Notes: generated by a model not told the origin, from the sequence alone. Counted from the stretch's first letter, positions 1 through 64,000 are shown. The stretch: DNA of 64,000 nucleotides from Candidatus Limnocylindrales bacterium (GCA_035559535.1 DATMBG010000029.1:1-64000); one strand, 5' to 3'. Numbers and translations are program-made.

Positions 1-45
1 ATCTACCCGACAGAACAATTCGGTGATAAACTCTATGGTAGTCAT
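1..45 (-). mobile_element. N-terminus of a probable IS982-like/DDE transposase (runs off the window edge)
   Basis: Minus strand reads MTTIEFITELFCRVD with GGAGG SD; resembles the 'itxLFcxvDD' start of IS982-type transposases; only 15 codons visible. Confidence 0.5.
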
Positions 46-159
46 GCAGGTTACCTCCAAATGAGTGAAAAAGAGTTTTTGTTGATAATATTGGAGAACC
101 TGCATGGCTCTTTCAATTTAAAAAACTAGCACCAATAGTTAATAAGTACCTTTGACCTC

Positions 160-1599
160 CTAGACCGTCTCGACCTTCGGAATATAAAAAGGCGGTATAG
201 GCTGATAGGTAATACTGCAATCTTTTCCCAGTGTATTTTCCGCTTCCTGGATGGCCTCTTCTATGGAGGTAATGGGCTCAAATCCCAATCGTTGTGCAGC
301 TTCGGAATCTGTAGCTCCGGCTAAAAAAACCCGACTTACATACCGAAGCGCGAAAGCTCCCTGCCCCCATAAAATCAAAGGATGCGCCCCATGATAGGCA
401 TAGGCATAGCGATATTTATGGGTAAACTCCGGGCGGTGCGCGTAATCTTCCGAGTAAATATCCCAAACTTCATAAGGATCTTGCAGGTGAGGAAGAACCT
501 CTTCAAATAACTCCTTGTAGGAAGGTTGATGGAGGGGATGAAAAACCCAGGGACACGGATGTGCCAGAATCAAGATACCTCCTTCTCGAACGATCGGTTT
601 ATTATGATAAAGCCCAAAGCTATAAGATAAACCTAAATTTCTGACTAAAATGGGGTTAATGGTCGAAAGTTTGGAGTAGTGATCCATCTGATTAGAGAGA
701 CCGTAAACTACAACATCGCTTTGGCCTTGAACCGATATAACCTGCTGTTTATCCACTATTTTTAGGGTCTCCTCATGGGTTTTCACAGGATGGCCGGCAA
801 ACACGGCTATCAATTCCGAGGGCCTGGCAGTATTAAGTACAGACTCTAGAGTCAGAATCCGTCTTCCTCTTCTGTCCAGCTCCGCATCTACCAGTTTTCC
901 CATCTCCCCTAAAAGCTTCTGGAAAGAAGAACGTTTATGATCCATTACCGACTTACCTGAGGCTCCGGGAAAAGGACGGTGATGGTGGCGAATACTTCGA
1001 AAGGAGCTCAGACCCACTACAATAGATTTCCAGCCTCCATTCATAGCCGAATTGGTTATATTTACATAAATAAAAAGATCAGATTCGATGACGGCTCGAT
1101 TCACTTCCACCTCAAAACCTCGATCGGTTTCACCTAAATAGAGTAAACTTCCCGGATCTTCTGCATCGTGACAGTATAAATGGCTGGGTCCAAAGGCCTG
1201 AACAATCTTAGTTCCCAGAATTGTAGCCAATTCCTTCCGTGTCCATTTTCGATGAAGAGCATTGGCACAAATAAGCCGAATATTGTGTTTAGAAACACCT
1301 AATTTCTCCAACTCTTCCAGTAGAATCGTGATGGCCATTTCACGGAAATCAGGGGGCTTCATGGGAATCATGGGCATACAGGGGTCATCAAAGGCGATGG
1401 TAACCTTAGATCGAGGCCCTACACTCTTGGATAGAGGTTCATGATCGATGGGGGAGGCCAGAGCCTCTCGGATAGCCTGCTCGGGATTCTCCAACGGCGG
1501 CAATGGTTCCGGAGGTTGTAAAATTCGGGTACGTTCTGGAAATTCGGCCTCTATCGTGGTATCTCCAAAGGAGACTTCTTTAAGAATTGTACGGGGCAT
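160..1599 (-). CDS. LarA-like lactate racemase domain (DUF2088) protein
   Basis: 479 aa; PI..EPL, VTIAFDD, NALHRK, HDAED, GGWKS motifs of the LarA N-domain family. Confidence 0.75.
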   Translation of the reverse strand: MPRTILKEVSFGDTTIEAEFPERTRILQPPEPLPPLENPEQAIREALASPIDHEPLSKSVGPRSKVTIAFDDPCMPMIPMKPPDFREMAITILLEELEKLGVSKHNIRLICANALHRKWTRKELATILGTKIVQAFGPSHLYCHDAEDPGSLLYLGETDRGFEVEVNRAVIESDLFIYVNITNSAMNGGWKSIVVGLSSFRSIRHHHRPFPGASGKSVMDHKRSSFQKLLGEMGKLVDAELDRRGRRILTLESVLNTARPSELIAVFAGHPVKTHEETLKIVDKQQVISVQGQSDVVVYGLSNQMDHYSKLSTINPILVRNLGLSYSFGLYHNKPIVREGGILILAHPCPWVFHPLHQPSYKELFEEVLPHLQDPYEVWDIYSEDYAHRPEFTHKYRYAYAYHGAHPLILWGQGAFALRYVSRVFLAGATDSEAAQRLGFEPITSIEEAIQEAENTLGKDCSITYQPIPPFYIPKVETV

Positions 1600-1964
1600 A
1601 AAAAACTCCTTTAGTAATTAAATTTGATCTCAAGAAAATTAAGATAGGCTTCCCATGATAAGTAGAGAAACTTTATCCTTTTGTCAAGGATATTAAAAGT
1701 GCTCTGTTATTTTAAAATCACTTTCCTCCCCAGATCTCTGTCGAAGAATTTTACAACAGTTCTTTTTTTAAATACTTTTTTAAGTCATGGTTTTTTTAGT
1801 GTTTCTCAATCCAACCTATGGGTCCAAGACCGGAATCACTTTCCTATCGTCAAAATTTTTTACGAAATAACTGCCACCCCCCCCTTCATCTTCAGTAACC
1901 CTTTAAAGTGTTAAAACCGGTTTCCTACAGATAAGACGGGGTACCAGGAGGTAAATATCTTCCC

Positions 1965-1980
1965 TGGTATCTTTTTTGCT
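1965..1980 (+). promoter_or_regulatory. sigma-54 -24/-12 promoter of PEP-CTERM gene
   Basis: TGGTATCTTTTTTGCT, exact GG-N10-GC; candidate enhancer boxes TGT-N11-ACA (1739-1755) and CGT-N11-ACG (1848-1864) upstream. Confidence 0.7.
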
Positions 1981-2083
1981 GGATGTGAGAGATATCATGT
2001 GGGAATGGACTCTGTGAGGAGCAGTTCTTAATAGTTACATAACCGGCAGATAGCAGAAACACTCATGGGAAGGAGGAAGTACG

Positions 2084-2953
2084 ATGAGAAAAGTAAATCT
2101 TAAAAAGATTGGGATTCTTGCATTATTATGGACGATTTATCTCGGTTTATTTATCGAAAATAGTTGGGCATTAAGTTGGACTTATAGTTATGATCCTTAT
2201 AACGATGCAACGGGAGGAAATACCTGGGAAGTGTACCGGATAGGATATGCCTTTGATGACCAATGGTTGTATTTCAATATGTGGACTGGTTATCCAACCC
2301 CTGCAGGTTACCCAAATTCGCAGCCAACGCCAACGGGTCTTGTAACCTACGGGAATACCACCCTGGAACCCGGTGATTTGTATATTAACGTTAATGGGCA
2401 GCATAATACCTCTACGGGAACGGTATATGGACTGGGGCTCACCAATCATAGTGGGGATATGACCAATGACCCAAACGATGATATTTATCTCTGGTTACCT
2501 GTTCAACAAGGTCATCTATATAGTAATGCAATTTTTGCCACCGGAACTTATGAAGCTTATCCAAATGCAGGTATCACCGGTACGCCGTACGATGGAGGGC
2601 TTGATCCTTTTGGGCATGGGAACAATTATCCTACTTTTATTGCTGGCTATGGAACCGACCTTGGCTCACAGACCCAGAATGGAGTCACCTGGATTCCCTT
2701 GGGTACTCGAGATGTAGATTCTTCGGTCAATACAGTTAATAGAACGGTATATGAAGTTAATACCGCTATTAGTTTGGCCAGTTTGGGATTACAAGGCGGT
2801 GGATCATTTGAATTCTGGTGGGCACCGGAATGTGGAAATGATGCAGCCCTGATAGCAGGCCAAATCCCAACCCCCGAACCAGCCACCCTGGGCTTATTGA
2901 CGATCGGCCTTATCGGACTTGGAAGATATGCCGTCCGTCATAAACAGGCCTGA
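2084..2953 (+). CDS. PEP-CTERM (exosortase-target) surface protein
   Basis: Signal peptide; C-terminal TPEP + hydrophobic helix + basic tail (PEPATLGLLTIGLIGLGRYAVRHK); AGGAGG SD. Confidence 0.9.
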   Translation: MRKVNLKKIGILALLWTIYLGLFIENSWALSWTYSYDPYNDATGGNTWEVYRIGYAFDDQWLYFNMWTGYPTPAGYPNSQPTPTGLVTYGNTTLEPGDLYINVNGQHNTSTGTVYGLGLTNHSGDMTNDPNDDIYLWLPVQQGHLYSNAIFATGTYEAYPNAGITGTPYDGGLDPFGHGNNYPTFIAGYGTDLGSQTQNGVTWIPLGTRDVDSSVNTVNRTVYEVNTAISLASLGLQGGGSFEFWWAPECGNDAALIAGQIPTPEPATLGLLTIGLIGLGRYAVRHKQA

Positions 2954-3153
2954 TAACTCTTTACCTTCTCCCTTCCTGGGGAGCAGATAAGAAAAGTCTG
3001 CTCCCCATTTTATTTGGATCCCCTGGTAAAAGATAGAAAGTTCAAGATTTTCTCCCTTGACAAACTTTGAAAAGCCCATTACTGATGAACATACAGGCAA
3101 AAAAACCATGGAGTAGGAAAGATAAAACTTAGTATCTCGGGAGGTAACACGTT

Positions 3154-3660
3154 ATGGATCTTCGCTCTCTTCAAAAACCGCTTAAGGAAAAATATCGCAA
3201 TGACCCTACTGCCTCGCGAATAACCCTTCGGGCTCAGGGCAGCCAGACCATCACCCCTATTACTTGCTCGGTAGATATCGGAAGAGCTATTTATCAAGCT
3301 GAGGCCCACAGCGGAGTTGGAGGCCCCGGTACGGGAGCTTGTTCTGGAGACCTCCTGCTGGGAGCGTTGGCAGCCTGCGCACAGATTACCTGTCAGATGG
3401 TTGCTACAGCCATGAGAATACCAACCCGGTGTATCCAGGTTACCGTAGAAGGAGACCTGGATCTTCGGGGTACCTTGGGCATCGCACAGGATGTTCCTGT
3501 GGGCTTTGAAAGTATTCGGGTTCGGTTTGATATCGATGCGCCGGAAGCAACGCCAGAGCAACTGAGTAAGTTGCAAGAGAAAACAGAACAATACTGCGTG
3601 GTTATGCAAACTTTAACCCGGCCACCAAAGATACAAACGGATTGGATCCCATTGAGATAA
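3154..3660 (+). CDS. OsmC-family protein
   Basis: ACSGDLLLGALAAC, GDLDLRG, TEQYCVV motifs. Confidence 0.85.
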   Translation: MDLRSLQKPLKEKYRNDPTASRITLRAQGSQTITPITCSVDIGRAIYQAEAHSGVGGPGTGACSGDLLLGALAACAQITCQMVATAMRIPTRCIQVTVEGDLDLRGTLGIAQDVPVGFESIRVRFDIDAPEATPEQLSKLQEKTEQYCVVMQTLTRPPKIQTDWIPLR

Positions 3661-3700
3661 GCTTTTTCTGTCCCTATTTTAGTAGAAAAGGAGTCTTACT

Positions 3701-4624
3701 ATGGAAATCAAACCGATCAAAAATGTTTGCATCATAGGCGCGGGATTCATGGGAACACAAATCGGACTTCAATGTGCCATCTACGGTTATCCTGTCTGGT
3801 TTGTAGACACTTCTCAGGCAGCCCTTGAACAAGCTTCCCGAAACCATATCCAGGAACTGGAAAACCGGATTGAAAATCAACAGCTTACCCCGGATGAAAA
3901 AATGACCATCCTTCGTCGAATCCATTTTACAACCCATATCCAGGAAGGGACTTCCGATGCAGATTTGGTTATCGAAGCAGTCCCAGAACGTTTAGAGATC
4001 AAACGGGAAGTATTCAGGCAGCTAGATGAGATCTGCCCCAGCCATACTATTTTAGCAACGAACAGTTCATCTATCCGTATCTCTCTTATCGAAGAGGTTA
4101 CCCATCGGCAAGATCGCGTACTCAATGCCCATTTCTACCCCCCGGTATGGCAACGTTCAATGGTAGAATTGATGCGGGGTACCTCTACCTCCGATGAGAC
4201 CATCGAACGGGTACGCCGGTTTGCCTATACTATTCACGTAACGCCCCTTTTGGTCCTCAAAGAGAGTACCGGCTTTCTTTTCAATCGGGTCTGGCGTGCC
4301 ATTAAAAAAGAAGTTCTGCACCTGGTTGATGAAGGAGTTGCCTCCTATGAAGATGTCGATCGTGCCTGGAGAATCTTTTGGGGAACCCCGCTGGGTCCCT
4401 TTGGGATGATGGATATTGTGGGACTTGATGTGGTTCGAGATATCGAAAACATTTACTACAAAGAATCCGGTGATCCTTCCGATGCCCCTCCTAAACTCCT
4501 GTTGGACAAAATCGAAAAAGGTGAGTTAGGCGTTAAAACGGGGCGGGGTTTCTATACGTATCCCAACCCGGCCTACCAGGACCCCGCCTGGTTGAAAAAC
4601 CCGAAAAAACAGCCTGATATCTGA
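3701..4624 (+). CDS. 3-hydroxyacyl-CoA dehydrogenase family protein
   Basis: GAGFMG Rossmann, EAVPE, ATNSSS, HF..P, GELGVKTGRGFY. Confidence 0.9.
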   Translation: MEIKPIKNVCIIGAGFMGTQIGLQCAIYGYPVWFVDTSQAALEQASRNHIQELENRIENQQLTPDEKMTILRRIHFTTHIQEGTSDADLVIEAVPERLEIKREVFRQLDEICPSHTILATNSSSIRISLIEEVTHRQDRVLNAHFYPPVWQRSMVELMRGTSTSDETIERVRRFAYTIHVTPLLVLKESTGFLFNRVWRAIKKEVLHLVDEGVASYEDVDRAWRIFWGTPLGPFGMMDIVGLDVVRDIENIYYKESGDPSDAPPKLLLDKIEKGELGVKTGRGFYTYPNPAYQDPAWLKNPKKQPDI

Positions 4625-4895
4625 CCTTTCCTTTTACATAAATATCTGAAGACCGGAGCGTGAGTATCCCCGTCATACCTGCAAGCCAGACGCTTGTGTT
4701 CCGGGAATGCAGACTTGCTTCAGGTTATTACCCATTTGAAATTAGCCCTAAGCTAGGCCCCCCTCGTGCTGAGTCCTTCCCTCAAGCTAAACCCCGTTAT
4801 GAAGCAATCTGTGCTGGAAGGAATTACCTTGTTTCCCTTGCAATAATATATTTGTTGTAATCCATCTACCCTAAAAAAGAGGTTGTAGAATAAAC

Positions 4896-4917
4896 AGGCG
4901 ACCTCCGGGTCGCCTTT
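4896..4917 (+). terminator. GC-rich hairpin, possible intrinsic terminator
   Basis: AGGCGACC-TCCG-GGTCGCCT followed by a short T run. Confidence 0.35.
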
Positions 4918-5194
4918 AAACTTTTTAAGAATGGCTTTTTTACGACATCCTGCTTAAGGGAAAGGCAGATGGAAAGGAAAGTTGAACAAAAATTAAACAA
5001 TCCTAAAAGGACTTTAATGAGATAGGAGGGCAAAAAAGGCCGTTCTGATCGGGCTGATCCCGGAGTTCTCTCTTAAGCGGAAGGTGGTACGGTCTTTGCT
5101 CTCTGAACCTCTACGAGTTCAAAAAATACCCTAGATCAGCATGCGGTGTGAAAAGGATGACAACATTTCTCCCTCAGGAGCGCGGGTATCTTGC

Positions 5195-5400
5195 CCCCTC
5201 ACCTTCTCATTTCCTCTCTCCTGAAGCCTCAGAAGAGGAGAGAGCAGGGGCTTCCTGGGGTATACTATAAGTTAACATATAAGCTTATCTAACCCCCTCC
5301 AACTCCTCTTCCCTATGAGGGAAGGGGAGAGTGGGGGCCTAGACAATCCTCGAGTTCTCCCTTCCCGACATGGGAAAAGGGTTAGGGAATTAGATGAGAG
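5195..5400. repeat. cluster of CCCTCTCC..GGAGAGGG-type palindromic repeats
   Basis: ctctcctgaagcctcagaagagg matches copies near 13881 and 53468. Confidence 0.65.
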
Positions 5401-5667
5401 AAAACCCGCCTCAGAAGGGGAGAGTAGGGATAGGAGTGAGACTCCGTTATACTCCCTGGAGTTGACTTTTAACAGGGTAGCCTCATAGGGGAGATTTACC
5501 GATCCGGTTATCCTTCAACAGGGAAATGGCATCGGGTATTAAGTTTTAGGAATCCTGACATATTCTAGATATGGGGCAGGGTCTTATCGTATTTCGATGG
5601 GCGAGTCGGATGTATAACAACCCTTGCAACAAAGAAGGCAGCATAGAAAATGAAAGGAGCCGTATCC

Positions 5668-6648
5668 ATGAGAATTGGGAAGAAGCAGTATGGAATCTTG
5701 GTGGTTTTACTTCTCTTAATTCCTTTTCCGGCTCTGGCCGGTCCCCCTTTGAAAATCGGGGTAAGCGACTGGCCGGGCTGGGTTGCCTGGTATGTAGCTC
5801 AGGAAAAGGGATTCTTTAAAAAATATGGAGTGGACGTCGAGTTGGTCTGGTTTCCTGTCTACAGCGACTCCATCTCTGCACTTTCAGCAGCCAAGTTAGA
5901 CGCTAATTCCCAAACATGGAACGATACCATGGCTCCTATTGCCCAGGGGGTTGACCTTAAGATCATTCTGGTTAATGATAATTCGGCCGGAAATGATGCT
6001 GTTGTGGCCAGGCCCACGATTGGAAGTTTGAAGGAGTTAAAGGGAAAGACCGTTGCACTGGAGCAGTTTACCGTGAGCCATTTGTTACTGTTATATGCGC
6101 TCTCTCAAAATGGGATAAACCCCAACGGGGTTCATCTGGTGAATATGACGGTGGGAGATGCGGCTGCAGCCTTCCTGGCCGGGAAGGTAGATGCGGCAAC
6201 CCTTTGGAATCCCTGGATTATTAAGGTTCAACAGTCAGGAAAGGGGAAAGTTCTATTTACTTCCCAGGAGGCTCCGGGTCTGATTCCCGATTGTCTGGTC
6301 GTGCGAACTTCTGTGTTGAAGGAACGGCGGGAAGATTTCATCAAAGTCGTTCGAGCCTGGGGGGATACAGTGGATTTTATTAACCAGGATCCTGCCAAAG
6401 CATCAGAGATCATGGCCCCAAAGGTGGATATGAAGCCAGGGGATTATACCCCCTTTCTTAAAGGAACTCGATTCTTCAATCTTCAGGACAACTTGGAGGC
6501 CTTCACGGTTTCCTCTTCCATGAAGTCGCTTTATACGAGTGGGGCGTTCATTCAGGATTTCCTTTTAAAGCATAAACTTCTACCCAAGCCCTTTGAAATC
6601 CAACAGGCCCTGGATGACTCCCTTATAAAGGAGGTTACCCAAAAGTGA
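5668..6648 (+). CDS. NitT/TauT-type ABC substrate-binding protein (probable guanidine binding)
   Basis: Signal peptide, SDWPGW, NDNSAGND, WNPW; ATG 5668 with AAGGAG SD; operon with GdmH-like hydrolase. Confidence 0.85.
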   Translation: MRIGKKQYGILVVLLLLIPFPALAGPPLKIGVSDWPGWVAWYVAQEKGFFKKYGVDVELVWFPVYSDSISALSAAKLDANSQTWNDTMAPIAQGVDLKIILVNDNSAGNDAVVARPTIGSLKELKGKTVALEQFTVSHLLLLYALSQNGINPNGVHLVNMTVGDAAAAFLAGKVDAATLWNPWIIKVQQSGKGKVLFTSQEAPGLIPDCLVVRTSVLKERREDFIKVVRAWGDTVDFINQDPAKASEIMAPKVDMKPGDYTPFLKGTRFFNLQDNLEAFTVSSSMKSLYTSGAFIQDFLLKHKLLPKPFEIQQALDDSLIKEVTQK

Positions 6649-7442
6649 GGATATCCTTAGCTTTCCGAGAGGAGCTTCCCCAGAGGTCTTTTACCGTTAT
6701 TGCAGGGAGTGTTTTTTTCCTTCTCTTTGCTTTGTGGTGTGGACTTTCCTATGGAAAATGGGTTTCAGAAGTCTTTCTCCCGACCCCCACAGCAGTACTT
6801 CGAGCCCTCATCGAGCTTGCTCGCGAGCAGGTCCTTCTTCAAGACATAGGGATCAGTAATTTCCGCATTCTGGTTGGATTTCTACTCGCCGTCGTTATTT
6901 CCATTCCTTTGGGAATGTTGGTAGGGAATCTGAAGGTCTTTGAAGCGGCCCTGGAGCCTTTGATCGGCTTTATCAGGTATATGCCGGTTCCGGCTTTCAT
7001 CCCTTTGATCATGCTCTACGTGGGGATTGGAGAAGAGGCCAAGGTTCTGGTGATCTTCATCGGGGTTGTGGTCCAGATGATCATCATGGTGGCGGATGTG
7101 ACCAAACAGGTCTCTGCAGATCTCCTCAAAGCAGCTCTCAGCCTGGGAGCGAAACCGGATGAAATTTTTATGAAGGTAATCTGGAAGGCCTCACTTCCTG
7201 GAATATTCGATGTCTTGCGGGTGAACCTGGGTTGGGCCTGGACCTATCTGGTGGTTGCAGAGCTGGTGGCGGCCAATGAGGGTTTAGGATTCAGGATCCT
7301 CAAAGCCCAGCGGTTTTTAAAGACGGATATTATCTTTCTGTACATTTTCGTTATTGGTCTATTAGGCGTTATCTTTGATATTCTCTTTAAAATGCTCCAC
7401 AAAAGGCTCTTTCCTTGGGCCCAGGAAAGGCTAAGAGGATAA
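6645..7442 (+). CDS. NitT/TauT-type ABC permease
   Basis: FLPTP, RYMPVPAFIPL, WTYLVVAELV, EGLG; multiple TM helices. Confidence 0.9.
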   Translation: MRISLAFREELPQRSFTVIAGSVFFLLFALWCGLSYGKWVSEVFLPTPTAVLRALIELAREQVLLQDIGISNFRILVGFLLAVVISIPLGMLVGNLKVFEAALEPLIGFIRYMPVPAFIPLIMLYVGIGEEAKVLVIFIGVVVQMIIMVADVTKQVSADLLKAALSLGAKPDEIFMKVIWKASLPGIFDVLRVNLGWAWTYLVVAELVAANEGLGFRILKAQRFLKTDIIFLYIFVIGLLGVIFDILFKMLHKRLFPWAQERLRG

Positions 7443-8266
7443 TGGGAGAAGAAATTCTTAAAATTGACAAGGTTACCAAGGTCTTTCGCGCTCATGTGGG
7501 AGAAATCGTTGCGCTGGAGGAAGTAAGCTTTTCTGTCCTGGAAGGTGAGTTTGTTTGTCTGGTAGGACCCTCAGGGTGTGGAAAAAGCACACTGTTATCC
7601 ATTGTGGCAGGGTTAGAATTTCCTACCGGTGGGGAAATTCTCCTCGGCGGGCAACGGATCACAGGACCCGGCATAGACCGGGGGATGGTTTTCCAGAAGG
7701 ATTGCCTGTTTCCGTGGTTATCGGTTTCTGACAACGTTCGTTTTGGGTTGAACCTTCGGGCTAACCGGAACAGCTTATCTTTCTGTCGCATGCAAAGCCT
7801 GTTGGATCGTTGCGATTATTTGTTGGAGGTAGTCGGGTTGTCCCGATTTAAAGATGCTTATCCCAAAGAGCTATCGGGTGGAATGCGGCAGCGGGCAGCC
7901 CTTGCCCGGGCCCTGGCCAATCAACCTAAGGTACTTCTCATGGATGAACCTTTTGGAGCCCTCGACGCCCAGACCCGAGAGGAGATGCAGGAGCTCTTAC
8001 TAAAGGTCTGTGAACGACAGGGGACTACGGTCCTCTTCGTCACCCATGATGTTGAAGAAGCGGTATTTCTGGCCGATCGGGTTTTGGTCATGCAGGCCCA
8101 TCCGGGCAAGATCGTCGGGGAGATTCCCGTTCCCCTCCCCAGACCACGGAATCTGGAAATGACGTTGGAAGCTTCCTTTCATGCCATCCGGGGAGAAGTC
8201 CTCAGGCTCCTTTATCATCGCACCCGTAGAGTGTTATCGGAGGAGTTACTCTATAAAATTGCTTAA
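7442..8266 (+). CDS. NitT/TauT-type ABC ATPase
   Basis: GPSGCGKS, LSGGMRQR, LLMDEPFGALD, VTHD; ATG 7442 overlaps the permease stop. Confidence 0.92.
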   Translation: MGEEILKIDKVTKVFRAHVGEIVALEEVSFSVLEGEFVCLVGPSGCGKSTLLSIVAGLEFPTGGEILLGGQRITGPGIDRGMVFQKDCLFPWLSVSDNVRFGLNLRANRNSLSFCRMQSLLDRCDYLLEVVGLSRFKDAYPKELSGGMRQRAALARALANQPKVLLMDEPFGALDAQTREEMQELLLKVCERQGTTVLFVTHDVEEAVFLADRVLVMQAHPGKIVGEIPVPLPRPRNLEMTLEASFHAIRGEVLRLLYHRTRRVLSEELLYKIA

Positions 8267-8557
8267 TGTTACTTCTTCGGTGCCTTCTATAAGACGAACC
8301 TGGAAAATTTGCTGGAAGAACGGAGGATCACTCACCTGATTTTTACCGGGGTAACTACGGAAGTCTGTGTTCACTCCACGCTACGCGAGGCAGTGGATCG
8401 TAGATTTTATTGTCTTCTTTTGGAAGATTGTTGGGTAGCCTATGACATGGCGTTACACCAGGCTGCAGCACATCTGATAGAAAGCGAAGGGGGAATCTTT
8501 GGATGGGTCAGTACGGCCAGAGAATTCCTTAAAGCCATAACTTTGTTAGAAAAATAA
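8267..8557 (+). pseudogene. 5'-truncated isochorismatase-family cysteine hydrolase (biuret hydrolase-like)
   Basis: FGAFYKTNLENLL...TGVTTEVCVHSTLREA...GGIFGW is only the C-terminal half; homology begins right after the ATPase stop with no N-terminal catalytic Asp region. Confidence 0.7.
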
Positions 8558-8595
8558 GATTTTTGCATTTTCATTATCTCAGGAGGAGGACAAGC

Positions 8596-9726
8596 ATGAA
8601 AAATAACCGTTCCAATGAGAAGTCCCATTCAACCGGATTTCAGGGAAAGAAGGCCGCAGAGAAGGAAAAACAACTCTCAACAAGGCGATATCAGGAATGG
8701 ATTGATCAGGCTCTTGCCTTTGGACTTCCAGCAGCAGAGAGTGTTCAGGATAGAACCATATCCTGCTTTGCCAGAAGAGATCTTCCTCCCTTTGCAGGGA
8801 TTAATACCTTTCTTAAGGCCCCCTATCTGGAGGATGTCCGAAAAGTTTCAGGTCATGATGTCGGGATTATCGGGGTCCCTCTAGATACGGGAACGACCTA
8901 CCGAAGTGGAACCCGGTTTGGCCCTCAAGCCATCCGTCGCATCTCGGCACTCTATCTCACATACAGTTTTGAACTTGGCGTAGACCTTCGAGAACAACTC
9001 GACCTGGTGGATTTAGGTGACGTTTTTGTTATCCCCGGAAACCTGGAAAAAAGCTTTGATCAAATCACCAAGGCAGTTTCCTTTGTCTCCGGAAATGGGG
9101 TTTTCCCGGTTGTATTGGGAGGAGATCATTCCATCGGATTTGCTACAGTTCGAGGGATTGCCCAGCATGTGGAGGGTAATGTAGGAATCATCCATTTTGA
9201 CCGTCATATCGACACGGAAGAAAAGGACATGGATGAACGGATGCACACCTGTCCCTGGTTCCACGCTACCCAGCTCCCCAATGTCAAACCCCAAAATCTG
9301 GTCCAGATCGGAATCGGAGGCTGGCAGGTGAGGCGGGGAGGAATCCAGGTGGCCCGAGAGCGGGGTACTACCATCCTTACAGTCCAGGATGTAGAAGAGC
9401 TTGGGATTGAAAGGGCAGCCGAGATCGCCCTGGAGATAGCCTGGAAAGGCGCTAAGGCGGTTTATCTGAGCTTCGATATCGACTCCATTGATCCGGCCTA
9501 TGCTCCAGGAACCGGCTGGCCGGAGCCGGGCGGATTTACTCCCCGGGAAGCCTCAAAACTCTTAACCCTCATTGCCCAAGAGGGACTATGCGGTATGGAA
9601 GTCGTGGAGGTCTCTCCTCCTTATGATGTCTCCGATTTGACAGCCCTAATGGCCCTTCGGGTCATCTGTGATACCCTGGGAACCCTGGTTGATAAAGGTT
9701 ATCTCCCCAAAAGACGTGGAAGCTGA
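8596..9726 (+). CDS. gdmH: ureohydrolase, guanidine hydrolase (GdmH-like)
   Basis: GGDH, DRHID, ERMHTCPW, SFDID, PGTGWPEPGG; MHTCPW and GWPEPGG recalled as typical of Synechocystis Sll1077-type enzymes; AGGAGG SD. Confidence 0.8.
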   Translation: MKNNRSNEKSHSTGFQGKKAAEKEKQLSTRRYQEWIDQALAFGLPAAESVQDRTISCFARRDLPPFAGINTFLKAPYLEDVRKVSGHDVGIIGVPLDTGTTYRSGTRFGPQAIRRISALYLTYSFELGVDLREQLDLVDLGDVFVIPGNLEKSFDQITKAVSFVSGNGVFPVVLGGDHSIGFATVRGIAQHVEGNVGIIHFDRHIDTEEKDMDERMHTCPWFHATQLPNVKPQNLVQIGIGGWQVRRGGIQVARERGTTILTVQDVEELGIERAAEIALEIAWKGAKAVYLSFDIDSIDPAYAPGTGWPEPGGFTPREASKLLTLIAQEGLCGMEVVEVSPPYDVSDLTALMALRVICDTLGTLVDKGYLPKRRGS

Positions 9727-9789
9727 AAAGAAAAACGGGAGGAAGAAGAGAACGCATCGCTTTTTTTGAATCATCTCTCGGGCTTGCCT

Positions 9790-10752
9790 TCAAGTTTTTC
9801 CCAGGGTGGTCTCAGGGCTATCTCTGTCCAGACCTCCCTGGAAAACTCGACTTTGGCGGATGTCGGCGGCATCAATTCGCATCAGCTCTTCCTTTGAAAT
9901 ACAACCCCCTTGCTGGATAATGCGGTTTGCATGGCGCAGCTTGATCCGGTCAATGGCATTGCGCACACTGCGGGCATTGGCAAAGTGCGGCTGTTGAATA
10001 CGTAATTGTAAATATTCGGCAAAGGCTTGTCGGGATTCCTCATCAAAGGTATACATCTGCTGGCGCAGCATCAACTCTGCAATGGCCATTAATTCCTCCA
10101 AAGAGTAATCAGGGAAGTCTATATGATGGGCAATACGTGAGTGAAAGCCTGGATTAGACTGGAAAAACGTGGCCATTCGCTCCTTGTAACCTGCCAGAAT
10201 AACCACTAACTCATTGCGTTGATTCTCCATGACCTGCAACAGCATTTCGATGGCCTCTTGACCGTAGTCCCGCTCATTTTCGGGACGATATAAGTAATAC
10301 GCTTCATCGATGAACAATACACCCCCCATGGCCCTCTTGAGCACTTCCTTGGTCTTAGGGGCTGTATGACCCACATATTGCCCTACCAAATCATCTCGAG
10401 TAGCTACGACCAGATGGCCCCTGGGTACGTAACCCAGATGGTGTAAAATCTTCGCCATTCGAAGGGCCACCGTGGTTTTGCCGGTGCCCGGACGTCCGGT
10501 GAAGGACATGTGTAGAGTGGGACGTTCTGTGGACAGGCCTTGCTGTTCCCGTAATCGGGCTACCAAGAGCAAAGCCGCAATCTCCCGAATACGGGTCTTA
10601 ACCGGCTTTAACCCAATCAACTCCCGATCCAGATCATCGAGGATTTGTTGAATAGAAGACTTCTGATAAGCAGCATCGATATCCACCCAGCTTATTTCCG
10701 CTCCCTTAGGCTGGTCTTGCCTGGAAGTTACTGTTAAAGGGGTTTGTTCCAT
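9790..10752 (-). CDS. cbbX: red-type RuBisCO activase CbbX
   Basis: [42 protein letters not shown]; downstream of cbbS. Confidence 0.95.
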
Positions 10753-11070
10753 AAATTTGAAAGATACAAAACTATAGAGGCCCAGAACCCAGGCGGGATT
10801 TAAAGAAACAATTTTTGGCTTAAGAATCCGGTGATTTCTGCGTCTCTATCCTTAACCTTCTCTCTATCCATTCGCCATGAAAAAGGCGTATATATTTTGA
10901 CTCATTGGCTATAAAAACATGGCAAAAGTTCATAGAAGTGACCTTTTATTTTACCCCTGTCTCCCCATACGGGCCAGATTAAGGGGCCCCCTAGCTGGTC
11001 CTTCCCCTGGGAAACAGGGGAGGGAACTTCGCTTCCAAGTTCCTTCCCCTGCAAAGCGGGGGAAGGTTGG

Positions 11071-11204
11071 TAGTATCCTGTTACCTTAATTTTGGCCTCA
11101 TAGTACTGCTTTCACTCCCCGACTCCCCTCTCCCGCAGCGTGGGAGAGGGGCCGGGGGTGAGGGCCACTTAAACATTAAGCAAAATTAAAGTAACAAAGT
11201 AGTA
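11071..11204. mobile_element. MITE-like element with approximately 24-bp imperfect TIRs enclosing a palindromic repeat
   Basis: Left TAGTATCCTGTTACCTTAATTTTG vs reverse complement of right TACTACTTTGTTACTTTAATTTTG; TA at both ends. Confidence 0.6.
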
Positions 11205-11224
11205 GGTTAAACGTCTCATTTGAC
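11202..11224 (+). repeat. GTAG-type REP
   Basis: GTAGGTTAAACGTCTCATTTGAC; near-identical copies at 53241-53263 and 60662-60684 (minus), related copy at 62760-62782. Confidence 0.7.
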
Positions 11225-11365
11225 ATTAAGGGGGCCCTCTCAGGTCTCTCACTCTTATCCTGGCGCGTAGACTCCGTCCCCCTCCTTTCTGGAGCAGGTT
11301 TTTTCTTACCTAACCCCTTACTCCTCTACGCGGGACGGGGTGGGAGGTGGCGAAAGGAGCAGGCA

Positions 11366-11785
11366 TTACAAATACCGCTGACCTGCAGGTTTGTCCGTAG
11401 CATATGCCCGAAGGGTATATTTAATCTGACGATCGGCATATTCCATCCGTTCCACGTGGAAACCCGGTTCCTTTTCAGGTCGGTTAACGAGGAAACTTAA
11501 AGCAATCGTCTGCCGTCCCAGGGTGCGATCGTAGCCGTTTACGCGGATGTAATAGTTTGGGAAAGCGTTACGGCACGCCTTGATTTCCTCCATAACCCCT
11601 GCAGCATCCTTCAAATCAAACATGGGCAATCCCCACATCTCCCAATAAATGTTACGAGGATGCGGATCGTCGGTATATTCTATGGAAACAGGCCAGTCAT
11701 GATCCAGACAGTACTGGACCTGGGCCCTGATTTCTTCATCGGTTAAATCGGGTAGATAAGAAAAAGTCCCCTGGGTTAAACGCAT
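11366..11785 (-). CDS. cbbS: RuBisCO small subunit, red-type
   Basis: [35 protein letters not shown]-terminal extension of red-type small subunits. Confidence 0.97.
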
Positions 11786-11939
11786 AATTTACCTCCTTAT
11801 ATCAATTCCCGACGAAAATTAGCCATTAACTCTCCCCCTTCACCCTTCGACTTTCTTCAAAGTGGAACAGAGAAAGGTCATTCAGGGCATGGTATACTTC
11901 AATGGCTATCCATCCATCAGGATAAATAGGTTCTTTTCA

Positions 11940-13490
<1,551 letters not shown>

Positions 13491-13499
13491 TCATGTTTT

Positions 13500-13920
13500 T
13501 ACCCCCTTTTTCCTCCCCTTTCCCCATACGCGCCAGGATAAAGCTTAACCGAACCTCCTGTGGGAAGCTGGCTTGGAGATCTACCGATTCCCTTCTCCCA
13601 TAGCGTGGGAGAGGAATCAGGGACGAGGGAAAGAAGAATCTGTTATCCGTATAAGAGTAAAAGCTATCCACAGGCCGCCCCGTCGCGGCTAACCTTCTTA
13701 CCCTGGTACCTATGCTCCCTCTCCCCCCCCCTCCTTTCAAGGGTATCTTTTCCTGACCTAACCCCCTTCCCGTGTCGGGAAGGGGGAAACTTGGGATAGC
13801 TTATGTCCCAACTCTCCCCTTCCTTTGCAGAGAAGGGAAATCGGAAGGATTAGATCCAAAAAATACCCTTGAAAGCCTTCCCCTCTCCTGAAGCCTCAGG
13901 AGAGGAGGAAGAGGGTGAGG
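13500..13920. repeat. array of palindromic REP-like repeats in the cbbL-cbbR intergenic region
   Basis: Several CCCTTCCC..GGGAAGGG / CTCTCC..GGAGAG hairpins shared with 5200-5400, 49890-50050 and 53450-53575. Confidence 0.7.
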
Positions 13921-14031
13921 TACGGTCAAGATGTCTGCACTCCAGATTTATTTTTCGCATTGACACTAAAATAAGTCAGTTTTATTTTAAAATAAATTTA
14001 ATTATTTTTAACTTTTCAATAAGAAATTATT

Positions 14032-15228
14032 ATGAATTTGACCTTTCGCCAATTAGAAACTTTCCAGGCCGTTGCCAGGCATCTGAGCTTTACCCGAGCT
14101 GCGCAGGAACTTTTCTTGACCCAACCCGCAGTGTCCATTCAAATAAAGCAGTTAGAGGAACAGCTTGGATTACCTCTGTTTGATCACATTGGAAAGCGGA
14201 TTTATCTTACCCAGGCAGGACAGGAATTATATGCCTACAATCGGAAGATTTTAGACCTGTTGAAGGAGATGGAGATGGTAATGGGCGAGCTAAAAGGTCT
14301 GAAAAGGGGAAAGTTGGCGCTTTCCGGTGTCACCACCACCGAGTACTTACTCCCTTCCCTGTTGGGTATTTTTCGTCAGATCTATCCTGACATCCAGGTG
14401 TCCCTGGAAGTTACCAATCGGGCCCGTGTGCTTCAGCGATTTGCAAATAACGAGATAGATCTGGCCGTTATGGGCCAACCTCCTGAAGAATTGAACTTGA
14501 CAGGAGAACCCTTCCTCCCTAATCAATTACTCCTGGTAGCCTCTCCTTCCCATCCTTTAACAAGGGAAAAACAGATACCCTTATCTCGATTGGCTTCAGA
14601 AACCTTTTTAGTAAGGGAACCAGGCTCAGGAACCCGAATGGCACTGGAAAGGCTTTTCAAAGAGGCCGGGTTATCCCTTCGTATCGGATTAGAACTTGGG
14701 AGTAACGAAGCCATCAAACAGGCTATTCAAGCAGGTCTGGGGTTGGGAGTTCTCTCGGTTTATGCCTTGTCTTTGGAATTGATGGGAGGAAAATTAGTCG
14801 CCTTGAATGCAGAAGGGTTTCCCCTTCAACGCTACTGGTACCTGGTTTATCTGGCCGAAAAACGACTATCTCCGGCAGCCCGTGCTTTTAAAGAATTTCT
14901 ACAAACCCAGGCTGCCCGGGAATTATTACAAAGTCGGGCAAGACTATACCGGGCCTACCTGGAACCAAGGTCGGTAAAAAAATCCCTTCCTCTGAGTCGG
15001 CGGGAACAGGAGGTTGTTCAGGGGATCGCCGAAGGCTATACAGAACGGGAAATCGCAAAACGGTTAAGAATTAGCCCAAAGACCGTAACTACCTATCGCG
15101 CCCGGGTAATGAAGAAGCTTCATCTTTCCCACCGCTCCCAACTGGTCCAATATGCCCTTCAAACCGGACTGCTGGCCCCATCGTGGCAACCAAACGTTCT
15201 GGAACCTCCGGAACTCTCCCGAGGATAA
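14032..15228 (+). CDS. cbbR: CbbR LysR regulator with fused C-terminal LuxR-type HTH
   Basis: SFTRAAQELFLTQPAVSIQIKQLE, REPGSGTR, SNEAIKQ; then LSRREQEV..IAKRLRISPKTVTTYRARVMKKL; divergent from cbbL. Confidence 0.9.
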   Translation: MNLTFRQLETFQAVARHLSFTRAAQELFLTQPAVSIQIKQLEEQLGLPLFDHIGKRIYLTQAGQELYAYNRKILDLLKEMEMVMGELKGLKRGKLALSGVTTTEYLLPSLLGIFRQIYPDIQVSLEVTNRARVLQRFANNEIDLAVMGQPPEELNLTGEPFLPNQLLLVASPSHPLTREKQIPLSRLASETFLVREPGSGTRMALERLFKEAGLSLRIGLELGSNEAIKQAIQAGLGLGVLSVYALSLELMGGKLVALNAEGFPLQRYWYLVYLAEKRLSPAARAFKEFLQTQAARELLQSRARLYRAYLEPRSVKKSLPLSRREQEVVQGIAEGYTEREIAKRLRISPKTVTTYRARVMKKLHLSHRSQLVQYALQTGLLAPSWQPNVLEPPELSRG

Positions 15229-15544
15229 GAGAAATCAGATTTATCCTCCTCCTGCCTTTAGAAGGAAACCGACCAGTTTATCCATCATTGCTTTTAAAGA
15301 ATTGGGACATTATGGTCTCACTCCCTCCAAATTCGATAAGTTTAAAGAAAAGAAAGATTTAAAACAGTCCAGGATTTTAAACCTAAGACCTATCTGTCCC
15401 ACTTCTCTCTAAGTTTTGAGACACTTTTATCCCATATCCCTTCGTCTGATACGTTCCTCAATCCTCTCCCTTCAAGGATATAAACTATTTATTTTCTTAT
15501 AGTTAAGGTATTTTTAACAAAAATGACTTCTTCCCGGAAACCCT

Positions 15545-15560
15545 TGGAATGAAACTTGCC
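15545..15560 (+). promoter_or_regulatory. possible sigma-54 promoter of prk-tal
   Basis: TGGAATGAAACTTGCC, GG-N10-GC, approximately 70 nt before the ATG. Confidence 0.4.
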
Positions 15561-15630
15561 CCTGGCATATTTCATCGTGGCTCAGTTTCTTAGGGAATTC
15601 CTAACAACCTTTTTAAGGGGGGTGAATCCT

Positions 15631-16584
15631 ATGGAAGGCAGGCGTATTATCATGGTGGGAATTGCTGGGGACAGTGCCTCTGGCAAGGCCACTTTCGGAG
15701 ATGGAATTCAACAAATTCTGGGAAGTGAAAATGTCACCACCATTAGTTTAGATAATTACCATTCTATGGATCGGCTGGAGCGAAGGAAAAAGGGAGTGAC
15801 CCCTTTAGATCCCCGTTGTAATCACATGCGCCTTATTGCAGAACATGCCAAGAAACTCAAACAAGGTGAATCCATTCAGCGGCCTACCTATAATCATCGT
15901 AATGGAACTTTTGGTCCACCTAAGGAGGTGATACCTAAATGTGTAGTTGTGATGACGGGGTTGCTTCCTTTCATGGAGGAAGAGATGCGATCCTTATTCG
16001 ATTTCAAGGTCTTTTTGGACCCCCATGAAGAACTGAAGTTGAAATGGAAAATGGACCGGGATACGGCGAAACGAGGATACACAGCCCATCAACTTAATGC
16101 AGAAGTTCAGGCTCGAAAACGGGATTTTGAACGGTTTGTGAAGCCTCAAAAAAGCTATGCCGATTTAGTTATTCGATTTTATCCGGCCATGTCCCTTCTG
16201 GAACAGAGACCGGTCACCAATGCCATGGTGATTCAAAAACGAACCGTGCAGGGAGGTTCTGCTCAGAACCTGGCCTGGCTTTGTAATGAGATAAAAGGAA
16301 TCGAGGTACATAACGATGTGGATCCCCTGGTTCTGGAAGTCTCTGAACAGGTAGAGGGGAGAGGAGTCCAGATGATCCAGGAACAGATCATCAACGGAAC
16401 CGTCCTTCTGGATCATCCCCATGAATCAGACTGGTGGACTCAGGGAGAGGAGAAGACAGGGTTGCAAATGTGTCAGTTACTGGTTAGCTGGTTGATTCTG
16501 TCCCAGATTCCCGATTTTGATGAAGTAGCTTTGGACAGGTCCAAAAAATGGATTCCCAAAGAGCTGGTAGAAGTCAATTCTTAA
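15631..16584 (+). CDS. prk: phosphoribulokinase (uridine-kinase-like class)
   Basis: GIAGDSASGK, LDNYHSMDR.ER, GVTPLDP, YNH.NGTF, KMDRD..KRGY; next to cbbR; ATG 15631 with GGGGTG SD. Confidence 0.82.
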   Translation: MEGRRIIMVGIAGDSASGKATFGDGIQQILGSENVTTISLDNYHSMDRLERRKKGVTPLDPRCNHMRLIAEHAKKLKQGESIQRPTYNHRNGTFGPPKEVIPKCVVVMTGLLPFMEEEMRSLFDFKVFLDPHEELKLKWKMDRDTAKRGYTAHQLNAEVQARKRDFERFVKPQKSYADLVIRFYPAMSLLEQRPVTNAMVIQKRTVQGGSAQNLAWLCNEIKGIEVHNDVDPLVLEVSEQVEGRGVQMIQEQIINGTVLLDHPHESDWWTQGEEKTGLQMCQLLVSWLILSQIPDFDEVALDRSKKWIPKELVEVNS

Positions 16585-16681
16585 TAATCGGTTAATTCCT
16601 TACACTTCCTTGTCCGTTGTTTTTGAGCCATCCTCTCCGGCCATTAACCAGGGACAATGAAGGATTCAAGGGGGGTTGAAG

Positions 16682-17332
16682 ATGGAAATTTATCTGGACA
16701 CCGCAAACTTAAAAGAAATCCAGGAAGTTGCTGCCCTGGGAATTATCTCGGGAATTACTACCAATCCCACCCTGGTAGCCAAAGAAGGCAAAGGAGTGAA
16801 TTTTGAGACCCGCATTAAAGAGATTGCCGAGATCATCCCGGGACCTATCAGTGCTGAGGTAGTGTCCACCGAAGCAACCGGGATGCTTCGGGAAGCTTAT
16901 GCCATGGCCAAATGGTCTTCCCAGGTAGTTATTAAGATCCCCATGATTCCCGAGGGCCTTAAAGCAGTTAAAATTCTCTCCCAGGATGGGATTAAAACCA
17001 ATATGACGTTGATTTTTTCCACCAATCAGGCGCTACTTGCTGCCCGAGCCGGTGCAACCTATGTCAGCTCTTTCATTGGTCGGATGGATGATATCTCCCA
17101 TGATGGGATGAGGGTGATTCGAGAAATCCGGGAAGTCTGGAATCGTCACTCTATCCAGGCCCGGATTATTGCTGCCAGCATCCGCCATCCCATCCACCTG
17201 GTGGAAGCTGCCAGGGCCGGAGCCCATATTGCTACGGTACCTTATAAAATCCTTATGCAGGCCCTGAAACATCCTCTAACAGACATAGGGTTAGAGCGGT
17301 TTCTGGCCGACTGGAAATCGTTAACTTCCTAG
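16682..17332 (+). CDS. tal: short transaldolase / fructose-6-phosphate aldolase family
   Basis: YLDTAN, GITTNPTL, VIKIP, YVS.FIGR, AASIRHP, HPLTDIGL. Confidence 0.9.
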   Translation: MEIYLDTANLKEIQEVAALGIISGITTNPTLVAKEGKGVNFETRIKEIAEIIPGPISAEVVSTEATGMLREAYAMAKWSSQVVIKIPMIPEGLKAVKILSQDGIKTNMTLIFSTNQALLAARAGATYVSSFIGRMDDISHDGMRVIREIREVWNRHSIQARIIAASIRHPIHLVEAARAGAHIATVPYKILMQALKHPLTDIGLERFLADWKSLTS

Positions 17333-17435
17333 AGGAATTTAAAAAGCAGGAATCAATTGAATATCTGGTCAAGCAAGGGGGTTTTGGGTTTACAGAAGAG
17401 ATTACAGATCTTACACTTGCACTCCCCACTAAAAG

Positions 17436-17463
17436 TAGGGGTACGCAACGCCGTGCCCCTCTA
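17436..17463 (+). repeat. GTAG-type REP hairpin
   Basis: GTAGGGGTACGCAACGCCGTGCCCCT between convergent genes. Confidence 0.6.
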
Positions 17464-17480
17464 TAGAATTTAACCCAAGT

Positions 17481-20400
17481 TTATGGGTTTGTTTCCAGGA
17501 TTAGGTTCTGCAACATTTTACTCAATTCCTCGATTTGATAGGGTTTAGTGATAACTCCTCTAAACCCATAGTGTTGGTATTCGGACATGACGGGATCGTT
17601 GGAATATCCGCTGGATACAATGGCTTTAATCCCGGGATCCAAATCGGTTAATCTTTTCATGGTTTCCTTACCTCCCATGCCCCCCGGTATTGTCAGATCC
17701 AGAATTACCACATGAAAGGGTCGGTCGGAGTCCTTAGCACGCCGATAAAGCTCTATGGCTTCAACGCCATCTCTGGCGGCTTCTACCTCATAACCCATCT
17801 GTTTTAACATTTGGCCGACTGCTTCTCGGATCATCTCTTCATCATCCATAATGAGAACCCTTCCTTTGCTTACTTTTATTTGATCCTTTAGGTCTTGTTT
17901 AATCTGATCTTCCTGGGTCAGGGTTTCTTTTTTAGATGCCGGGAGGTAAATATAAAAGGTAGTTCCTACACCTACTTTAGATTCTACCCCGATATAACCT
18001 GCATGTTTTTTGATAATGGAATAGGTAGTTGCAAGTCCCAATCCACTTCCTTTGGGTTTGGTTGTAAAGTAGGGATCAAAAATTTTAGGCAGGTGTTCCT
18101 CAGGAATACCTATCCCCTTATCTATTATGGATAACTTGATATACCTTCCGACTGGAAGGGGAAGGTCTTTACCCCTTTCTGAATCGATGATCTTATTTTC
18201 CGCCCGTATCTGAATCGTTCCGCCTCCTGGCATGGCTTGTTGAGCGTTGAGGACCAGGTTATGGATAACCTGGCTCATCTGACCTTCATCAACCTCGACG
18301 GGCCAGAGGTCTTCTGTTATGGAAAATTCACATCGGACATTAGATCCTCTTAAAGCAAAGTTAGCCGAGTCCTTTATCAATTCTACGATAGAAGCCGTTT
18401 TCTTAATGGGTGCCCCACCTTTGGAAAAGGTCAGTAATTGCTGGGTCAGGTCTTTCGCCCGTAAGGAAGCTTTTTCTGCTTCGATCAATCTTCTAAACAG
18501 GTCACTCTCCGGTTTTGTTTCCATCTTGGCCAGGGAAATATTCAACAAAATGGCCGTTAGAATGTTATTAAAATCATGGGCGATCCCTCCGGCAAGGATC
18601 CCGATCGATTCCAATTTTTGTGTCTTGAGGAGTTCTCCTTCCAATTTTCGTCGTTCGGTAATATCCCGAAAGACCAGCACTACGCCAATAATCTTACCAT
18701 CTTTACCCCGGATCGGAGCCCCACTACTGGAAATAACTCTTTCCATTCCTCCCCGGGTGATAAGAGCGGTATGACTGGCAAGCCCAACAATCCCATTTGT
18801 TTTTAGCACCTTCGCCACGATATTCTCACAGCGTTCCCGGGTCCTTTCATAGACGATGTGGAAGACTTCATCCAGAGGCTTGCCTAAAGCTTCTTCTTGG
18901 GTCCAGCCGGTAAGCGCTTCTGCAACTTGATTGAGTAAAACTATTTTCCCTTCCGTATCGGTGGTAATGACGCCATCTCCAATGGAACGTAGGGTTACGG
19001 TCAGACGCTCTTTTTCTGCAGCCAGGACTTCTTCGGTCTTTTTGCGCTGGGTAATATCCCGAACCACCACGCATAAAACTTCCCTTTTATTATAGGAGAT
19101 AAGATCGGCACTGGACTCTACATATACCAGGGATCCATCCTTACGACGGTAAAGCCGCTCTCCGGCGAAATAGTGTTTTTCAGCCAAAATATGCTGGATA
19201 TTACGATCAATGCTTTCCCGGTCGTGCGCAATAAAATCATAAAGGGTAAGGTCAAGCATTTCCGCAGCGGTATATCCCAACAAATTTTGAAAGGCGGCAT
19301 TAGATTCCAAAACGCGTTTAGTTTGAACGTCACAGAGCACGATCCCCTCTGTGATTTGTTCAACTACTGCACGATAGCGCTCTTCACTTTGACCGAGGGC
19401 CTCTTCAGCTCGCTTGCGTTCCATCAATTCCTGCTGCACGGCTGCATATAATCGAGCATTATCCACGGCAATGGAAGCTAACTCAGCGAATCGGCTCAAG
19501 ATCATAATTTCATTATCTCCGAATTTCCGGCCCTCTTCCAGATAGGCAAGCCCTATGACCCCTATAACCTGGGAGCCAGATTTAAGGGGTATTCCCACCA
19601 TGGCATGGAAAACATCAAGACGGGGATCCGGCAAGCGATGGGGCCAGGTTTGATAGTCCTCAACCATCACTATCTGGCCGGTTTGGAGAACTTTCCCGCC
19701 TAATCCTTCATCGGATTTCCGTCGCTGTCCGATGAACGGGCTAAAAGCTCCTATTCCTACCTTTCCCACCGTCTCGGTCTCTCCCGGCTCGATCAAACGG
19801 ATAAATCCGTGGGAAGTACCAACCAAGGCCCCGGCCCGTACAACAATGGCCTGGAGTAAATCATCCAATTCCAGACGATTCATCAATGCCAGAGTCGTTT
19901 CGTGGAGCGCCGTCAAATATTCATTCTGCTGGCGGAGTTTCTCTTCTACCTGCTTACGTTCCGTGATATCCCTGGCAAAAACAATGACACCGACGATATC
20001 GCCTTTTTCATCCCGGTAGGGAATTTTATCGGTTTGAAGCCATCGCTTCTCTCCAGAGGCGGTTTGCAGTTGCTCGATGATTCCGAATTTCGGTCTTCCA
20101 GAATTTAGCACTTCTAAATCGTCTTTATAATATTGAGTGGCTTCCTCCGGGTAGAGTTCATAGGCAGACTTTCCTTCTATCTCCTTTACAGGTAAGCCTG
20201 TGGATTCGGCAGCCGGTTTATTGATCCGTAAGATTCGATTTTCTTTATCCTTATACCAAATCATCGCAGGTACCGAATCGAATATAATCTGTTGTTCTTC
20301 CTGTTGCTTTCTTAACGTCTCCTCTACACGCTTGCGCTCGGCCAGTTCTTGTTGAACGGCCGTATAAAGTCGGGCATTATCCAGGGCAATGGAAGCCAGC

Positions 20401-22001
20401 TCGGCAAACCGACCTAATAAGGTAATTTCGTCCTCCCCAAATTGCCGCCCCTCTTCCAGATGACCCAAACCGATTACCCCTACCACTTGTGAGCCGGATT
20501 TGAGAGGTACTCCAAGAGCGGCGCGGAAAATATTGAATTTAGGCTCGGATAGACGATCCGGCCAGTTACGGTAATCATTAACGGCTAAAGGTTGACCGGT
20601 TTGCCAAACTTTTCCAATCACACCTTCCCCCGGCTTTAGTTGATAACCCAGGAACTTGCTGTGATCAACCCCCACACTGACCTGGATCGTTATTTTATCC
20701 TCTCCAGGCCTGGCCAGAGCAATAAATCCTTGGGGTGTACCTATTAAGGCTGCTGCTCGCGCGATAATAGACTCAAGTAAATCGTTTAACTCCAGCCGAT
20801 TCATTAACGCCAGGGTGGTCTCGTGAAGGGCTGTTAAGTATTCATTCTGCTGGCGTAACTTCTCCTCAGCCCTTTTACGTTCGGCAATCTGTTCCTTCAG
20901 GATGGCATTGGCTCTTGAAAGCTCGGCAGTTCGCTCTTCAACCCGAAGTTCCAACTCGTCATAGGCTTTTCTTAATGCCTCCTCGACATGCTTACGTTGG
21001 GTGATGTCCTTCATAAAGCAATAATGACCCTTAAACTGTCCATTCCGATCCATGTTGCTGATCAGGGTAAGTTCTTTATAAAAAACAGAACCATCTTTAC
21101 GTAAACCTTTGGCTTCAACCTTCACCTTACCTTCTTTCAACATGATTTTGTGGGCATCGAACATTTTTTCAAGGTCATCAGGATGTACCGTTTTTCGCCA
21201 CTCCAGACCGATCATTTCTTCAGGTTGATAGCCGGTAATGCTGGCATAGGCTTTATTGACACTTACATAGCGCCCCTGGGTATCCAGTCGGGAAATTCCT
21301 TCCACGGCATTTTCAAGGACCGTATTCATTTCGTGGAGTATCTCCTCAGTCTGCTTGCGTTCGGCTAACTCCATTTGGGCCAAGGTATATAAGTGCACAT
21401 TATCTAAAGCAATGGAAGCCAGTTGGGCAAGCCAACACAATACCGTAATCTCGTTATCTTCAAATTTTCGACCCTTTTCAAGATGGGTCAGACCGATCAC
21501 ACCCCGAACCTTCGACCCGGATTTAAGGGGTACGGCTACCGCTGCATGGAAAATGTCCAAACGGGAGTCTGGAAGACGACCTGACCAGGTACAATAATCT
21601 TCCACCCCCAAAGGCTGCCCGGTTTGCCAGACCTTCCCGGCTAATCCTTCCCCGGGCTTCAAACGAGAAACGATAAATTCGCTACAAGCTCCTACCCCTA
21701 CTTTTCCTACCATTTCAGCTTCTCCAGGTTCAACCAGGAAAATATATCCGTGTGAAGTACCTACCAGCACCCCAGCCCGTGTAACAATAGTTTCGAGTAA
21801 ATCCGTTAACTCTAACCGATTCATTAACGCCAGGGCCGTTTCATGGAGCACGGTTAGATGTGCATTCTGCTGGCGTAGCTTCTCCTCAACTCGTGTACGA
21901 TGGGTTTCCGCTGCCTCCAGTTCTTTGATCCGTTGACGCAGTTCCCTTAATTCGCTTATGAGTTGTTCCCTGGTTTTATCCTCGTCTTGCATCTTTTTCA
22001 C
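17481..22001 (-). CDS. cytoplasmic hybrid histidine kinase (GAF-PAS-GAF-PAS-GAF-PAS-PAS-HisKA-HATPase-REC)
   Basis: AGGIAHDFNN H-box, N/G boxes, FDPYFTTK, receiver VVILDLTIPGG; three homologous GAF modules; DIT.RK PAS ends. Confidence 0.93.
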   Translation of the reverse strand: MKKMQDEDKTREQLISELRELRQRIKELEAAETHRTRVEEKLRQQNAHLTVLHETALALMNRLELTDLLETIVTRAGVLVGTSHGYIFLVEPGEAEMVGKVGVGACSEFIVSRLKPGEGLAGKVWQTGQPLGVEDYCTWSGRLPDSRLDIFHAAVAVPLKSGSKVRGVIGLTHLEKGRKFEDNEITVLCWLAQLASIALDNVHLYTLAQMELAERKQTEEILHEMNTVLENAVEGISRLDTQGRYVSVNKAYASITGYQPEEMIGLEWRKTVHPDDLEKMFDAHKIMLKEGKVKVEAKGLRKDGSVFYKELTLISNMDRNGQFKGHYCFMKDITQRKHVEEALRKAYDELELRVEERTAELSRANAILKEQIAERKRAEEKLRQQNEYLTALHETTLALMNRLELNDLLESIIARAAALIGTPQGFIALARPGEDKITIQVSVGVDHSKFLGYQLKPGEGVIGKVWQTGQPLAVNDYRNWPDRLSEPKFNIFRAALGVPLKSGSQVVGVIGLGHLEEGRQFGEDEITLLGRFAELASIALDNARLYTAVQQELAERKRVEETLRKQQEEQQIIFDSVPAMIWYKDKENRILRINKPAAESTGLPVKEIEGKSAYELYPEEATQYYKDDLEVLNSGRPKFGIIEQLQTASGEKRWLQTDKIPYRDEKGDIVGVIVFARDITERKQVEEKLRQQNEYLTALHETTLALMNRLELDDLLQAIVVRAGALVGTSHGFIRLIEPGETETVGKVGIGAFSPFIGQRRKSDEGLGGKVLQTGQIVMVEDYQTWPHRLPDPRLDVFHAMVGIPLKSGSQVIGVIGLAYLEEGRKFGDNEIMILSRFAELASIAVDNARLYAAVQQELMERKRAEEALGQSEERYRAVVEQITEGIVLCDVQTKRVLESNAAFQNLLGYTAAEMLDLTLYDFIAHDRESIDRNIQHILAEKHYFAGERLYRRKDGSLVYVESSADLISYNKREVLCVVVRDITQRKKTEEVLAAEKERLTVTLRSIGDGVITTDTEGKIVLLNQVAEALTGWTQEEALGKPLDEVFHIVYERTRERCENIVAKVLKTNGIVGLASHTALITRGGMERVISSSGAPIRGKDGKIIGVVLVFRDITERRKLEGELLKTQKLESIGILAGGIAHDFNNILTAILLNISLAKMETKPESDLFRRLIEAEKASLRAKDLTQQLLTFSKGGAPIKKTASIVELIKDSANFALRGSNVRCEFSITEDLWPVEVDEGQMSQVIHNLVLNAQQAMPGGGTIQIRAENKIIDSERGKDLPLPVGRYIKLSIIDKGIGIPEEHLPKIFDPYFTTKPKGSGLGLATTYSIIKKHAGYIGVESKVGVGTTFYIYLPASKKETLTQEDQIKQDLKDQIKVSKGRVLIMDDEEMIREAVGQMLKQMGYEVEAARDGVEAIELYRRAKDSDRPFHVVILDLTIPGGMGGKETMKRLTDLDPGIKAIVSSGYSNDPVMSEYQHYGFRGVITKPYQIEELSKMLQNLILETNP

Positions 22002-22539
22002 CCCCTTCCTTCCTTAAAGGGCGGTCTCTCACAGAATGAAAATATGATCTAAAACAAGGAGGTTATAAAGAGAAACTGCCCAGCCTTTAAATTTTTTAAT
22101 ATCATGTCCGTAGAGTCTCAAAATGTCAAAATAAAATTATTGGGGAAGGGTTTTTTCTTTACTCTGAGGTAAGATAGAAGGATGGTTTCCCACGCTTTTG
22201 CTTTCAAAAATAAATGGGCCGTAAGGTTTGGTCCTTGCCATTTTCACCACCTCAGGAAATGGCCTTACCTTTTTCCGTCTTTTGATTTTGGACCGTTCGT
22301 CCTGAGCCTGGTCTAGGGGCAAATTCCCGGTCGGAGGCCGAGAGTCGTCCTTGGAAAACTCAGGGCGAACGGGAGAAGGGATCTGTAAATTCTCTACCTC
22401 CAAAAATACCCTTTTAAGCCTGCGGAGGGTTAGGGGACGTTTAAATAGAAAAAGGCTCCCCTACTAAACCGATACAGATACTTCTCAAAGGAGTCCAAGG
22501 AACCTCCCAGGAAGGATAGGAGGTAAGGGGAAACTCTCC

Positions 22540-24000
22540 TTATCCCCAATTTGACAGAGGATATCTTTTGATAACGTCTGCTTCTCTTCTTATACGGTCT
22601 GTCCAGAACACTTGACCCGGTCGTTGAAAGAGATCCCGCAGGTGATTTCGATCAAAATTATCCAACTGATCCTGGGTTTCAAGATAAATATCCATGGCAT
22701 ATCGGAGCAACTTGCCTCCATGTCGACCCAATACCACATAAGGAGCTACCTGCGTTTCTCGATTCCTTTGGGTAAGTATGGCCAATACAGCCCAGGGGTT
22801 TTTGTCATCTTCATCTTTGGATACCCTCTCCCGGGCAACCGTAATCAAGACCTCTAATGCCCGGGCTTCAAAGGCAGCCCAGTCTTCATTTACCCGTTTG
22901 GTAGCCGCTGTGCCGTATTTGCTTAGTGATCTAACAATTTGAAGAAGTAGGGCCTTAAGTTCTTTCAACAAATCATCGGCCTGGGCTATCTTTGTTTTAT
23001 CAAAAAATCCGTTCTGTTCTTCCTTCCGGATATCAATGGATAGTAAGGGATCTGTCCCGATCTCGACGTATCGCTTAAATAACCCCGGGAATTGGACATT
23101 TCCAAGAACATTGTTGCTGGTACCCAGATTAAATTGCCTCTTGGCCTCTCGATTTAAAAAATCAACGTCAGATTGAAGCTGATCTAGATCCTTTGCCAGA
23201 TCTTTAAGCTCTACTTCTACTTTACTCCACAAGATTCGTGGATCTGCAACAGGGAGTCTTTGTTCCAGCGATCCTTCTTGTAATCCGTAATACAGGTTTA
23301 AAACCCCTAATACATCGGTTTTATCTTCATTACCTACCCTACGCTGACTCATTCCGGCCAGCAAAAGATTCACCACGGAGAACAGACTTACCGCCTGGTT
23401 TGCTTCTTCAATACTGATGGGGGATTCAATACTGAATCTGGCATCATCTAACCGGTCCAGGAAGTCTTTGACAACATTCAAGGAGAAATCAATTCCGTCG
23501 GTCTTGATTCCTGAGATAACGGCTACGTTTCGAGCTGCTAGATATTGATTGCCCTGGATACGCACCGTATAAATCCCTGCCGGGAGATTCACAAGGATAT
23601 AATCCCCATTTGCTTCCGTTTTTGTTGATCCGATAATCTGCTCTTGGGCATCTACGACCTCTACCACAGCCTGTGCCACGGGCATACCCTTTTCATTGGT
23701 TACGTGACCTGCTATTGAACCGGTCTGTGCAACCGGAGCTGCTTCCAGTTTGAAGTTGATCCGAGGAGTATCCTGCCCCTCCTTTACCTCAACTTCCATC
23801 CCTCCAGGACTTTTAAATCCTGCGGCCTGAACGTTAACCGTATATTTTCCAGGAGCTAGGTTGGGAATAGCATACTTACCGTTGACATCTGTCAATACCT
23901 CGGCGGATGCAGCTCCTGCAACATCCTTTGCGCTTACCTTAGCCTTCTCAATCCCTTTACCGCTTGTATCTAGGACTTGACCTGAAATCGAACCTGGCAT
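22540..24000 (-). CDS. two carboxypeptidase-regulatory-like beta-sandwich domains plus unknown helical C-domain; last gene of CIS operon
   Basis: GSISGQV..TD.NGKY.I.NL.PG.Y.V repeated twice. Confidence 0.75.
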   Translation of the reverse strand: MPGSISGQVLDTSGKGIEKAKVSAKDVAGAASAEVLTDVNGKYAIPNLAPGKYTVNVQAAGFKSPGGMEVEVKEGQDTPRINFKLEAAPVAQTGSIAGHVTNEKGMPVAQAVVEVVDAQEQIIGSTKTEANGDYILVNLPAGIYTVRIQGNQYLAARNVAVISGIKTDGIDFSLNVVKDFLDRLDDARFSIESPISIEEANQAVSLFSVVNLLLAGMSQRRVGNEDKTDVLGVLNLYYGLQEGSLEQRLPVADPRILWSKVEVELKDLAKDLDQLQSDVDFLNREAKRQFNLGTSNNVLGNVQFPGLFKRYVEIGTDPLLSIDIRKEEQNGFFDKTKIAQADDLLKELKALLLQIVRSLSKYGTAATKRVNEDWAAFEARALEVLITVARERVSKDEDDKNPWAVLAILTQRNRETQVAPYVVLGRHGGKLLRYAMDIYLETQDQLDNFDRNHLRDLFQRPGQVFWTDRIRREADVIKRYPLSNWG

Positions 24001-24001
24001 T

Positions 24002-25336
24002 TTACATACCCTCCTTTTCGGGTAACTCCCCTAACGCCTTCCACGCCAGGAGTGTCTCCCAGGTAAAATTAAGTTTTTGAGTTTCAAGTTTTTGGATCAT
24101 CTCCTCCGTAACTCCCCCTTTCCACAACAACTTACAGGCAATTTTGAATCCAGGCTTTTCTCCCTTGTCTATTCGGATAAGAAATTGTAAACTCTCGTTT
24201 TCCGATTTTGTTAGAAGAAAACCCAAAGGTAAAGAAGCAACCCCGAGTTCCGTTAACAGGGAAAGTCTCCCCCCTATGCTCTCCCATCTAGAACTCGGGT
24301 AATACTGGATCTTTGAAAGACCAAACTGGGTAACCTCTGAATCGATAAAAGTGACTTCTCCCTGGGCGGTAGACTGAAGTTCTAACTTTACCTCCGACGG
24401 AGTTCTCGCTTCGGTTGGACGGACTTCCGGCAAAGCGTGATCTTCCAGGGACCTGTAGTTAGCGGAAATAAGAGTTTGACAGGAGAGGCTGGAGATGGGG
24501 AAATCTAACAGGACTTCTTTTTCAATTAAAGTAAAAAGCAACTCCGGGCTCTGGAAACGGTCTTCACCGTTCAATTTCTTTTTAAGCGGCTCTAAAAGGA
24601 TTGTACTTACTTCGGAATCCGCACCTAAGCGTTCAATACCCTGTCGAACCCGTAATCTCCACGGTATTCGCCCAGAGGGTGGCTTTTCGGAGAGGGAATT
24701 TTCTATCCCTTCCCGGACCATAACACCTTCTGTTGCGGATGCCGAAGAATCTTTTTCTTTTAAAGGTGTTTCCGGTTCTTCAAAACTCTTATCCTTCTCT
24801 GATTCCTTTGTAATCTCCCGGTCCCGGGATTCAGTTTCCCCATTCGGCACTTCTTTTGAGACTTCGGTCTGCTCCGTAGGAAGAAGACTGAGGATTCGAA
24901 AAGTTTCTTCTCCCTCCATTGGTTTGATCAGTCTGGCGATGGGAATTAAATTTTCTCTGGATTCCGGCAAGGTTGCACGTAACAGGACCGAGCAATTATC
25001 CCATATCAGGGTAAATTGTCCTTCAACCTGACCTCCTTCAACCTGATCATATTTGATACAGACATACTGAGAATCTTCTTGGGGCTTGAAAACCACTTCC
25101 ACATCCTTGGGTTCGTCACAAACGATGCGATTCCTCTGGAAATCAAAAGCCAGTCCCGGTTGAACGGTAATGGTATGGGCATCCCTGGGTAGGACCTTAA
25201 AACCGTAGTAAACTTTTCCAAGTCCCAAAATTTCCCGGATATCCTGGAGAGCCGAGTGGAAAGACCCCTGTAGATGGTCCATATGTTCCGTTGTAATCCG
25301 CAAACCGTCAAAAACCCGAATTTGTCTTGGTTTCAT
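24002..25336 (-). CDS. putative tail-fibre/baseplate attachment protein
   Basis: N-terminal RVFDGLRITTE..GFKV..ITVQPGLAFD..RIV resembles CIS fibre-anchor N-termini. Confidence 0.5.
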   Translation of the reverse strand: MKPRQIRVFDGLRITTEHMDHLQGSFHSALQDIREILGLGKVYYGFKVLPRDAHTITVQPGLAFDFQRNRIVCDEPKDVEVVFKPQEDSQYVCIKYDQVEGGQVEGQFTLIWDNCSVLLRATLPESRENLIPIARLIKPMEGEETFRILSLLPTEQTEVSKEVPNGETESRDREITKESEKDKSFEEPETPLKEKDSSASATEGVMVREGIENSLSEKPPSGRIPWRLRVRQGIERLGADSEVSTILLEPLKKKLNGEDRFQSPELLFTLIEKEVLLDFPISSLSCQTLISANYRSLEDHALPEVRPTEARTPSEVKLELQSTAQGEVTFIDSEVTQFGLSKIQYYPSSRWESIGGRLSLLTELGVASLPLGFLLTKSENESLQFLIRIDKGEKPGFKIACKLLWKGGVTEEMIQKLETQKLNFTWETLLAWKALGELPEKEGM

Positions 25337-25455
25337 AATAAACTTTCATAACCCTTTGGGTCACCATATCCTATGAAGATAGAAGATAAAGCGACCTTAG
25401 ACTTTGACCTCTCGTAAGAAACTCATTCATTTCCAATAAAATTCCCGGCTTTGCC

Positions 25456-26865
25456 CTAACGGTGATATTCTTGAATTATATTGGCAAGGCTTAAGGTTCC
25501 CCGGGCATGGGATTTAACCTTAAGGTCCACTTGTTGGAGGTTATAGGTTTCGATATCAAAAGAAATGGTTTGTGCTCCGGGTTTAGGATCAATCCGTTGC
25601 CACCTCTGGGTCCCTTCAATACCGATTTCGATCGCTGCTGTTTGGTTGTCGATTCCAGGGAGATAAACCAATCGGAGCAATGCCGTACAGGCTGGATCAG
25701 ACAGACCCCGTAGGGGTTTCCAGAGACGTCCGCCCCGATTAACAAGGATTTGCTGAAGATAACCCGTCTGGGTTTGAAGGGCCAGTCGAACCTTCCCCTG
25801 GATTCCTTTGATGACTATCCAATAGGGGGTTTGGGCTTTTAAGTCCACAGGGGCTTGAAAGCCGGTGAAAATCCATTCCGGGTCTCCATTCTTTCCGGTA
25901 GGGACCAGGGTCTGTTTCGACTTTGCTAAGGGGGCTTCTAGGGAAGGAAATCCATTTGTGTCGTTTTGAATAGCGACGTACAATTCTGCCCCGGCGTTCA
26001 TTTGAAAAAGCCCGGTCACTCCTACTCCCTGCATAGAGGTTTCCAACATAAATCGTTGGGCCACGGAATAGTCTCCACTTACCGTGGCAAACTCTTTCCC
26101 ATCATGATTCTCAACGTTTCCAAGTAGCCTTTCCGAACCGAATTCACCACCGATGTCCATCTCTATCTTTCTGATTCTGTGACCCATGGGATCGGATATG
26201 GGATCTAGAAGGATTTTCTCACTCATTCCATAACTCAAGGGCAGGTTTCGGTCAAATCGAATGGTGTCATCTAAGGGATTCTTCCAGGTTTGGGTCTGTA
26301 ACAGGGAATAATCCAGACCGGCCCTGTTAATATTGATTTTGACCTTCCCAGGGGTATCCGATTTGATAAGGAACCGAAGGATAACCTGACCGTTCTCAGG
26401 TTGTATTTTATCTAGATAGGCATTGACTTGTTTTGCAAAATCAGGCAGGGTGTATTGATCGTTGACCAGTCCACCTGCGAAGGTCCAGAATACTTCTCCC
26501 TGATCCAATCTCAGTGAAACATTTCTGGGACGTGTAGGCATGTCGATTTCCAACCGATAAGTCTCCTTTTGGCCTTCATCCTTTTTTACACCCACGGTTG
26601 TTTGTTCTGGTCTTACCGGAGAGGTATCTTCGGTGACTTGAAGGGTGGCACCGATTTTTTTAACATTGGCATTGACAGGCAAATCCGATAGCGGAACGAG
26701 AACTTCGGTTTCTTCTCCGGGTTTTAAGGGAACAAAATCCTTCTCTAAACCCAGGATGGCTTCAACAGAAAGCTTATCGGGGCGAAAGAGATACGCTTCC
26801 TGAAAGGCCAGGCCCCGTTCACCTTTAATCCCTACATTTATTAAATGGGGAGGTTTAAATTCCAT
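25456..26865 (-). CDS. beta-rich hypothetical, putative fibre/receptor-binding protein
   Basis: SVAQRF..LYVAI..D.NG.P..W..F..PVDL....YWIVI beta-sandwich pattern; in operon. Confidence 0.45.
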   Translation of the reverse strand: MEFKPPHLINVGIKGERGLAFQEAYLFRPDKLSVEAILGLEKDFVPLKPGEETEVLVPLSDLPVNANVKKIGATLQVTEDTSPVRPEQTTVGVKKDEGQKETYRLEIDMPTRPRNVSLRLDQGEVFWTFAGGLVNDQYTLPDFAKQVNAYLDKIQPENGQVILRFLIKSDTPGKVKININRAGLDYSLLQTQTWKNPLDDTIRFDRNLPLSYGMSEKILLDPISDPMGHRIRKIEMDIGGEFGSERLLGNVENHDGKEFATVSGDYSVAQRFMLETSMQGVGVTGLFQMNAGAELYVAIQNDTNGFPSLEAPLAKSKQTLVPTGKNGDPEWIFTGFQAPVDLKAQTPYWIVIKGIQGKVRLALQTQTGYLQQILVNRGGRLWKPLRGLSDPACTALLRLVYLPGIDNQTAAIEIGIEGTQRWQRIDPKPGAQTISFDIETYNLQQVDLKVKSHARGTLSLANIIQEYHR

Positions 26866-26871
26866 AACCTC

Positions 26872-27729
26872 TCATCTTAACCTTTGTGCGGCAGTTTTGG
26901 GAATCTTATATCCCTGATAGCTGACCAGTTCTCCCAAAATGGATTGGAGGACTTCCTCTGCCTTTACGACATCCTGATGTTCCACGGCCACAAGAATCAA
27001 ATAAGGGGGTTCCAGCGGGGTCCCGGGAGGTGGATACTGCCAGACAATACGGCGATTTTCCAGGAGGTCTTTGTCGGTGGTATGGGGCATATTTTCTATA
27101 CGTACCTCCTCCTCCAGTTCTGGATCATTTAAGATGGCAATGGAAACGATATGATCCATCACCTCCAATTTGTTACGATCCATGTTAAACGCTTCGGCGA
27201 AATCTTGTTTAGTCGTGTCGGTCCAGTCTTTGGCCAGCTCATTGAGGACTTCTCCGACTTTAACCTTACGTTCCAAATAATTCATCAGACCACCCGCCGC
27301 CATATTTTTGTTTATAATCGTATTAATGGCCTCCATCACAGTGGCCGGGTTTGCCATGTTAAGATGTTCAATGGCCCCTCGGGCCAATTGGGTTGTTGTC
27401 TTGGGTAAGAGAAGTGGCGGCAGAAACGGTAACAGAATATCCGGCCTGACAAAGGTTGCCGCGGGTAATTTTGTAGCAACCGCCGTTGCCAAAGGTTGAG
27501 TTGAAGAGAGAGCTTCTTTAGCAGGTTGGGTTAAGAGTTCTGGAATAAAAGCTGTAGTTACCGGACTCCCGGCAGTTACCCCGGTCAAAGGTTGGGTCGG
27601 TTGTGGAATTACCCGGGTCGTTTCAAACGATTTTGGAGAAGACAGGGTCATGGCTGTAGCAGGCTGGCTCCCTAACCTTCCTTCCCCTTTTGAATTCTTA
27701 AAACTATTAAGATTCGCACTAATGGCCAT
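26872..27729 (-). CDS. hypothetical, P/T-rich N-terminus and PASTA-like C-terminal motif
   Basis: IVWQYPPPGTPL..LILVAV; GGAG SD; in operon. Confidence 0.5.
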   Translation of the reverse strand: MAISANLNSFKNSKGEGRLGSQPATAMTLSSPKSFETTRVIPQPTQPLTGVTAGSPVTTAFIPELLTQPAKEALSSTQPLATAVATKLPAATFVRPDILLPFLPPLLLPKTTTQLARGAIEHLNMANPATVMEAINTIINKNMAAGGLMNYLERKVKVGEVLNELAKDWTDTTKQDFAEAFNMDRNKLEVMDHIVSIAILNDPELEEEVRIENMPHTTDKDLLENRRIVWQYPPPGTPLEPPYLILVAVEHQDVVKAEEVLQSILGELVSYQGYKIPKTAAQRLR

Positions 27730-27752
27730 TTTATAACTCCTTTCTACTTTTT

Positions 27753-28466
27753 TTATTTTGAAAGTACCTGTTTAGCTTCGACCAGAGAAAGCCCGATCAG
27801 TTGGGAAGTATTCATAGGAGTCATCGGAAAGGTAATATCTCCCAGGATCGCGCGTAATCTTTCTGAAGCTTCCCGGTAGGTTAATCCTAATAGATTGGGG
27901 GCAAAACGACGGGTTTCAACCGCTTCGGTCAAGATGATGATAACCCTTCGCTCTCCCGGTATCACCGGCATAACCTGAAGGACCTTGCGGTTATCCAACG
28001 CCGTGTCATGAGGGTTTTCTATCTCCGTGCCGAAGACGGTTAAGACTTTGTAGATCCCATACTGCTGAGAGATTAATGCCAATCTGGCCTCCTCAAAACT
28101 GCGACCAAAAAGGGTACTGGAAAGCAAAAACATATCATAAAGGATTTTAAGACTTTGGGATAACTTCTTGAAATCATCGGCTTTAATTCGATCTCCCGGG
28201 GATGGGAACGGGAGGTCTTGAAAAGGATTACTTCCGGGCGCCCCCGGTAGGGGTGCCAGAGGTTCCATTCCCTCACCCCCTCGCTCCTTCTCTCCTAAGC
28301 CGGGAGAGGGGGAAGGAGGGTAAGGGGATGTAGCCCCTACAGGGGTTTCAGTCGGGGATTTCAAGGGTGCTTCGCCTGGGCCGGGCTTCAAAAAAGTTAC
28401 GCCGGTACTTACCGATTGGACGGTTTTTAATTTTTCGATGCCAATCTTAAATTTTTCATCGGGCAT
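27753..28466 (-). CDS. hypothetical with PASTA-like motifs and an in-frame REP-derived segment
   Basis: GRSFEEARLAL, PNLLGLTYREASERL, QLIGLSLVEAKQVL. Confidence 0.55.
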   Translation of the reverse strand: MPDEKFKIGIEKLKTVQSVSTGVTFLKPGPGEAPLKSPTETPVGATSPYPPSPSPGLGEKERGGEGMEPLAPLPGAPGSNPFQDLPFPSPGDRIKADDFKKLSQSLKILYDMFLLSSTLFGRSFEEARLALISQQYGIYKVLTVFGTEIENPHDTALDNRKVLQVMPVIPGERRVIIILTEAVETRRFAPNLLGLTYREASERLRAILGDITFPMTPMNTSQLIGLSLVEAKQVLSK

Positions 28467-28493
28467 GGAATGACCTCCAGGATTTAATGACGA

Positions 28494-29924
28494 TTAGGAC
28501 GTTGTATCTAACGGTACAAACGCATCGGCTTTTTGGTTCTGTAATCGGGTAGCATGGATTTCTACTCCTTCACCTTCCGTTATAGTCGGATCGCGAAGAA
28601 TACTCTCTCCTAAAATCCAGGTATCCCTGGCCGTATCTACAAAGGCACGAATCCCTGCTGCTTTAAAGCGAGGTAAAATACTTCCTATACGGCTCACAGG
28701 ATTCATTGCCGGCCATATCAAACGGGACGTTTGACCTACCATTTGAATCGTATCCTGGGTAGACGTGGAGGTTTGACTTTGCTTCCGGGGAATATGTGCC
28801 GGTAATATCAGCTTAAAGGAACAGGGAATTCGCTCATCCCAGGCCATACCCAGGATACCACTTGCGGGAAAGTCGAAAACACAGGCATCAAAATGGAAAT
28901 CTTCATCATAAATTCCGATGGGTTCTGGATTTGTTACGTACACCGAAAAATCGTAAGGACTCCCATCGTAGGTCCCTTCGGCTACTTTGAAATACCATTC
29001 TGATCGACCTAAAGGCATGGTAAGGGGAGGTTTTTTGTTTTGGAAAGGACCTGAGACTAGGTTTTCAAGATTGCCATCAAAGGGATCTACAGAATCAACC
29101 TGCTCCTGAACAAAATCTACGCCGTTCCATCGGCCAAAGTTAAAATTTCCTCCCTTAAAGTAAACAAGCCATTGATCCACCGATCGATTATCCAGCAGAG
29201 CTCCCTGGGATTCATCGATGACCAGGGTTTTCCCATGGGGAATGATGCCGTTAAATAAGATTCCTTCTTCTGTGGTAGGACAGAAGACACTGGGCAAAAC
29301 GGTACGATCGCCGATCCCCTGGAGAACCAGTTTTATTGGGGAAACTTCAACATTTTTATTTTCAATGGCCCACGTGTTCAAGGGCCAGCGTTCAACCGGT
29401 TCTACTTTCTTGCGGCAAAATGGATTTTCATACAGATAGATTCGTTCCCGGGGTTTTTCAGGGAGGTGGGAGAACTCAATTATCGCTTTGTGGGAGTACA
29501 ACTCTTTATCGATATGCTTAATAAGCGGATCACCTGGACGCTCAGGGATCAGGGTTGCGTTCAAGAAGATGGCCACACTCTCCATCACCGCCCCGGGTGT
29601 TCCCAGGCCTGTCAGGTGGACCCTGGCAATTCGCTGTACCCGTTCCCGCATCAAATCTAATTTTTGACTGTACTCTAGAGTTCTATCAGTCAAGATATCC
29701 TCGAAATGAAACGCGGTAAGATTCAAGGTGGCGGCAAGCCGGATGATATCCTCTGCCTGTTCAGCCACCTTTATACGATGGGCCCGCTGGATACGAAAAA
29801 GCTGGGTATCAGCTTCTTCCAAAGGTTGGGCTAACCACCGTACTACTTCATAAAGCAACTTTGTGCGATCGGTGGCTCTATAGAATGCCGGAAAAAAACT
29901 CAGAATACGATCAGACCTGGCCAT
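28494..29924 (-). CDS. baseplate wedge protein (gpI/gp7-like)
   Basis: Overlaps end of baseplate J; GLGTPGAV and terminal 'RFKAAGIRA' motif typical of gpI-like wedges. Confidence 0.6.
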   Translation of the reverse strand: MARSDRILSFFPAFYRATDRTKLLYEVVRWLAQPLEEADTQLFRIQRAHRIKVAEQAEDIIRLAATLNLTAFHFEDILTDRTLEYSQKLDLMRERVQRIARVHLTGLGTPGAVMESVAIFLNATLIPERPGDPLIKHIDKELYSHKAIIEFSHLPEKPRERIYLYENPFCRKKVEPVERWPLNTWAIENKNVEVSPIKLVLQGIGDRTVLPSVFCPTTEEGILFNGIIPHGKTLVIDESQGALLDNRSVDQWLVYFKGGNFNFGRWNGVDFVQEQVDSVDPFDGNLENLVSGPFQNKKPPLTMPLGRSEWYFKVAEGTYDGSPYDFSVYVTNPEPIGIYDEDFHFDACVFDFPASGILGMAWDERIPCSFKLILPAHIPRKQSQTSTSTQDTIQMVGQTSRLIWPAMNPVSRIGSILPRFKAAGIRAFVDTARDTWILGESILRDPTITEGEGVEIHATRLQNQKADAFVPLDTTS

Positions 29925-31761
29925 CTAATACCCCCCATATTTTTATGTTTGGTTCTCGTAATTCGGGAACCTGGTATTCTTCTAAAGAGACTTCTTCGGT
30001 GTTATTGAGCAATCGTCCGGTTTCCTCATACTCGGCATTTAATACAACGGCATTGCTGGCGATAAGCTGCAGGTGGGGTGCAACGGTTTCAAGGGCGGCG
30101 CTGATTTCCGTTTTTATATCTGTTTTCAGCAATTTGCCCCGGGCTGCTACGAGCACTCGATTGATGGCATCGGTTATAGCCGTACGAAGCGATTGAGTTA
30201 CCTCGGCCCGCTGATCCCGGCGCCTGGATTCCAGTTGTACCAACACTTCGATGAATACCGTTTCATCCATCAACCCTACAAAGACATGGTAAACCTCGGT
30301 TTTTGCTTTGCGGCCGTCGGTTGCAAGATTAGATTTATAAAACTCCTTACCGGATGCTGCACCAACCAGCAACACAGCATCCAGTACCTCCTCAGATTGG
30401 ACAATCCGACCCAGGAGCTTGTTATAGATCAGATCAGCACCCATAGGAAGGGTTTCTATGTAATCCACCACCTGCGCACGAACGGCATCCTCAATGCTTT
30501 CTTTTTGAGCCACTGAAAGGTTTCGTTCTGCTAATCTCAGGAGAACCTCAACCTGTAGGGGGAGAAGCCCTTCCGGCATTTGACGGAGGGTTTCCTGGGG
30601 TAGATGAATCGCGGCTCGGGGATCTCCTTTTTCCTTAAAATGAGCAGTTACTTCTTCTCGTGGAATGGGTTTTTGCCCGGCTTCAGCCCGTTGGGTACTT
30701 TCAGATTTCGTGCGGGTCGGTAAGTTATGCACCACGCGTACCCCGGCGGCTCTGGAGTTGAAAATGGCCTCTTCGACCCGTCTCACCAGGTCTGCATCTT
30801 CTATGGATCCTAATCCCAGCTTGACTTCTACAAAACCCGGTACTTCGGGTCGTTCTAGTATCTGGATATTACTTTCTGTAATTTCAGGTAATTCCTCAAT
30901 AAGATGATACTTAATGGCATCCAGGGTTGCTTTTCCGGCCCGTTCCAGAGTTCCTTTGATACGTCTTCGGAATTCTTCATCGGTTTCTTTAGCTGCGGCA
31001 AAAAAAGTGGCTTCTTCATTAATAACCGATTCGATTCCAAAGATCGGCCGATTGATGTTTTTAATCGTACCTGCTTCGACTCGGCCAGTTGGACCTTCTA
31101 CCTGGGCCCGGATCGGTACAATTACTGAGAGCTGGTCTTTGCGCAACGTACGCTTATCGGTGGTTTCAAAATTCAAACCCAGATCGGTGGAAACCAGAGT
31201 ACCTGCCGGAATGGTAATGTCACCCGGTGCCGGAGTACTTCGTTTAAAAAGAACTTCACCGCCGGCAAACTTGGCATCTTTACGGGTTAAACCGAGTAAG
31301 GCAGCCACATGATCCAGGGAAATACCCGTGGCCAGATCCACGAAGGGCGACCGATAAATCAACTCCATTTGTTTATGCAAAACGGCAAATTCCCGCGCAA
31401 AAGCTTCGGCCAGCGTGGTGGTCACACTACCTGGATTTCGATCCGTCAGTCTTCTTTGACCTTCTTCAAGATAGTAATTAACATAGAAAAAGCTATGATC
31501 ATCAGGTAATTTTCCATCGGACTTCCAGATGAGGGCTTCCTGGTCCTGGTTGTAAATATAATCAATACCCCTTTCAAAGAGGGCAAAGGCCTCATGGCGT
31601 TGTCCAAATACCTTGATGCTGGCCGGTATGACACCAGGAGAAGCCAGGCCGTAAGGCTCTTCGGTTCCAATGAACTGATGTTCCTCCCGCACCATACCAC
31701 CTGTAAGAGCGGTCAACAGGTCATCTACAAATTGTTCGTAGGGTTGCGCAACAAAAGTCAT
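29911..31761 (-). CDS. baseplate J-like (gp6/gp47) protein
   Basis: TDRNPGSV, ATGISLDHVAALLGLTRK, IPAGTLVST, ETDEEFRRR, RAAGVRV. Confidence 0.9.
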   Translation of the reverse strand: MTFVAQPYEQFVDDLLTALTGGMVREEHQFIGTEEPYGLASPGVIPASIKVFGQRHEAFALFERGIDYIYNQDQEALIWKSDGKLPDDHSFFYVNYYLEEGQRRLTDRNPGSVTTTLAEAFAREFAVLHKQMELIYRSPFVDLATGISLDHVAALLGLTRKDAKFAGGEVLFKRSTPAPGDITIPAGTLVSTDLGLNFETTDKRTLRKDQLSVIVPIRAQVEGPTGRVEAGTIKNINRPIFGIESVINEEATFFAAAKETDEEFRRRIKGTLERAGKATLDAIKYHLIEELPEITESNIQILERPEVPGFVEVKLGLGSIEDADLVRRVEEAIFNSRAAGVRVVHNLPTRTKSESTQRAEAGQKPIPREEVTAHFKEKGDPRAAIHLPQETLRQMPEGLLPLQVEVLLRLAERNLSVAQKESIEDAVRAQVVDYIETLPMGADLIYNKLLGRIVQSEEVLDAVLLVGAASGKEFYKSNLATDGRKAKTEVYHVFVGLMDETVFIEVLVQLESRRRDQRAEVTQSLRTAITDAINRVLVAARGKLLKTDIKTEISAALETVAPHLQLIASNAVVLNAEYEETGRLLNNTEEVSLEEYQVPELREPNIKIWGVLDGQV

Positions 31762-32246
31762 TACAGAGGTCCTTCAAATAAAAAGGGAATCACCAGACTC
31801 AAGGGATCTGGAAACCCCTTCATTTGGACGGTGATATAAATATCCACCTTATCCCGATTCTCACGCCCCTGGCTCGGTCTCACATCGATCCTTTGAATCG
31901 CTTCAAGCCTCGGCTCCTGCTTTAAGCATTCCAACACGTAAAGTTTAATCAAATTTCGGTTACCTTCTGTGTTTGGTTCCCCTATCAGCTCATGATGCCG
32001 TGAGCCGTAATTGGGATGACCTAACCCGGCCAGTTCACCCCGTTCTGTTTTGAGCCGAAGAATCAAGCTCTGGATCAGATTCGCCTTTCCGTTGACCATC
32101 CTCAGGTCCATTGTACGGGGAGCAACCTCCTCACGAAGTTTTGCCTGCAGGTCTACCCGTGAATAGGGACCGGCAAACACCCGACCTTCTTCATCGGCTA
32201 TAAAACCCAAATCGAAATCTTGACCCAAAAAAATTTCATCGGCCAT
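31761..32246 (-). CDS. gp25/GPW baseplate wedge protein
   Basis: NLIQSLILRLKTERGEL..HPNYGSR.HELIGEP, QEPR. Confidence 0.9.
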   Translation of the reverse strand: MADEIFLGQDFDLGFIADEEGRVFAGPYSRVDLQAKLREEVAPRTMDLRMVNGKANLIQSLILRLKTERGELAGLGHPNYGSRHHELIGEPNTEGNRNLIKLYVLECLKQEPRLEAIQRIDVRPSQGRENRDKVDIYITVQMKGFPDPLSLVIPFLFEGPL

Positions 32247-32470
32247 GGTACTTTTCTGCCCCCACCCCTCTCCGGACGCGGGGACAAGATTCTCCGTGTC
32301 CCCCAGTCTCCGCGTCCGGGGAGGGGGGCCGAGAATTACCCAAAACTAACTTTATAAGAGAGTTGTGCGAAATGATAGCTCGCCCCAACAATTCACGAAC
32401 GAGTATTTCGCGCTACCTCATACGGTCCCTTTAACAGGCGTAGTAATTATTGACAGTACTAAGTTACGAA

Positions 32471-32734
32471 TTAGGTAGCTTTACTAAAATTGAGATCCAT
32501 TTTTTCGACGGTATAAGTTATAGCAGTATCAGACGGATCCTTGACGGTGATACTCTTGAGTATGTCCTCTTCGTGATCCTTCAAATACTCCAAAATCCCG
32601 CGTGCTATAGCGGCGAATAACAATCGCCGATCCTCTGAGCCGGCAGCGGGTAGCGGGGTTCCTTTAACCACCTGCCATTCATTCTTAAAGGCTGCTTCTA
32701 TAGCTTCCGTCATATGGGTAGCTTCCAGTGCCAT
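32471..32734 (-). CDS. small hypothetical between spike and gp25
   Basis: 87-aa ORF with GGAG SD, co-oriented in operon. Confidence 0.6.
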   Translation of the reverse strand: MALEATHMTEAIEAAFKNEWQVVKGTPLPAAGSEDRRLLFAAIARGILEYLKDHEEDILKSITVKDPSDTAITYTVEKMDLNFSKAT

Positions 32735-32752
32735 CTTGATCTCCTTGATCTG

Positions 32753-33565
32753 TCAACCTGTTTTAACCTGTGTAGACAACAGGGCAGGGGTTGCCGGTGG
32801 AAGAGGCGGTACGGGGGGGGCCGGCGTCACCGGAAAGACCCCCAGGGCCAGTTCTCCCGGGTGTACGTGGGTTTGATAGAGCTGTACCAGTTGATTCAGG
32901 TACTGCAATAACTGATCGCCAAATACCAGGGGATGCATAGCATTTTCCACCAACTCGATTTGAGGTGCCTCGACTACGACCTTTATCTTCCCCTGGACTT
33001 TAATCTGCCCCTGCTGTACCTTAATCTCTATCAGATTGTTACCGTTCTGATCGGTTAACAGGATATTTTGGTTGTTAGAATCCAGGATGATATCCCCGTT
33101 ATGGTTCACCGTGAGTTTGGTTTTTCCCATTTCCAGTTGGAGCTTATCGTCATCGAGTAAGATTTTGTTACCTTTGGGAAATTCCAGGTATGTTCGGCGA
33201 ATTCCTGATTCAGCCGGGTCAGGGCAAATATAAACGAACTCATGGGGTTTCGCCTCGGGAGGATGGTCTTTATCGTTGTAAATACGCCCCGTGATAACGG
33301 CTGTATGAATATCCCCGTATAAAAACTGAACTAAGACCAGATCCTCCTTGTTGGGAATGGCAACAGCCCCTATTCTTTGAGTACTGACCGGTACCCGTTT
33401 CAGTTCCAGACCGGAATCCCGCAATCGAACGTCGCATTGATAGTTATTTTTATCCGAAGCACTTTCATGGGAATAAACCCGGGTCACGATCCCCCATTCT
33501 GCCGTTTTGAAACCTCGTAATTGGTCACGAACAATAGCCTGTATTAAACTGATCAAATCGCTCAT
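32753..33565 (-). CDS. central spike (gpV/gp5 OB-fold plus beta-helix, HxH apex)
   Basis: GIVTRV, IP...DLVLVQF..GD....VITGRIYN, beta-strand repeats, terminal THVHPG. Confidence 0.85.
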   Translation of the reverse strand: MSDLISLIQAIVRDQLRGFKTAEWGIVTRVYSHESASDKNNYQCDVRLRDSGLELKRVPVSTQRIGAVAIPNKEDLVLVQFLYGDIHTAVITGRIYNDKDHPPEAKPHEFVYICPDPAESGIRRTYLEFPKGNKILLDDDKLQLEMGKTKLTVNHNGDIILDSNNQNILLTDQNGNNLIEIKVQQGQIKVQGKIKVVVEAPQIELVENAMHPLVFGDQLLQYLNQLVQLYQTHVHPGELALGVFPVTPAPPVPPLPPATPALLSTQVKTG

Positions 33566-34719
33566 TATAATCCTAAAGCTCCTGCCAGCTTTCCGGCTAA
33601 CTGGTTCAGAAGATTGCCGGCCTTTTCGGCCCCACCCTGTCCTGTAAAGCCGATGAAAGTCAGGTAACCCTGTTGTTTATTGAAAACGTGACCTACAGAA
33701 ATAACCTTGAAAAGTCCGTTCAATTCTGGCTTCTGGGCATTTTTGATTTCGATGGCATCGGCTAACTTCACCTTGGGGTTTCCGAGAATTTTCATCTGTC
33801 CCCAGGTAGAATAATCTTTAATAGCACCGAACTTAGAAGTAGCCAGACGATCTGCTGCATCTTTTGTTCTGATGGTTCCGTCTTGAAGGCTCAATGTCCT
33901 TTTGCCCTGACCGACTTCACTTTGAAAAGGCGATAAATCCTTTGCAATCCAATGCCAGGTATCTGCTCCTTGCTGACTGGCCGGACTCTCTCCATAGACC
34001 AGAATAGGATCACCGGCCACCGGGTAATGGGAGATCCGGAGGTCGAGGATATCAATACCGAAGTAGAACGTGTGATCGGGGTTCGACTTGTTAAACTTTT
34101 TCAGGGTCAGTTTATTATCTGTATCAAAGTAGGCATCCAGTCCATCGCGCATGGCCAGTTCGCAAATATGTTTCAGAAGGTTCTTCGATTCGTGAGCTAT
34201 GAAGTAGGGATAAGAGCTACCCGTTTCGATTTCACCGGTTTCTACTTCAGCCTGGCGGGAGAGGTTTTCAACGATCTGGCGCAGGGTTTGATTTTCATAG
34301 ACCTGGTTGATACGGGTACTGGCCAATTTCTGTTTACCGGTTGTACCCACGATTTTTGTTTGACCAAAAGACGATTCAATGGATTGCACATCGGCCGTCA
34401 TGACTTTACCGGAGCGGTCACCGGCGGTTAACTCGACGGTGAGCCGATCACCCTGTTTGATTGCTTTGCCACGTACCTGTATAGAGAAGGATTCTTCCTT
34501 CTCCTCATTGCCAAAGCCGAGAGCGCTGGCGGCTGCGCTTACTGCCTGTTCTAATAAACCAGGTTGTGGCGCTGGCGGTGCATAGATTGAGATGCGACAG
34601 GTATCAGCAGGTAAATTCGTCGAATGGTTGAGTTCCAGCGTAATGAATTCGGTACGCAGATCGTCCTGTGAATTTACCATCCAATCCCCGATAGAAAGTT
34701 TGTAATGAACTTTATACAT
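33565..34719 (-). CDS. baseplate hub (gpD/gp27-like)
   Basis: YENQTL.QIV..L, ELAMRDGLDAYFD, GNP.VKL.DAI, GLFKV.SV.H.F...GYLT. Confidence 0.85.
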   Translation of the reverse strand: MYKVHYKLSIGDWMVNSQDDLRTEFITLELNHSTNLPADTCRISIYAPPAPQPGLLEQAVSAAASALGFGNEEKEESFSIQVRGKAIKQGDRLTVELTAGDRSGKVMTADVQSIESSFGQTKIVGTTGKQKLASTRINQVYENQTLRQIVENLSRQAEVETGEIETGSSYPYFIAHESKNLLKHICELAMRDGLDAYFDTDNKLTLKKFNKSNPDHTFYFGIDILDLRISHYPVAGDPILVYGESPASQQGADTWHWIAKDLSPFQSEVGQGKRTLSLQDGTIRTKDAADRLATSKFGAIKDYSTWGQMKILGNPKVKLADAIEIKNAQKPELNGLFKVISVGHVFNKQQGYLTFIGFTGQGGAEKAGNLLNQLAGKLAGALGL

Positions 34720-34766
34720 GGCTTTCTCCGTGCGTTTCGAGTTTCAGTCTAAGCTTACAGACCGGA

Positions 34767-37700
34767 TCATGGTGGCAGAGGAGGCACCGGTGGCAGCACA
34801 CCGGGCTTCTGCACGTCCCAGAACTGGATGTACTTCCCCAGTTCCGGTGCAAGGGCCTCCGTCTGGCCTCCCACGTTTGTCACCAGGAGTCGTATGTTGT
34901 TCTTCTCCAGGATAGCGGCAATTTCCTTCTGCGCTTCGATGGGCATCGGTTGGCCGGGTGGAACGCGGGCCAGAACTTTCTCGATATCGTTAGCGGCGCG
35001 CTCCATCCGATCAGCCGCCTCGATGAAATCCGGGGGTACATCGGCGAATCGTTTGGCGAGTAACCGGAATTCACGAACATCTTCACGCAGGTTGGTGACG
35101 AGGTTTCGTGTCAGAGCGGAGACATCCTTGAGCAGTTTCCGAACAAACGATTTATTATCCAGGATCCCAAGCATCTTATCGGACCGTCGCAACGCGATGA
35201 GATCGATACCTTTACGGGTTACAAAGCGGTCCGGTGCCTTCAGCAGGTCAAACTCCGGCCCTAATTGAAAGGCCAGGTCCATCTCACCGGACAGACCGCG
35301 AAATTCCCCCATACGGCGGCTGACATATCTCTCGAACGGTGATTTCACCGGGGGACGACCCCTGGGGCGGAACTTCATGTCGACCCAAAGCCTGTATAGC
35401 ATATTCTCGCCACCATTGACGAGCCGATCCTTCAGGAACAGGCTATCCTGGATGGTTTTTGCGAGATCTTCCAGCTCCTTGCGGCGAGCTGCACTATCCT
35501 GGATCCAGGCCTTCAATTCCTCCAGCTCGTTCTTCAATGCCCTGACACGATCGGCTGCTCGTGCTTTCTCCTCCGGTGTGGAGAAGCGGCTGCGGGCACG
35601 CTTGCTGTACTCCTTGATACGCTGCTCAATCTCACGGCGGCGAATCCGTGCGGCGTCCTGATACTTCTTCAGGCCGCTCATGCGTTTGGCAATATCATCG
35701 GGAGCTATACGCTCCGCGGCCTGCGTTGCACGCAATTTGAACTCGTCATTAAGGGCATCCAAGGCCTTCTCTACATTTTTCAACTCCGCCTCGGTCGCAC
35801 CCTCGTTTGCCAATCGTTCCAGAAACCGTGCTTTACGCTTGGCGTAGGCATCCTCGGCCAGCTCAGTAACCACACTGCGGAAGGTCCCACGCTCGGCTTT
35901 CACCGCAGCATCTACGGCTTCACGCATCGGTGTGTCGAATTTCTGTTGATAGAAGGCAACATCCCGATTGAACAGGTCATAGACCTGTTCATTCACCCCG
36001 GGCGGAGGGTCTGGAGGAGCTTTCGTGGTAGGTGGTGGTGAAGGGGGAATTTCGCCCCCGGAGGGCGGGGCCTTCCGGGGTGGCTCTGCGGGCGGCTTGA
36101 TCTGGGGTTTGGGGGTCTTTGGCCCCTCCGCGAGGCGCTTGAGTACAGTGGCTTCACCGTTCTCTACGTCGCGGATCACAGCCTCTATGGCTTTTGCCTC
36201 GTACTTTAATTCACGCCCCAGGTCGTCCAGGGCGGCTAACATGGTATCCACCTTTGCCACGTCACCACCTGCATGGCGATAGATCGCACCGAACGCCTTT
36301 TCATTTTTAACAATGGCCTTTGTCCATTCAGGACGGGATGCCAGTTGCTTGAAGAACTCAGATGTGGTGTAGGCTTTTGCGCCGGTCAGGGCCTCTTCTG
36401 ACAGTGCCTTCACAGCCTCTGCGAACCGTGTTCCTTCACCCTCGGGGAGTGCTTCCATGACGGTCAGCAACTCTCGCTCGGAAAGACGTGCTGAGGAGCG
36501 CAACCGGGCAAAAGCCTTCTCGATTGCTTCGGTGGCCGCACCTCCACCCTTGCGGATCAAAACGGCCATCGCCTCAACCTCCTGTCGTGCTCTGACCAAT
36601 GTTTTCGCTGCGCCTGCGTCTTTTGCCAGTAGTTGCTCGAACGTCTGTGCCCCTTCGGCCTCAGCCTTAGTCAGTGCAGACTCTGTGGCCCGCAGATCCT
36701 CTACAGGCAGGTGGGATAGGGCACGAGCAGCCTCTTCTTCGGCAGCGATCAAGCGGCTCTCCCGGCTAAGGACACGACTAAAGACGCGGAAAAACTCCAC
36801 CCCTCGTTCGGTCAGGGTCAACTTTTCGGCAAGAACTGCAATCGAAGCCGCTTCGATGCCAATACGTGCCAGATTGAAAGCCGCTTTAATCTCTCCAACA
36901 CCGATGAATAGAGAAAGAACCTCCCAAAGGATGGTCCACTTCACACGCCGTAGTACGTCTTCGGTGACACCGAGCTCCTTTGCAGCCCGGTAACCATCCC
37001 GGAATCCTTCACGCAACCCCTCAAACAACCCCTTGAGCGTTTGCCGTGCCTTATCCCGCTCGGCACGGGCCCGCGTCAGCCAGGCCGGTTCGCCCTCCTT
37101 CTTGTCCGGTAGAGGGATACGGGCCAGATCGATGGTAATCGCCAGCTTCATGAGCTGTCCGACCGCGTCGATGAGTTGCTGTGGGTTCGTGATGAGATGG
37201 AACAGGTCCTTGATGGCATTGGGGACAAATCGAACCAGACTGAGCGCGCCCTGTCTCAGATCCTCCAGATAGTCAGGGGTAAAGAGCAGGCCCGTTGGCC
37301 CCCAACTAAGCCGTGAAACCGCACCCAGGATCTTCTTTGGCTCCTTCGAATCTGTCCCGAGGGTGCCGAGTTGTAGGATTTCCAGGAAGAATTCCAGGTT
37401 GAACTCCTGGGGTGGCAGCTCCTTGGCTAACTTCTTTCCCAGCATGGTCAGCAAACTCCAGAGGTTGGAATCCAGGTTGCGAACCAGCTTGGCCATCTTC
37501 TCCTTGCCCAACTTGTCCCGAATTCTGTCCAGTTCCACCTTACTTTCCACGGCCTTCAGAATCTCGAAGATGGCCTTATCCAGTTTTTCGTCACCCAGAA
37601 TGCCAAAGCGCTCGATCAGGAACTCCAGATACTTGAACCGCTTCTCTGCACCCACGAGATCAAAGGCATTGTGGTCCAGAGCGAGCAGGAGAGCTTCCGT

Positions 37701-39296
37701 ACGGTCTTCATCGGTTACCAAGGCAGTATCAATGGGTGGGAAGACCGTTGCCACGATTCGGTCTTTGAGCTGCGGATCCATGGGTAGCGCGCCGGATGGA
37801 TCCATTCCTTCCTCGCGGAGCTGCCGGAATAGCTCGGTTTCCACAAATCCTACCCTGGGCCAGAAGAACAGATCATCAGCCGTACCGATAATCCGCAAGA
37901 TGCCTGCCAGGTCCGTCTTCTTATCGGTCAGAAGTAATTGCCAGTACCGCACTCTGACCTCTTTGAATTGAAAGGTTCCCGTCGCATCAACGGCCGGCTG
38001 CCCTTCTAACTCAGCACTAGAAAACGGCTTCTTCTGTGCTCCGGGTAAAGGTGGAGTCACGTAATACTGCCAGGTTGGAATCACATAATACCGTGGCGGG
38101 CCATGTTTGAATCGCTGCCCCGACGAGTAAAGGGGGCTTTCGATAACCGCGAATGATTGCGGGCCGAAAAGTGCCTTACCCCATTGAATGGCCCGCGTCA
38201 ATTGGTAGGCGATAACATATCTGCTTCCCTCTGGATCTCCTGCGATCCAGCTCCAGTCAGGTAGAATTATCAGCGTCTGATCGCTAAGGCCGCTGGCTCC
38301 GGAAATCACCTGATCCTGATTCGGTTCATCCTCCCAATGAATGAATGGCCAACCGGTACCATAAAGATCCGCCTCCTCCGGTGGAGTTTCCAAATCACTT
38401 AGTTCCTCCCCGGCGATGATCTCAAGGGGAGGAAAGACCAGTCCCGAATCATCCGCCGGGGGAGCTACTCCAATTCCAGGCGATGGAATGACCGGTACCG
38501 GTGGTGTAGAGGAGATATCCTGAGTGCCGGTCTCGGAGATAAGGTCCAATATGCCGGAACCGCGCACGATCTGCGCCGCTACTTCCCTGAACAGCGGTTC
38601 ATCGACTGCGTTCTCTTTGGGCGGTGGCAGGGCATCGTCTTCTTCTACCGTATCGCCCCTGACAGCCTCCACCTGCTCACCAGTCATATCGGGCAGACCG
38701 GGGGGGGCCGCGTAGGCGGCTTGCTTTTCCCGGACGTTCAGTACCGGCTGGCTCTGATCTTCGAAAGTGTTGCCCATATTCACGATAAAGTAGAATTCAG
38801 AATCGCCGGCTACGTCATCGAGATACGCAGCTTTCCACCAGGTAACGAGGTAATACAGATCGGTTTCAAGGGGATCGTTGAGAATCAATAAGTAATCAGC
38901 ATAATCTGTTGGGTTCTGTTCGACAAAGCGTGTAACGGCATCCTCCAGGGTGTCTGTTGGGCCCAGTATCCATGTCCGGTTGATACGGTGTTCGATCTGA
39001 GGAAACGGTTCAGCAGAAGGAGAAGCGCCTGAGCCGAGAATTGAGACCACCCGATCATCCGAGCCACCGGTCAGGAGGAAATCCTCCTCCAGGATATCGA
39101 AACGAATTGGCGTGTTTGCATCCGGTAATAGCTCGCTATCCTGTACCATCACAACCAGCTCTACCGTCTCCATGGAGTCCAGCCTACGGTCCCCGACAGG
39201 GGTCAAACCCTGGGCCCAGAAGGCCTTCACTCCTTCGGTCTGCGGACCTGCGTAGCTACAGAGATGACATTGATATAGTTTGCCTCTTAATGCCAT
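34767..39296 (-). CDS. large putative polymorphic toxin/cargo with C-terminal PD-(D/E)xK (REase-fold) nuclease
   Basis: About 1509 aa from ATG 39296 (GAGG SD); hydrophobic WEVLSLFIGVGEIKA, Pro-rich linker, coiled coil, G..GE...GIDLIA...LDNKS. Confidence 0.6.
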   Translation of the reverse strand: MALRGKLYQCHLCSYAGPQTEGVKAFWAQGLTPVGDRRLDSMETVELVVMVQDSELLPDANTPIRFDILEEDFLLTGGSDDRVVSILGSGASPSAEPFPQIEHRINRTWILGPTDTLEDAVTRFVEQNPTDYADYLLILNDPLETDLYYLVTWWKAAYLDDVAGDSEFYFIVNMGNTFEDQSQPVLNVREKQAAYAAPPGLPDMTGEQVEAVRGDTVEEDDALPPPKENAVDEPLFREVAAQIVRGSGILDLISETGTQDISSTPPVPVIPSPGIGVAPPADDSGLVFPPLEIIAGEELSDLETPPEEADLYGTGWPFIHWEDEPNQDQVISGASGLSDQTLIILPDWSWIAGDPEGSRYVIAYQLTRAIQWGKALFGPQSFAVIESPLYSSGQRFKHGPPRYYVIPTWQYYVTPPLPGAQKKPFSSAELEGQPAVDATGTFQFKEVRVRYWQLLLTDKKTDLAGILRIIGTADDLFFWPRVGFVETELFRQLREEGMDPSGALPMDPQLKDRIVATVFPPIDTALVTDEDRTEALLLALDHNAFDLVGAEKRFKYLEFLIERFGILGDEKLDKAIFEILKAVESKVELDRIRDKLGKEKMAKLVRNLDSNLWSLLTMLGKKLAKELPPQEFNLEFFLEILQLGTLGTDSKEPKKILGAVSRLSWGPTGLLFTPDYLEDLRQGALSLVRFVPNAIKDLFHLITNPQQLIDAVGQLMKLAITIDLARIPLPDKKEGEPAWLTRARAERDKARQTLKGLFEGLREGFRDGYRAAKELGVTEDVLRRVKWTILWEVLSLFIGVGEIKAAFNLARIGIEAASIAVLAEKLTLTERGVEFFRVFSRVLSRESRLIAAEEEAARALSHLPVEDLRATESALTKAEAEGAQTFEQLLAKDAGAAKTLVRARQEVEAMAVLIRKGGGAATEAIEKAFARLRSSARLSERELLTVMEALPEGEGTRFAEAVKALSEEALTGAKAYTTSEFFKQLASRPEWTKAIVKNEKAFGAIYRHAGGDVAKVDTMLAALDDLGRELKYEAKAIEAVIRDVENGEATVLKRLAEGPKTPKPQIKPPAEPPRKAPPSGGEIPPSPPPTTKAPPDPPPGVNEQVYDLFNRDVAFYQQKFDTPMREAVDAAVKAERGTFRSVVTELAEDAYAKRKARFLERLANEGATEAELKNVEKALDALNDEFKLRATQAAERIAPDDIAKRMSGLKKYQDAARIRRREIEQRIKEYSKRARSRFSTPEEKARAADRVRALKNELEELKAWIQDSAARRKELEDLAKTIQDSLFLKDRLVNGGENMLYRLWVDMKFRPRGRPPVKSPFERYVSRRMGEFRGLSGEMDLAFQLGPEFDLLKAPDRFVTRKGIDLIALRRSDKMLGILDNKSFVRKLLKDVSALTRNLVTNLREDVREFRLLAKRFADVPPDFIEAADRMERAANDIEKVLARVPPGQPMPIEAQKEIAAILEKNNIRLLVTNVGGQTEALAPELGKYIQFWDVQKPGVLPPVPPLPP

Positions 39297-39306
39297 TTCT
39301 CGATCC

Positions 39307-42300
39307 TCACACCGGAATAGCCGCAATCATTCCATTAAATGCCGTTTCAGTCCGTTTCAGCCCTGTCGCCAACTCACCACGTAGCTGATTTAGCCGATCT
39401 GTCAACGGCTGAAGGATAACCCCTATGTCAACGGCTTCCAACACTTTCTGAATGCTCTCAAACGTGGCCTGAAGCGGCTCCTTGAAGGTAGACGGATCAA
39501 ATTCGGCAACAATTTCTTTCGATAACTTGAAGGGTTCGTTTAACTCACTTAACAGTTGAGAAGGCTGTAAGGCAGCCACCAACCCCTTTACCTCGTCTAC
39601 CAGATTTTGTAGTTGGACGATAATCGGTCCCGGGTCCAGGCCGACGATGATCGTTTTCACTTCGTCTGCAGCACCGCTCAGCTCATTAAGGATTAACTGT
39701 AAATCAAGGCCGTCCAGTCGTTGGAATAACCCGTTGAGTACCTCTTGCACCTGATGGGTAAGCGCCTGGGGGTCAAGCGAAAAGAGGGCTGTTTTCAACC
39801 GCTCAAAAGAGACTTTAATCTGCTCCTGCAAAATACGCGGATCAAAGTTCCGTAACTGCTGCTTGATAGCATCGTAGAGTTGATGGATCTCGGTAGTCAG
39901 GTTTAAGGGATTGGCTAATCGAAACACACGTCGGATGGAATCGGGAGAGACGTTCTCTTTAGCCCATATCGGAATCAGCGATTCCAGTTTTTCTCTTATC
40001 TCGGTGTTGTATCGGTTGATCAGATCCATCGACGGCTCAAGATGTGCCAGCGTGTTGATTTGTACCTGGGCGTGTTGCAGATCGTTCACGGCCTGCGTGA
40101 TGGCAGCATTGCGCAACGGATTTAAGTCTTCTACAGAGGCAGACAATGAAACGTGTACCGGGCCACCATGGGCTTCAAAGGAAGCATGCATCGAATCGTA
40201 GGGTCCTTTAAGCGATGCGAGCAGTCCCCCCACGTTCAGTTGTTGGAGTAGACCGTTCACCGTGGTGGCCTTTTCTCTCACGACCTGAAAAACTCGCTTT
40301 GGATCAAAGGCATCCACGGCGCTGCGCAGAACGGCAAAGATCTCTGAGATTAATCCCACGTGATCCGATGTGAGATTGGCCAGAGGTGCGGCCAGCACAT
40401 TGAAGATATCTGTGAGCGGTTTTAGCAGGATAGCCGGATCAAAGTTATCCAGTGCAGCCATGATTTTGTCGAATGCTCCCACCAAGGGGTTGAGCAGGCG
40501 ATCCGGAGAAATCTTATCCAGTGCTCCTTTCACCTGATTAATTACCTCGCTCAATTTAGCTGAGAGCCCGGTGACGTCAATTTTTCGAACCTGGGCCTTG
40601 ATATCGTCTATCGCTTCTCGCAGTGGGCGAATCAGTTCTACAGGTGAGATCTTATCCCATGCACCAGCCAGTTGGGCGTGTAGATCGATCAAAGGTTTAA
40701 GGAGCATGGCGGGTGAGACCCTGTCCAGTTCTTGTTGAGCACGCGTGTACCATTCATCCAGCGGTTTGAGCAACACTTCCAATTTGAGCGTATCCAGATG
40801 AGAAATAATCGGGGCAAACAGGTTGTCCAGCGGCTTAAGTAGCACCTCCGGTGCAAGCTGACCAAAACGTTGGAGGACACTCTCCACGCTGGTCTCGATT
40901 TCACCCAGGGCTTTTTTTGGAATCTCCAGCAACTTGTCGAACTCTGCCATCAGCGCATCGGTGATTTGAACTGAAAAGTCAATCTTTACCATCACTTCCA
41001 CCGAGACCTTCAGGGCACCGATGGTAAATTCGTTCAATGATGAAACATCAATCTTCTTCAGCGTATCGCGCATCTCGTTGATCTGGGCGACAACAGGATC
41101 AACAATCGGATCGAAATCAATACTTCCCAGCGAACTCAGCATCCCTTCCAACTTCTGGCGTACCGCTTCGACCGTACCCGCCACGTCCAGGCTCTGAAGC
41201 TGATCATTGATGCCTTGCAGCATTCCTTGAAGTTGTGTTTTGACCTTCTCAATCTCACCTTTGACGGCATTTAGACCATCACGCACCTGCTGTAATGCCT
41301 GCCCGACGGTGTTTTTGAATTGATCAACTAAAGGCCGGATCGTCTCCTGCAGGGTTTGTTTTACACCGTTAAGGAAGTCTTCGATCTGTTGCTGAATGTG
41401 AAAGCGAAAGTTACCCTGTTCGTCGTAGCTTCCAAGCGTTGAAGCCATGGATCTCAGGGTATCCTTGATTTGCGTAAAGACAGCACGGATCGAGGCAATG
41501 GCTTCGAACAGTGCCCCGTCGAGCGCATCTAAAACAGATTGAAGCTGTTTTTGCAGGTCGGTCAGCTTCCCTGTCCATTGACTCAGATCGAATTTTCCAA
41601 TCACTCCGTTGATTTGATCGAAAATCCCTTCGATCTTCTGTCGGATGAGATCCAGATCGAGTCCGCGGATTGCTTCTTCAATGTGCCCAATGGCTTGGGT
41701 AAATTTATCGCGGATGTTGCCCAGGTCAATGATCTCGATCTGCAGGAAGTTCTCGAATTGTTGTTGCAGGGCATGTGAAAGCCCATCGGCAGTGGCAATA
41801 GGTTGATCGAGGAAACGGCGCAGGGTCATAGTAATGGAAGCCAGGGCATCGACCAGTTGTTGAAAGCTGGCCCGCACAGAAGCAAAATGAGTCGTATTGG
41901 TGAAGTTGCCTTGCTCGAACTCGGTACGGACCCGGTCCATGGCGTTGATCAGATCGGCTTTAAGGGTGTTAATTGTCGATAGCTTTTCGGTCGAGATCGC
42001 CGCATCGAGATTACCCGAAATGACCAGGGCCAGGTTCTCGCCCGGCAAGATCAGCCGCACCAAATCGGTAACTTTCTCACGTAGATAGGCCAACAAACGA
42101 TTTTCGAGTGTGCCGGGGTCACCCCGGAGGAGCGGTTGAATCTCCTCATATAACCTTTGAACGTTCTCGCTCCATTGCCTGATCTGGCCGAATTCGCCGG
42201 AGATAAACTCACCTTTGATCTGTGTCATTCGATCGGCTGCTTCGGTGATCAATTCCCGCGCACTGGGTGGAATAAGTGACGCAATATTTTGGAGCCCCTG

Positions 42301-42648
42301 GAGACCGGTCAGCAGTTGTCCAGAAAGATTGTCTGCGGAAAGGTTTCTGAGGCTTTCCAGCCTGGCATTAAGGGGTTGAATTAAGGAAGGTGGATCCGGA
42401 AAGGCGTTCACCGCCTGCCGGAATTGGGCTGATGCTCCTCCGGTCACTGCGTCGGTGTTGACCGAAACCCGGGCAGAAAAATTCTGATCCAGTTTTATTG
42501 CCAGAGACGCCGACAAATGGGATGGATTGATCTTCTCTAAAAGTTTCAACACCCCGGCGACTCCTGTTCCTGCGGCTTCATCTCCCAGCACGGGAGCCAG
42601 AATATTTGTTAATTGTTCTTGCGTGGGTAGCTGTTGTAAAAGTCCCAT
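39307..42648 (-). CDS. approximately 1113-aa amphipathic helical repeat protein (tape-measure-like)
   Basis: 23-residue periodic L..(L/I/F)(D/S)P..L..PL repeats; ATG 42648 avoids overlap with upstream gene. Confidence 0.65.
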   Translation of the reverse strand: MGLLQQLPTQEQLTNILAPVLGDEAAGTGVAGVLKLLEKINPSHLSASLAIKLDQNFSARVSVNTDAVTGGASAQFRQAVNAFPDPPSLIQPLNARLESLRNLSADNLSGQLLTGLQGLQNIASLIPPSARELITEAADRMTQIKGEFISGEFGQIRQWSENVQRLYEEIQPLLRGDPGTLENRLLAYLREKVTDLVRLILPGENLALVISGNLDAAISTEKLSTINTLKADLINAMDRVRTEFEQGNFTNTTHFASVRASFQQLVDALASITMTLRRFLDQPIATADGLSHALQQQFENFLQIEIIDLGNIRDKFTQAIGHIEEAIRGLDLDLIRQKIEGIFDQINGVIGKFDLSQWTGKLTDLQKQLQSVLDALDGALFEAIASIRAVFTQIKDTLRSMASTLGSYDEQGNFRFHIQQQIEDFLNGVKQTLQETIRPLVDQFKNTVGQALQQVRDGLNAVKGEIEKVKTQLQGMLQGINDQLQSLDVAGTVEAVRQKLEGMLSSLGSIDFDPIVDPVVAQINEMRDTLKKIDVSSLNEFTIGALKVSVEVMVKIDFSVQITDALMAEFDKLLEIPKKALGEIETSVESVLQRFGQLAPEVLLKPLDNLFAPIISHLDTLKLEVLLKPLDEWYTRAQQELDRVSPAMLLKPLIDLHAQLAGAWDKISPVELIRPLREAIDDIKAQVRKIDVTGLSAKLSEVINQVKGALDKISPDRLLNPLVGAFDKIMAALDNFDPAILLKPLTDIFNVLAAPLANLTSDHVGLISEIFAVLRSAVDAFDPKRVFQVVREKATTVNGLLQQLNVGGLLASLKGPYDSMHASFEAHGGPVHVSLSASVEDLNPLRNAAITQAVNDLQHAQVQINTLAHLEPSMDLINRYNTEIREKLESLIPIWAKENVSPDSIRRVFRLANPLNLTTEIHQLYDAIKQQLRNFDPRILQEQIKVSFERLKTALFSLDPQALTHQVQEVLNGLFQRLDGLDLQLILNELSGAADEVKTIIVGLDPGPIIVQLQNLVDEVKGLVAALQPSQLLSELNEPFKLSKEIVAEFDPSTFKEPLQATFESIQKVLEAVDIGVILQPLTDRLNQLRGELATGLKRTETAFNGMIAAIPV

Positions 42649-42664
42649 AAAGCTTTTCCCGATT

Positions 42665-43246
42665 CTATGGGCCAAACAAATTACGTAGATCGGTGACAAC
42701 GGTATCCAGGCCCGTAGTAGCCGCTTTTATCCCATCCAATGCCTGACGTAAAGGCTGGGTGGGATCTCCAAAGTTAGGGATGGAGGACAAAGTATCTATG
42801 GCATTCATGGCCGTATCTACTAAATTCATGGCATCCTCCAAAATTCCGGTGTCCAGCAAATTTGTTGCAGGAGGCTCCGGCGGCTTAACATATTTTCGTA
42901 ATTTGATCAGATACCGGAAGCTATCCGGGCTCCCTGAAACCTCCACAACCTCCAGATCTTCGATGATCACCTCGGTGATATCGGTTGCGGTGTTGATATC
43001 GGCCACGAAGGTTGTTGGTTCACCTTTATTGAAAATCTCTCGAATTCCATTCAAAAAAGTATCCCGAGCCTCATCCCCGTGTCTGGTACCGACGATCACA
43101 ATGGCGTTGGGTACGGTTCCCATATCCTGGAAATAATTCCCCGCCAGACCCGGAACCCGATGCTCCACCAGCGCCCGGCTTTCCGAGGATTCGATGTACT
43201 CAATACCCTCCAGGGCAAAAGATCCCAGCATAGGTTTGATTTTCAT
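42665..43246 (-). CDS. Mu gpN-like 'DNA circularization N-terminal' / tube-initiator protein
   Basis: LVEHRVPGLAGNYFQDMG, terminal Y.I.L.KY. Confidence 0.65.
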   Translation of the reverse strand: MKIKPMLGSFALEGIEYIESSESRALVEHRVPGLAGNYFQDMGTVPNAIVIVGTRHGDEARDTFLNGIREIFNKGEPTTFVADINTATDITEVIIEDLEVVEVSGSPDSFRYLIKLRKYVKPPEPPATNLLDTGILEDAMNLVDTAMNAIDTLSSIPNFGDPTQPLRQALDGIKAATTGLDTVVTDLRNLFGP

Positions 43247-44235
43247 GTGATATCAATCCCGTGTTGTAAAGCCTGTTCCCGCAAGATATGGACGATTTTT
43301 TCGGACAGATCCCTAAGGGACCCCATCTCCTTACCCTCCGAAGCCTCTACATCGATATTGAAAATGTTTTGAATCTCCACTTTCTCCGACGAATTGATAG
43401 GTGTTATCTTCTGAATCCGTTGGGAAGAATCAGACCCCCCCTGACCGGAGACAAAGGCGTGAAGCCTTTGAGCAATCTGTTGTCCGGTCATTTCAGGCCA
43501 GGACCGAGATGCCAGAGTACGGCCCGACAAGGTTGAAAAAGAGGTTTGATTCCTTCTTCCTCCTTCCTCTGAAGGTTTAAGTATTTCGGGTCGAGATGCT
43601 GATTCTAAGGCGTTACGCCATAAAGTTGGAGATAAAATTCCATTCCCCCCTTGATCCTTTTCAACCCTGGTCGATTGATTTAAATCCCCTTCCGGAATCC
43701 GAACCCCCTGGTTTAGCTGCCGGTATTCCCCAAGCTTCTTAACCAACAGAGAGGTAACTGGTTGTCCCTGTCGATTACGCCTTCTAAAGACGACATCCCT
43801 TTGCTCTTTCCATGTTTGCTTGGGATTTAACCGGGATGCGGGGAAAACCGATTTCCGACTTTGGAATGGAGCTTTCCATAAATCCAACGGATCAGAGGAC
43901 TTTTTCGCTAAAACCGGGCTTAAAGAGAGCTTTTCTCTTTCCAGATCAACAGAAGAATTATCCTGAGAAGCAAATCTCCATCTATCCAGAGTAGCTGTCT
44001 CCATGACCTTTTCAGATTGTTCCGGGTATTGAAGTAACTGTCGTAAACGCCCGCTCATTAAGGTCAAAACGCCACCTTCCAGGACATCTCTGGGAACCTG
44101 GGTCTGTAAAACACAGATAGCATCCATAGCTTTTAAAAAGGTACCCAGCGGTTTAGTTTTTAGACAGAGCTCGGAACGTAACCTTGAAGGACCCGTAGCT
44201 TTTACTAAAAATCTGGTAATACCGGTTCTCATCAA
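43243..44235 (-). CDS. hypothetical at the tape-measure position; disordered with TMP-like C-terminus
   Basis: C-terminal VEIQNIFNIDV..LSEKIVHILREQA; overlapping start/stop coupling with both neighbours. Confidence 0.5.
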   Translation of the reverse strand: MMRTGITRFLVKATGPSRLRSELCLKTKPLGTFLKAMDAICVLQTQVPRDVLEGGVLTLMSGRLRQLLQYPEQSEKVMETATLDRWRFASQDNSSVDLEREKLSLSPVLAKKSSDPLDLWKAPFQSRKSVFPASRLNPKQTWKEQRDVVFRRRNRQGQPVTSLLVKKLGEYRQLNQGVRIPEGDLNQSTRVEKDQGGNGILSPTLWRNALESASRPEILKPSEEGGRRNQTSFSTLSGRTLASRSWPEMTGQQIAQRLHAFVSGQGGSDSSQRIQKITPINSSEKVEIQNIFNIDVEASEGKEMGSLRDLSEKIVHILREQALQHGIDIT

Positions 44236-44723
44236 AATGGAGAAGTCTTTTTAGCCTGATTGAGCAATTCCAGGTAACTGATAATTTGCCCAACCGTCAT
44301 TTCCTTCACCTGTTGGGGGGTCCAATTAAATTCCTTTGCCAGCACAAAGAAGGCTTGTACGATGGGAGACTCAGTTATTTCTCGCATTTCATCTTCAGTT
44401 GTACTCAGGCCACTGATATGGTTGATGCGATCAACGAGAAAGCGGACCAGTCCACTATGCAGGTCTGCAATTTCATTTTGTTTAAGTTTAGGCTCTACGA
44501 CGGCCCTCTGAATCATAAGCACGGAGGTCAAGACTTCATCCTCTTTGGCGGCTTTGGCGATGAGTTGAACATCCTTTACGGTAAGGGGTCGAAGCCTGAT
44601 CTTTTTTCTGGGTTCACCCTCGGGGGGCCTACCGTCTGGCGTAGGATACAGGATTTCGGGTGGAATCTCGATTTCAAAGGTCATTTCTTTGCCGGCTAAA
44701 AGTTCTTCGGGGGTAATAAACAT
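44232..44723 (-). CDS. tail assembly chaperone (XkdN/gpG-like with GT-like C-terminus)
   Basis: IRLRPLTVKD, AVVEPKL, RINHISGL, LAKEFNWTPQQVKEMT; follows tube gene. Confidence 0.7.
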   Translation of the reverse strand: MFITPEELLAGKEMTFEIEIPPEILYPTPDGRPPEGEPRKKIRLRPLTVKDVQLIAKAAKEDEVLTSVLMIQRAVVEPKLKQNEIADLHSGLVRFLVDRINHISGLSTTEDEMREITESPIVQAFFVLAKEFNWTPQQVKEMTVGQIISYLELLNQAKKTSPF

Positions 44724-44770
44724 AGTTTTTCTCTCCTAGGAAACCTCATGGATTTTGTTTAGATCACCTC

Positions 44771-45274
44771 TTATGTGGGAACTTCAGTATCCTGGATACT
44801 GATGCGTTTGGCTTTGAAAGATAGTTTTTCAAGGACAAAGTCATCTTCCGGTAAGCTAAATTGCCAGGTATCGAACATGACGCCGTAAACCGTTAGAATA
44901 CTATTTCCTGCATCTCCTGGGGGCATTAAATTGTCGAGGATAATTTTCATATTGAAACTGGGGATCCTAAAACCGGTAGTTTCTTCATTTTCAGCATATG
45001 GGCCCAACATTAATTTTAGAAGCGCGCCGTTAATAAAAGCCCGCTCGACCGTTCCCTCGATGATAATATTGCCTGCCCTTAACTCCTTGGGAGCCCGAGA
45101 ACCCAGTTCGTGAAAAAATTTAACTTCCGTTGAAATTTGGATGGATACGTTGGTCACCCGACCTACAAGCCCGTCTTCACCCAGGTAACCGGTAAAGACA
45201 CCCGTATCCAGGCCATCTGGATCACTCAACGTCAAAACCCCATCGGTACCATAAAAAGCATGGGTATTAAACAT
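44771..45274 (-). CDS. tail tube protein
   Basis: 167 aa directly after sheath; ELG...KEL..G.I.IEGTVER, EDDFVLEKLSFKA. Confidence 0.75.
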   Translation of the reverse strand: MFNTHAFYGTDGVLTLSDPDGLDTGVFTGYLGEDGLVGRVTNVSIQISTEVKFFHELGSRAPKELRAGNIIIEGTVERAFINGALLKLMLGPYAENEETTGFRIPSFNMKIILDNLMPPGDAGNSILTVYGVMFDTWQFSLPEDDFVLEKLSFKAKRISIQDTEVPT

Positions 45275-45284
45275 GGTAACCTCC

Positions 45285-46973
45285 TCAGCTTAAGTTCATG
45301 ATAACGCGGATCACGTCAATACTGAAGGTAGGATTGAGATCCATAACCACCAGCACTTCTCCTCGAATCTCCATGGCGCGATCTGCCGAGACGGTAAGTT
45401 TGTATCCGGTCAGAAATTCCCGGAGGATCAAATCCGATAGAAAGCTATCAAGGGTGGTGCGCAGGTTTTCCCTCACCCGCCTGTTGTTTAACTTGCCAAT
45501 ATATTGGTTTGCACCCAGGCGGGTACCTTCTTTAACGTAGTCCACGATCCGACGCAGGGTAATTTGTTTAAATGCTTCGTCATCGGTGGTAATCCCTTTA
45601 ACGACCCGGATACCCCGCTTTTTCTGTAGGGTAAGCACACGGTTTTGTACCAGCGCCTTCAGCTCACCGTAATTGTACTCCATGGCCAGATCCTCAATAC
45701 CGGCCAGGGTCTTATTGGTCAGGCTGATGTGGGGAGATAAAGAACTCAGCTTACCGGCTACAGCCGCTGCGGCAAAATAGGGGGGCAAATCTACTACCTG
45801 GCCGGTTTGAGGATCTTTTTCTCTAAGACCCGGTGCTACCAAAACAATCCGCTTATCGGCAATTTCGTTGGCATTCTCCAGGATCTTTTCCATTTCACTG
45901 CTATCGGTTCCAACCACGGCCATACGTTCACGACCCAGATTTTCCGTCTTTTCCACATGACCCAAAATGGCTGCTTTGATATCTGAGAATTTGAGTCCTG
46001 CGACCACCACGATTTGTACATTTTGCTCGACCAGGTTATCCAGAGCAGCCTGGAAATGACTTAAGGATACCGTTCCGTTCTCCCCCCCTGAAAAGGCCTC
46101 AAATCTTGGGGTTGTCTTGGGCAGGCCATCTCCTTTTGTTTCGACGACCTCTACCAATCTGGAAGGATTCTCTTCATCCTTAAGCCGTTGAGCCAGGTAA
46201 GAAATGCTGGGAACGATATAAACTTCCTGAGTATTGCCATATCGTAAGGTAACTTTTCGCAGGCTTTCTTTAGGTACCCAGTAGCTGGCCAGTACCTCTG
46301 CCGTTGAGGAGGGCGGGATCGCAAACGTCAGCGTACGATTGGTTGGATTCACCTGAACTACACTGGTAGAAGCCTGGGTTTGCTTAAGCTGATATTTTTT
46401 CGCTAATCCCTGCTCCAGGACTACTACACTGCCTATACTCGATTCTGCACCGTTACCACCTTCCGCGGCCTGCGGTTGAAGAATTTTCTGGGCTGAAAGC
46501 ACAAAAGATCCGTTACTGCGGGCAACCACTTCCTTACTGACGAGTTCCTGGACTTCAGCCTCCTCAATCCGAATCTGTAGTCGATTCCCCCAGGTACCCG
46601 GGGTCCTGGCTTTTAAGGTCAGAACCGGAGCATTACTTTCATTGGATATCTGATAGGTTGCTCCCCTGGCTGTTTTTTCGTCCAACACCCGTTGCGCATA
46701 AACGGTACGGGCTCCATTATCAAAGAGAAATTTGAGGGCTCGAACTAGGGTGAGATTACTTTCCCCTCCTTTCAGGTCCCATTCCTCTATTTCCCCAAAC
46801 CTGGCCCGCCCTTCCTCAAAACTACTCAGGTTTTCGATCTTACTACTTCCCATCTCAGCCGTTCCGATAATACCCACGTTTCCCGTAGCAATAGCTCCAA
46901 TGGTCAGAAGCCCTTCAGCCCGGACCTCGATGTAAGTACCGGGAAGGATAGTTTCCGTAATAACTTCGGCCAT
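45285..46973 (-). CDS. contractile tail sheath protein
   Basis: ILPGTYIE, GIIGTA, GARTVYA.RV, ARTPGTWGN.L, FSGG.NG, RRIVDYV, IGKLNN, P..SIDVI. Confidence 0.92.
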   Translation of the reverse strand: MAEVITETILPGTYIEVRAEGLLTIGAIATGNVGIIGTAEMGSSKIENLSSFEEGRARFGEIEEWDLKGGESNLTLVRALKFLFDNGARTVYAQRVLDEKTARGATYQISNESNAPVLTLKARTPGTWGNRLQIRIEEAEVQELVSKEVVARSNGSFVLSAQKILQPQAAEGGNGAESSIGSVVVLEQGLAKKYQLKQTQASTSVVQVNPTNRTLTFAIPPSSTAEVLASYWVPKESLRKVTLRYGNTQEVYIVPSISYLAQRLKDEENPSRLVEVVETKGDGLPKTTPRFEAFSGGENGTVSLSHFQAALDNLVEQNVQIVVVAGLKFSDIKAAILGHVEKTENLGRERMAVVGTDSSEMEKILENANEIADKRIVLVAPGLREKDPQTGQVVDLPPYFAAAAVAGKLSSLSPHISLTNKTLAGIEDLAMEYNYGELKALVQNRVLTLQKKRGIRVVKGITTDDEAFKQITLRRIVDYVKEGTRLGANQYIGKLNNRRVRENLRTTLDSFLSDLILREFLTGYKLTVSADRAMEIRGEVLVVMDLNPTFSIDVIRVIMNLS

Positions 46974-46985
46974 AAGGATACCTCT

Positions 46986-47570
46986 CTAGGTTTTGTTGGT
47001 TGACGGTGGAACAGAGTAGGTCAAACGTCCTCGTTTGATAACTAATGACTCCGGGGGATGTTGCCCCATATCCACATCAATTCTCTTAATAAGACCGCTG
47101 CTCACTTCCCGACCTTCCTCAGACTCAAATACAAATCTGTAGCCTAAGGGTTGTTTCCAAACAGGGAAGGGTGAGCCAACCGATGGATGATGTAACACGT
47201 TTTCCACAGGCTCCAGACGTGCAGGCTGGAGCTTCACGAATCCTTTTTGTTTTAACAAGGCAGGATTGAATTTCAATTTATTTTGAAGTTTTTCGGAAAT
47301 TTCCTGGACCGAATCCCCGTTGTTGGCCCATATCTCCAGCATCAAGAAGCCCCTGTAGGTCTCTTCCAACACTTCGCCTTTCTCCCCATCTCCGGTACGA
47401 ATCAAACGCCCGATTCCTGTGCCCTTATAATCTTCAATGGTTAGGGACATGACAACGGCTGGAATCTCGCTGCCGGTGGAAGGTTTCTTCACTCCCAAGC
47501 TTCCGGCAGATAACACAGGCTCCGGAGAAGCAGATAAAACTTCCACAAGTCTATCAATTATCCGGTACAT
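46986..47570 (-). CDS. putative tail terminator/cap protein
   Basis: Position directly upstream of sheath; P....IPAVV.SL and LEIWA pattern; assignment by synteny. Confidence 0.45.
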   Translation of the reverse strand: MYRIIDRLVEVLSASPEPVLSAGSLGVKKPSTGSEIPAVVMSLTIEDYKGTGIGRLIRTGDGEKGEVLEETYRGFLMLEIWANNGDSVQEISEKLQNKLKFNPALLKQKGFVKLQPARLEPVENVLHHPSVGSPFPVWKQPLGYRFVFESEEGREVSSGLIKRIDVDMGQHPPESLVIKRGRLTYSVPPSTNKT

Positions 47571-47596
47571 CCTCCCGTTAACTCAAATAGACAGGT

Positions 47597-47923
47597 TTAG
47601 GGTTCTAATTCCTTTTTCCCCTGGGTTTTGTCGGTCAGTTCACGTAAAAATACCTTTATTTCTTTCAACCGATTTTTATTCAGTCCGTAGATTTTTGGAG
47701 AAGGGAGGATTTCTCGTTTTATCAACCATCCCTTTGAGACCAAAAAATCAAGGACTTCTTGAACGGCTTTTCCATCTATTTTAGCCTGACTTTTTGGAGT
47801 CCACCACTTGAGAATCCCTTCCAGGGTATCTTTTGCGTCAGGGTGTTCGGTTAAGTAATGGAGAATTTCTTCAATCAATTTCTGACGAGCCCTGAAAGAT
47901 TCTTTTTCCTTTGGAGAATTCAT
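47597..47923 (-). CDS. small winged-helix protein, first gene of CIS operon
   Basis: EILHYL..HPDAKDTLEGI.KWW, VQEVLDFLV.KGWL, IYGLN. Confidence 0.65.
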   Translation of the reverse strand: MNSPKEKESFRARQKLIEEILHYLTEHPDAKDTLEGILKWWTPKSQAKIDGKAVQEVLDFLVSKGWLIKREILPSPKIYGLNKNRLKEIKVFLRELTDKTQGKKELEP

Positions 47924-47935
47924 ATGTGACAGAGA

Positions 47936-47951
47936 AGCAAATAGAATACCA
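47936..47951 (-). promoter_or_regulatory. sigma-54 promoter of CIS operon
   Basis: Minus strand TGGTATTCTATTTGCT, exact GG-N10-GC. Confidence 0.75.
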
Positions 47952-48084
47952 GGTAAATTTGATTTTTAACCCCTTCATTTATAAGAACTTCTGGCTCCCT
48001 CTGAAGGGGATATGGCTTATGAACCCCACCGGTTTTTCGGTTGTTTTTCCAGGAAATCCCCTGGGGTAGAAGAAAAGAGAAATG

Positions 48085-48100
48085 GAGGTAAATTTACCTC
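48085..48100. promoter_or_regulatory. perfect 16-bp palindrome, candidate enhancer/operator
   Basis: GAGGTAAATTTACCTC; partial copy AGGTAAATTT at 47951-47960. Confidence 0.5.
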
Positions 48101-48189
48101 AGAAAGTGAGGGATACTTACCGCAGTTTCTGAATCCAGAAAGGGGGGGTTGAATCAAAGGGATGGGGCTACAGGAAAAGATGGATCCGG

Positions 48190-49584
48190 TTAAGTTCGAA
48201 AGGTATCTCGATGCAGGTTATATTTGTGAAGAAGACGTTGGAAAGTCCGACGTTCTTTTTTAGCCTGTTTGGCTGCCCGGGAGATATTTCCCTTATGGAC
48301 CATCAAAAGGTGAGTCAGATAAGTCTGCTCGAATTGTCGGATGACCCGAGCTTTGGCTTCCTGGAAGGATTCCCCGGTTGGAGCTTCATTACAATAGGAA
48401 AAGGGGAGTTCGATGTCATGGGGTTGGAGAATCAGGGCAGACGTCAGAATGACTGCTCGTTGAATCGTACCTTCCAGTTCTCGGATGTTTCCGGGCCAGG
48501 GATAGGTCAGAAGTTTTTGTAAAGCAGCGGGAGAAAAGCAAAGAGACCCTCGACCATATCGTTTTCCATATTGGGCGAGAAAGTGATGGGCCAGCAGGGG
48601 AATGTCTTCCATTCGTTCCCGAAGGGGGGGAAGGTGAAGGAAAAGAACATTCAAACGATAGTAAAGATCTTCTCGAAACTGCCTGGTCTGAATCTGCTGC
48701 CTCAGATCGGCATTGGTGGCGGCGATGATCCGAACGTCGGCGGTTAAGCTTTTGGAAGTGCCCAGGGGGCGGTACTCTCGATCTTGCAAGAAACGTAACA
48801 GTTTAACCTGTGCGGAAACACTCAAACTATCCACCTCATCCAGGAAAAGGGTTCCACCCTCTGCCTCGGCCAGAAGACCCTTCTCTGTCGAAGAGGCATC
48901 GGTAAAAGCTCCCTTTACGTGCCCGAAGAGTTCATTTTCAATCAAATGCTCCGGCAGGGCCCCGCAGTTAACCGGGATAAACGGTTTTCCTCGCCTCGGA
49001 CTTTGATAATGGATCGCCCGGGCTACCAGTTCTTTACCGGTTCCAGTCTCGCCTGAAATCAAAACCATGGCATCGGAGGAAGCAATTCCAGGAATCTTTT
49101 CAATCACTTGCAGAAAAGATTTACTTTCACCGATCAAGGTCTCCCGATAAGGTGGTAGATTGATCTCTCCAGCCTGAGAGGTAAAGGAGGTTTTTCTTTT
49201 ACTTTGAAAAACGCGTTGAACCCGTAAATAAAGGTCTGTTTCATTGAACGGACAGGAAAGAAAATCGTCTAGATTCTCCAGCAGGAGCTGAAACGCAGAG
49301 GGGGAAGTGGTTTCTCCGGGACAAAAAAGACCGAAAATAGGAACCGAATTCCAGCTTCTTCTGAGAAACTGGATCATTTCAGCAGAATTCTCCACTAAAG
49401 AAGGCCGAAAGAGGATCATATCCAGGGAAAAGGATACCTTCTTAGGTGGAAAACGGGTTGTGGTGTAAATTTGAGGTTTCATAGCAGATAGGGAATTACT
49501 TATTTGCTCAACCAGTCGCTTACAAGGATTTATAGAACATCTGTCTGGATCCAGGTCGATGAGTAAAATATGTGAGAAATCCAT
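48190..49584 (-). CDS. sigma-54 enhancer-binding protein with degenerate receiver domain
   Basis: GETGTGKE, ELFGH.KGAFTDA, FLDE, REDLYYRL, WPGNIREL, Fis-type HTH. Confidence 0.93.
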   Translation of the reverse strand: MDFSHILLIDLDPDRCSINPCKRLVEQISNSLSAMKPQIYTTTRFPPKKVSFSLDMILFRPSLVENSAEMIQFLRRSWNSVPIFGLFCPGETTSPSAFQLLLENLDDFLSCPFNETDLYLRVQRVFQSKRKTSFTSQAGEINLPPYRETLIGESKSFLQVIEKIPGIASSDAMVLISGETGTGKELVARAIHYQSPRRGKPFIPVNCGALPEHLIENELFGHVKGAFTDASSTEKGLLAEAEGGTLFLDEVDSLSVSAQVKLLRFLQDREYRPLGTSKSLTADVRIIAATNADLRQQIQTRQFREDLYYRLNVLFLHLPPLRERMEDIPLLAHHFLAQYGKRYGRGSLCFSPAALQKLLTYPWPGNIRELEGTIQRAVILTSALILQPHDIELPFSYCNEAPTGESFQEAKARVIRQFEQTYLTHLLMVHKGNISRAAKQAKKERRTFQRLLHKYNLHRDTFRT

Positions 49585-49852
49585 TTTGCCCTCCTTTTAC
49601 CTATCCAGGGTATGGATTCTGTCTCGTAATAAAGTAGGACCCTTAAAAATCACCCGGGTGTAATCTTTCCAGACACTCCCCTCGACCTTATTGAGGTCCT
49701 ACCCCCGGATCTTTGGGTTCCGGGGGATCTGATTCTAGGAACCCTTTCAGAGCTTCTGGGGTTATGGAGTCTAGACTGTTCAATTTTATCCTGTTTCCAT
49801 ACTTTGACCTCCCTTTACCCGGGATGAAGTTTTTGCCTTTTGAGATAACTCA

Positions 49853-49868
49853 AGCAAGCCTTATACCA
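49853..49868 (-). promoter_or_regulatory. sigma-54 promoter upstream of the enhancer-binding protein gene
   Basis: Minus strand TGGTATAAGGCTTGCT, GG-N10-GC. Confidence 0.65.
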
Positions 49869-49889
49869 CTTTTAACAGGGAGAACCTGA

Positions 49890-50055
49890 TCCCTTATCCC
49901 TTCCGACGCGGGAAGGGGGAACTTGGGAATGACCTGGGTTCCCACTCCCCCTCCTTTCCCTCGCAGGGAAGGAGAAGTGACGAGGCGTCTGCGCACACAG
50001 AGGGTCAAGCTTTTCTGTCTTATTCCGGCGCATATGGAGAAGGGAGAAGGGGACA
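49890..50055. repeat. palindromic REP-like cluster
   Basis: cccttcc..gggaagggggaacttggga shared with approximately 13762-13798. Confidence 0.6.
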
Positions 50056-50202
50056 AGGAATTACAGGAGGGCACTTCCTTTTCCGATAGTCTCTATTATA
50101 GAGACAAAAAAATTCAATTTTTGTCCGGGTAACTTATCCTGGGCTTATGACATGTTTCTGCTTTGAAGACAGAATGTTTCTTTAAAAGAGACAAGGATGG
50201 CC

Positions 50203-50415
50203 TTACGATGGTAAGGGCGACCGGCCGGTCACCTCTCTCATCTGTGATTCGTCTTCCCACAGTTTCAGTATCGTATAGCCGTCGGATAAAAGCACGGTAA
50301 ATTTGTCTCTATACAAGGGTTCAAATCCCAGGTCGGTTGTATAAAACTTGATCCAGGTCTCCAGATCAGTTACCTGGAGTTTAATATAATGTTCTTCATG
50401 ATTGCTTAGATTCAT
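50203..50415 (-). CDS. small VOC/glyoxalase-like protein
   Basis: HYIKLQVTDLETWIKFYTTDLGF; GAGGG SD. Confidence 0.65.
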   Translation of the reverse strand: MNLSNHEEHYIKLQVTDLETWIKFYTTDLGFEPLYRDKFTVLLSDGYTILKLWEDESQMREVTGRSPLPS

Positions 50416-50476
50416 AGTTTTGCCCTCTAAAATCTAAACAGGAAGATAAATTACAACTATTTTCATATATCTCTAT

Positions 50477-50492
50477 CGCAATGATCATACCA
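50477..50492 (-). promoter_or_regulatory. sigma-54 promoter of the VOC gene
   Basis: Minus strand TGGTATGATCATTGCG, GG-N10-GC. Confidence 0.65.
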
Positions 50493-50931
50493 ACTGGATT
50501 AAAAGGTTTCTTTTCCTATGAAAACCCCATAGAAGGGAGATTTTTACCATTCTTGACCAATAACCGAAGTAAAAGGTTATTTTTTTTATGAAATTTATTT
50601 CATAAAGTCTGAATTATTTATCAGTTTTGTATTACTTTTATTCTTCATAAGATCAGTTGATAAGTTTATACTTATCTCAATCTTGTTAAATTACCGAACA
50701 AGTTTCAGTGGGGTGACCCGTTTGGAGTAAATAGGATCTTTTAAGGTTAGAATCTCCTTTAACGGTATCGAGTTATCCTTCCAAGCGTTTGGTAATTTCC
50801 TTTCTAGGAGTCTATAAAGATGATAAAAGTATAAACAAAAGGGTCTTTAACAGCTAAAACTGTCTAATAGTATCGGCAAGGCCATCCAGAGTTGGAAACA
50901 GAGATGAAAAATTTTATAGCTACGTTTCTTA

Positions 50932-50959
50932 TTGACACCGGCAGGAGTCAAGATACAAT
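50932..50959 (+). promoter_or_regulatory. sigma-70-type promoter of the LLM operon
   Basis: TTGACA-N16-TACAAT. Confidence 0.5.
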
Positions 50960-51080
50960 AAAGGTATTTTTACAGTTAATCTCCCGGAGAGGTCGAGAGG
51001 GGAGGAAAGGGATAGAATTTCCTGGGAGTTTTTAAATGTTCGGACAGCTTTAAAATAAAACCGATTAAAGGAGGACGGAG

Positions 51081-52346
51081 ATGAAGATCTCGATGTTTCA
51101 TCTGATGCCGTATCGGGATCTCCCGGTCGATTTTGAACGGCGGTATCATTCCGTATGGGTGGATCCCCCCTGGTGGGAGCTGGCAGATGCCCAAAAGGTT
51201 GGGCAGTATTACAACTGGACCTTGGATGAGTTGATTTATGCCGCTCAGGCTGGTCTGGATGGGATTTGCGTCAATGAGCATCATCAGAACGCCTATGGTT
51301 TTATGGCCAGTCCCAATTTAATGGGTTCGGTGCTGGCCCGGGCCACCCATAGTATGGATGTAGCCATTGTACAGATGGGATCGACCCTTCCCACCACGAT
51401 CCCCCCCATTCGCATTGCAGAAGAATATGGTATGTTAGATTGTATCAGTGGAGGCCGTTTAGTGGCCGGGATGCCCCTGGGTACCTCCATGGATGCTAAT
51501 CTCTGCTATGGGATTTCTCCCATGGAACAACGGGAGCGTTATTATGAAGCCCATGATCTTATTCTAAAGGCCTGGCAAGCCAAAGAAATTTTTGCCTGGA
51601 ATGGCAAGTATTACCAACTCCCCATGGTGAATCTTTGGCCCCGTCCCATTCAACAACCCCATCCGCCCATCTGGGTACCGGGTCTTGGGAGTCTGAGTAC
51701 CTGGGATTTCGTTACCCGACAGGATTATTGCTATTGTTACCTGAGCTACTACGGCAGTAAACTGAGTCAACGGATCATGGATGGATTCTGGGAATTTGTC
51801 GAAGTCCGGGGACTTGAGCCTAATCCTTATCGGGCAGGATTTCTGCAACTGGTGGTTGTTTCCGAGACAGATGCCCGGGCTGAGGCCGAATACTTTCCCC
51901 ACATTCGCTACTTCTACAACAAATGTCTCCATATTGCGCCGGAATTCTACCTGGCGCCGGGTTATCTGGATTACCGTAGTCTGGAAAATTCCCTCAAGAA
52001 GGGTTTTATAAAAACTCAGCGGGAGATTAGAGAGAAGATTCATCATTGGCAGTATAAAGATTTTGTAGAAAACGGATTGGTCATTGGAGGTAGTCCGATT
52101 TCTGTACGGGAACAGTTGGAAGAGGCGATCCGGAATCTCCGGGTTGGTAACCTAATGGTCTTATTACATATCGGTTCTATGCCCCATGATCTGACCTTGA
52201 AGAACATAGAACTCTTTAGTAAAGAGGTTTTCCCCCATCTGCAGGATCTCTGGGACGATCAATGGGAGAACAAGTGGTGGCCGGTTCAACTGCGTAAGAG
52301 GCGCCAACCTGTGGGTGGAGCCTCCAATAGTAAAATATCTTTTTAA
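51081..52346 (+). CDS. luciferase-like flavin monooxygenase (LLM)
   Basis: NEHHQ, PIRIAEE, SGGRLVAG, PRPIQQPHPPIW. Confidence 0.92.
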   Translation: MKISMFHLMPYRDLPVDFERRYHSVWVDPPWWELADAQKVGQYYNWTLDELIYAAQAGLDGICVNEHHQNAYGFMASPNLMGSVLARATHSMDVAIVQMGSTLPTTIPPIRIAEEYGMLDCISGGRLVAGMPLGTSMDANLCYGISPMEQRERYYEAHDLILKAWQAKEIFAWNGKYYQLPMVNLWPRPIQQPHPPIWVPGLGSLSTWDFVTRQDYCYCYLSYYGSKLSQRIMDGFWEFVEVRGLEPNPYRAGFLQLVVVSETDARAEAEYFPHIRYFYNKCLHIAPEFYLAPGYLDYRSLENSLKKGFIKTQREIREKIHHWQYKDFVENGLVIGGSPISVREQLEEAIRNLRVGNLMVLLHIGSMPHDLTLKNIELFSKEVFPHLQDLWDDQWENKWWPVQLRKRRQPVGGASNSKISF

Positions 52347-52359
52347 AGGAAAAATCAAG

Positions 52360-53157
52360 ATGATAACGGTGAAAGAACAAACTGTGAAGGTGTGGGGGGA
52401 TCAGATTCAATCCCGGATTAAAATGGCAGGGGAGGGATCTCCCCTGGTTTTCTTGCATAATGCCTACGGCCTGGTTTGGGACCCATTCCTGGATAGCCTG
52501 GCTCAACATTATACGGTCTATGCACCTGAACATCCCGGGACAACACCGGGTAACTCCGAGGCCATTCGATTTTTAGATAACCTTTGGGATCTGGTGCTAT
52601 ATTATTATGAACTCTTTGACCAACTCGGCTTGCAAGCCCCGGCCGTTGTAGGGCATTCTTTCGGAGGTATGGTGGCTGCTGAGGTGGCCGCCACCAACCC
52701 GGATCGGGTGAGCCATTTAGTGTTAATCAGCCCCATAGGGTTATGGCGCGACGATACGCCGGTTAAGAATTGGATGTCCATGGCACCTGAAGCGGTGGCC
52801 AGAGCCGTCTTCTATGATCCTGAAGGACCCTTGGCAACCCGATTTCTGTCCGTGCCGGACGATCCCCAGGCCCAGGTAGAGGTCCAGATTCAGAGGATTT
52901 GGACGTTGGGTTGTACAGGTAAGTTTGTCTGGCCTATTCCAGATAAAGGACTTAAGAAGCGTCTGCATCGTATCCATGCACCTACTCTCATCATCTGGGG
53001 CCAACAGGATGGGCTGGTATCCCCCGTCTATGCTCGGGAATTTGCCCATTATATTGCCCATGCCCGGGTAGAGATCCTGGATAAGGCAGCTCACATGCCT
53101 CACCTCGAGCAGCTTACAACCGTTTCCCATCTGATACGAGATTTCTTACAAAGATAG
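52360..53157 (+). CDS. alpha/beta hydrolase
   Basis: GHSFGG nucleophile elbow, WG.QD, AAHMPH; ATG 52360 after AAGGA. Confidence 0.9.
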   Translation: MITVKEQTVKVWGDQIQSRIKMAGEGSPLVFLHNAYGLVWDPFLDSLAQHYTVYAPEHPGTTPGNSEAIRFLDNLWDLVLYYYELFDQLGLQAPAVVGHSFGGMVAAEVAATNPDRVSHLVLISPIGLWRDDTPVKNWMSMAPEAVARAVFYDPEGPLATRFLSVPDDPQAQVEVQIQRIWTLGCTGKFVWPIPDKGLKKRLHRIHAPTLIIWGQQDGLVSPVYAREFAHYIAHARVEILDKAAHMPHLEQLTTVSHLIRDFLQR

Positions 53158-53176
53158 GAGGAGAAAGTCCAAAGGA

Positions 53177-53603
53177 TATTACCTCGTAAAGTTAATCTGG
53201 ATAAATCCTTAAAAGCTCCGTCAAGAACTGATTGTTTAGGGTAGGTCCAACGTCTCGTTTGACTCCCCCAGAAGCGATCTGGGTTAGATTTGTTCCGAAC
53301 CAGTCGTACTCCTCGTGGAGCTTTCTCTCATAGGGTTGGAGAACTGTTTTGCTACAGGCAGATTCCCCCTAGCGGGGTTTTTAAGGTACATTGAAACTAA
53401 CCTTACAAGGTATTATTACCTTGTAAGGTTAAATTTAAATAGTTATTCCACCCTCACCCCCAACCCCCTCTCCCGAAGCCTCGGGAGAGGGGGTTCACCT
53501 GGAGCCGGCCCGGAGATCTTCCCGCTTCCTTCTCCGACAGCGTGGGAGAGGGGCCGGGGTGAGGGGGAAGAGGAGTAACCGGAGTTAACTTTACAAAGTG
53601 CTA
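53177..53603. mobile_element. two abutting MITE-like elements sharing a TA junction
   Basis: TIRs TATTACCTCGTAAAGTTAAT (53177) / TAATACCTTGTAAGGTTAG (rc, approximately 53397-53415) and TATTACCTTGTAAGGTTAAAT (53414) / TAGCACTTTGTAAAGTTAACT (rc, 53583-53603). Confidence 0.6.
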
Positions 53604-53646
53604 CCTTATAGGAAAGGTTTGAATCTATAAGAAAGGAGAAAAAACT

Positions 53647-54639
53647 ATGACCTCTGCAACGATCTATAGAGATACTCTGGACTATTTTAATACTTATCCA
53701 GAAACGAAAATCATACCCCTGGATCCGAGACTTAAAGCGGCATTGGATGCCGAGCCATCGGTTTCGTTGCTTTGTCAGCTACCGGTTGCCGAATTTCGTG
53801 CAGCCCGAGAGAAGATGATGCTGGCGAGGCCGCGACTCAATGAACCGGTGGCAAAGGTTGAAAATCGAACGATTCCAGGTCCAGTCGGGGAGATTCCCAT
53901 TCGAATCTATACCCCTCAGGGTCAAGGGCCCTTCCCGGTTGTAATTTTTGCCCATGGAGGAGGTTGGGTCGTTGGCAATCTGGAAACCCATGATGATATC
54001 TGTCGCTCCTTATGTTATCGATCCAGAAGTATGATCCTTGCGGTAGATTACCGAAGGGCTCCTGAGGCCAGATTCCCTATTGCTCTGGAAGAAACTTACG
54101 CCGCCCTGCGATGGGTAGCCGAACATGCTGGTGAAATAGGTGGGGATGCTAAACGACTCGCCGTTGCCGGGGATAGTGCCGGCGGTAATCTGGCTGCTGC
54201 GGTGGCTTTGTACTCGCGGGATCAGGGTGGGCCCAGACTTTCCCTACAGGTTTTGATCTATCCGGTGGTCAACTATGGGTTTGATACGGCATCCTATTAT
54301 CAAAACGCCGAAGGTTATGGCCTCACACGGGATGTGATGATCTACTTCTGGAACAGCTATCTGTCAAGTCCTACAGATGCCGACAATCCCTATGCTTCGC
54401 CACTCCGAGCCAAGGATCTGAGTGGATTACCCCCTGCCCTGATTCTCACGGCCCAATACGATGTACTTAGAGACGAGGGCGAGGCCTATGCCGCTCGTCT
54501 CAAACAAGCTGGTGTGTCTGTCCGTCTCACCCGCTATCTTGAAATGAACCATGGTTTTATCGGACTTGGTGCCGTATTGGAGCAGTCCCGGCGAGGACTT
54601 CAAGAGATCGGTGAGGCCCTACAATCGGCCTTCCGTTGA
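53647..54639 (+). CDS. HSL-family esterase/lipase
   Basis: HGGG, GDSAG, D.LRDEG, HGF. Confidence 0.93.
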   Translation: MTSATIYRDTLDYFNTYPETKIIPLDPRLKAALDAEPSVSLLCQLPVAEFRAAREKMMLARPRLNEPVAKVENRTIPGPVGEIPIRIYTPQGQGPFPVVIFAHGGGWVVGNLETHDDICRSLCYRSRSMILAVDYRRAPEARFPIALEETYAALRWVAEHAGEIGGDAKRLAVAGDSAGGNLAAAVALYSRDQGGPRLSLQVLIYPVVNYGFDTASYYQNAEGYGLTRDVMIYFWNSYLSSPTDADNPYASPLRAKDLSGLPPALILTAQYDVLRDEGEAYAARLKQAGVSVRLTRYLEMNHGFIGLGAVLEQSRRGLQEIGEALQSAFR

Positions 54640-55299
54640 GGGGGACTTTGGGAAAAGAGGGACGCGGAGATGCGGAGACGCGGGGACACGGAGACAAGGA
54701 GGGATCGGACTACCTGGGGGAAGGTCGCTTGTTGTGGCAAGACCACCGAGCGTAATATTTCCTGTGGTACCGGTGGTCGTACCATGCGCCGGAAAACTGC
54801 TTGTAATATCGGTGGTGGTACCACCTGGAATAACCCGATTAACTGTTGCAGTCCCCCCTAGCGTAATGGTACCGGTCGTTCCAGTTGTTGTACCACCGGC
54901 TGGAAAACTACTGGTTATACCCGTCATGGTGCTGTCGGTGGGAACCCCGCCCGTTATCCCTGGAATATTCCCCCCAGGGCTAATACTGGGTATCCCGGTA
55001 GTTGTGTTACCCGGTGTACCTCCGTGGATGATATCTATTGTTGCACTTGCCGGATCGGTGCCTCTGGGTGTTCGAGTTATTATCTTGTCCAGGATAAGAT
55101 CCCCCTTTACACTCGCAATAGTATTTTCTACGGTCCTGTTGCCGGTTGCACTACCGGGACTACTTCTAACTGGGCTTTCCATCACGTTGGGATGACTGTC
55201 TCGTGTGATAATCCCTACTCTTCTCGTATCCTGTGCGATCCCATGGGTACATGCTGTAGGGATTATCAAAGCCAGTATCACAATCCACCATTTCTTCAT
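54619..55299 (-). CDS. putative secreted/lipoprotein with Thr/Gly-rich internal repeats
   Basis: MKKWWIVILALIIPTAC; duplicated ITSSFPA.GTTTGTTG.ITLGG; GGGAG upstream. Confidence 0.55.
   Translation of the reverse strand: MKKWWIVILALIIPTACTHGIAQDTRRVGIITRDSHPNVMESPVRSSPGSATGNRTVENTIASVKGDLILDKIITRTPRGTDPASATIDIIHGGTPGNTTTGIPSISPGGNIPGITGGVPTDSTMTGITSSFPAGGTTTGTTGTITLGGTATVNRVIPGGTTTDITSSFPAHGTTTGTTGNITLGGLATTSDLPPGSPIPPCLRVPASPHLRVPLFPKSPSTEGRL
54660..54700 (+). repeat. short tandem 8-mer repeat (GA(C/T)(G/A)CGG(A/G))
   Basis: gacgcgga gatgcgga gacgcggg gacacgga gacaagga; related inverted unit at approximately 32274-32317. Confidence 0.65.
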
Positions 55300-55701
55300 A
55301 AGAAGGCGATTCTCCCTTTTTAAGTTTGGAATTATAAAGATTTATTCTTTAAGAGGCTCTATCTTATTTCATAATAGCTCCTTATTCAAAAAGGAGCTAC
55401 TTTTTCTTCAGCCAGGGGTTTCCGGTTAAGATTGATTCCAGGGCCTATGTGATTAAATCTTCTGGCAGAGGGATTCGGCTGATTCTTGAGTTTACCTGTC
55501 AGGGCTTTAAATTGGCCCTTACATGGGATGTTTGAATTCCAGAATAAATTTTGTTTGAGTCGGGTCTGAGAGAATGAAAGGACCTTTCTCCTAAAAACAG
55601 GAATATAAAAGTCACTGTACCACCCCGTAAAAGTCATTTCTTACCTTTTGGTTTGAAAATATTCCCTATAGGAATCATCTTTATCGATAAGGGGAAGAAT
55701 T

Positions 55702-56262
55702 ATGCCCATGAATCATTCAGTTACACAAGTAATTATGCAGAAGACTTGCTCAGGATGCCGGATGATGGGTTTCGCTATGAGCTAGTCAGGGGAGAACTCA
55801 TAAAAATAGTACCGCCGGGAGGCGAACGCGGAAGCGTTGTCATGAATATTGGGAGTGCTTTCCATCAATTTGTGAAAACGAATAACCTGAAGATAGTTTA
55901 TGCAGCAGAAACAGGCTTTCAGTTAGAGCGTAATCCTGATACCGTTCAAGTGCCAGATACCGCTTTTATTTGTCGAGAACGTGCGGAAAAGATAGGAAGA
56001 GTTACGGGATATATACCAGGAGATCCTGATCTAGCTATAGAAATTATTTTTCCTAGTGACACTTATAGCGGAAGTCGAAGATAAAGTCTTTAAGTGGCTG
56101 GATAGGGGCACACGAATGGTTATTGTAGTCAATCCTCGCAAGCAAGCAGTCAAGATCTATCGCTCACGAACTGATATTCTTGTGCTAACCGAAAATGACA
56201 TCCTTGACAGCGGTGATGGAGTACCGGGATGGACGATACCGGTAAGGGAAATATTTGCATAA
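55702..56262 (+). pseudogene. Uma2-family endonuclease, two frameshifts
   Basis: AEDLLRMPDDGFRYELVRGEL, PDTAF, PDLAIEI; apparent -1 near 55735 and +1 at approximately 56067 (DTY/AEVEDKV). Confidence 0.8.
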
Positions 56263-56357
56263 CAACCTGGCTTATGAAAGTAACTCCTCACTTGAGCCAG
56301 CTGGAGGCTCCTCTACGTTATTTTGAAACGTTTTTAAAATAACTCTTGAAGTTAGCT

Positions 56358-56954
56358 ATGAGAAAGATAAAAACTTTTATTTTTAAGCAACTGTGTAACG
56401 GAAAAATAAGCTGTAATCCAGAGGTTTTAGAAGCGGTTTTGGAAATTGCCGTAGAGATAGCGCGGGAAGGAAGGGAAGGTAGAAGAATTGGGACTATCTT
56501 TACCGTAGGAGATGAAAAAGAAGTCTTGGCCCGATCCAGGACTTTGATTCTGGATCCTCTTTTGGGGCATCCCAATGAAGTCAAAAGAGTAGATAATCCG
56601 GACATGCGTGAAACAATTAAAGAGCTGGCGCAACTGGATGGAGGATTTGTCATATCGGGAGATGGCGTGGTTTTATCGGCAACCCGATATTTTAACGCAA
56701 CTTCTACAGGACTGGATCTTCCTTTAGGTTTGGGAGGTCGGCATGTTGCAGCAGCTTCGATCTCTAAAGAAACCAAAGCTATTGCCATTGCGGTTTCAGA
56801 AAGTTCTGTGGTTCGAATCTTTAAAAATGGAAGCCTTGTTGCGGAAATTCTTCCTGAACTCTGGTTACTCAGTAAGTATGATATTCACTTAAAACCTCCC
56901 TATACGGAAAAAACCGTTCAAGGTATGGCCATTATCACTAAAGAAGAGGCCTGA
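56358..56954 (+). CDS. stand-alone DisA_N (DAC) diadenylate cyclase-like protein
   Basis: EIAREGREG..IGT.F, KELAQLDGGFVI, GLGGRH.AAASIS, AVSES. Confidence 0.8.
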   Translation: MRKIKTFIFKQLCNGKISCNPEVLEAVLEIAVEIAREGREGRRIGTIFTVGDEKEVLARSRTLILDPLLGHPNEVKRVDNPDMRETIKELAQLDGGFVISGDGVVLSATRYFNATSTGLDLPLGLGGRHVAAASISKETKAIAIAVSESSVVRIFKNGSLVAEILPELWLLSKYDIHLKPPYTEKTVQGMAIITKEEA

Positions 56955-57057
56955 TTTTTCCTGTTTTCTTCTATTTTATTGAAAAGGATAAGGTTAGCCC
57001 AAATAGCAGCTCTTACGGTTTATGTGGTGTTTCAATCACTCTAAAGAGAGTCTAAGG

Positions 57058-57918
57058 TCATACCGTTGGCCCATCCCCGGCAATGGTCGTTCGGTGCATA
57101 ATTCTTCGATACTTTCGCCCGTCCCAGGGTCGACCTCGGTGCAGGCAACAACGGTTATCCCACATGACGAGATCTTTGGGTCGCCAGGTGTGAGTATAAA
57201 CAAATTGGGGTTGGGTGGACCACTCCAGGAGTTCTTTCAACAGAGCCCGCCCTTTCTCCACTGGCCAACCTACAATATGTGAAGCATGGGAGCCGATGAA
57301 GAGGGCTTTTTTACCTGTCTCCGGAAGCGTACGCACCAGGATCTGGGGGACCGGAGGGAGTTCGTCTCTGAGAGCCTGGGTTATCAAATGGGGAGCAACC
57401 TGACCCCGTGAATAGCTATAATCGTGTATGGCTATGAGACCCTCCAACAGGGCCTTTTTCTCATCGGGTAAGGCTTCGTAGGCCGCCCGGGTGCTGGCGT
57501 ACTCTGTTTCGCCTCCCTGGGGTGGAACTTCCCGACCTGAGAGTATGGAAGCCTTAGCGGGTATTCTTTTGAACGAACTATCTGAATGCCAGAGCATATT
57601 ACCGGAGAGATAAATCATCTGATCGGAATTTGGTGGTATGATTTCACCTTTCTCATTTACGTTGGAGAGGACAATGACCGGACCCCCTCCCCCGCTATAA
57701 GGATTGCTTTTGACACTGGACTCGAGAGGTCCGAATCGTCGACTGAAAGCAATCTGTTGCTCATCGTTAAGGTCTTGATCTCGAAAGACCAATACGGAGT
57801 ATTCATAAAAGGCATCTTGTATTTGTTTAAAAATATCCTCCTCCAAAGGCTTTCGGAGATCAATTCCAAGAATCTCTGCGGCAAAACAACTGCCCAGTTT
57901 GTTAAGAATGATACCCAT
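57058..57918 (-). CDS. TauD/TfdA alpha-ketoglutarate dioxygenase
   Basis: WHSDSS (HxD), GGET, WDNR..LHR, MHRTT. Confidence 0.93.
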   Translation of the reverse strand: MGIILNKLGSCFAAEILGIDLRKPLEEDIFKQIQDAFYEYSVLVFRDQDLNDEQQIAFSRRFGPLESSVKSNPYSGGGGPVIVLSNVNEKGEIIPPNSDQMIYLSGNMLWHSDSSFKRIPAKASILSGREVPPQGGETEYASTRAAYEALPDEKKALLEGLIAIHDYSYSRGQVAPHLITQALRDELPPVPQILVRTLPETGKKALFIGSHASHIVGWPVEKGRALLKELLEWSTQPQFVYTHTWRPKDLVMWDNRCCLHRGRPWDGRKYRRIMHRTTIAGDGPTV

Positions 57919-57979
57919 GATAGCTTCCTCCTCAGGTTAATGTCGTAAAGGAAAAATTCCCCATAAAGTAAAATTATTT

Positions 57980-58492
57980 TTAACGTCGCAATAAGAGACA
58001 GGTGGTAGTACCATGTGCATAGAGTTTACCGTTGGAATCCGTCAGGCGCCCTTCGGCAGTGGCCGTTGTCGTACCCAGATGAATCACCATTCCTTCACAG
58101 CGGATGAGTCCGGTGGTTGCAGTCAGTGGGCGCACATAATTAATCTTAATTTCTAACGTGGTAGATCCTACCCCAACCGGTAACCGGGAATATATCGCGG
58201 ATGCCATGGCGGAATCCAGCAAGGTGGCTGCAAAACCTCCGTGTACATTACCAACGGGATTATAGTGGTACTCGGCAGGTTCGGCTTCAAAAACAACCCT
58301 TCCTTCGCTTACTTCCACCAGTCGTCCATTCATTAAAGAGAGGATGGGGGCTGCCGGTAGTTCACCATCTTTTATCCTTTTTAAGTGTTCAAGACCTCCC
58401 AAACTACGTCCAATTTCTGCGGTTATGAGTGGATCTTGCCAGGTAAAGGTTTGTTGTCGCGTAGGATAATTCATAAGTCTTTCTTGGCTCAT
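57980..58492 (-). CDS. PaaI-family thioesterase (start uncertain)
   Basis: YNPVGNVHGG..TLLDSAM, TLEIKINYVRP. Confidence 0.88.
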   Translation of the reverse strand: MSQERLMNYPTRQQTFTWQDPLITAEIGRSLGGLEHLKRIKDGELPAAPILSLMNGRLVEVSEGRVVFEAEPAEYHYNPVGNVHGGFAATLLDSAMASAIYSRLPVGVGSTTLEIKINYVRPLTATTGLIRCEGMVIHLGTTTATAEGRLTDSNGKLYAHGTTTCLLLRR

Positions 58493-58595
58493 CAGGTATC
58501 CATTCCCAATCTTCTCCACTTTTCTATCCAAAATCAGAAAAACTCTGGACTCCTTTTTGGAGAGGGTTTCTTGATCAGAAACCCTCTAGAAACTT

Positions 58596-60245
58596 CTAAT
58601 GTGTTGGATCATTGGGGAGAAATTGAGGAGGTTTGCGATATTTGGTTGCCTGCTCAAAGGCATATGCGATTTTGATGAGGGTAGGTTCACTCCAGGCCCC
58701 ACCCATGAAGGAAATACCTACAGGAACACCAAAAATATAGCCAGCAGGTACCGAAATATGGGGATATCCTGCTACGGCTGCAACGGAGGGAGCCCAATGT
58801 AGCGTTGCCCAGGGTGGTATCAGGTGATCTCCCAGAACCAGGTCAATGGGCATAACAGGCCCCAGCGTAGGTGCCACAATCACATCCACATTGTATTTTT
58901 TCAAGGTGGCGTCCAACCCCTCATCGGCAGCCAGTCGATGACATTCTTTAACGGCTTCCTGATAGGCCGGGTCTGTTAAGGGTCCTCCTTTCTCCTCGGC
59001 GAGTTTAAAAAATTCCTGTTCAAAATAAGGCATCTCCTTGTCTTTGTTTCTTTCATTGAAGTCAATGAGGTCCTTCAGCGTCTGGGGACCCGTGGACGAA
59101 CGTTCCTGGAGATACTTGGCCAGATCGGCCTTTAATTCATATAAAAATATGGTTACTTCACATCCACCGAATTTTCCTGCCGTTTCGATGTTAGCTGGAT
59201 CTACAATAATAGCTCCCTGTTTTTTCATCACTTCAAGGCTTTGGTTGATGAGAGCATCAACTTTTTCGTGATAGCCAAAATAGTTTCGAGCCACCCCAAT
59301 TCGAGCTCCCTTCAAGCCGTTGGGATCCAGGAATTGGGTATAGTCTGTGTAGGATTTTCCCTTAGAGGCTTCGGTTACAGGATCCCGGGGATCCACGCCG
59401 GTCAGTGCTCCAAGAACAATTGCTGCGTCGGCTACGGTTCGTGTCATAGGCCCGACGACATCCTGACTGTGGGCCCCAGGGATAACCCCAGATCGACCAA
59501 CCAGACCCATGGTCGGTTTGATTCCCACAATGGAGTTTGCAGAGGCCGGACAAACAATCGATCCATCCGTTTCAGTTCCAATGGCTGCCGCGACCAGATT
59601 TGCTGCTACAGCCGCTCCGGATCCTGAACTGGAGCCACAAGGATTTCGGGTCAAAATATAGGGATTCTTGGTTTGACCCCCCCGGGCACTCCAGCCACTT
59701 GAAGCCCGGGTTGATCGAAAATAGGCCCACTCACTCATGTTGGCTTTCCCTAATATAATGGCTCCCGCTTCACGGAGTTTTTGGGCAACATAGGAGTCCT
59801 GCTTTACAGGAATATCGACCAGTGCATAGGAACCCGCTGTAGTATGCAATTTGTCGGCCGTTTCGATGTTGTCTTTGAGAAGTATGGGAATTCCATGTAA
59901 CGGACCACGAACTTTACCCTCACGACGCTCCTGGTCCAGTTGATCCGCTATGGCCAAAGCATCGGGATTAACCTCTATAACTGAACGGAGGCGGGGTCCA
60001 TTTTGATCGATCTCCTCAATACGCTTTAGATACATTTCAACGATGGAACGGGCGGTATATTTACCCGTCTTCATTCCTTCCTGTAACTGAGCAATGGTCA
60101 CTTCTTCCAGTTCAAAGGCTTGAGGGACTGGGGAGAAGAAAATGACAAAAACAAGTCCCATTACAATTCCTGAGAGAGGACAGGATAGCAAATCCCCAGG
60201 TCTGATTCTAAGATAATAAAACCACCTTTTAGTATTATAACTCAT
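58596..60245 (-). CDS. secreted amidase-signature enzyme
   Basis: GPLHGIPILLKDNI, CGSSSGS, GTETDGSI; hydrophobic signal segment; ATG 60245 after GGAGG. Confidence 0.92.
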   Translation of the reverse strand: MSYNTKRWFYYLRIRPGDLLSCPLSGIVMGLVFVIFFSPVPQAFELEEVTIAQLQEGMKTGKYTARSIVEMYLKRIEEIDQNGPRLRSVIEVNPDALAIADQLDQERREGKVRGPLHGIPILLKDNIETADKLHTTAGSYALVDIPVKQDSYVAQKLREAGAIILGKANMSEWAYFRSTRASSGWSARGGQTKNPYILTRNPCGSSSGSGAAVAANLVAAAIGTETDGSIVCPASANSIVGIKPTMGLVGRSGVIPGAHSQDVVGPMTRTVADAAIVLGALTGVDPRDPVTEASKGKSYTDYTQFLDPNGLKGARIGVARNYFGYHEKVDALINQSLEVMKKQGAIIVDPANIETAGKFGGCEVTIFLYELKADLAKYLQERSSTGPQTLKDLIDFNERNKDKEMPYFEQEFFKLAEEKGGPLTDPAYQEAVKECHRLAADEGLDATLKKYNVDVIVAPTLGPVMPIDLVLGDHLIPPWATLHWAPSVAAVAGYPHISVPAGYIFGVPVGISFMGGAWSEPTLIKIAYAFEQATKYRKPPQFLPNDPTH

Positions 60246-60917
60246 ACTTTCCCTCCTTCTGTCTGAAAAGTTTTCTAAAACAAGCATCCTCCCTTTCCTC
60301 TTTGTTCCAGGCTATTTGGGAGAAGTCCAGAGAACTCAGCCCGTTTGCAGTACTTACTGAGCCGGTCAAGGAGGCTGTGGACGGGGAGGTAGGGCGAAAA
60401 TGCCATCTCATGGATTGTTTACCTATACGAGATAGTATTTCACTTTACGCTCGTTGGGTCTGCTCCCTTACGATGGTAGCTCAGGTCCGGGCCATAATCA
60501 TAAGTTAATTACTCACTGTAAATCTCTTTTTTACTCTACCCATCCTCCCTTGTCAAGGGAAAAGGTTCTTGTAGTAACTGTAACCATTTAGTAGGGGTCA
60601 CTTTTTCTGTCTGAACACCCCCCTGGCCCCCTCCAGGGGGGTGTTTCTTTTTCTACCTAAAGTCAAACGAGACGTTTAACCTACTAAATTGATACGGATA
60701 CTCCTCGAGATGATGGATCAAAAATTGTAGTTCTTCATGGGATATGGTATCTATATATGTATGAGTTTCTTTATCGTATAACTCTATCATAACCGTATTT
60801 CCTTTCTCTACTCTATTTCTTGAACCTGCCCAAAAGCAGGACGAAATGGTATTTTACTCTACAACAGGGATAAGGAACCCGGGTTTTCTGCTTCTGTTTG
60901 GGTCTTTGAGATAGTTT

Positions 60918-62453
60918 CTAAGTTACCCATAATTCCCTATCCAGACTTCGATATTGGATGGCTTCCGAGATATGTTCTGCTCTTATCTCCTCACACCCTT
61001 CCAGGTCTGCAATCGTTCGGGATACTTTTAAAATCCGACTATAAGCTCGGGCGCTTAATCCCAGTTTTGTAATCGCACTTTCCAACAACCGATTGGGGGC
61101 ATCCCCAATCTGGCAGTACTTTTTAAGGTGTTGGGTGGTCATATGGGCATTGCAGTAGATTTTGTCTTTCTTGTATCGGGTCTGTTGAATCTGTCGGGCC
61201 CTTTTAACGCGCTCTTTGATCACTTCAGAGGTTTCCCCGGAGCTCTGGGAGGCCAATTCTTTATATTTGACGGTGGGGACTTCAATATGGATATCGATTC
61301 GATCCAATAGAGGGCCTGAGATCTTAGACATGTAGCGTTGGATCAGGGTTGGGGTACAGGAACATTCCCTGGCAGGGTCCGTATAAAATCCACAGGGACA
61401 GGGATTCATGGAGGCCGCCAGCATGAAGCGGGAGGGATAGGTAATGGAGATGGCAGCTCGAGAAATAGTCACCAGACCGTCTTCAAGGGGTTGTCGGAGT
61501 ACTTCCAAAACATTTCGTTTAAATTCTGGGAGCTCATCCAGAAAAAGAACTCCATTGTGGGCCAGGGAGATCTCGCCAGGACGGGGAGGAACGCTCCCTC
61601 CAACCAGAGCTACATCGGAAATGGAGTGGTGAGGGCTCCGGAAAGGCCGGGTCGCGATAAGGGCCTTTTTATCCGGCAACAGACCGGCTACACTATGAAT
61701 CTTAGTGGTTTCCAGAGCCTCTTCGAAATTCAAGGGGGGTAGAATCGTGGGAATTCTCTTGGCTAGCATCGTTTTCCCTGAGCCCGGAGGACCTATCATC
61801 AAGATATTATGCCCCCCTGCAGCAGCCACTTCTAAGGCTCGCTTGGCATGTTCCTGGCCTTTAACGTCGGAAAAATCCAGTTCATAACGGGAAGATTCCT
61901 GAAATACTTTATCCAGATCTACCTTGAGCGGCTCTATAAGGAGTTGACCGTTGATAAACTGGAGGGTCTGGGCTAAAGTTTTTACCGGATAGACCTGAAT
62001 ACCTTCAACAACAGCGGCTTCACTTGCGTTTGCTTCGGGCAAAAGAATACCACCCAGTCTTTTGTCCCTTGCAGCTAAAGTCATGGGAAGGATTCCCGGA
62101 ACAGGTCTCAAACTTCCATCCAGGGAAAGTTCTCCTACCAGGAGAAGATCTTTTAACTTGTCAGGATTAACAAATCCCATGCAGCTTAACAATCCTATGG
62201 CAATGGGTAAGTCAAAGGCAGACCCCTCTTTCCGAATATCTGCCGGAGCCAGATTGACAATGATCCGATTGACCGGAAAAGCAAATCCACAGTTCGTGAT
62301 GGCCGCTTTAACCCGTTCCCGACTTTCCCGAACAGCTCCGTCAGGTAATCCTACAATGGTAAAGCTTGCCAATCCCAGGCTTAAATCAACTTCTACTTCC
62401 ACCAGATATCCATCGATTCCCATAACGGCACTGCTCAAAACCTTAGACAGCAT
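60918..62453 (-). CDS. comM: ComM/YifB Mg-chelatase-like AAA+ helicase
   Basis: [48 protein letters not shown]. Confidence 0.93.
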
Positions 62454-62952
62454 AAGTCTCCCCCCAAATAAAAAGGATTTATTTAAAAGTCGATTACCCT
62501 CGGCAAGTCATCCGGTATAACCAGGAAACTTTTCCCTACAAGCTCGTCCTGAACCTTGAGCTTATCGAATCGTTTCACGGAAAAATTAATCCTCAACTTT
62601 ACCATCTTCTAAAAATTTGGGTTATAGGTCAAGTTCTTTTATACAAAAAGGTATCCGTATCAATTTAGTAGGTGGAAAAAGAACCCTCCCTCATCCTCCC
62701 TCCCCTCCCTTATCTTTACCCACATTTTTCGATTTGGGAGGATGGGCTCAAAACGGTTAGTAGGTCAACCATCCCGGTTGACCCACCTTGCAAAAAGAGG
62801 AATCTTTCCCTCACGAAGGAGATTCAATGCATTTCGCTACTCAAGGGCCACTTAAAAGTTAAGCCAAACTAAGTAAACAAAGTAATAATTCCATAGAGTT
62901 TCTTACCCGATATGCAATTTTTCCCGGTGAAAGGGACAGGGAATTAAAAAAC

Positions 62953-63005
62953 TTGACAAATTTATAAAAACAGAATTATAAAGTAAACTAACCCAATTTG
63001 GGTTA
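62953..63005 (+). promoter_or_regulatory. sigma-70 promoter plus palindromic operator of cytochrome c gene
   Basis: TTGACA-N18-TATAAA then TAACCCAA-T-TTGGGTTA (62989-63005). Confidence 0.5.
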
Positions 63006-63108
63006 CTTTGAGTAAGAGCATGATACCTTACCTTCTCAATGGATTTGGGACGTGGAGAAAGCATTTCCGGAATCTCGGAGAGAGGATAAGGAAAGATAGT
63101 TAGTAGAA

Positions 63109-63666
63109 ATGATAAAGCAAGCCTTGATCGCAATCCTTTTATTTATGGGCTTTATTCTTACTCCATCCCTTATTAATGAAGTTCCTGCCCAGCAATCTGA
63201 CAGTCGGGTGACCCAGGGTTTCCTCATCAATCCGGTTCCTCTGGTTAATATAAAAGGAAAAAATCTTGCTTTAGTGGGTTTAGGTAGTTATATTGTCAAT
63301 GCCCAGGCAGGTTGTAATGATTGTCACACCTGTCCCTCTTATACGCCGGGGCATAATCCCTTCAGCGGTGGAGATGGCCAATACAATGCTTTTAACTATC
63401 TCGCCGGAGGGGTACCCTTTGGGCCTTTCATCGTATCTGCGAATATTACTCCAGACTCAACCGGGAAACCGGCCGGTCTGACCTTCAATCAGTTCAAGCA
63501 AGCCTTACGTACAGGTCAGGATCCAATGGCTCCCGGTAACATACTCCAGGTGATGCCCTGGCCGGTATTCCGTCATATGACGGATCAGGATCTTCGGGCT
63601 ATTTATGAATACTTGAGCGCTATTCCCCATGCAGAACCGGGAACCTGCTCCGGGCCCGGAGAATAG
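63109..63666 (+). CDS. periplasmic monoheme cytochrome c
   Basis: Signal peptide, CNDCH, SANITP, MPW (Met ligand), DLRAIYEYL. Confidence 0.88.
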   Translation: MIKQALIAILLFMGFILTPSLINEVPAQQSDSRVTQGFLINPVPLVNIKGKNLALVGLGSYIVNAQAGCNDCHTCPSYTPGHNPFSGGDGQYNAFNYLAGGVPFGPFIVSANITPDSTGKPAGLTFNQFKQALRTGQDPMAPGNILQVMPWPVFRHMTDQDLRAIYEYLSAIPHAEPGTCSGPGE

Positions 63667-63755
63667 AGGTTTATTTAGATCGACTATTAAGTTGGGAGTC
63701 TGACTGAGAAGCAGGCCCCGAACCGTTTACTATTCAAGAAAAAAGGGAGGCTCTG

Positions 63756-64000
63756 TTGGATACTTCCAGGTTACGTAGGGAGTACAGGTTGGACCGCCTC
63801 AATGAACAGGATTTAGATCCCGATCCCTTTAAACAGTTTAGTAAGTGGTTTCAGCAAGCTCTGGAGGCCCAACTCCTTTTACCCGATGCCATGACGCTGG
63901 CCACCGCAACCCGGGAGGGTAAGCCTTCGGCAAGAATTGTTTTACTGAGAGGTTTTGATGAGCGCGGTTTTGTTTTTTATACCAATTATGAAAGCCAGAA
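63756..64000 (+). CDS. pdxH: pyridoxamine 5'-phosphate oxidase, N-terminal part (not in ORF track)
   Basis: TTG start after GGGAGG; LRREY..DP..QF.KWF..AMTLATA..GKPSARIVLL.GFDERGFVFYTNYES. Confidence 0.9.
   Translation, partial: MDTSRLRREYRLDRLNEQDLDPDPFKQFSKWFQQALEAQLLLPDAMTLATATREGKPSARIVLLRGFDERGFVFYTNYESQ

What the first reader, a model, noticed from the sequence alone, without database searches (positions are those of the whole stretch)
22540..47923. Atypical capsid-less contractile injection system, distinct from canonical AFP/PVC
Seen: 19 co-oriented, often translationally coupled genes in tail order: wHTH, cap-like, single sheath, single tube, chaperone, gpN-like, helical giant, toxin, hub, spike, gp25, J, I, then accessory genes. 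I see no capsid, portal, terminase, integrase, holin/endolysin or T6SS membrane complex. Established: AFP/PVC/MAC eCIS usually have several sheath/tube paralogues, an Afp15 AAA+ ATPase, a LysM/gp53 protein and PAAR, and R-type pyocins carry a lysis cassette; I recognise none of these here. Inference: a domesticated, Mu/PBSX-flavoured, toxin-delivering CIS subtype in an autotroph, released without a dedicated lysis cassette or acting intracellularly.
Basis: partly seen in the sequence, partly recalled or inferred. Interest (0 to 1): 0.9.

Follow-up and report, generated by a model that had tools for sequence, protein, structure and literature searches.

The report
Sigma-54-controlled headless contractile injection system
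This is an intact, head-less phage-tail-like injection machine from a widespread but uncatalogued family, switched on by the cell's own sigma-54 regulator and carrying a swappable slot for large toxin-like proteins.

Summary
Window 47923-22540 (minus strand) carries 20 co-oriented genes: sheath, tube, chaperone-like, tube-fold protein, tape measure, a 1519-aa cargo-like protein, hub, spike, gp25, J and six conserved distal genes. No capsid, portal or terminase family was found in the 95.8%-complete genome, and there is only one sheath. All 20 genes are intact in a sister species (dN/dS 0.02-0.29), so this is not a decaying prophage.

The adjacent AAA+ gene is a sigma-54 enhancer-binding protein. 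A -24/-12 promoter sits just before the first gene, and the pairing recurs in 12 of 17 distinct related loci. The sheath is 62-78% identical across Acidobacteriota, Aminicenantes and Deltaproteobacteria MAGs. It is at most 35% identical to any of 50,697 phage records, and only weakly similar to solved CIS sheaths.

The slot after the tape measure is variable: PAD, LodA and other large proteins. Here it holds a protein whose centre matches a DUF4157/Ntox toxin.

It fails the defining tests for Afp/PVC-type eCIS (no Cis15 ATPase) and for R-tailocins (no lysis cassette). Cargo delivery and the release route are inferred. The verdict is a new variant of a known kind.

The parts
48190..49584 (-). 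Sigma-54 enhancer-binding protein (464 aa): atypical N-terminal domain, AAA+ Sigma54_activat domain with a GAFTDA loop, C-terminal Fis-type HTH. It is the dedicated activator of the cluster.
   Evidence: PF00158 at 1.5e-68 and AAA_lid_14. GAFTDA is read in the translation. Homologues at 36-54% identity lie directly upstream in 12 of 17 distinct related loci. dN/dS is 0.155 against the sister species.
49853..49868 (-). Second -24/-12-type motif, about 270 nt upstream of the activator gene. It may allow autoregulation.
   Evidence: One of 4 matches to TGGYAYN5TTGCW in the window, against 0.18 expected. Function not tested.
47936..47951 (-). Sigma-54 promoter (-24 TGG / -12 TTGC) 13 nt upstream of the g01 start codon.
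   Evidence: A motif scoring 9 or more of 11 lies at the equivalent place in 11 of 14 activator-bearing loci. rpoN is present in the genome.
47597..47923 (-). g01, 108 aa, first gene of the operon.
   Evidence: No family hit. Conserved at 28-60% identity in several loci. dN/dS 0.19.
46986..47570 (-). g02, 194 aa, conserved gene preceding the sheath. Possibly a tail terminator/cap, by position only. It lacks an insert of about 90 aa that most relatives have.
   Evidence: Alignment A6. No Pfam or PDB sequence match. dN/dS 0.17.
45285..46973 (-). Tail sheath, 562 aa, single copy in the genome.
   Evidence: PF04984/PF17482, phrog_279 at 3.6e-52. 1240 relatives, and the 120 best listed (excluding the window's own protein and P0002/P0003 at 96% and 92%) are 64-78% identical. 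One copy in the genome.
44771..45274 (-). Tail tube, 167 aa, single copy.
   Evidence: PF18906 at 4.6e-5, below the cut-off. 62-75% identical in 13 of the 14 related loci aligned (L051 38%, G008 locus 44%). The family profile finds no solved tube by sequence.
44232..44723 (-). g05, 163 aa, tail-assembly-chaperone-like by position. Highly conserved.
   Evidence: No family or PDB match. ESM lead to a 'tail assembly chaperone GT' cluster at 0.81 only. dN/dS 0.067.
43243..44235 (-). g06, 330 aa, low-complexity protein abutting g05. Weakly conserved except for its C-terminal end.
   Evidence: 25-37% identity with E-values from 1e-16 to 1e-59 across loci. dN/dS 0.27.
42665..43246 (-). g07, 193 aa: tube-fold N-domain, PPEPP linker and two long helices. 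Read as a tube initiator / tape-measure head module.
   Evidence: AF2 mean pLDDT 64, core 70-85. The top Foldseek hits are baseplate chains of phages 7-7-1, Milano, Bas63, Pam3, Mu and E217 and of diffocin. 509 representative clusters match. Of the 150 best, 37 are N-termini of proteins of 800-1973 aa, and 14 of those carry tape-measure similarity.
39307..42699 (-). Tape measure protein. The ORF is 1130 aa; the likely true start is Met18, at about 42648.
   Evidence: PHROG tape-measure families, best 3.1e-13. Length is conserved at 1104-1130 aa across loci in two sequence classes.
34767..39326 (-). g09, cargo-like protein. The ORF is 1519 aa; the likely start is Met11, at about 39296. It has an N-module (residues 11-202), a central scaffold (338-1110) and a C-terminal E..D..D-N-K motif region (about 1340-1390). 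GC content is elevated at 0.52-0.57.
   Evidence: No Pfam hit. The centre is 26% identical (E 2e-44) to P0123, which carries eCIS_core/DUF4157 plus Ntox4 and Ntox1. The N-module is 34% identical to the post-tape-measure protein of L051. ESM lead to an Mrr_cat cluster at 0.90. The AF2 model failed at pLDDT 46. dN/dS 0.12.
33565..34719 (-). Baseplate hub (gp27 / Mu gpP / E217 gp41-like), 384 aa.
   Evidence: PF22759 at 8e-6, NF033848 VgrG_rel at 1.8e-11.
32753..33565 (-). Central spike, 270 aa, with an OB domain and a C-terminal H-x-H apex motif.
   Evidence: PF04717 at 1.8e-3. VgrG C-terminal models from 3.6e-7 to 1e-5. The THVHPG motif is read in the translation. dN/dS 0.024.
32471..32734 (-). 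g12, 87 aa, unknown. It sits between spike and gp25 and shows no PAAR signature.
   Evidence: No family hit. dN/dS 0.29.
31761..32246 (-). gp25-like sheath initiator / wedge protein, 161 aa.
   Evidence: PF10934 at 8e-8, PF04965 at 1.8e-7, phrog_975 at 1e-18.
29911..31761 (-). Baseplate J (gp6-like) wedge protein, 616 aa.
   Evidence: PF04865 at 2e-19, phrog_6 at 4e-46. Weak TIGR02243 hit. 66-67% identical in G041.
28494..29924 (-). g15, 476 aa, second wedge protein (gp7 / P2 gpI position) by synteny only.
   Evidence: No family hit. 59% identical in G041 in the same position.
22540..28466 (-). g16-g20 (237, 285, 469, 444 and 486 aa): conserved distal genes, read as peripheral baseplate and fibre candidates. 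g18 has a choice-of-anchor R domain. The g19 N-terminus weakly resembles CIS13. g20 has two CarboxypepD_reg Ig-like domains.
   Evidence: All five are present in the same order in G041 at 29-60% identity. dN/dS 0.085-0.18.
17481..22001 (-). PAS/GAF hybrid histidine kinase next to the cluster. A possible sensor input; the association is not shown.
   Evidence: It is conserved at this place in the sister species. A related hybrid kinase lies upstream of the cluster in L008.

Best explanation
The locus encodes a domesticated, head-less contractile injection particle. It belongs to a distinct, widely but patchily distributed family that current eCIS and tailocin catalogues would not capture.

Shown:
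- The cluster has 20 intact genes under purifying selection, in tail order.
- No head or packaging genes were found in the genome.
- A dedicated sigma-54 enhancer-binding protein and a -24/-12 promoter lie at the operon start, and rpoN is present.
- The slot after the tape measure is variable.

Inferred mechanism:
1. A signal, possibly through the neighbouring PAS/GAF hybrid kinase, activates the enhancer-binding protein. This opens the sigma-54 promoter and transcribes g01-g20.
2. Hub, spike, the g07 tube-fold module and the tape measure of about 1110 aa nucleate a baseplate, together with gp25, J, g15 and the distal proteins g16-g20.
3. Tube and sheath polymerise to a length set by the tape measure. 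At the lambda figure of about 1.5 angstrom per residue (recalled), that is roughly 170 nm.
4. The g09 protein is carried in or on the particle and expelled on contraction. I read its C-terminus as a PD-(D/E)xK-type nuclease.
5. Cargo loading works without a Cis15-type ATPase. It probably relies on N-terminal modules, or on direct fusion to the g07/tape-measure module, as seen in related loci.
6. The fibre-like distal proteins suggest action on an outside target after the producer cell breaks open by means not encoded in the cluster.
For: Structural core.

Head-less: 0 matches to 5 capsid, portal and terminase families with working controls in a 95.76%-complete genome, and one sheath. In G041 the flanking genes are cellular: GH94, Ysc84 and PNPOx.

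Functional, not decaying: all 20 genes plus the activator are intact in G001, with pairwise dN/dS of 0.024-0.29. The whole order g10-g20 recurs in a Pyrinomonadaceae genome at 29-67% identity.

Sigma-54 control:
- PF00158 at 1.5e-68.
- 4 strict motif matches in the window against 0.18 expected, two of them before the operon and before the activator.
- The activator is present in 12 of 17 distinct loci with at least 3 kb of upstream sequence.
- A motif lies at a conserved offset of 1216-1247 nt before the sheath start in 7 loci, and at the equivalent spot in 11 of 14 activator loci.
- rpoN is found in 9 of 9 genomes of the order.

Distinct family:
- The sheath is 62-78% identical in metagenome and MAG loci from other phyla.
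- It is at most 35% identical, over at most 60% of its length, in 50,697 phage records.
- The best IMG/VR match is 29% and plasmid matches are 30% or less.
- PDB profile hits are only the haloarchaeal CIS at 5.8e-11, CIS-Sc at 4e-5 and pyocin at 0.05.
- Tube, g05 and g07 profiles find no solved protein by sequence.

Cargo slot: unrelated large proteins follow the tape measure. They include PAD-domain proteins in G041, L016 and L017, LodA in L012, and other large proteins with no Pfam hit. N-modules are shared and C-termini vary. The g09 centre matches a DUF4157 + Ntox4/Ntox1 protein.
Against: - No particle, expression or delivery data exist. No RNA run holds the locus.
- The nuclease reading of g09 rests on a motif that I read in three homologues and one ESM lead at 0.90. 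Pfam finds nothing and the AF2 model was unusable.
- No immunity-like gene follows g09; the hub starts 48 nt after it. This argues against a classical antibacterial toxin-immunity pair.
- Post-tape-measure proteins of one class share about 800 conserved N-terminal residues, so they could be structural.
- No lysis gene, secretion signal or membrane protein explains how the particle is released.
- Motifs scoring 9 or more of 11 also occur in 2 of 5 activator-less loci, at other positions, so the score alone is not specific.
- 3 of 14 activator loci show no good motif.
- The membership lists of eCIStem and dbeCIS are in supplements I could not open, so some relatives may already be catalogued.
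Confidence: 0.6

Rival explanations
1. It is an R-type tailocin, a bacteriocin. The particle kills related bacteria simply by puncturing and depolarising them. The large proteins after the tape measure are structural or tail-associated enzymes, not injected cargo.
For: The gene set is phage-like: one sheath, one tube, a chaperone-like gene, a tape measure, separate hub and spike, and no Cis15 ATPase. Published CIS pipelines file exactly this composition under 'phage/R-type bacteriocin' (passages of PMC12210884). Class-B post-tape-measure proteins share a long conserved N-terminal part.
Against: - No holin, endolysin or any membrane protein is present.
- Control is by a sigma-54 activator, not a repressor-type switch.
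- The slot holds enzyme domains with no obvious structural role: PAD and LodA.
- g09 shares its centre with a DUF4157/Ntox toxin.
- Sheath identity of 62-78% across phyla, with no phage relative above 35%, is unlike the known tailocins, which are close to extant phages. That last comparison is from my own knowledge.
Confidence: 0.2
2. It is a cytoplasmic or membrane-attached CIS, like Streptomyces CIS-Sc, Anabaena tCIS or the haloarchaeal T6SS-like system. It fires inside or from within the producer, for example in stress-induced cell death or contact-dependent attack, and is never released as a free particle.
For: No lysis cassette is present. The closest solved sheaths by sequence are the haloarchaeal CIS and CIS-Sc (identified through). 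Tight host regulation by a stress-type sigma factor is compatible with this mode.
Against: - No transmembrane protein in the cluster could anchor it.
- The similarity to those sheaths is weak and partial (E 5.8e-11 and 4e-5).
- CIS-Sc lacks a conventional tail fibre and a typical tape measure (passage of PMC10066040).
- This cluster has a tape measure of about 1110 aa and Ig-like or CIS13-like distal proteins.
Confidence: 0.15
3. It is the tail module of a prophage. Either it is a decaying remnant, or its head genes lie elsewhere or in unassembled sequence.
For: All recognisable genes have phage-tail homologues. The assembly is 58 contigs and 95.76% complete, so absence is not proven.
Against: - Five head and packaging families are absent, with controls ringing.
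- No integrase, tRNA or att repeat flanks the cluster.
- Every gene is under purifying selection in two species at the same chromosomal place.
- The same head-less arrangement, with cellular flanks, occurs in other phyla.
- No close relative exists in 2.9 million viral contigs or 50,697 phage records.
Confidence: 0.04

Closest known systems
Afp/PVC/MAC/AlgoCIS-type extracellular contractile injection systems (eCIS; Chen 2019 dbeCIS, Geller 2021 eCIStem)
   Same: - Both are head-less clusters of sheath, tube, baseplate, tape measure and fibres in a cellular genome.
- Large variable toxin-like genes are associated with the cluster.
- g09 shares its centre with a protein carrying the eCIS_core (DUF4157) domain.
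- Weak hits link J to TIGR02243 and the g19 N-terminus to CIS13.
- The activator-less relatives carry BTAD or GerE regulators. The eCIS literature lists these as shell domains (passage of PMC8213781).
   Different: - There is no Cis15/Afp15 AAA+ ATPase, no gp19-type tube family, no Pvc16_N, no PAAR and no LysM.
- It has a single tube and a single sheath.
- Hub and spike are separate genes, not one VgrG-like Afp8.
- The cargo slot lies mid-operon, between tape measure and hub, not at the 3' end.
- Control is by sigma-54 and an enhancer-binding protein.
- Pipelines that require Cis15 or eCIS-specific cores would exclude it.
R-type tailocins (pyocin R2, diffocin, carotovoricin)
   Same: Both are head-less contractile tails with one sheath, one tube, a chaperone, a tape measure, separate hub and spike, and no ATPase. 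The g07 fold matches diffocin and pyocin baseplate chains among others.
   Different: - There is no lysis cassette.
- There is no SOS or repressor-type control.
- There is no close phage relative.
- Enzyme and toxin-domain proteins sit in a variable slot.
- The family is spread across phyla with 62-78% sheath identity.
Streptomyces CIS-Sc (PDB 8bky/8bl4) and haloarchaeal T6SS-like CIS (PDB 9ezm)
   Same: These are the nearest solved sheaths by sequence. In the haloarchaeal cluster, toxin genes also lie in the middle of the structural genes, and some carry DUF4157 (passages of PMC11566945).
   Different: Similarity is partial and weak. Both of those systems lack a typical tape measure, CIS-Sc also lacks a conventional tail fibre, and a Cis15 ATPase is drawn in the haloarchaeal cluster (passages). 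The haloarchaeal one has a six-helix membrane anchor, whereas none of the 20 proteins here has a membrane helix.
Type VI secretion clusters controlled by the sigma-54 activator VasH (Vibrio cholerae)
   Same: A contractile weapon whose cluster encodes its own sigma-54 enhancer-binding protein. The VasH name is recalled. RpoN control of T6SS is stated in the abstract of PMC3439928, seen in the listing.
   Different: The cluster has no membrane complex and no ClpV. It does have a tape measure and fibre-like genes, which canonical T6SS lack (passage of PMC12210884).
Contractile phage tails with E217 gp41-type hubs, Mu gpN/gp43-type tube initiators and SPO1-like or haloarchaeal myovirus sheaths
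   Same: The gene order is that of Mu, P2 and PBSX tails. The hub matches PF22759 E217_GP41. The g07 fold matches baseplate chains of Mu, E217, Pam3, Milano and 7-7-1. The best phage hits for sheath and J are SPO1-like, phage G, PhiCh1 and HRTV.
   Different: Identity is 35% or less over partial lengths. There are no head genes. Regulation is cellular.

Membership tests
Afp/PVC-type eCIS | Head-less cluster with sheath, tube, gp25/J baseplate and spike | tested here: met
   No head families in the genome.
Afp/PVC-type eCIS | Cis15/Afp15 AAA+ ATPase in the cluster (used as a filter in PMC12210884) | tested here: not met
   The only AAA+ protein is a sigma-54 activator with PF00158 and an HTH. 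None of the 20 proteins has an AAA hit.
Afp/PVC-type eCIS | gp19-type tube (PF06841) in two or more paralogues, and a Pvc16_N/Afp16 cap | tested here: not met
   There is one tube, with a weak PF18906 hit only. PF06841 and PF14065 have no match in the genome, but their controls were weak or silent.
Afp/PVC-type eCIS | Fused VgrG-like Afp8, plus PAAR and LysM (Afp7) proteins | tested here: not met
   Hub (384 aa) and spike (270 aa) are separate genes. There are no PAAR or LysM hits.
Afp/PVC-type eCIS | Placement of Afp8/Afp11 inside the eCIS tree (Geller 2021) | not testable with these tools
   Reference sets are in supplements or databases not available here. Only a weak TIGR02243 hit for J is seen.
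R-type tailocin | Head-less phage tail module with tape measure and chaperone, without ATPase | tested here: met
R-type tailocin | Dedicated lysis cassette (holin, endolysin, spanin) for release | tested here: not met
   No lysis-family hit above noise. No hydrophobic 19-mer in any of the 20 proteins.
R-type tailocin | Close kinship to an identifiable phage lineage | tested here: not met
   Best phage identities are 24-35% over 60% or less of the sheath or J. The best IMG/VR match is 29%.
R-type tailocin | Killing by membrane puncture without cargo | not testable with these tools
   Needs purified particles.
Prophage | Capsid, portal and terminase genes; integrase and att sites | tested here: not met
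   (one control silent).
Sigma-54-dependent operon | Enhancer-binding protein with PF00158 and a GAFTGA-type loop | tested here: met
   PF00158 at 1.5e-68. GAFTDA is read in the translation.
Sigma-54-dependent operon | -24 GG / -12 GC promoter at the operon start, and rpoN in the genome | tested here: met
   Window 47936-47951. Positional conservation across loci. rpoN at G000:C22, E 4.7e-65. Transcription itself is not tested.
Type VI secretion system | TssJLM-type membrane complex and ClpV recycling ATPase in the cluster | tested here: not met
   No membrane helix and no AAA protein among the 20 genes. The rest of the genome was not searched for T6SS.
PD-(D/E)xK nuclease toxin (g09 C-terminus) | Restriction-endonuclease-like fold with E, D and (D/E)xK catalytic residues | tested here: inconclusive
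   The motif is conserved in 3 homologues (alignment A5). ESM lead to an Mrr_cat cluster at 0.90, a family carried by 40% of its members. No Pfam hit. AF2 pLDDT 46.

The most novel reading that the evidence does not exclude
This family is a separate domestication of a contractile phage tail into a cargo-delivering injection system, parallel to the Afp-type eCIS and the T6SS. It is wired to sigma-54 through its own enhancer-binding protein. It loads large effectors (nuclease-like, arginine deiminase, lysine oxidase) without any loading ATPase. Loading would use N-terminal modules, or fusion to the tube-initiator/tape-measure module. This makes it a new effector-loading principle and a CIS class that present catalogues filter out as 'phage'.
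Probability: 0.35. Interest if true: 0.85.

Novelty: new variant of a known kind. Interest (0 to 1): 0.66.

Why it matters
Contractile injection systems are studied as mediators of microbial warfare and as programmable protein-delivery tools. Almost all knowledge comes from one narrow eCIS clade, and genome surveys explicitly discard ATPase-less clusters as phage or tailocin.

This locus defines a large, tightly conserved, cross-phylum family that falls through that filter. Its switch is clear and testable: a sigma-54 promoter plus a dedicated activator. Its cargo slot is modular.

If cargo delivery is confirmed, three things follow:
- Effector loading would not need a Cis15-type ATPase.
- There would be a new chassis with a particle about 170 nm long.
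- Injection systems could be found in soil and hot-spring lineages such as Acidobacteriota, Aminicenantes and this autotroph, where none are characterised.

Tried and rejected
- AF2 of the g09 C-terminus from a 3-sequence alignment gave pLDDT 46 and was unusable.
- Sequence and profile searches of the PDB for g07, g05, tube and g02 gave nothing meaningful.
- NCBIfam and PHROGs add no name to g01, g02, g05-g07, g12 or g15-g17.
- The IMG/VR hit L057 (29% sheath identity) was inspected for head genes. Ten ORFs scanned with Pfam gave no capsid or portal hit, and the locus did not clarify ancestry.
- Expression: no RNA holder was listed for the sheath-tube stretch.
- Literature: five searches (and for PDB codes) found no paper describing a sigma-54-controlled, ATPase-less CIS or tailocin of this kind.
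  - The Geobacter GSU0972-0992 cluster is a canonical eCIS with an AAA ATPase and two gp19 tubes (table passage).
  - The Haliangiales CIS preprint models its system on tCIS 7B5H (passages).
  - Supplements (the eCIStem and dbeCIS locus lists) were closed, so prior cataloguing cannot be excluded.
- A sheath phylogeny against Afp, PVC and pyocin references was not built. Those sequences were not obtainable from the held collections, and the alignable part is about 230 residues at 25-30% identity.
- A programmed-frameshift reading of g05/g06 was rejected. The frame relation differs between loci and g06 has its own start codons.
- The ORF at 22137-22403 has no counterpart in the sister species and is probably not a gene.

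Full report
**Anatomy**

The minus strand from 47923 to 22540 holds 20 consecutive ORFs of 87 aa or more. Junctions are short or overlapping (translations). Pfam, PHROGs and NCBIfam identify these roles:

| Gene | Window coordinates | Role | Best evidence |
|---|---|---|---|
| g03 | 45285-46973 | sheath | PF04984/PF17482; phrog_279 at 3.6e-52 |
| g04 | 44771-45274 | tube | PF18906 at 4.6e-5, below cut-off |
| g08 | 39307-42699 | tape measure | several PHROG TMP families |
| g10 | 33565-34719 | hub | E217_GP41, VgrG_rel |
| g11 | 32753-33565 | spike | OB domain; VgrG C-terminal models; H-x-H apex motif read in the sequence |
| g13 | 31761-32246 | gp25-like sheath initiator | PF10934, PF04965 |
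| g14 | 29911-31761 | baseplate J | PF04865 at 2e-19 |

g20 starts with two CarboxypepD_reg Ig-like domains. g18 has a choice-of-anchor R domain. The g19 N-terminus weakly resembles the CIS13 fibre family (2.8e-4, far below cut-off).

g01, g02, g05, g06, g07, g09, g12, g15, g16 and g17 have no family hit. None of the 20 proteins has a hydrophobic 19-mer with Kyte-Doolittle mean of 1.6 or more. So the cluster encodes no holin-like or membrane-anchor protein.

Alignments with relatives suggest that the tape measure really starts at Met18 and g09 at Met11.

**Boundaries and head genes**

Upstream lies a sigma-54 activator (48190-49584). Beyond it are plus-strand metabolic genes. Downstream lie a PAS/GAF hybrid histidine kinase, transaldolase, PRK, a LysR-type regulator and form-I RuBisCO.

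The whole assembly is 5.6 Mb in 58 contigs and 95.76% complete. It has no match to the HK97 capsid, Phage_portal, SPP1_portal, TerL_ATPase or Terminase_6N families, and each of these searches rang in control genomes. Portal_Mu also found nothing, but its control was silent.

There is one sheath in the genome. The window has no tRNA, and no direct repeat brackets the cluster.

**Is it alive?**

The sister species G001 carries the same cluster at the same place. I aligned each gene by blastn and computed Nei-Gojobori dN/dS.
- All 20 genes and the activator are full-length without stops.
- dS ranges from 0.13 to 0.31.
- dN/dS ranges from 0.024 (spike) to 0.29 (g12).
- The unnamed genes and g09 are included; g09 scores 0.12.

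The small ORF at 22137-22403 has no counterpart and is probably not a gene. A decaying prophage remnant is therefore excluded.

**The family**

The sheath has 1240 relatives among the candidates scored. Apart from the window's own protein and two near-identical relatives (96% and 92%), the 120 best listed are 64-78% identical to it. Source names include Pyrinomonadaceae, Blastocatellia and Aminicenantes. Genome-contig and metagenome scans returned 5 and 46 loci, including a Deltaproteobacteria MAG.

Gene-by-gene BLAST shows a constant order in every locus long enough to see it: g01, g02, sheath, tube, g05, g06, g07, tape measure. In these loci sheath, tube, g05 and g07 are mostly 62-84% identical to the window's; the lowest values are tube 39% in L051, g05 49% in L028 and 56% in L033.

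In the Pyrinomonadaceae genome G041 the second half also recurs in the same order at 29-67% identity: hub, spike, gp25, J and g15-g20. Its upstream flank holds GH94, Ysc84 and PNPOx genes, not head genes.

A more distant version occurs in G008, a genome of the window's own order. Its sheath is 41% identical and only 361 aa long, without the middle insertion, and it sits in the same architecture.

The family is patchy. In a sample of 301 genomes of G041's phylum, only G041 itself matched at E of 1e-50 or better. In the window's order, 3 of 9 genomes have a relative.

**Relation to phages and known systems**

- In 50,697 GenBank phage records, no sheath or J match exceeds 35% identity or covers more than 60% of the query. 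The best are SPO1-like phages, Bacillus phage G, Lysinibacillus and Lactobacillus myoviruses, haloarchaeal viruses and mycobacteriophages.
- In IMG/VR the best sheath match is 29%.
- On plasmids, matches are 30% or less and mostly from Streptomyces.
- Against all PDB sequences, the single sheath finds only Streptomyces CIS-Sc (7e-11, C-terminal half) and the haloarchaeal CIS sheath (3.7e-7).
- The 33-sequence family profile finds the haloarchaeal sheath (5.8e-11), CIS-Sc (4e-5) and pyocin R2 (0.05). It finds no AFP, PVC, AlgoCIS, tCIS, T4 or T6SS sheath at E of 1 or better. The entries were identified through.
- Profiles of tube, g05 and g07 find no solved protein.
- The genome has no match to the gp19-type tube family, the eCIS_core domain or Pvc16_N. 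The controls for these were weak or silent.

**Regulation**

The 464-aa upstream protein has a Sigma54_activat domain (1.5e-68), an AAA lid, a GAFTDA loop and a C-terminal Fis-like HTH. So it is a transcription factor, not an Afp15-type loader.

A -24/-12 element (TGG-N9-TTGC) lies at 47936-47951, 13 nt before the g01 ATG. The strict pattern TGGYAYN5TTGCW occurs 4 times in the window against 0.18 expected. A second copy lies about 270 nt before the activator gene.

Twenty fetched loci have at least 3 kb of sequence upstream of the sheath. Merging near-duplicates (L006/L013/L014 and L023/L024) leaves 17 distinct loci.
- In 12 of these, a homologous activator (36-54% identity) lies directly upstream.
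- The other 5 lack it. L008 has a BTAD/SARP regulator and a hybrid kinase, L028 has a LuxR-type response regulator, L022 has an integrase fragment, and L017 and L026 are undetermined.

Of the 14 activator-bearing loci examined (including the window and L007), 11 have a motif scoring 9 or more of 11 just before g01.
- In seven of these the motif sits 1216-1247 nt before the sheath start.
- The window, its sister L005 and the G008 locus have shorter offsets; in the window and L005 this fits the shorter g02. L039 sits at 1108 nt.
- Three loci have no good motif.
- Motifs of equal score occur in 2 of 5 activator-less loci, but elsewhere. So the conserved position, not the score, carries the argument.

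rpoN is present in the genome. BTAD and GerE regulators are the ones reported as eCIS 'shell' domains by Geller et al. Their text does not contain the word sigma (passages of PMC8213781).

**The tube-fold module g07**

AF2 with 12 sequences gave a moderate model: mean pLDDT 64, with the beta-sandwich core at 70-85. It is followed by a PPEPP linker and two long helices.

Foldseek's best hits (E from 2e-4 to 8e-3) are chains in baseplate reconstructions. They come from phages 7-7-1, Milano, Bas63, Pam3, Mu, Pa193, phiCD508 and E217, and from diffocin and pyocin R2. T4, AFP baseplate, Hcp and siphophage tube proteins come next. I read this as a tube-initiator-type fold. TM-scores are low (0.2-0.4) because the helices are free in the model.

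An exhaustive HMMER search found 509 representative clusters. The 150 best break down as follows:
- 63 are stand-alone proteins of 150-260 aa.
- 37 are proteins of 800-1973 aa that carry the domain at their N-terminus.
- 14 of those 37 show similarity to the window's tape measure after the domain.

In related loci the domain is fused to the tape measure (L017) or to extensions of about 700-900 aa. The extensions in L008 and L011 include OmpA-type domains, and L008 also has a PG_binding_1 domain; these are peptidoglycan binders. This fills the role that a LysM protein has in Afp-type systems.

**The cargo slot**

The genes between the chaperone region and the hub vary.

| Locus | Proteins in the slot |
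|---|---|
| Window | g09 (1519 aa) |
| G041, L016 | 1625 aa / 1362+ aa proteins with a protein-arginine deiminase domain |
| L017 | a 920-aa PAD protein |
| L012 | a 365-aa protein plus a LodA-type lysine oxidase |
| L025, L039, L051, G008 | other large proteins with no Pfam hit |
| L011 | a Rieske plus molybdopterin oxidoreductase pair, inserted before g07 |

Proteins that follow the second class of tape measure share an N-terminal part of about 260-850 residues and differ at the C-terminus.

g09 has three parts.
- Residues 11-202 are 34% identical to the N-terminus of L051's post-tape-measure protein.
- Residues 338-1110 are 26% identical (E 2e-44) to the middle of P0123. That 1588-aa protein has an N-terminal eCIS_core/DUF4157 domain and C-terminal Ntox4 and Ntox1 domains.
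- The C-terminus has a conserved E...D...D-N-K pattern, which I read as a PD-(D/E)xK nuclease signature.

For the nuclease reading there is only an ESM-atlas lead to an Mrr_cat cluster (score 0.90; the family is carried by 40% of its members). Pfam is silent and the AF2 model failed.

Only four relatives of g09 were found in two searches: P0121, P0122, P0274 and P0123. The gene's GC content (0.52-0.57) is above that of the rest of the cluster, 0.46-0.50. No immunity-like gene follows it.

**Interpretation**

The data show a functional, host-regulated, head-less contractile particle of a distinct family. Its gene content is phage- or tailocin-like: a single sheath and tube, a tape measure, separate hub and spike, and no ATPase. 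Its biology looks CIS-like: a modular slot with enzyme and toxin domains, a link to a DUF4157 toxin scaffold, cellular regulators, and cross-phylum spread with no phage counterpart.

Published surveys remove clusters that have fibre and tape-measure genes but lack Cis15 and Cis6 (PMC12210884, passages). They also require eCIS-specific cores (PMC8213781, passages). That would explain why the family is not described in the papers I could search.

Whether cargo is really injected, how the particle leaves the cell, and whether it acts outside or inside the producer all remain inferences. The fibre-like distal proteins and the long tape measure favour an extracellular particle. The lack of any lysis or membrane gene keeps the intracellular reading open.

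I called search of earlier findings once. None of the eight notes returned concerns this locus or this kind of system, and none influenced the reading.

Noticed in passing
window 14032-15228 (+): The regulator divergent from the RuBisCO genes is a 398-aa fusion. It combines a full LysR protein (HTH_1 + LysR_substrate) with a C-terminal LuxR/GerE HTH, so one CbbR-like protein has two DNA-binding domains.
   Followed up: no
window 19771-21904 (-), inside the hybrid kinase gene: Three copies of a 193-nt direct repeat, spaced about 920-1020 nt apart at 70-72% identity. They reflect a triplicated coiled-coil/GAF/PAS module in the 1506-aa sensor kinase.
   Followed up: no
L011 9559-13928: In one related metagenome locus, a Rieske protein and a molybdopterin oxidoreductase with a Rieske_3 domain sit inside the injection-system operon, between g06 and the g07 fusion. 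The pair resembles arsenite oxidase.
   Followed up: no
L012 18823-21674; L063 601-5478; L017 10777-13539: The cargo slot of relatives holds a LodA-type L-lysine epsilon-oxidase and protein-arginine deiminase (PAD) domain proteins of 920-1625 aa. None of the CIS papers I read mentions these enzyme types as effectors.
   Followed up: partly
window 47921-47951 (-); L006 8756-8787: In the window and in L006 the first ATG of g01 lies only about 13-15 nt after the -12 GC. The first gene may therefore be translated from a leaderless or near-leaderless sigma-54 transcript. L011 has a longer spacing.
   Followed up: partly
window 1965-1980 (+) and 5085-5100 (+): Two further strict sigma-54 promoter-like motifs lie elsewhere in the window, ahead of plus-strand genes.
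   Followed up: no
L065 9627-10712 (G008): The distant relative in the same order has a 361-aa sheath. It lacks the roughly 200-residue middle insertion of the 562-aa family sheath but keeps the activator, promoter motif and gene order.
   Followed up: partly
window 34001-40000: The g09 region has GC of 0.52-0.57 against 0.46-0.50 in the rest of the cluster. This is consistent with later acquisition of the cargo gene.
   Followed up: no

Follow-up and report, generated by a model that had tools for sequence, protein, structure and literature searches.

A giant candidate payload with a predicted nuclease domain in a phage-tail-like contractile injection system of a Candidatus Limnocylindrales bacterium

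The gene and its injection-system cluster

The window analysed here, a stretch of 64,000 nucleotides from Candidatus Limnocylindrales bacterium (GCA_035559535.1 DATMBG010000029.1:1-64000), carries a cluster encoding a capsid-less, phage-tail-like contractile injection system (CIS), with the following features:

34767..39296, minus strand, whole gene of 1509 aa (P0001), candidate CIS payload (ORF calls, dN/dS, homologues)
39307..42699, minus strand, tape-measure protein of 1130 aa, upstream (PHROG tape-measure families, best 3.1e-13)
33565..34719, minus strand, baseplate hub (gp27/gpD-like), downstream (E217_GP41 8.2e-6 and VgrG_rel 1.8e-11, both under the curated cut-offs)
32753..33565, minus strand, spike (gp5/gpV-like; Phage_base_V 0.0018, VgrG_rel 3.6e-7)
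42665..43246, minus strand, probable tube initiator of 193 aa (weak matches to DUF6046, E 0.014, and DNA_circ_N, E 0.26)
44771-45274, minus strand, tube (Phage_tube_2 4.6e-5)
45285-46973, minus strand, sheath (Phage_sheath_1C 9.9e-12)
31761-32246, minus strand, gp25-like wedge protein (GPW_gp25 1.8e-7)
29911-31761, minus strand, Baseplate_J wedge protein (Baseplate_J 2.1e-19)

ORF calling gave a minus-strand frame from 34767 to 39326 with a TTG start (1519 aa). An earlier sequence-only reading had chosen the ATG at 39296, which yields 1509 aa and sits 10 nt past the stop of the upstream 1130-aa gene. The TGA stop codon occupies 34767-34769, and the hub ATG, at 34719 with a GGAG ribosome-binding site, follows 47 nt after the gene. 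The approximately 1500-aa gene that this reading had placed amid structural genes was recovered as one 1509-aa ORF between tape measure and hub. It is a real gene under purifying selection along its whole length: dN/dS against the 92%-identical orthologue in a same-genus genome (L001) is 0.118 over the full length, with a value of 0.098 for the C-terminal domain, and four full-length homologues of P0001 were found. No other ORF of the tail cluster is as large, and the gene shares the orientation of its neighbours, with little space between them.

Synteny around the gene is identical in the two contexts compared, the window and L001. In both, no immunity ORF lies next to the 1509-aa gene, as had been claimed from the sequence; there is no room for one since the hub ATG is only 47 nt downstream. 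The cluster also encodes fibre-like proteins with CarboxypepD_reg domains and is adjoined by a gene for a sigma-54 activator, and domain searches recognised no lysis genes in it.

Fold and predicted active site of the C-terminal domain

34770..35429, minus strand, PD-(D/E)xK-like nuclease domain and short Pro-rich tail, residues 1290-1509 (AF2 pLDDT 91.6)
35151..35285, minus strand, predicted active site, E1338 (helix), D1365 (start of strand 2) and D1380-N-K1382 (strand 3), from conservation and AF2

AF2 modelled the last ~220 residues as an alpha-beta-beta-beta-alpha-beta core, with the elements H42-66, E70-74, E87-91, E97-102, helices and E189-194 in model numbering, where E59 lies in the helix, D86 at strand 2, and D101 and K103 in strand 3. 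With Z-scores that are all below 8, a range rated middling by VIA itself, 17 of the 18 top rows of a VIA search of 48,161 chains were PD-(D/E)xK nucleases (AF1548 6.4, R.BspD6I 6.4, FokI 6.3, NucS 6.2), and in a second look all top 18 rows were nucleases of this fold, FokI reaching 6.8 (rmsd 3.2 A over 119 residues); HamA and NucS/EndoMS also scored 6.4. A Foldseek search with the domain gave no match at E <= 0.001. The restriction-endonuclease fold proposed by the sequence-only reading is supported by computation, the E, D and DxK residues of the AF2 model taking the canonical places; the predicted model and its moderate Z-scores support assignment to a restriction-endonuclease-like, PD-(D/E)xK fold. 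The core fold and the placement of acidic and lysine residues resemble those of the FokI cleavage domain, NucS/EndoMS and HamA, although identity is 9-16% at Z 6 to 7 and the P0001 domain is larger by three helices inserted between strands 3 and 4 and by two helices at its N-terminus.

Among the covered rows of the alignment of relatives, E1338, G1363 and D1365 are each present in 140 of 140, K1382 in 144 of 144 and D1380 in 143 of 144. The pattern G.D..[DE].K by itself does not exceed chance in P0001, as the loose expression also matches at residue 1010; the real signal for the putative active site is its conservation across relatives, not the motif. We consider it highly improbable that the domain is a catalytically dead relic in a protein with another role: the moderate structural Z-scores would suit a relic, but the putative active site is invariant and the domain's dN/dS is as low as 0.098.

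Assignment to a Tox-REase family did not hold up. The pattern E..GxD..(D/E)xK, read earlier as a Tox-REase signature, is general to the PD-(D/E)xK superfamily, and no Tox-REase Pfam match by sequence backs membership: no Tox-REase profile matched the P0001 domain at E <= 10 or the 146 relatives at E <= 0.001, in a Pfam copy that we take to hold the Tox-REase models. Nor did the domain have a sequence match in Pfam, NCBIfam, PADLOC or PDB.

Two toxin families of this fold have been described. PoNe is a PD-(D/E)xK DNase domain, C-terminal in secreted effectors linked to T5SS, T6SS and T7SS, with the motif Kx3GExnGIDx2YxnYx3ExK (PMC6688995). The [RK]x3GE..G[TI]D..DNK of the P0001 domain family resembles its Kx3GE..GID..ExK, but both Tyr are missing (A/V/G/S/T at the first position, I/V/L at the second) and no PoNi/DUF1911 gene lies downstream of the P0001 gene. 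A PF08929 search of the genome found no match, and the control genomes were likewise without one. BaCT (PMC7073777) is a C-terminal PD-(D/E)xK DNase with ExK, DUF4157 among its N-terminal fusions and an adjacent BaCTic immunity gene, and belongs to Bacteroidetes in all but 4 of 97 cases. It shares with the P0001 domain relatives the fold, the C-terminal position and the DUF4157 fusions, whereas no ORF of this kind lies downstream of the P0001 gene; the comparison with BaCT covers its published description.

The same comparisons bear on the substrate. A payload whose C-terminal domain targets RNA or another phosphodiester substrate, and not DNA, is very unlikely in our view. The fold has RNA-cutting members, with Can2 and Card1 among the VIA matches, and the three-helix insert has no counterpart of known function; however, the top VIA matches are mostly DNA endonucleases, and PoNe and BaCT, the known toxin families of the fold, are DNases.

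Relatives of the domain and the carrier that precedes it

Relatives were collected via the C-terminal domain or via the whole protein, and the domain has 145 representative relatives. It ends no more than 40 aa from the C-terminus in 138 of 146 proteins, and in 17 of 142 relatives an N-terminal eCIS_core/DUF4157 domain is fused to it. These sequence data support a view of the domain as a recurrent C-terminal module of proteins with eCIS_core/DUF4157, a marker of CIS effectors. In P0153 a further toxin domain, Ntox4, comes after a domain of this type, so that the nuclease-like domain is not always the terminal warhead. A further 65 relatives, of 400-799 aa and without any Pfam domain, may be effectors of the Sle1 type discussed below. 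Swapping of C-terminal domains between homologous loci, raised by the sequence-only reading, was not seen: all four full-length homologues, which were found via the domain or the whole protein, carry the same one. An N-terminus-directed search among proteins of 2716-5000 aa found nothing.

N-terminal of the nuclease-like domain, P0001 is laid out as follows:

38727..39296, minus strand, residues 1-190, Ig-like beta-sandwich domain (AF2 pLDDT 71.3)
38367..38726, minus strand, residues 191-310, acidic Pro-rich linker (15% Pro, 21% Asp+Glu)
37857..38366, minus strand, residues 311-480, second N-terminal region (31% identity to distant homologues)
36117..37856, minus strand, residues 481-1060, Ala/Leu-rich, presumed helical (from composition; common to P0046 and P0134)
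36807..36956, minus strand, residues 781-830, invariant hydrophobic motif W-T-x-L-W-E-V-L..G-V-G-E-x-K (alignment)
35997..36116, minus strand, residues 1061-1100, Pro-rich linker (45% Pro)
35430..35996, minus strand, residues 1101-1289, highly charged, presumed helical (19% D+E, 22% K+R)

In VIA, residues 1-190 matched generic Ig-like folds best, at Z 6.6 to 5.9, one of them the T6SS effector BtaeB-NTD, and N-termini ~42% identical to that of P0001 occur in P0013, P0032, P0044 and P0059; the Ig-like domain is possibly a docking module. No family match was found for residues 311-480. The shared Ala/Leu-rich region is based on blastp (325-1067 aligned to P0046, 27-811 to P0134). Within it, residues 781-830 hold more closely spaced invariant columns than any other part of P0001 except the C-terminus, with 67% identity to P0003-5, against just 30% for the linker at residues 191-310. 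From its sequence, this motif could be a membrane-insertion element. The most hydrophobic 19-residue window begins at residue 789 with a Kyte-Doolittle value of 1.53, below the usual membrane-span cut-off of 1.6, which counts against reading it as a membrane span.

The motifs quoted by the sequence-only reading are all there (CxxC at residue 10, WTILWEV at 787, GIDLIA at 1363, LDNK at 1379). The CxxC is present but not conserved, one Cys being lost in P0003; P0005 is without the stretch bearing it, and residues 1-19 of P0001 are modelled at pLDDT <50. A simple heptad count did not uphold a coiled coil at residues 1101-1289, the signal being weak and patchy (7 of 189 windows).

The long presumed helical stretches and Pro-rich linkers are tape-measure-like, and P0001 might be read as serving the structure or assembly of the tail, for instance as a second ruler, as a plug of the lumen or as a scaffold for the baseplate, with a nuclease-like domain that only binds nucleic acid or protein. 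The constraint indicated by dN/dS, similar over the whole length, would fit, as would the gene order: in phage Mu the tube initiator gp43 (N protein) is encoded in this position, between tape measure and hub. Mu gp43 combines a tube-like beta-barrel with a LysM-bearing helical domain and, as proposed for the payload, is delivered into the host cell along with what is ejected (PMC11915804). However, the N-terminal domain of P0001 is Ig-like and not tube-like, a DNA_circ_N match is absent from it, and the cluster already encodes a separate tape measure and a probable, weakly matched tube initiator. Moreover, ~140 relatives with quite different N-termini keep the four catalytic-type residues with hardly an exception, which indicates selection for catalysis. 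We hold a structural role to be quite unlikely.

Comparison with known effectors and a proposed payload mechanism

The closest known system is Tme (BN159_7576) of the Streptomyces davawensis CIS. According to PMC11126660, Tme is a tape-measure-related effector of 2247 aa that starts with DUF4157, contains hydrophobic helices and long disordered and helical stretches, and ends in an EndA-like endonuclease (DRGH / His-Me finger); the protein shows remote homology to tape measures. Its ORF is larger than any other in the cluster and lies directly upstream of the baseplate genes, and the protein co-purifies with the spike and tube initiator. The same text describes release of extracellular DNA and sporulation in the producer caused by Tme, and no immunity is described there. 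P0001 is likewise the largest ORF, followed by the hub, spike, gp25-like and Baseplate_J genes, and has a predicted C-terminal endonuclease domain. It differs in that its nuclease is of the PD-(D/E)xK type and not EndA-like, in the lack of DUF4157, and in the separate tape measure beside it, no tape-measure homology being detected in P0001 itself by PHROG or hhalign. A PHROG tape-measure match was likewise absent from 30 relatives, and hhalign of P0001 against the window's own tape measure returned a probability of 0.03.

The eCIS-associated toxins of Geller 2021 carry DUF4157 N-terminally, with linkers up to >1000 aa, and most are without immunity genes. P0001 does not match them, as its gene lies mid-operon and DUF4157 is missing both from P0001 and from the genome. 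The lack of eCIS_core (PF13699) in P0001 and elsewhere in the genome counts against its being a payload, as do the lack of detected tape-measure homology, the middling structural Z-scores without a Foldseek match, the hydrophobic motif's value under the membrane-span cut-off and the toxin domain that comes after the nuclease-like domain in P0153. Actinobacterial effectors of the Sle1 type (PMC13277306) are helix-rich, contain a hydrophobic hairpin and vary in their C-terminal functional domain; some have an immunity gene and others do not. The Sle1 gene lies upstream of the sheath gene beside the small DUF4157 partner Sle2, and the tested toxic C-terminus, RS14790, is deaminase-like and not PD-(D/E)xK. 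The presumed helices, hydrophobic element and predicted C-terminal nuclease domain of P0001 recall this type, whereas its gene lies between tape measure and hub.

The conserved nuclease-type C-terminal domain and the place of the gene in an injection machine make a payload the most likely identity of P0001. On balance, we think it probable that P0001 is a giant payload fired by the phage-tail-like CIS, with a predicted nuclease action. The earlier proposal of a nuclease cargo is thereby supported as far as computation reaches, by the predicted fold, the conserved site and the eCIS_core association. Computation shows that the gene is real and where it lies, which fold its C-terminal domain is predicted to take, that the putative active site is conserved and that domains of this kind are associated with eCIS_core proteins; from this we infer how P0001 might be loaded and ejected, which substrate and target it might have and how the producer might be protected. 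P0001 would be produced together with the tail genes and kept at or in the baseplate-tube core, probably via the Ig-like domain, while the long linker and the presumed helices of the protein would lie inside the tube beside the tape measure. Sheath contraction would expel it; the conserved hydrophobic motif at 781-830 may aid membrane entry or crossing, and the PD-(D/E)xK domain would cut nucleic acid, most likely DNA, via E1338, D1365, D1380, K1382 and a divalent metal. The producer might do without an adjacent immunity protein if the nuclease stays sequestered or incompletely folded before ejection, or if the cells that make it are sacrificed.

In an alternative reading, the same nuclease payload would act, like Tme, on the producer's own population, from cell-associated particles, and serve DNA release, programmed death or differentiation and not attack on foreign cells. 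Tme, with its effect on the producer and no reported immunity, is a precedent; the lack of an adjacent immunity gene in the window and L001 and of recognised lysis genes in the cluster agrees with it, and the neighbouring sigma-54 activator suggests conditional induction. Against this, many extracellular CIS toxins likewise lack immunity genes, the fibre-like CarboxypepD_reg proteins would suit binding to a target surface, and the sequence says nothing on the destination of the particles. Action on the own population seems to us rather unlikely.

A broader reading can be offered tentatively, and with some doubt: the C-terminal domain might found an undescribed PD-(D/E)xK family, a recurrent and exchangeable warhead of CIS effectors across phyla, here on a carrier without DUF4157. 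This carrier would dock through an Ig-like domain of its own, use the invariant hydrophobic motif for translocation and travel in the tail next to the separate tape-measure protein. Its packaging in an inactive state would make an immunity protein unneeded. Tme-like effectors would then form a polymorphic class in which nuclease heads can be swapped and the loading modules are of two or more different kinds.

The GC3 of the 1509-aa gene is 0.61 as against 0.42-0.55 in the neighbouring genes, which suggests that it is an acquired accessory gene.

The P0001 gene and its tail cluster

The long minus-strand open reading frame at 34767..39326 encodes a protein of 1509 residues if read from the ATG at 39296. 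This protein (P0001) is the candidate payload of a contractile injection system (CIS). The ATG lies 10 nt beyond the stop of the upstream 1130-aa gene, and the TGA stop (34767-34769) is separated by a gap of 47 nt from the next gene, which starts at 34719 and is preceded by GGAG. The claim of the sequence-only reading that no room is left for an immunity ORF is thus borne out. Comparison with the 92 per cent identical orthologue in a metagenome-assembled genome of the same genus (L001) gave a dN/dS of 0.118 overall and 0.098 in the C-terminal domain, on which basis the ORF is a real gene. The third-position GC content of the gene (0.61), compared with 0.55 in the tape measure and 0.42-0.51 in most other cluster genes, suggests a foreign origin; the GC maximum (0.568) falls at 36-38 kb.

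Every P0001 motif quoted in the sequence-only reading was found in the translated sequence, and its compositional description was confirmed: residues 191-310 contain 15 per cent Pro and 21 per cent acidic residues, and residues 1061-1100 contain 45 per cent Pro. The coiled coil expected at residues 1101-1289 was not recovered, a highly charged region being a better description. The N-terminal CxxC is indeed present but not conserved, as it is gone in two of the four full-length homologues, and its stretch is unmodelled; its interpretation as a metal site was dropped for lack of conservation.

The gene is embedded in a phage-tail-like cluster, for which several of the matches supporting the gene assignments fall under curated cut-offs.

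Genes of the phage-tail-like cluster in gene order (about 22.5 to 47.9 kb, every gene on the minus strand)
Sheath, then tube
163-aa protein with a weak tail-chaperone match, then a 330-aa protein
42665-43246, minus strand: 193-aa protein, probable tube initiator from weak matches (DUF6046, E 0.014; N-terminus of the Mu DNA circularisation/tube initiator protein, DNA_circ_N, E 0.26)
1130-aa tape measure, then P0001 (34767..39296, minus strand)
gp27/gpD-like hub, gp5/gpV-like spike, then an 87-aa protein
gp25-like protein, Baseplate_J protein and several unknown proteins
CIS13-like protein (weak match), then a fibre-like protein carrying CarboxypepD_reg domains

In the flanks are genes for a hybrid histidine kinase, the Calvin cycle, a sigma-54 activator and metabolism. 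Within the window, neither flank yielded a capsid, portal or terminase gene, which makes the cluster a stand-alone contractile injection system or a tailocin. Its sheath is distant from phage sheaths (24-35 per cent identity across part of the length). The gene context of P0001 is known from one genus, represented by the window and L001, in which the gene order is identical and the same short gap follows the long gene.

Directly upstream of the cluster, and co-oriented with it, lie the gene of a sigma-54 enhancer-binding protein (48190-49584, minus strand) and a 108-aa ORF (47597-47923, minus strand). A simple -24/-12 pattern detected no sigma-54 site upstream of the cluster; its single match lies inside an ORF, at chance level. 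The 87-aa protein that follows the spike (32471-32734, minus strand) is acidic and without a family; at this position, ahead of the gp25-like gene, a PAAR tip or a small BH1a-like baseplate filler might be expected.

Fold and predicted active site of the C-terminal domain

The C-terminal domain (residues 1290-1509) was modelled with AlphaFold2 from an alignment of 36 of its shorter relatives (A2), with a mean pLDDT of 91.6 and a pTM of 0.83. The model consists of two short helices, a long helix carrying E1338, three strands, three helices and two strands; D1365 opens the second strand, and D1380-N-K1382 lies within the third. The predicted layout is that of a classical PD-(D/E)xK fold with a helical insert.

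A Foldseek search of the PDB with this model gave no match at E <= 0.001, and its weak top rows were BstEII, HamA, NucS/EndoMS, FokI, Exo5 and XisH. VIA-align, run over 48,161 representative chains, returned AF1548 (Z 6.4), the small subunit of R.BspD6I (6.4), FokI (6.3), NucS (6.2) and SdaI (5.8), with further matches to XisH, Can2, McrC, HamA, BstEII and others; PD-(D/E)xK nucleases made up 17 of its 18 best rows, and a CdiA-CT toxin (4g6u) reached Z 4.4. When the Foldseek candidates were re-compared, all 18 top rows were PD-(D/E)xK nucleases, with FokI the best (Z 6.8, rmsd 3.2 A over 119 residues). These Z-scores stay under the level that the tool calls clearly meaningful; the case for a nuclease fold therefore draws jointly on hits that agree with one another, a model of high confidence, residues in canonical places and the conservation of those residues. 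Conservation was measured in a profile alignment to which 146 proteins contribute 151 domain hits.

Conservation of the predicted active-site region (rows of the profile alignment covering each position)
E1338: 140 of 140
G1363: 140 of 140
D1365: 140 of 140
D1380: 143 of 144
N1381: 128 of 144
K1382: 144 of 144

The spacing of the predicted active site is also largely kept: E and D are 27 residues apart in 109 of 140 rows, and the two D residues are 15 apart in 102 of 140. The fold predicted in the sequence-only reading is consequently upheld by the AlphaFold2 model and its structural matches, which point to a PD-(D/E)xK layout. The more specific assignment to the Tox-REase toxins has to be abandoned, as none of the 146 relatives scanned matches a Tox-REase model.

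Searches by sequence gave little additional information. Pfam was silent on the domain even at E <= 10, as were NCBIfam, PHROGs and PADLOC. PDB sequences, searched with phmmer and with the A2 profile, returned low-complexity noise only, and BFVD had no match at E <= 0.001. The ESM Atlas returned unnamed clusters for the domain, where Mrr_cat, ranked fourth with a score of 0.90, is no more than a lead; for the N-terminus of P0001 it returned nothing.

Homologues of P0001 and distribution of the domain

Four full-length homologues of P0001 were found (92, 49, 45 and 42 per cent identity). Word-index protein searches reached the same four only, and one that was aimed at the N-terminus and covered proteins of 2716-5000 aa found nothing. 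The C-terminal domain swapping that had been expected was not seen among these homologues, all four retaining the same domain. With respect to the three distant homologues, conservation is best in a hydrophobic motif at residues 781-830 (67 per cent identity) and in the C-terminal domain (62 per cent), and lowest in the linkers (about 30 per cent). The Caballeronia homologue (P0005) carries an insertion of about 100 residues in the helical insert of the nuclease-like domain (columns about 1570-1650 of A1, the alignment including full-length homologues), which looks like a duplication of neighbouring helices.

Residues 1-200 of P0001 were modelled as an Ig-like beta-sandwich (pLDDT 71.3), with generic folds as its structural neighbours. 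Among these is the N-terminal domain of BtaeB, a Bacteroides T6SS effector (Z 6.2 and 5.9), whose matches are no better than those of other Ig-like folds. The structure of the BtaeB domain is known from a cargo complex on a VgrG spike. No tape-measure homology was detected for P0001.

An exhaustive HMMER search with residues 1280-1509 against 1.84 billion representatives retrieved 145 proteins at E <= 0.001, 102 of them at E <= 1e-10. In 138 of 146 proteins, no more than 40 residues separate the end of the domain from the C-terminus. Architectures were obtained by Pfam scans of 142 representative hits.

Architecture of proteins carrying the domain (142 representative hits)
N-terminal eCIS_core (DUF4157), 565-1297 aa: 17
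P0001-like N-terminal domain: 5
In common with P0001 in the middle region only: 4
Other long proteins: 12
400-799 aa, without a Pfam domain: 65
Shorter proteins, many of them fragments: 39

Weak Poly_export-like matches occur in the relatives P0012, P0013 and P0044, and a sub-threshold PT-TG match in P0059. In P0052 and P0153 an Ntox4 toxin domain lies C-terminal to the nuclease-like domain; in P0153, a metagenomic protein of 708 aa, a Gly/Pro linker joins the two, placing two putative warheads in tandem.

The relatives are nearly all metagenomic, the named sources being Caballeronia sp. LZ029 and the Olavius algarvensis Delta 1 endosymbiont. Within the phylum, the domain was found in two of the nine species genomes in the collection, both of one genus, and it is present in a single copy in the genome of the window. 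A scan of genome contigs for relatives matched L001 alone. Two metagenome scans and one viral scan found no loci of the relatives, plasmid and phage collections gave zero matches, and the domain was encoded in none of the seven loci that a degenerate DNA pattern picked out in viral contigs.

Relation to known effectors, and minor observations on the locus

The reading of P0001 that we consider most likely, with slightly better than even confidence, is that of a CIS payload with a predicted C-terminal metal-dependent nuclease. The proposal of the sequence-only reading that P0001 is an effector can be maintained. Its targets would be either foreign cells or the producer's own population, the latter as for Tme, a CIS effector of Streptomyces davawensis.

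Tme is described (PMC11126660) as a protein of 2247 aa, whose ORF is the largest in the CIS cluster and directly precedes the baseplate genes. It is reported there to have DUF4157, predicted membrane helices, coiled coils, remote tape-measure homology and a C-terminal EndA-like endonuclease, to co-purify with the spike and tube initiator, and to drive extracellular DNA release and sporulation of the producer. In the account of Sle1-type effectors (PMC13277306), Tme becomes part of a broader class, made up of tape-measure-related cargos whose C-terminal domains vary and some of which are accompanied by an immunity gene. Compared with Tme as described, P0001 is similar in size rank, gene position, general build and predicted nuclease tail, but two tme-defining features, DUF4157 and detectable tape-measure homology, are missing. 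Its tail would also belong to another nuclease superfamily, and a normal tape measure is encoded beside it.

In phage Mu, according to PMC11915804, the slot between tape measure and hub belongs to gp43, a tube initiator that also enters the host. P0001 sits in this slot, yet without resemblance to gp43. A tube-initiator reading of its N-terminal domain, prompted by the slot, was rejected: the domain is modelled as an Ig-like sandwich of generic type, tube proteins are missing from the top 50 rows, and a weak candidate for this function lies upstream of the tape measure. If that 193-aa protein is the tube initiator, it precedes the tape measure, whereas in Mu the initiator lies between tape measure and hub.

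DUF4157 is presented by Geller 2021 as the CIS toxin hallmark, placed ahead of a C-terminal toxin domain to which linkers of up to >1000 residues connect it; identifiable immunity genes are, by the same account, missing for most validated CIS toxins. Danov 2024 lists 983 of 1130 DUF4157 toxin candidates without a second annotated domain. Experimentally proven PD-(D/E)xK DNase toxin domains include PoNe (PMC6688995) and BaCT (PMC7073777), the latter of which can be fused to DUF4157. As given there, the PoNe motif Kx3GE..GIDx2Y..Yx3ExK resembles the [RK]x3GE..G[TI]D..DNK of the P0001 family, from which both Tyr residues are absent. According to these reports, PoNi is the next gene after PoNe in 90 per cent of cases and BaCTic follows BaCT in most; no such gene stands behind P0001.

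What appears new here is, first, a defined but uncharacterised family of predicted nucleases with links to CIS effectors and, second, a Tme-like carrier that lacks DUF4157, in a small, unrelated phylum. Geller 2021, Danov 2024 and Nagakubo 2024 may already include relatives of the family in their supplementary lists. A nuclease family so defined, its predicted active site being clear, would name part of the dark matter of CIS toxins and supply a testable warhead. The locus would represent a second case of the Tme arrangement, in which a giant protein with a predicted nuclease tip is encoded just upstream of the baseplate, and it bears on payload loading and on why many CIS toxins are without immunity genes. 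Giant carriers of this kind would also be of interest for engineered protein delivery.

The octapeptide PPVPPLPP occurs at the extreme C-terminus of P0001 (34770-34800) and near that of the spike (32753-32840), both on the minus strand; it may represent a docking motif common to the two proteins or simple low complexity. Short Pro-rich tails also end several distant relatives of the nuclease-like domain.

A 1506-aa hybrid sensor kinase encoded just downstream of the tail cluster (17481-22001, minus strand) has a long N-terminal module in three near-repeats. The Calvin-cycle set (9790-17332) comprises the large and small subunits of RuBisCO, a CbbX-like AAA protein, phosphoribulokinase and transaldolase, and holds a LysR-type regulator with an extra LuxR-type HTH. 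At 55653-56954, a Uma2-family putative restriction endonuclease adjoins a protein with a DisA-type diadenylate cyclase domain.
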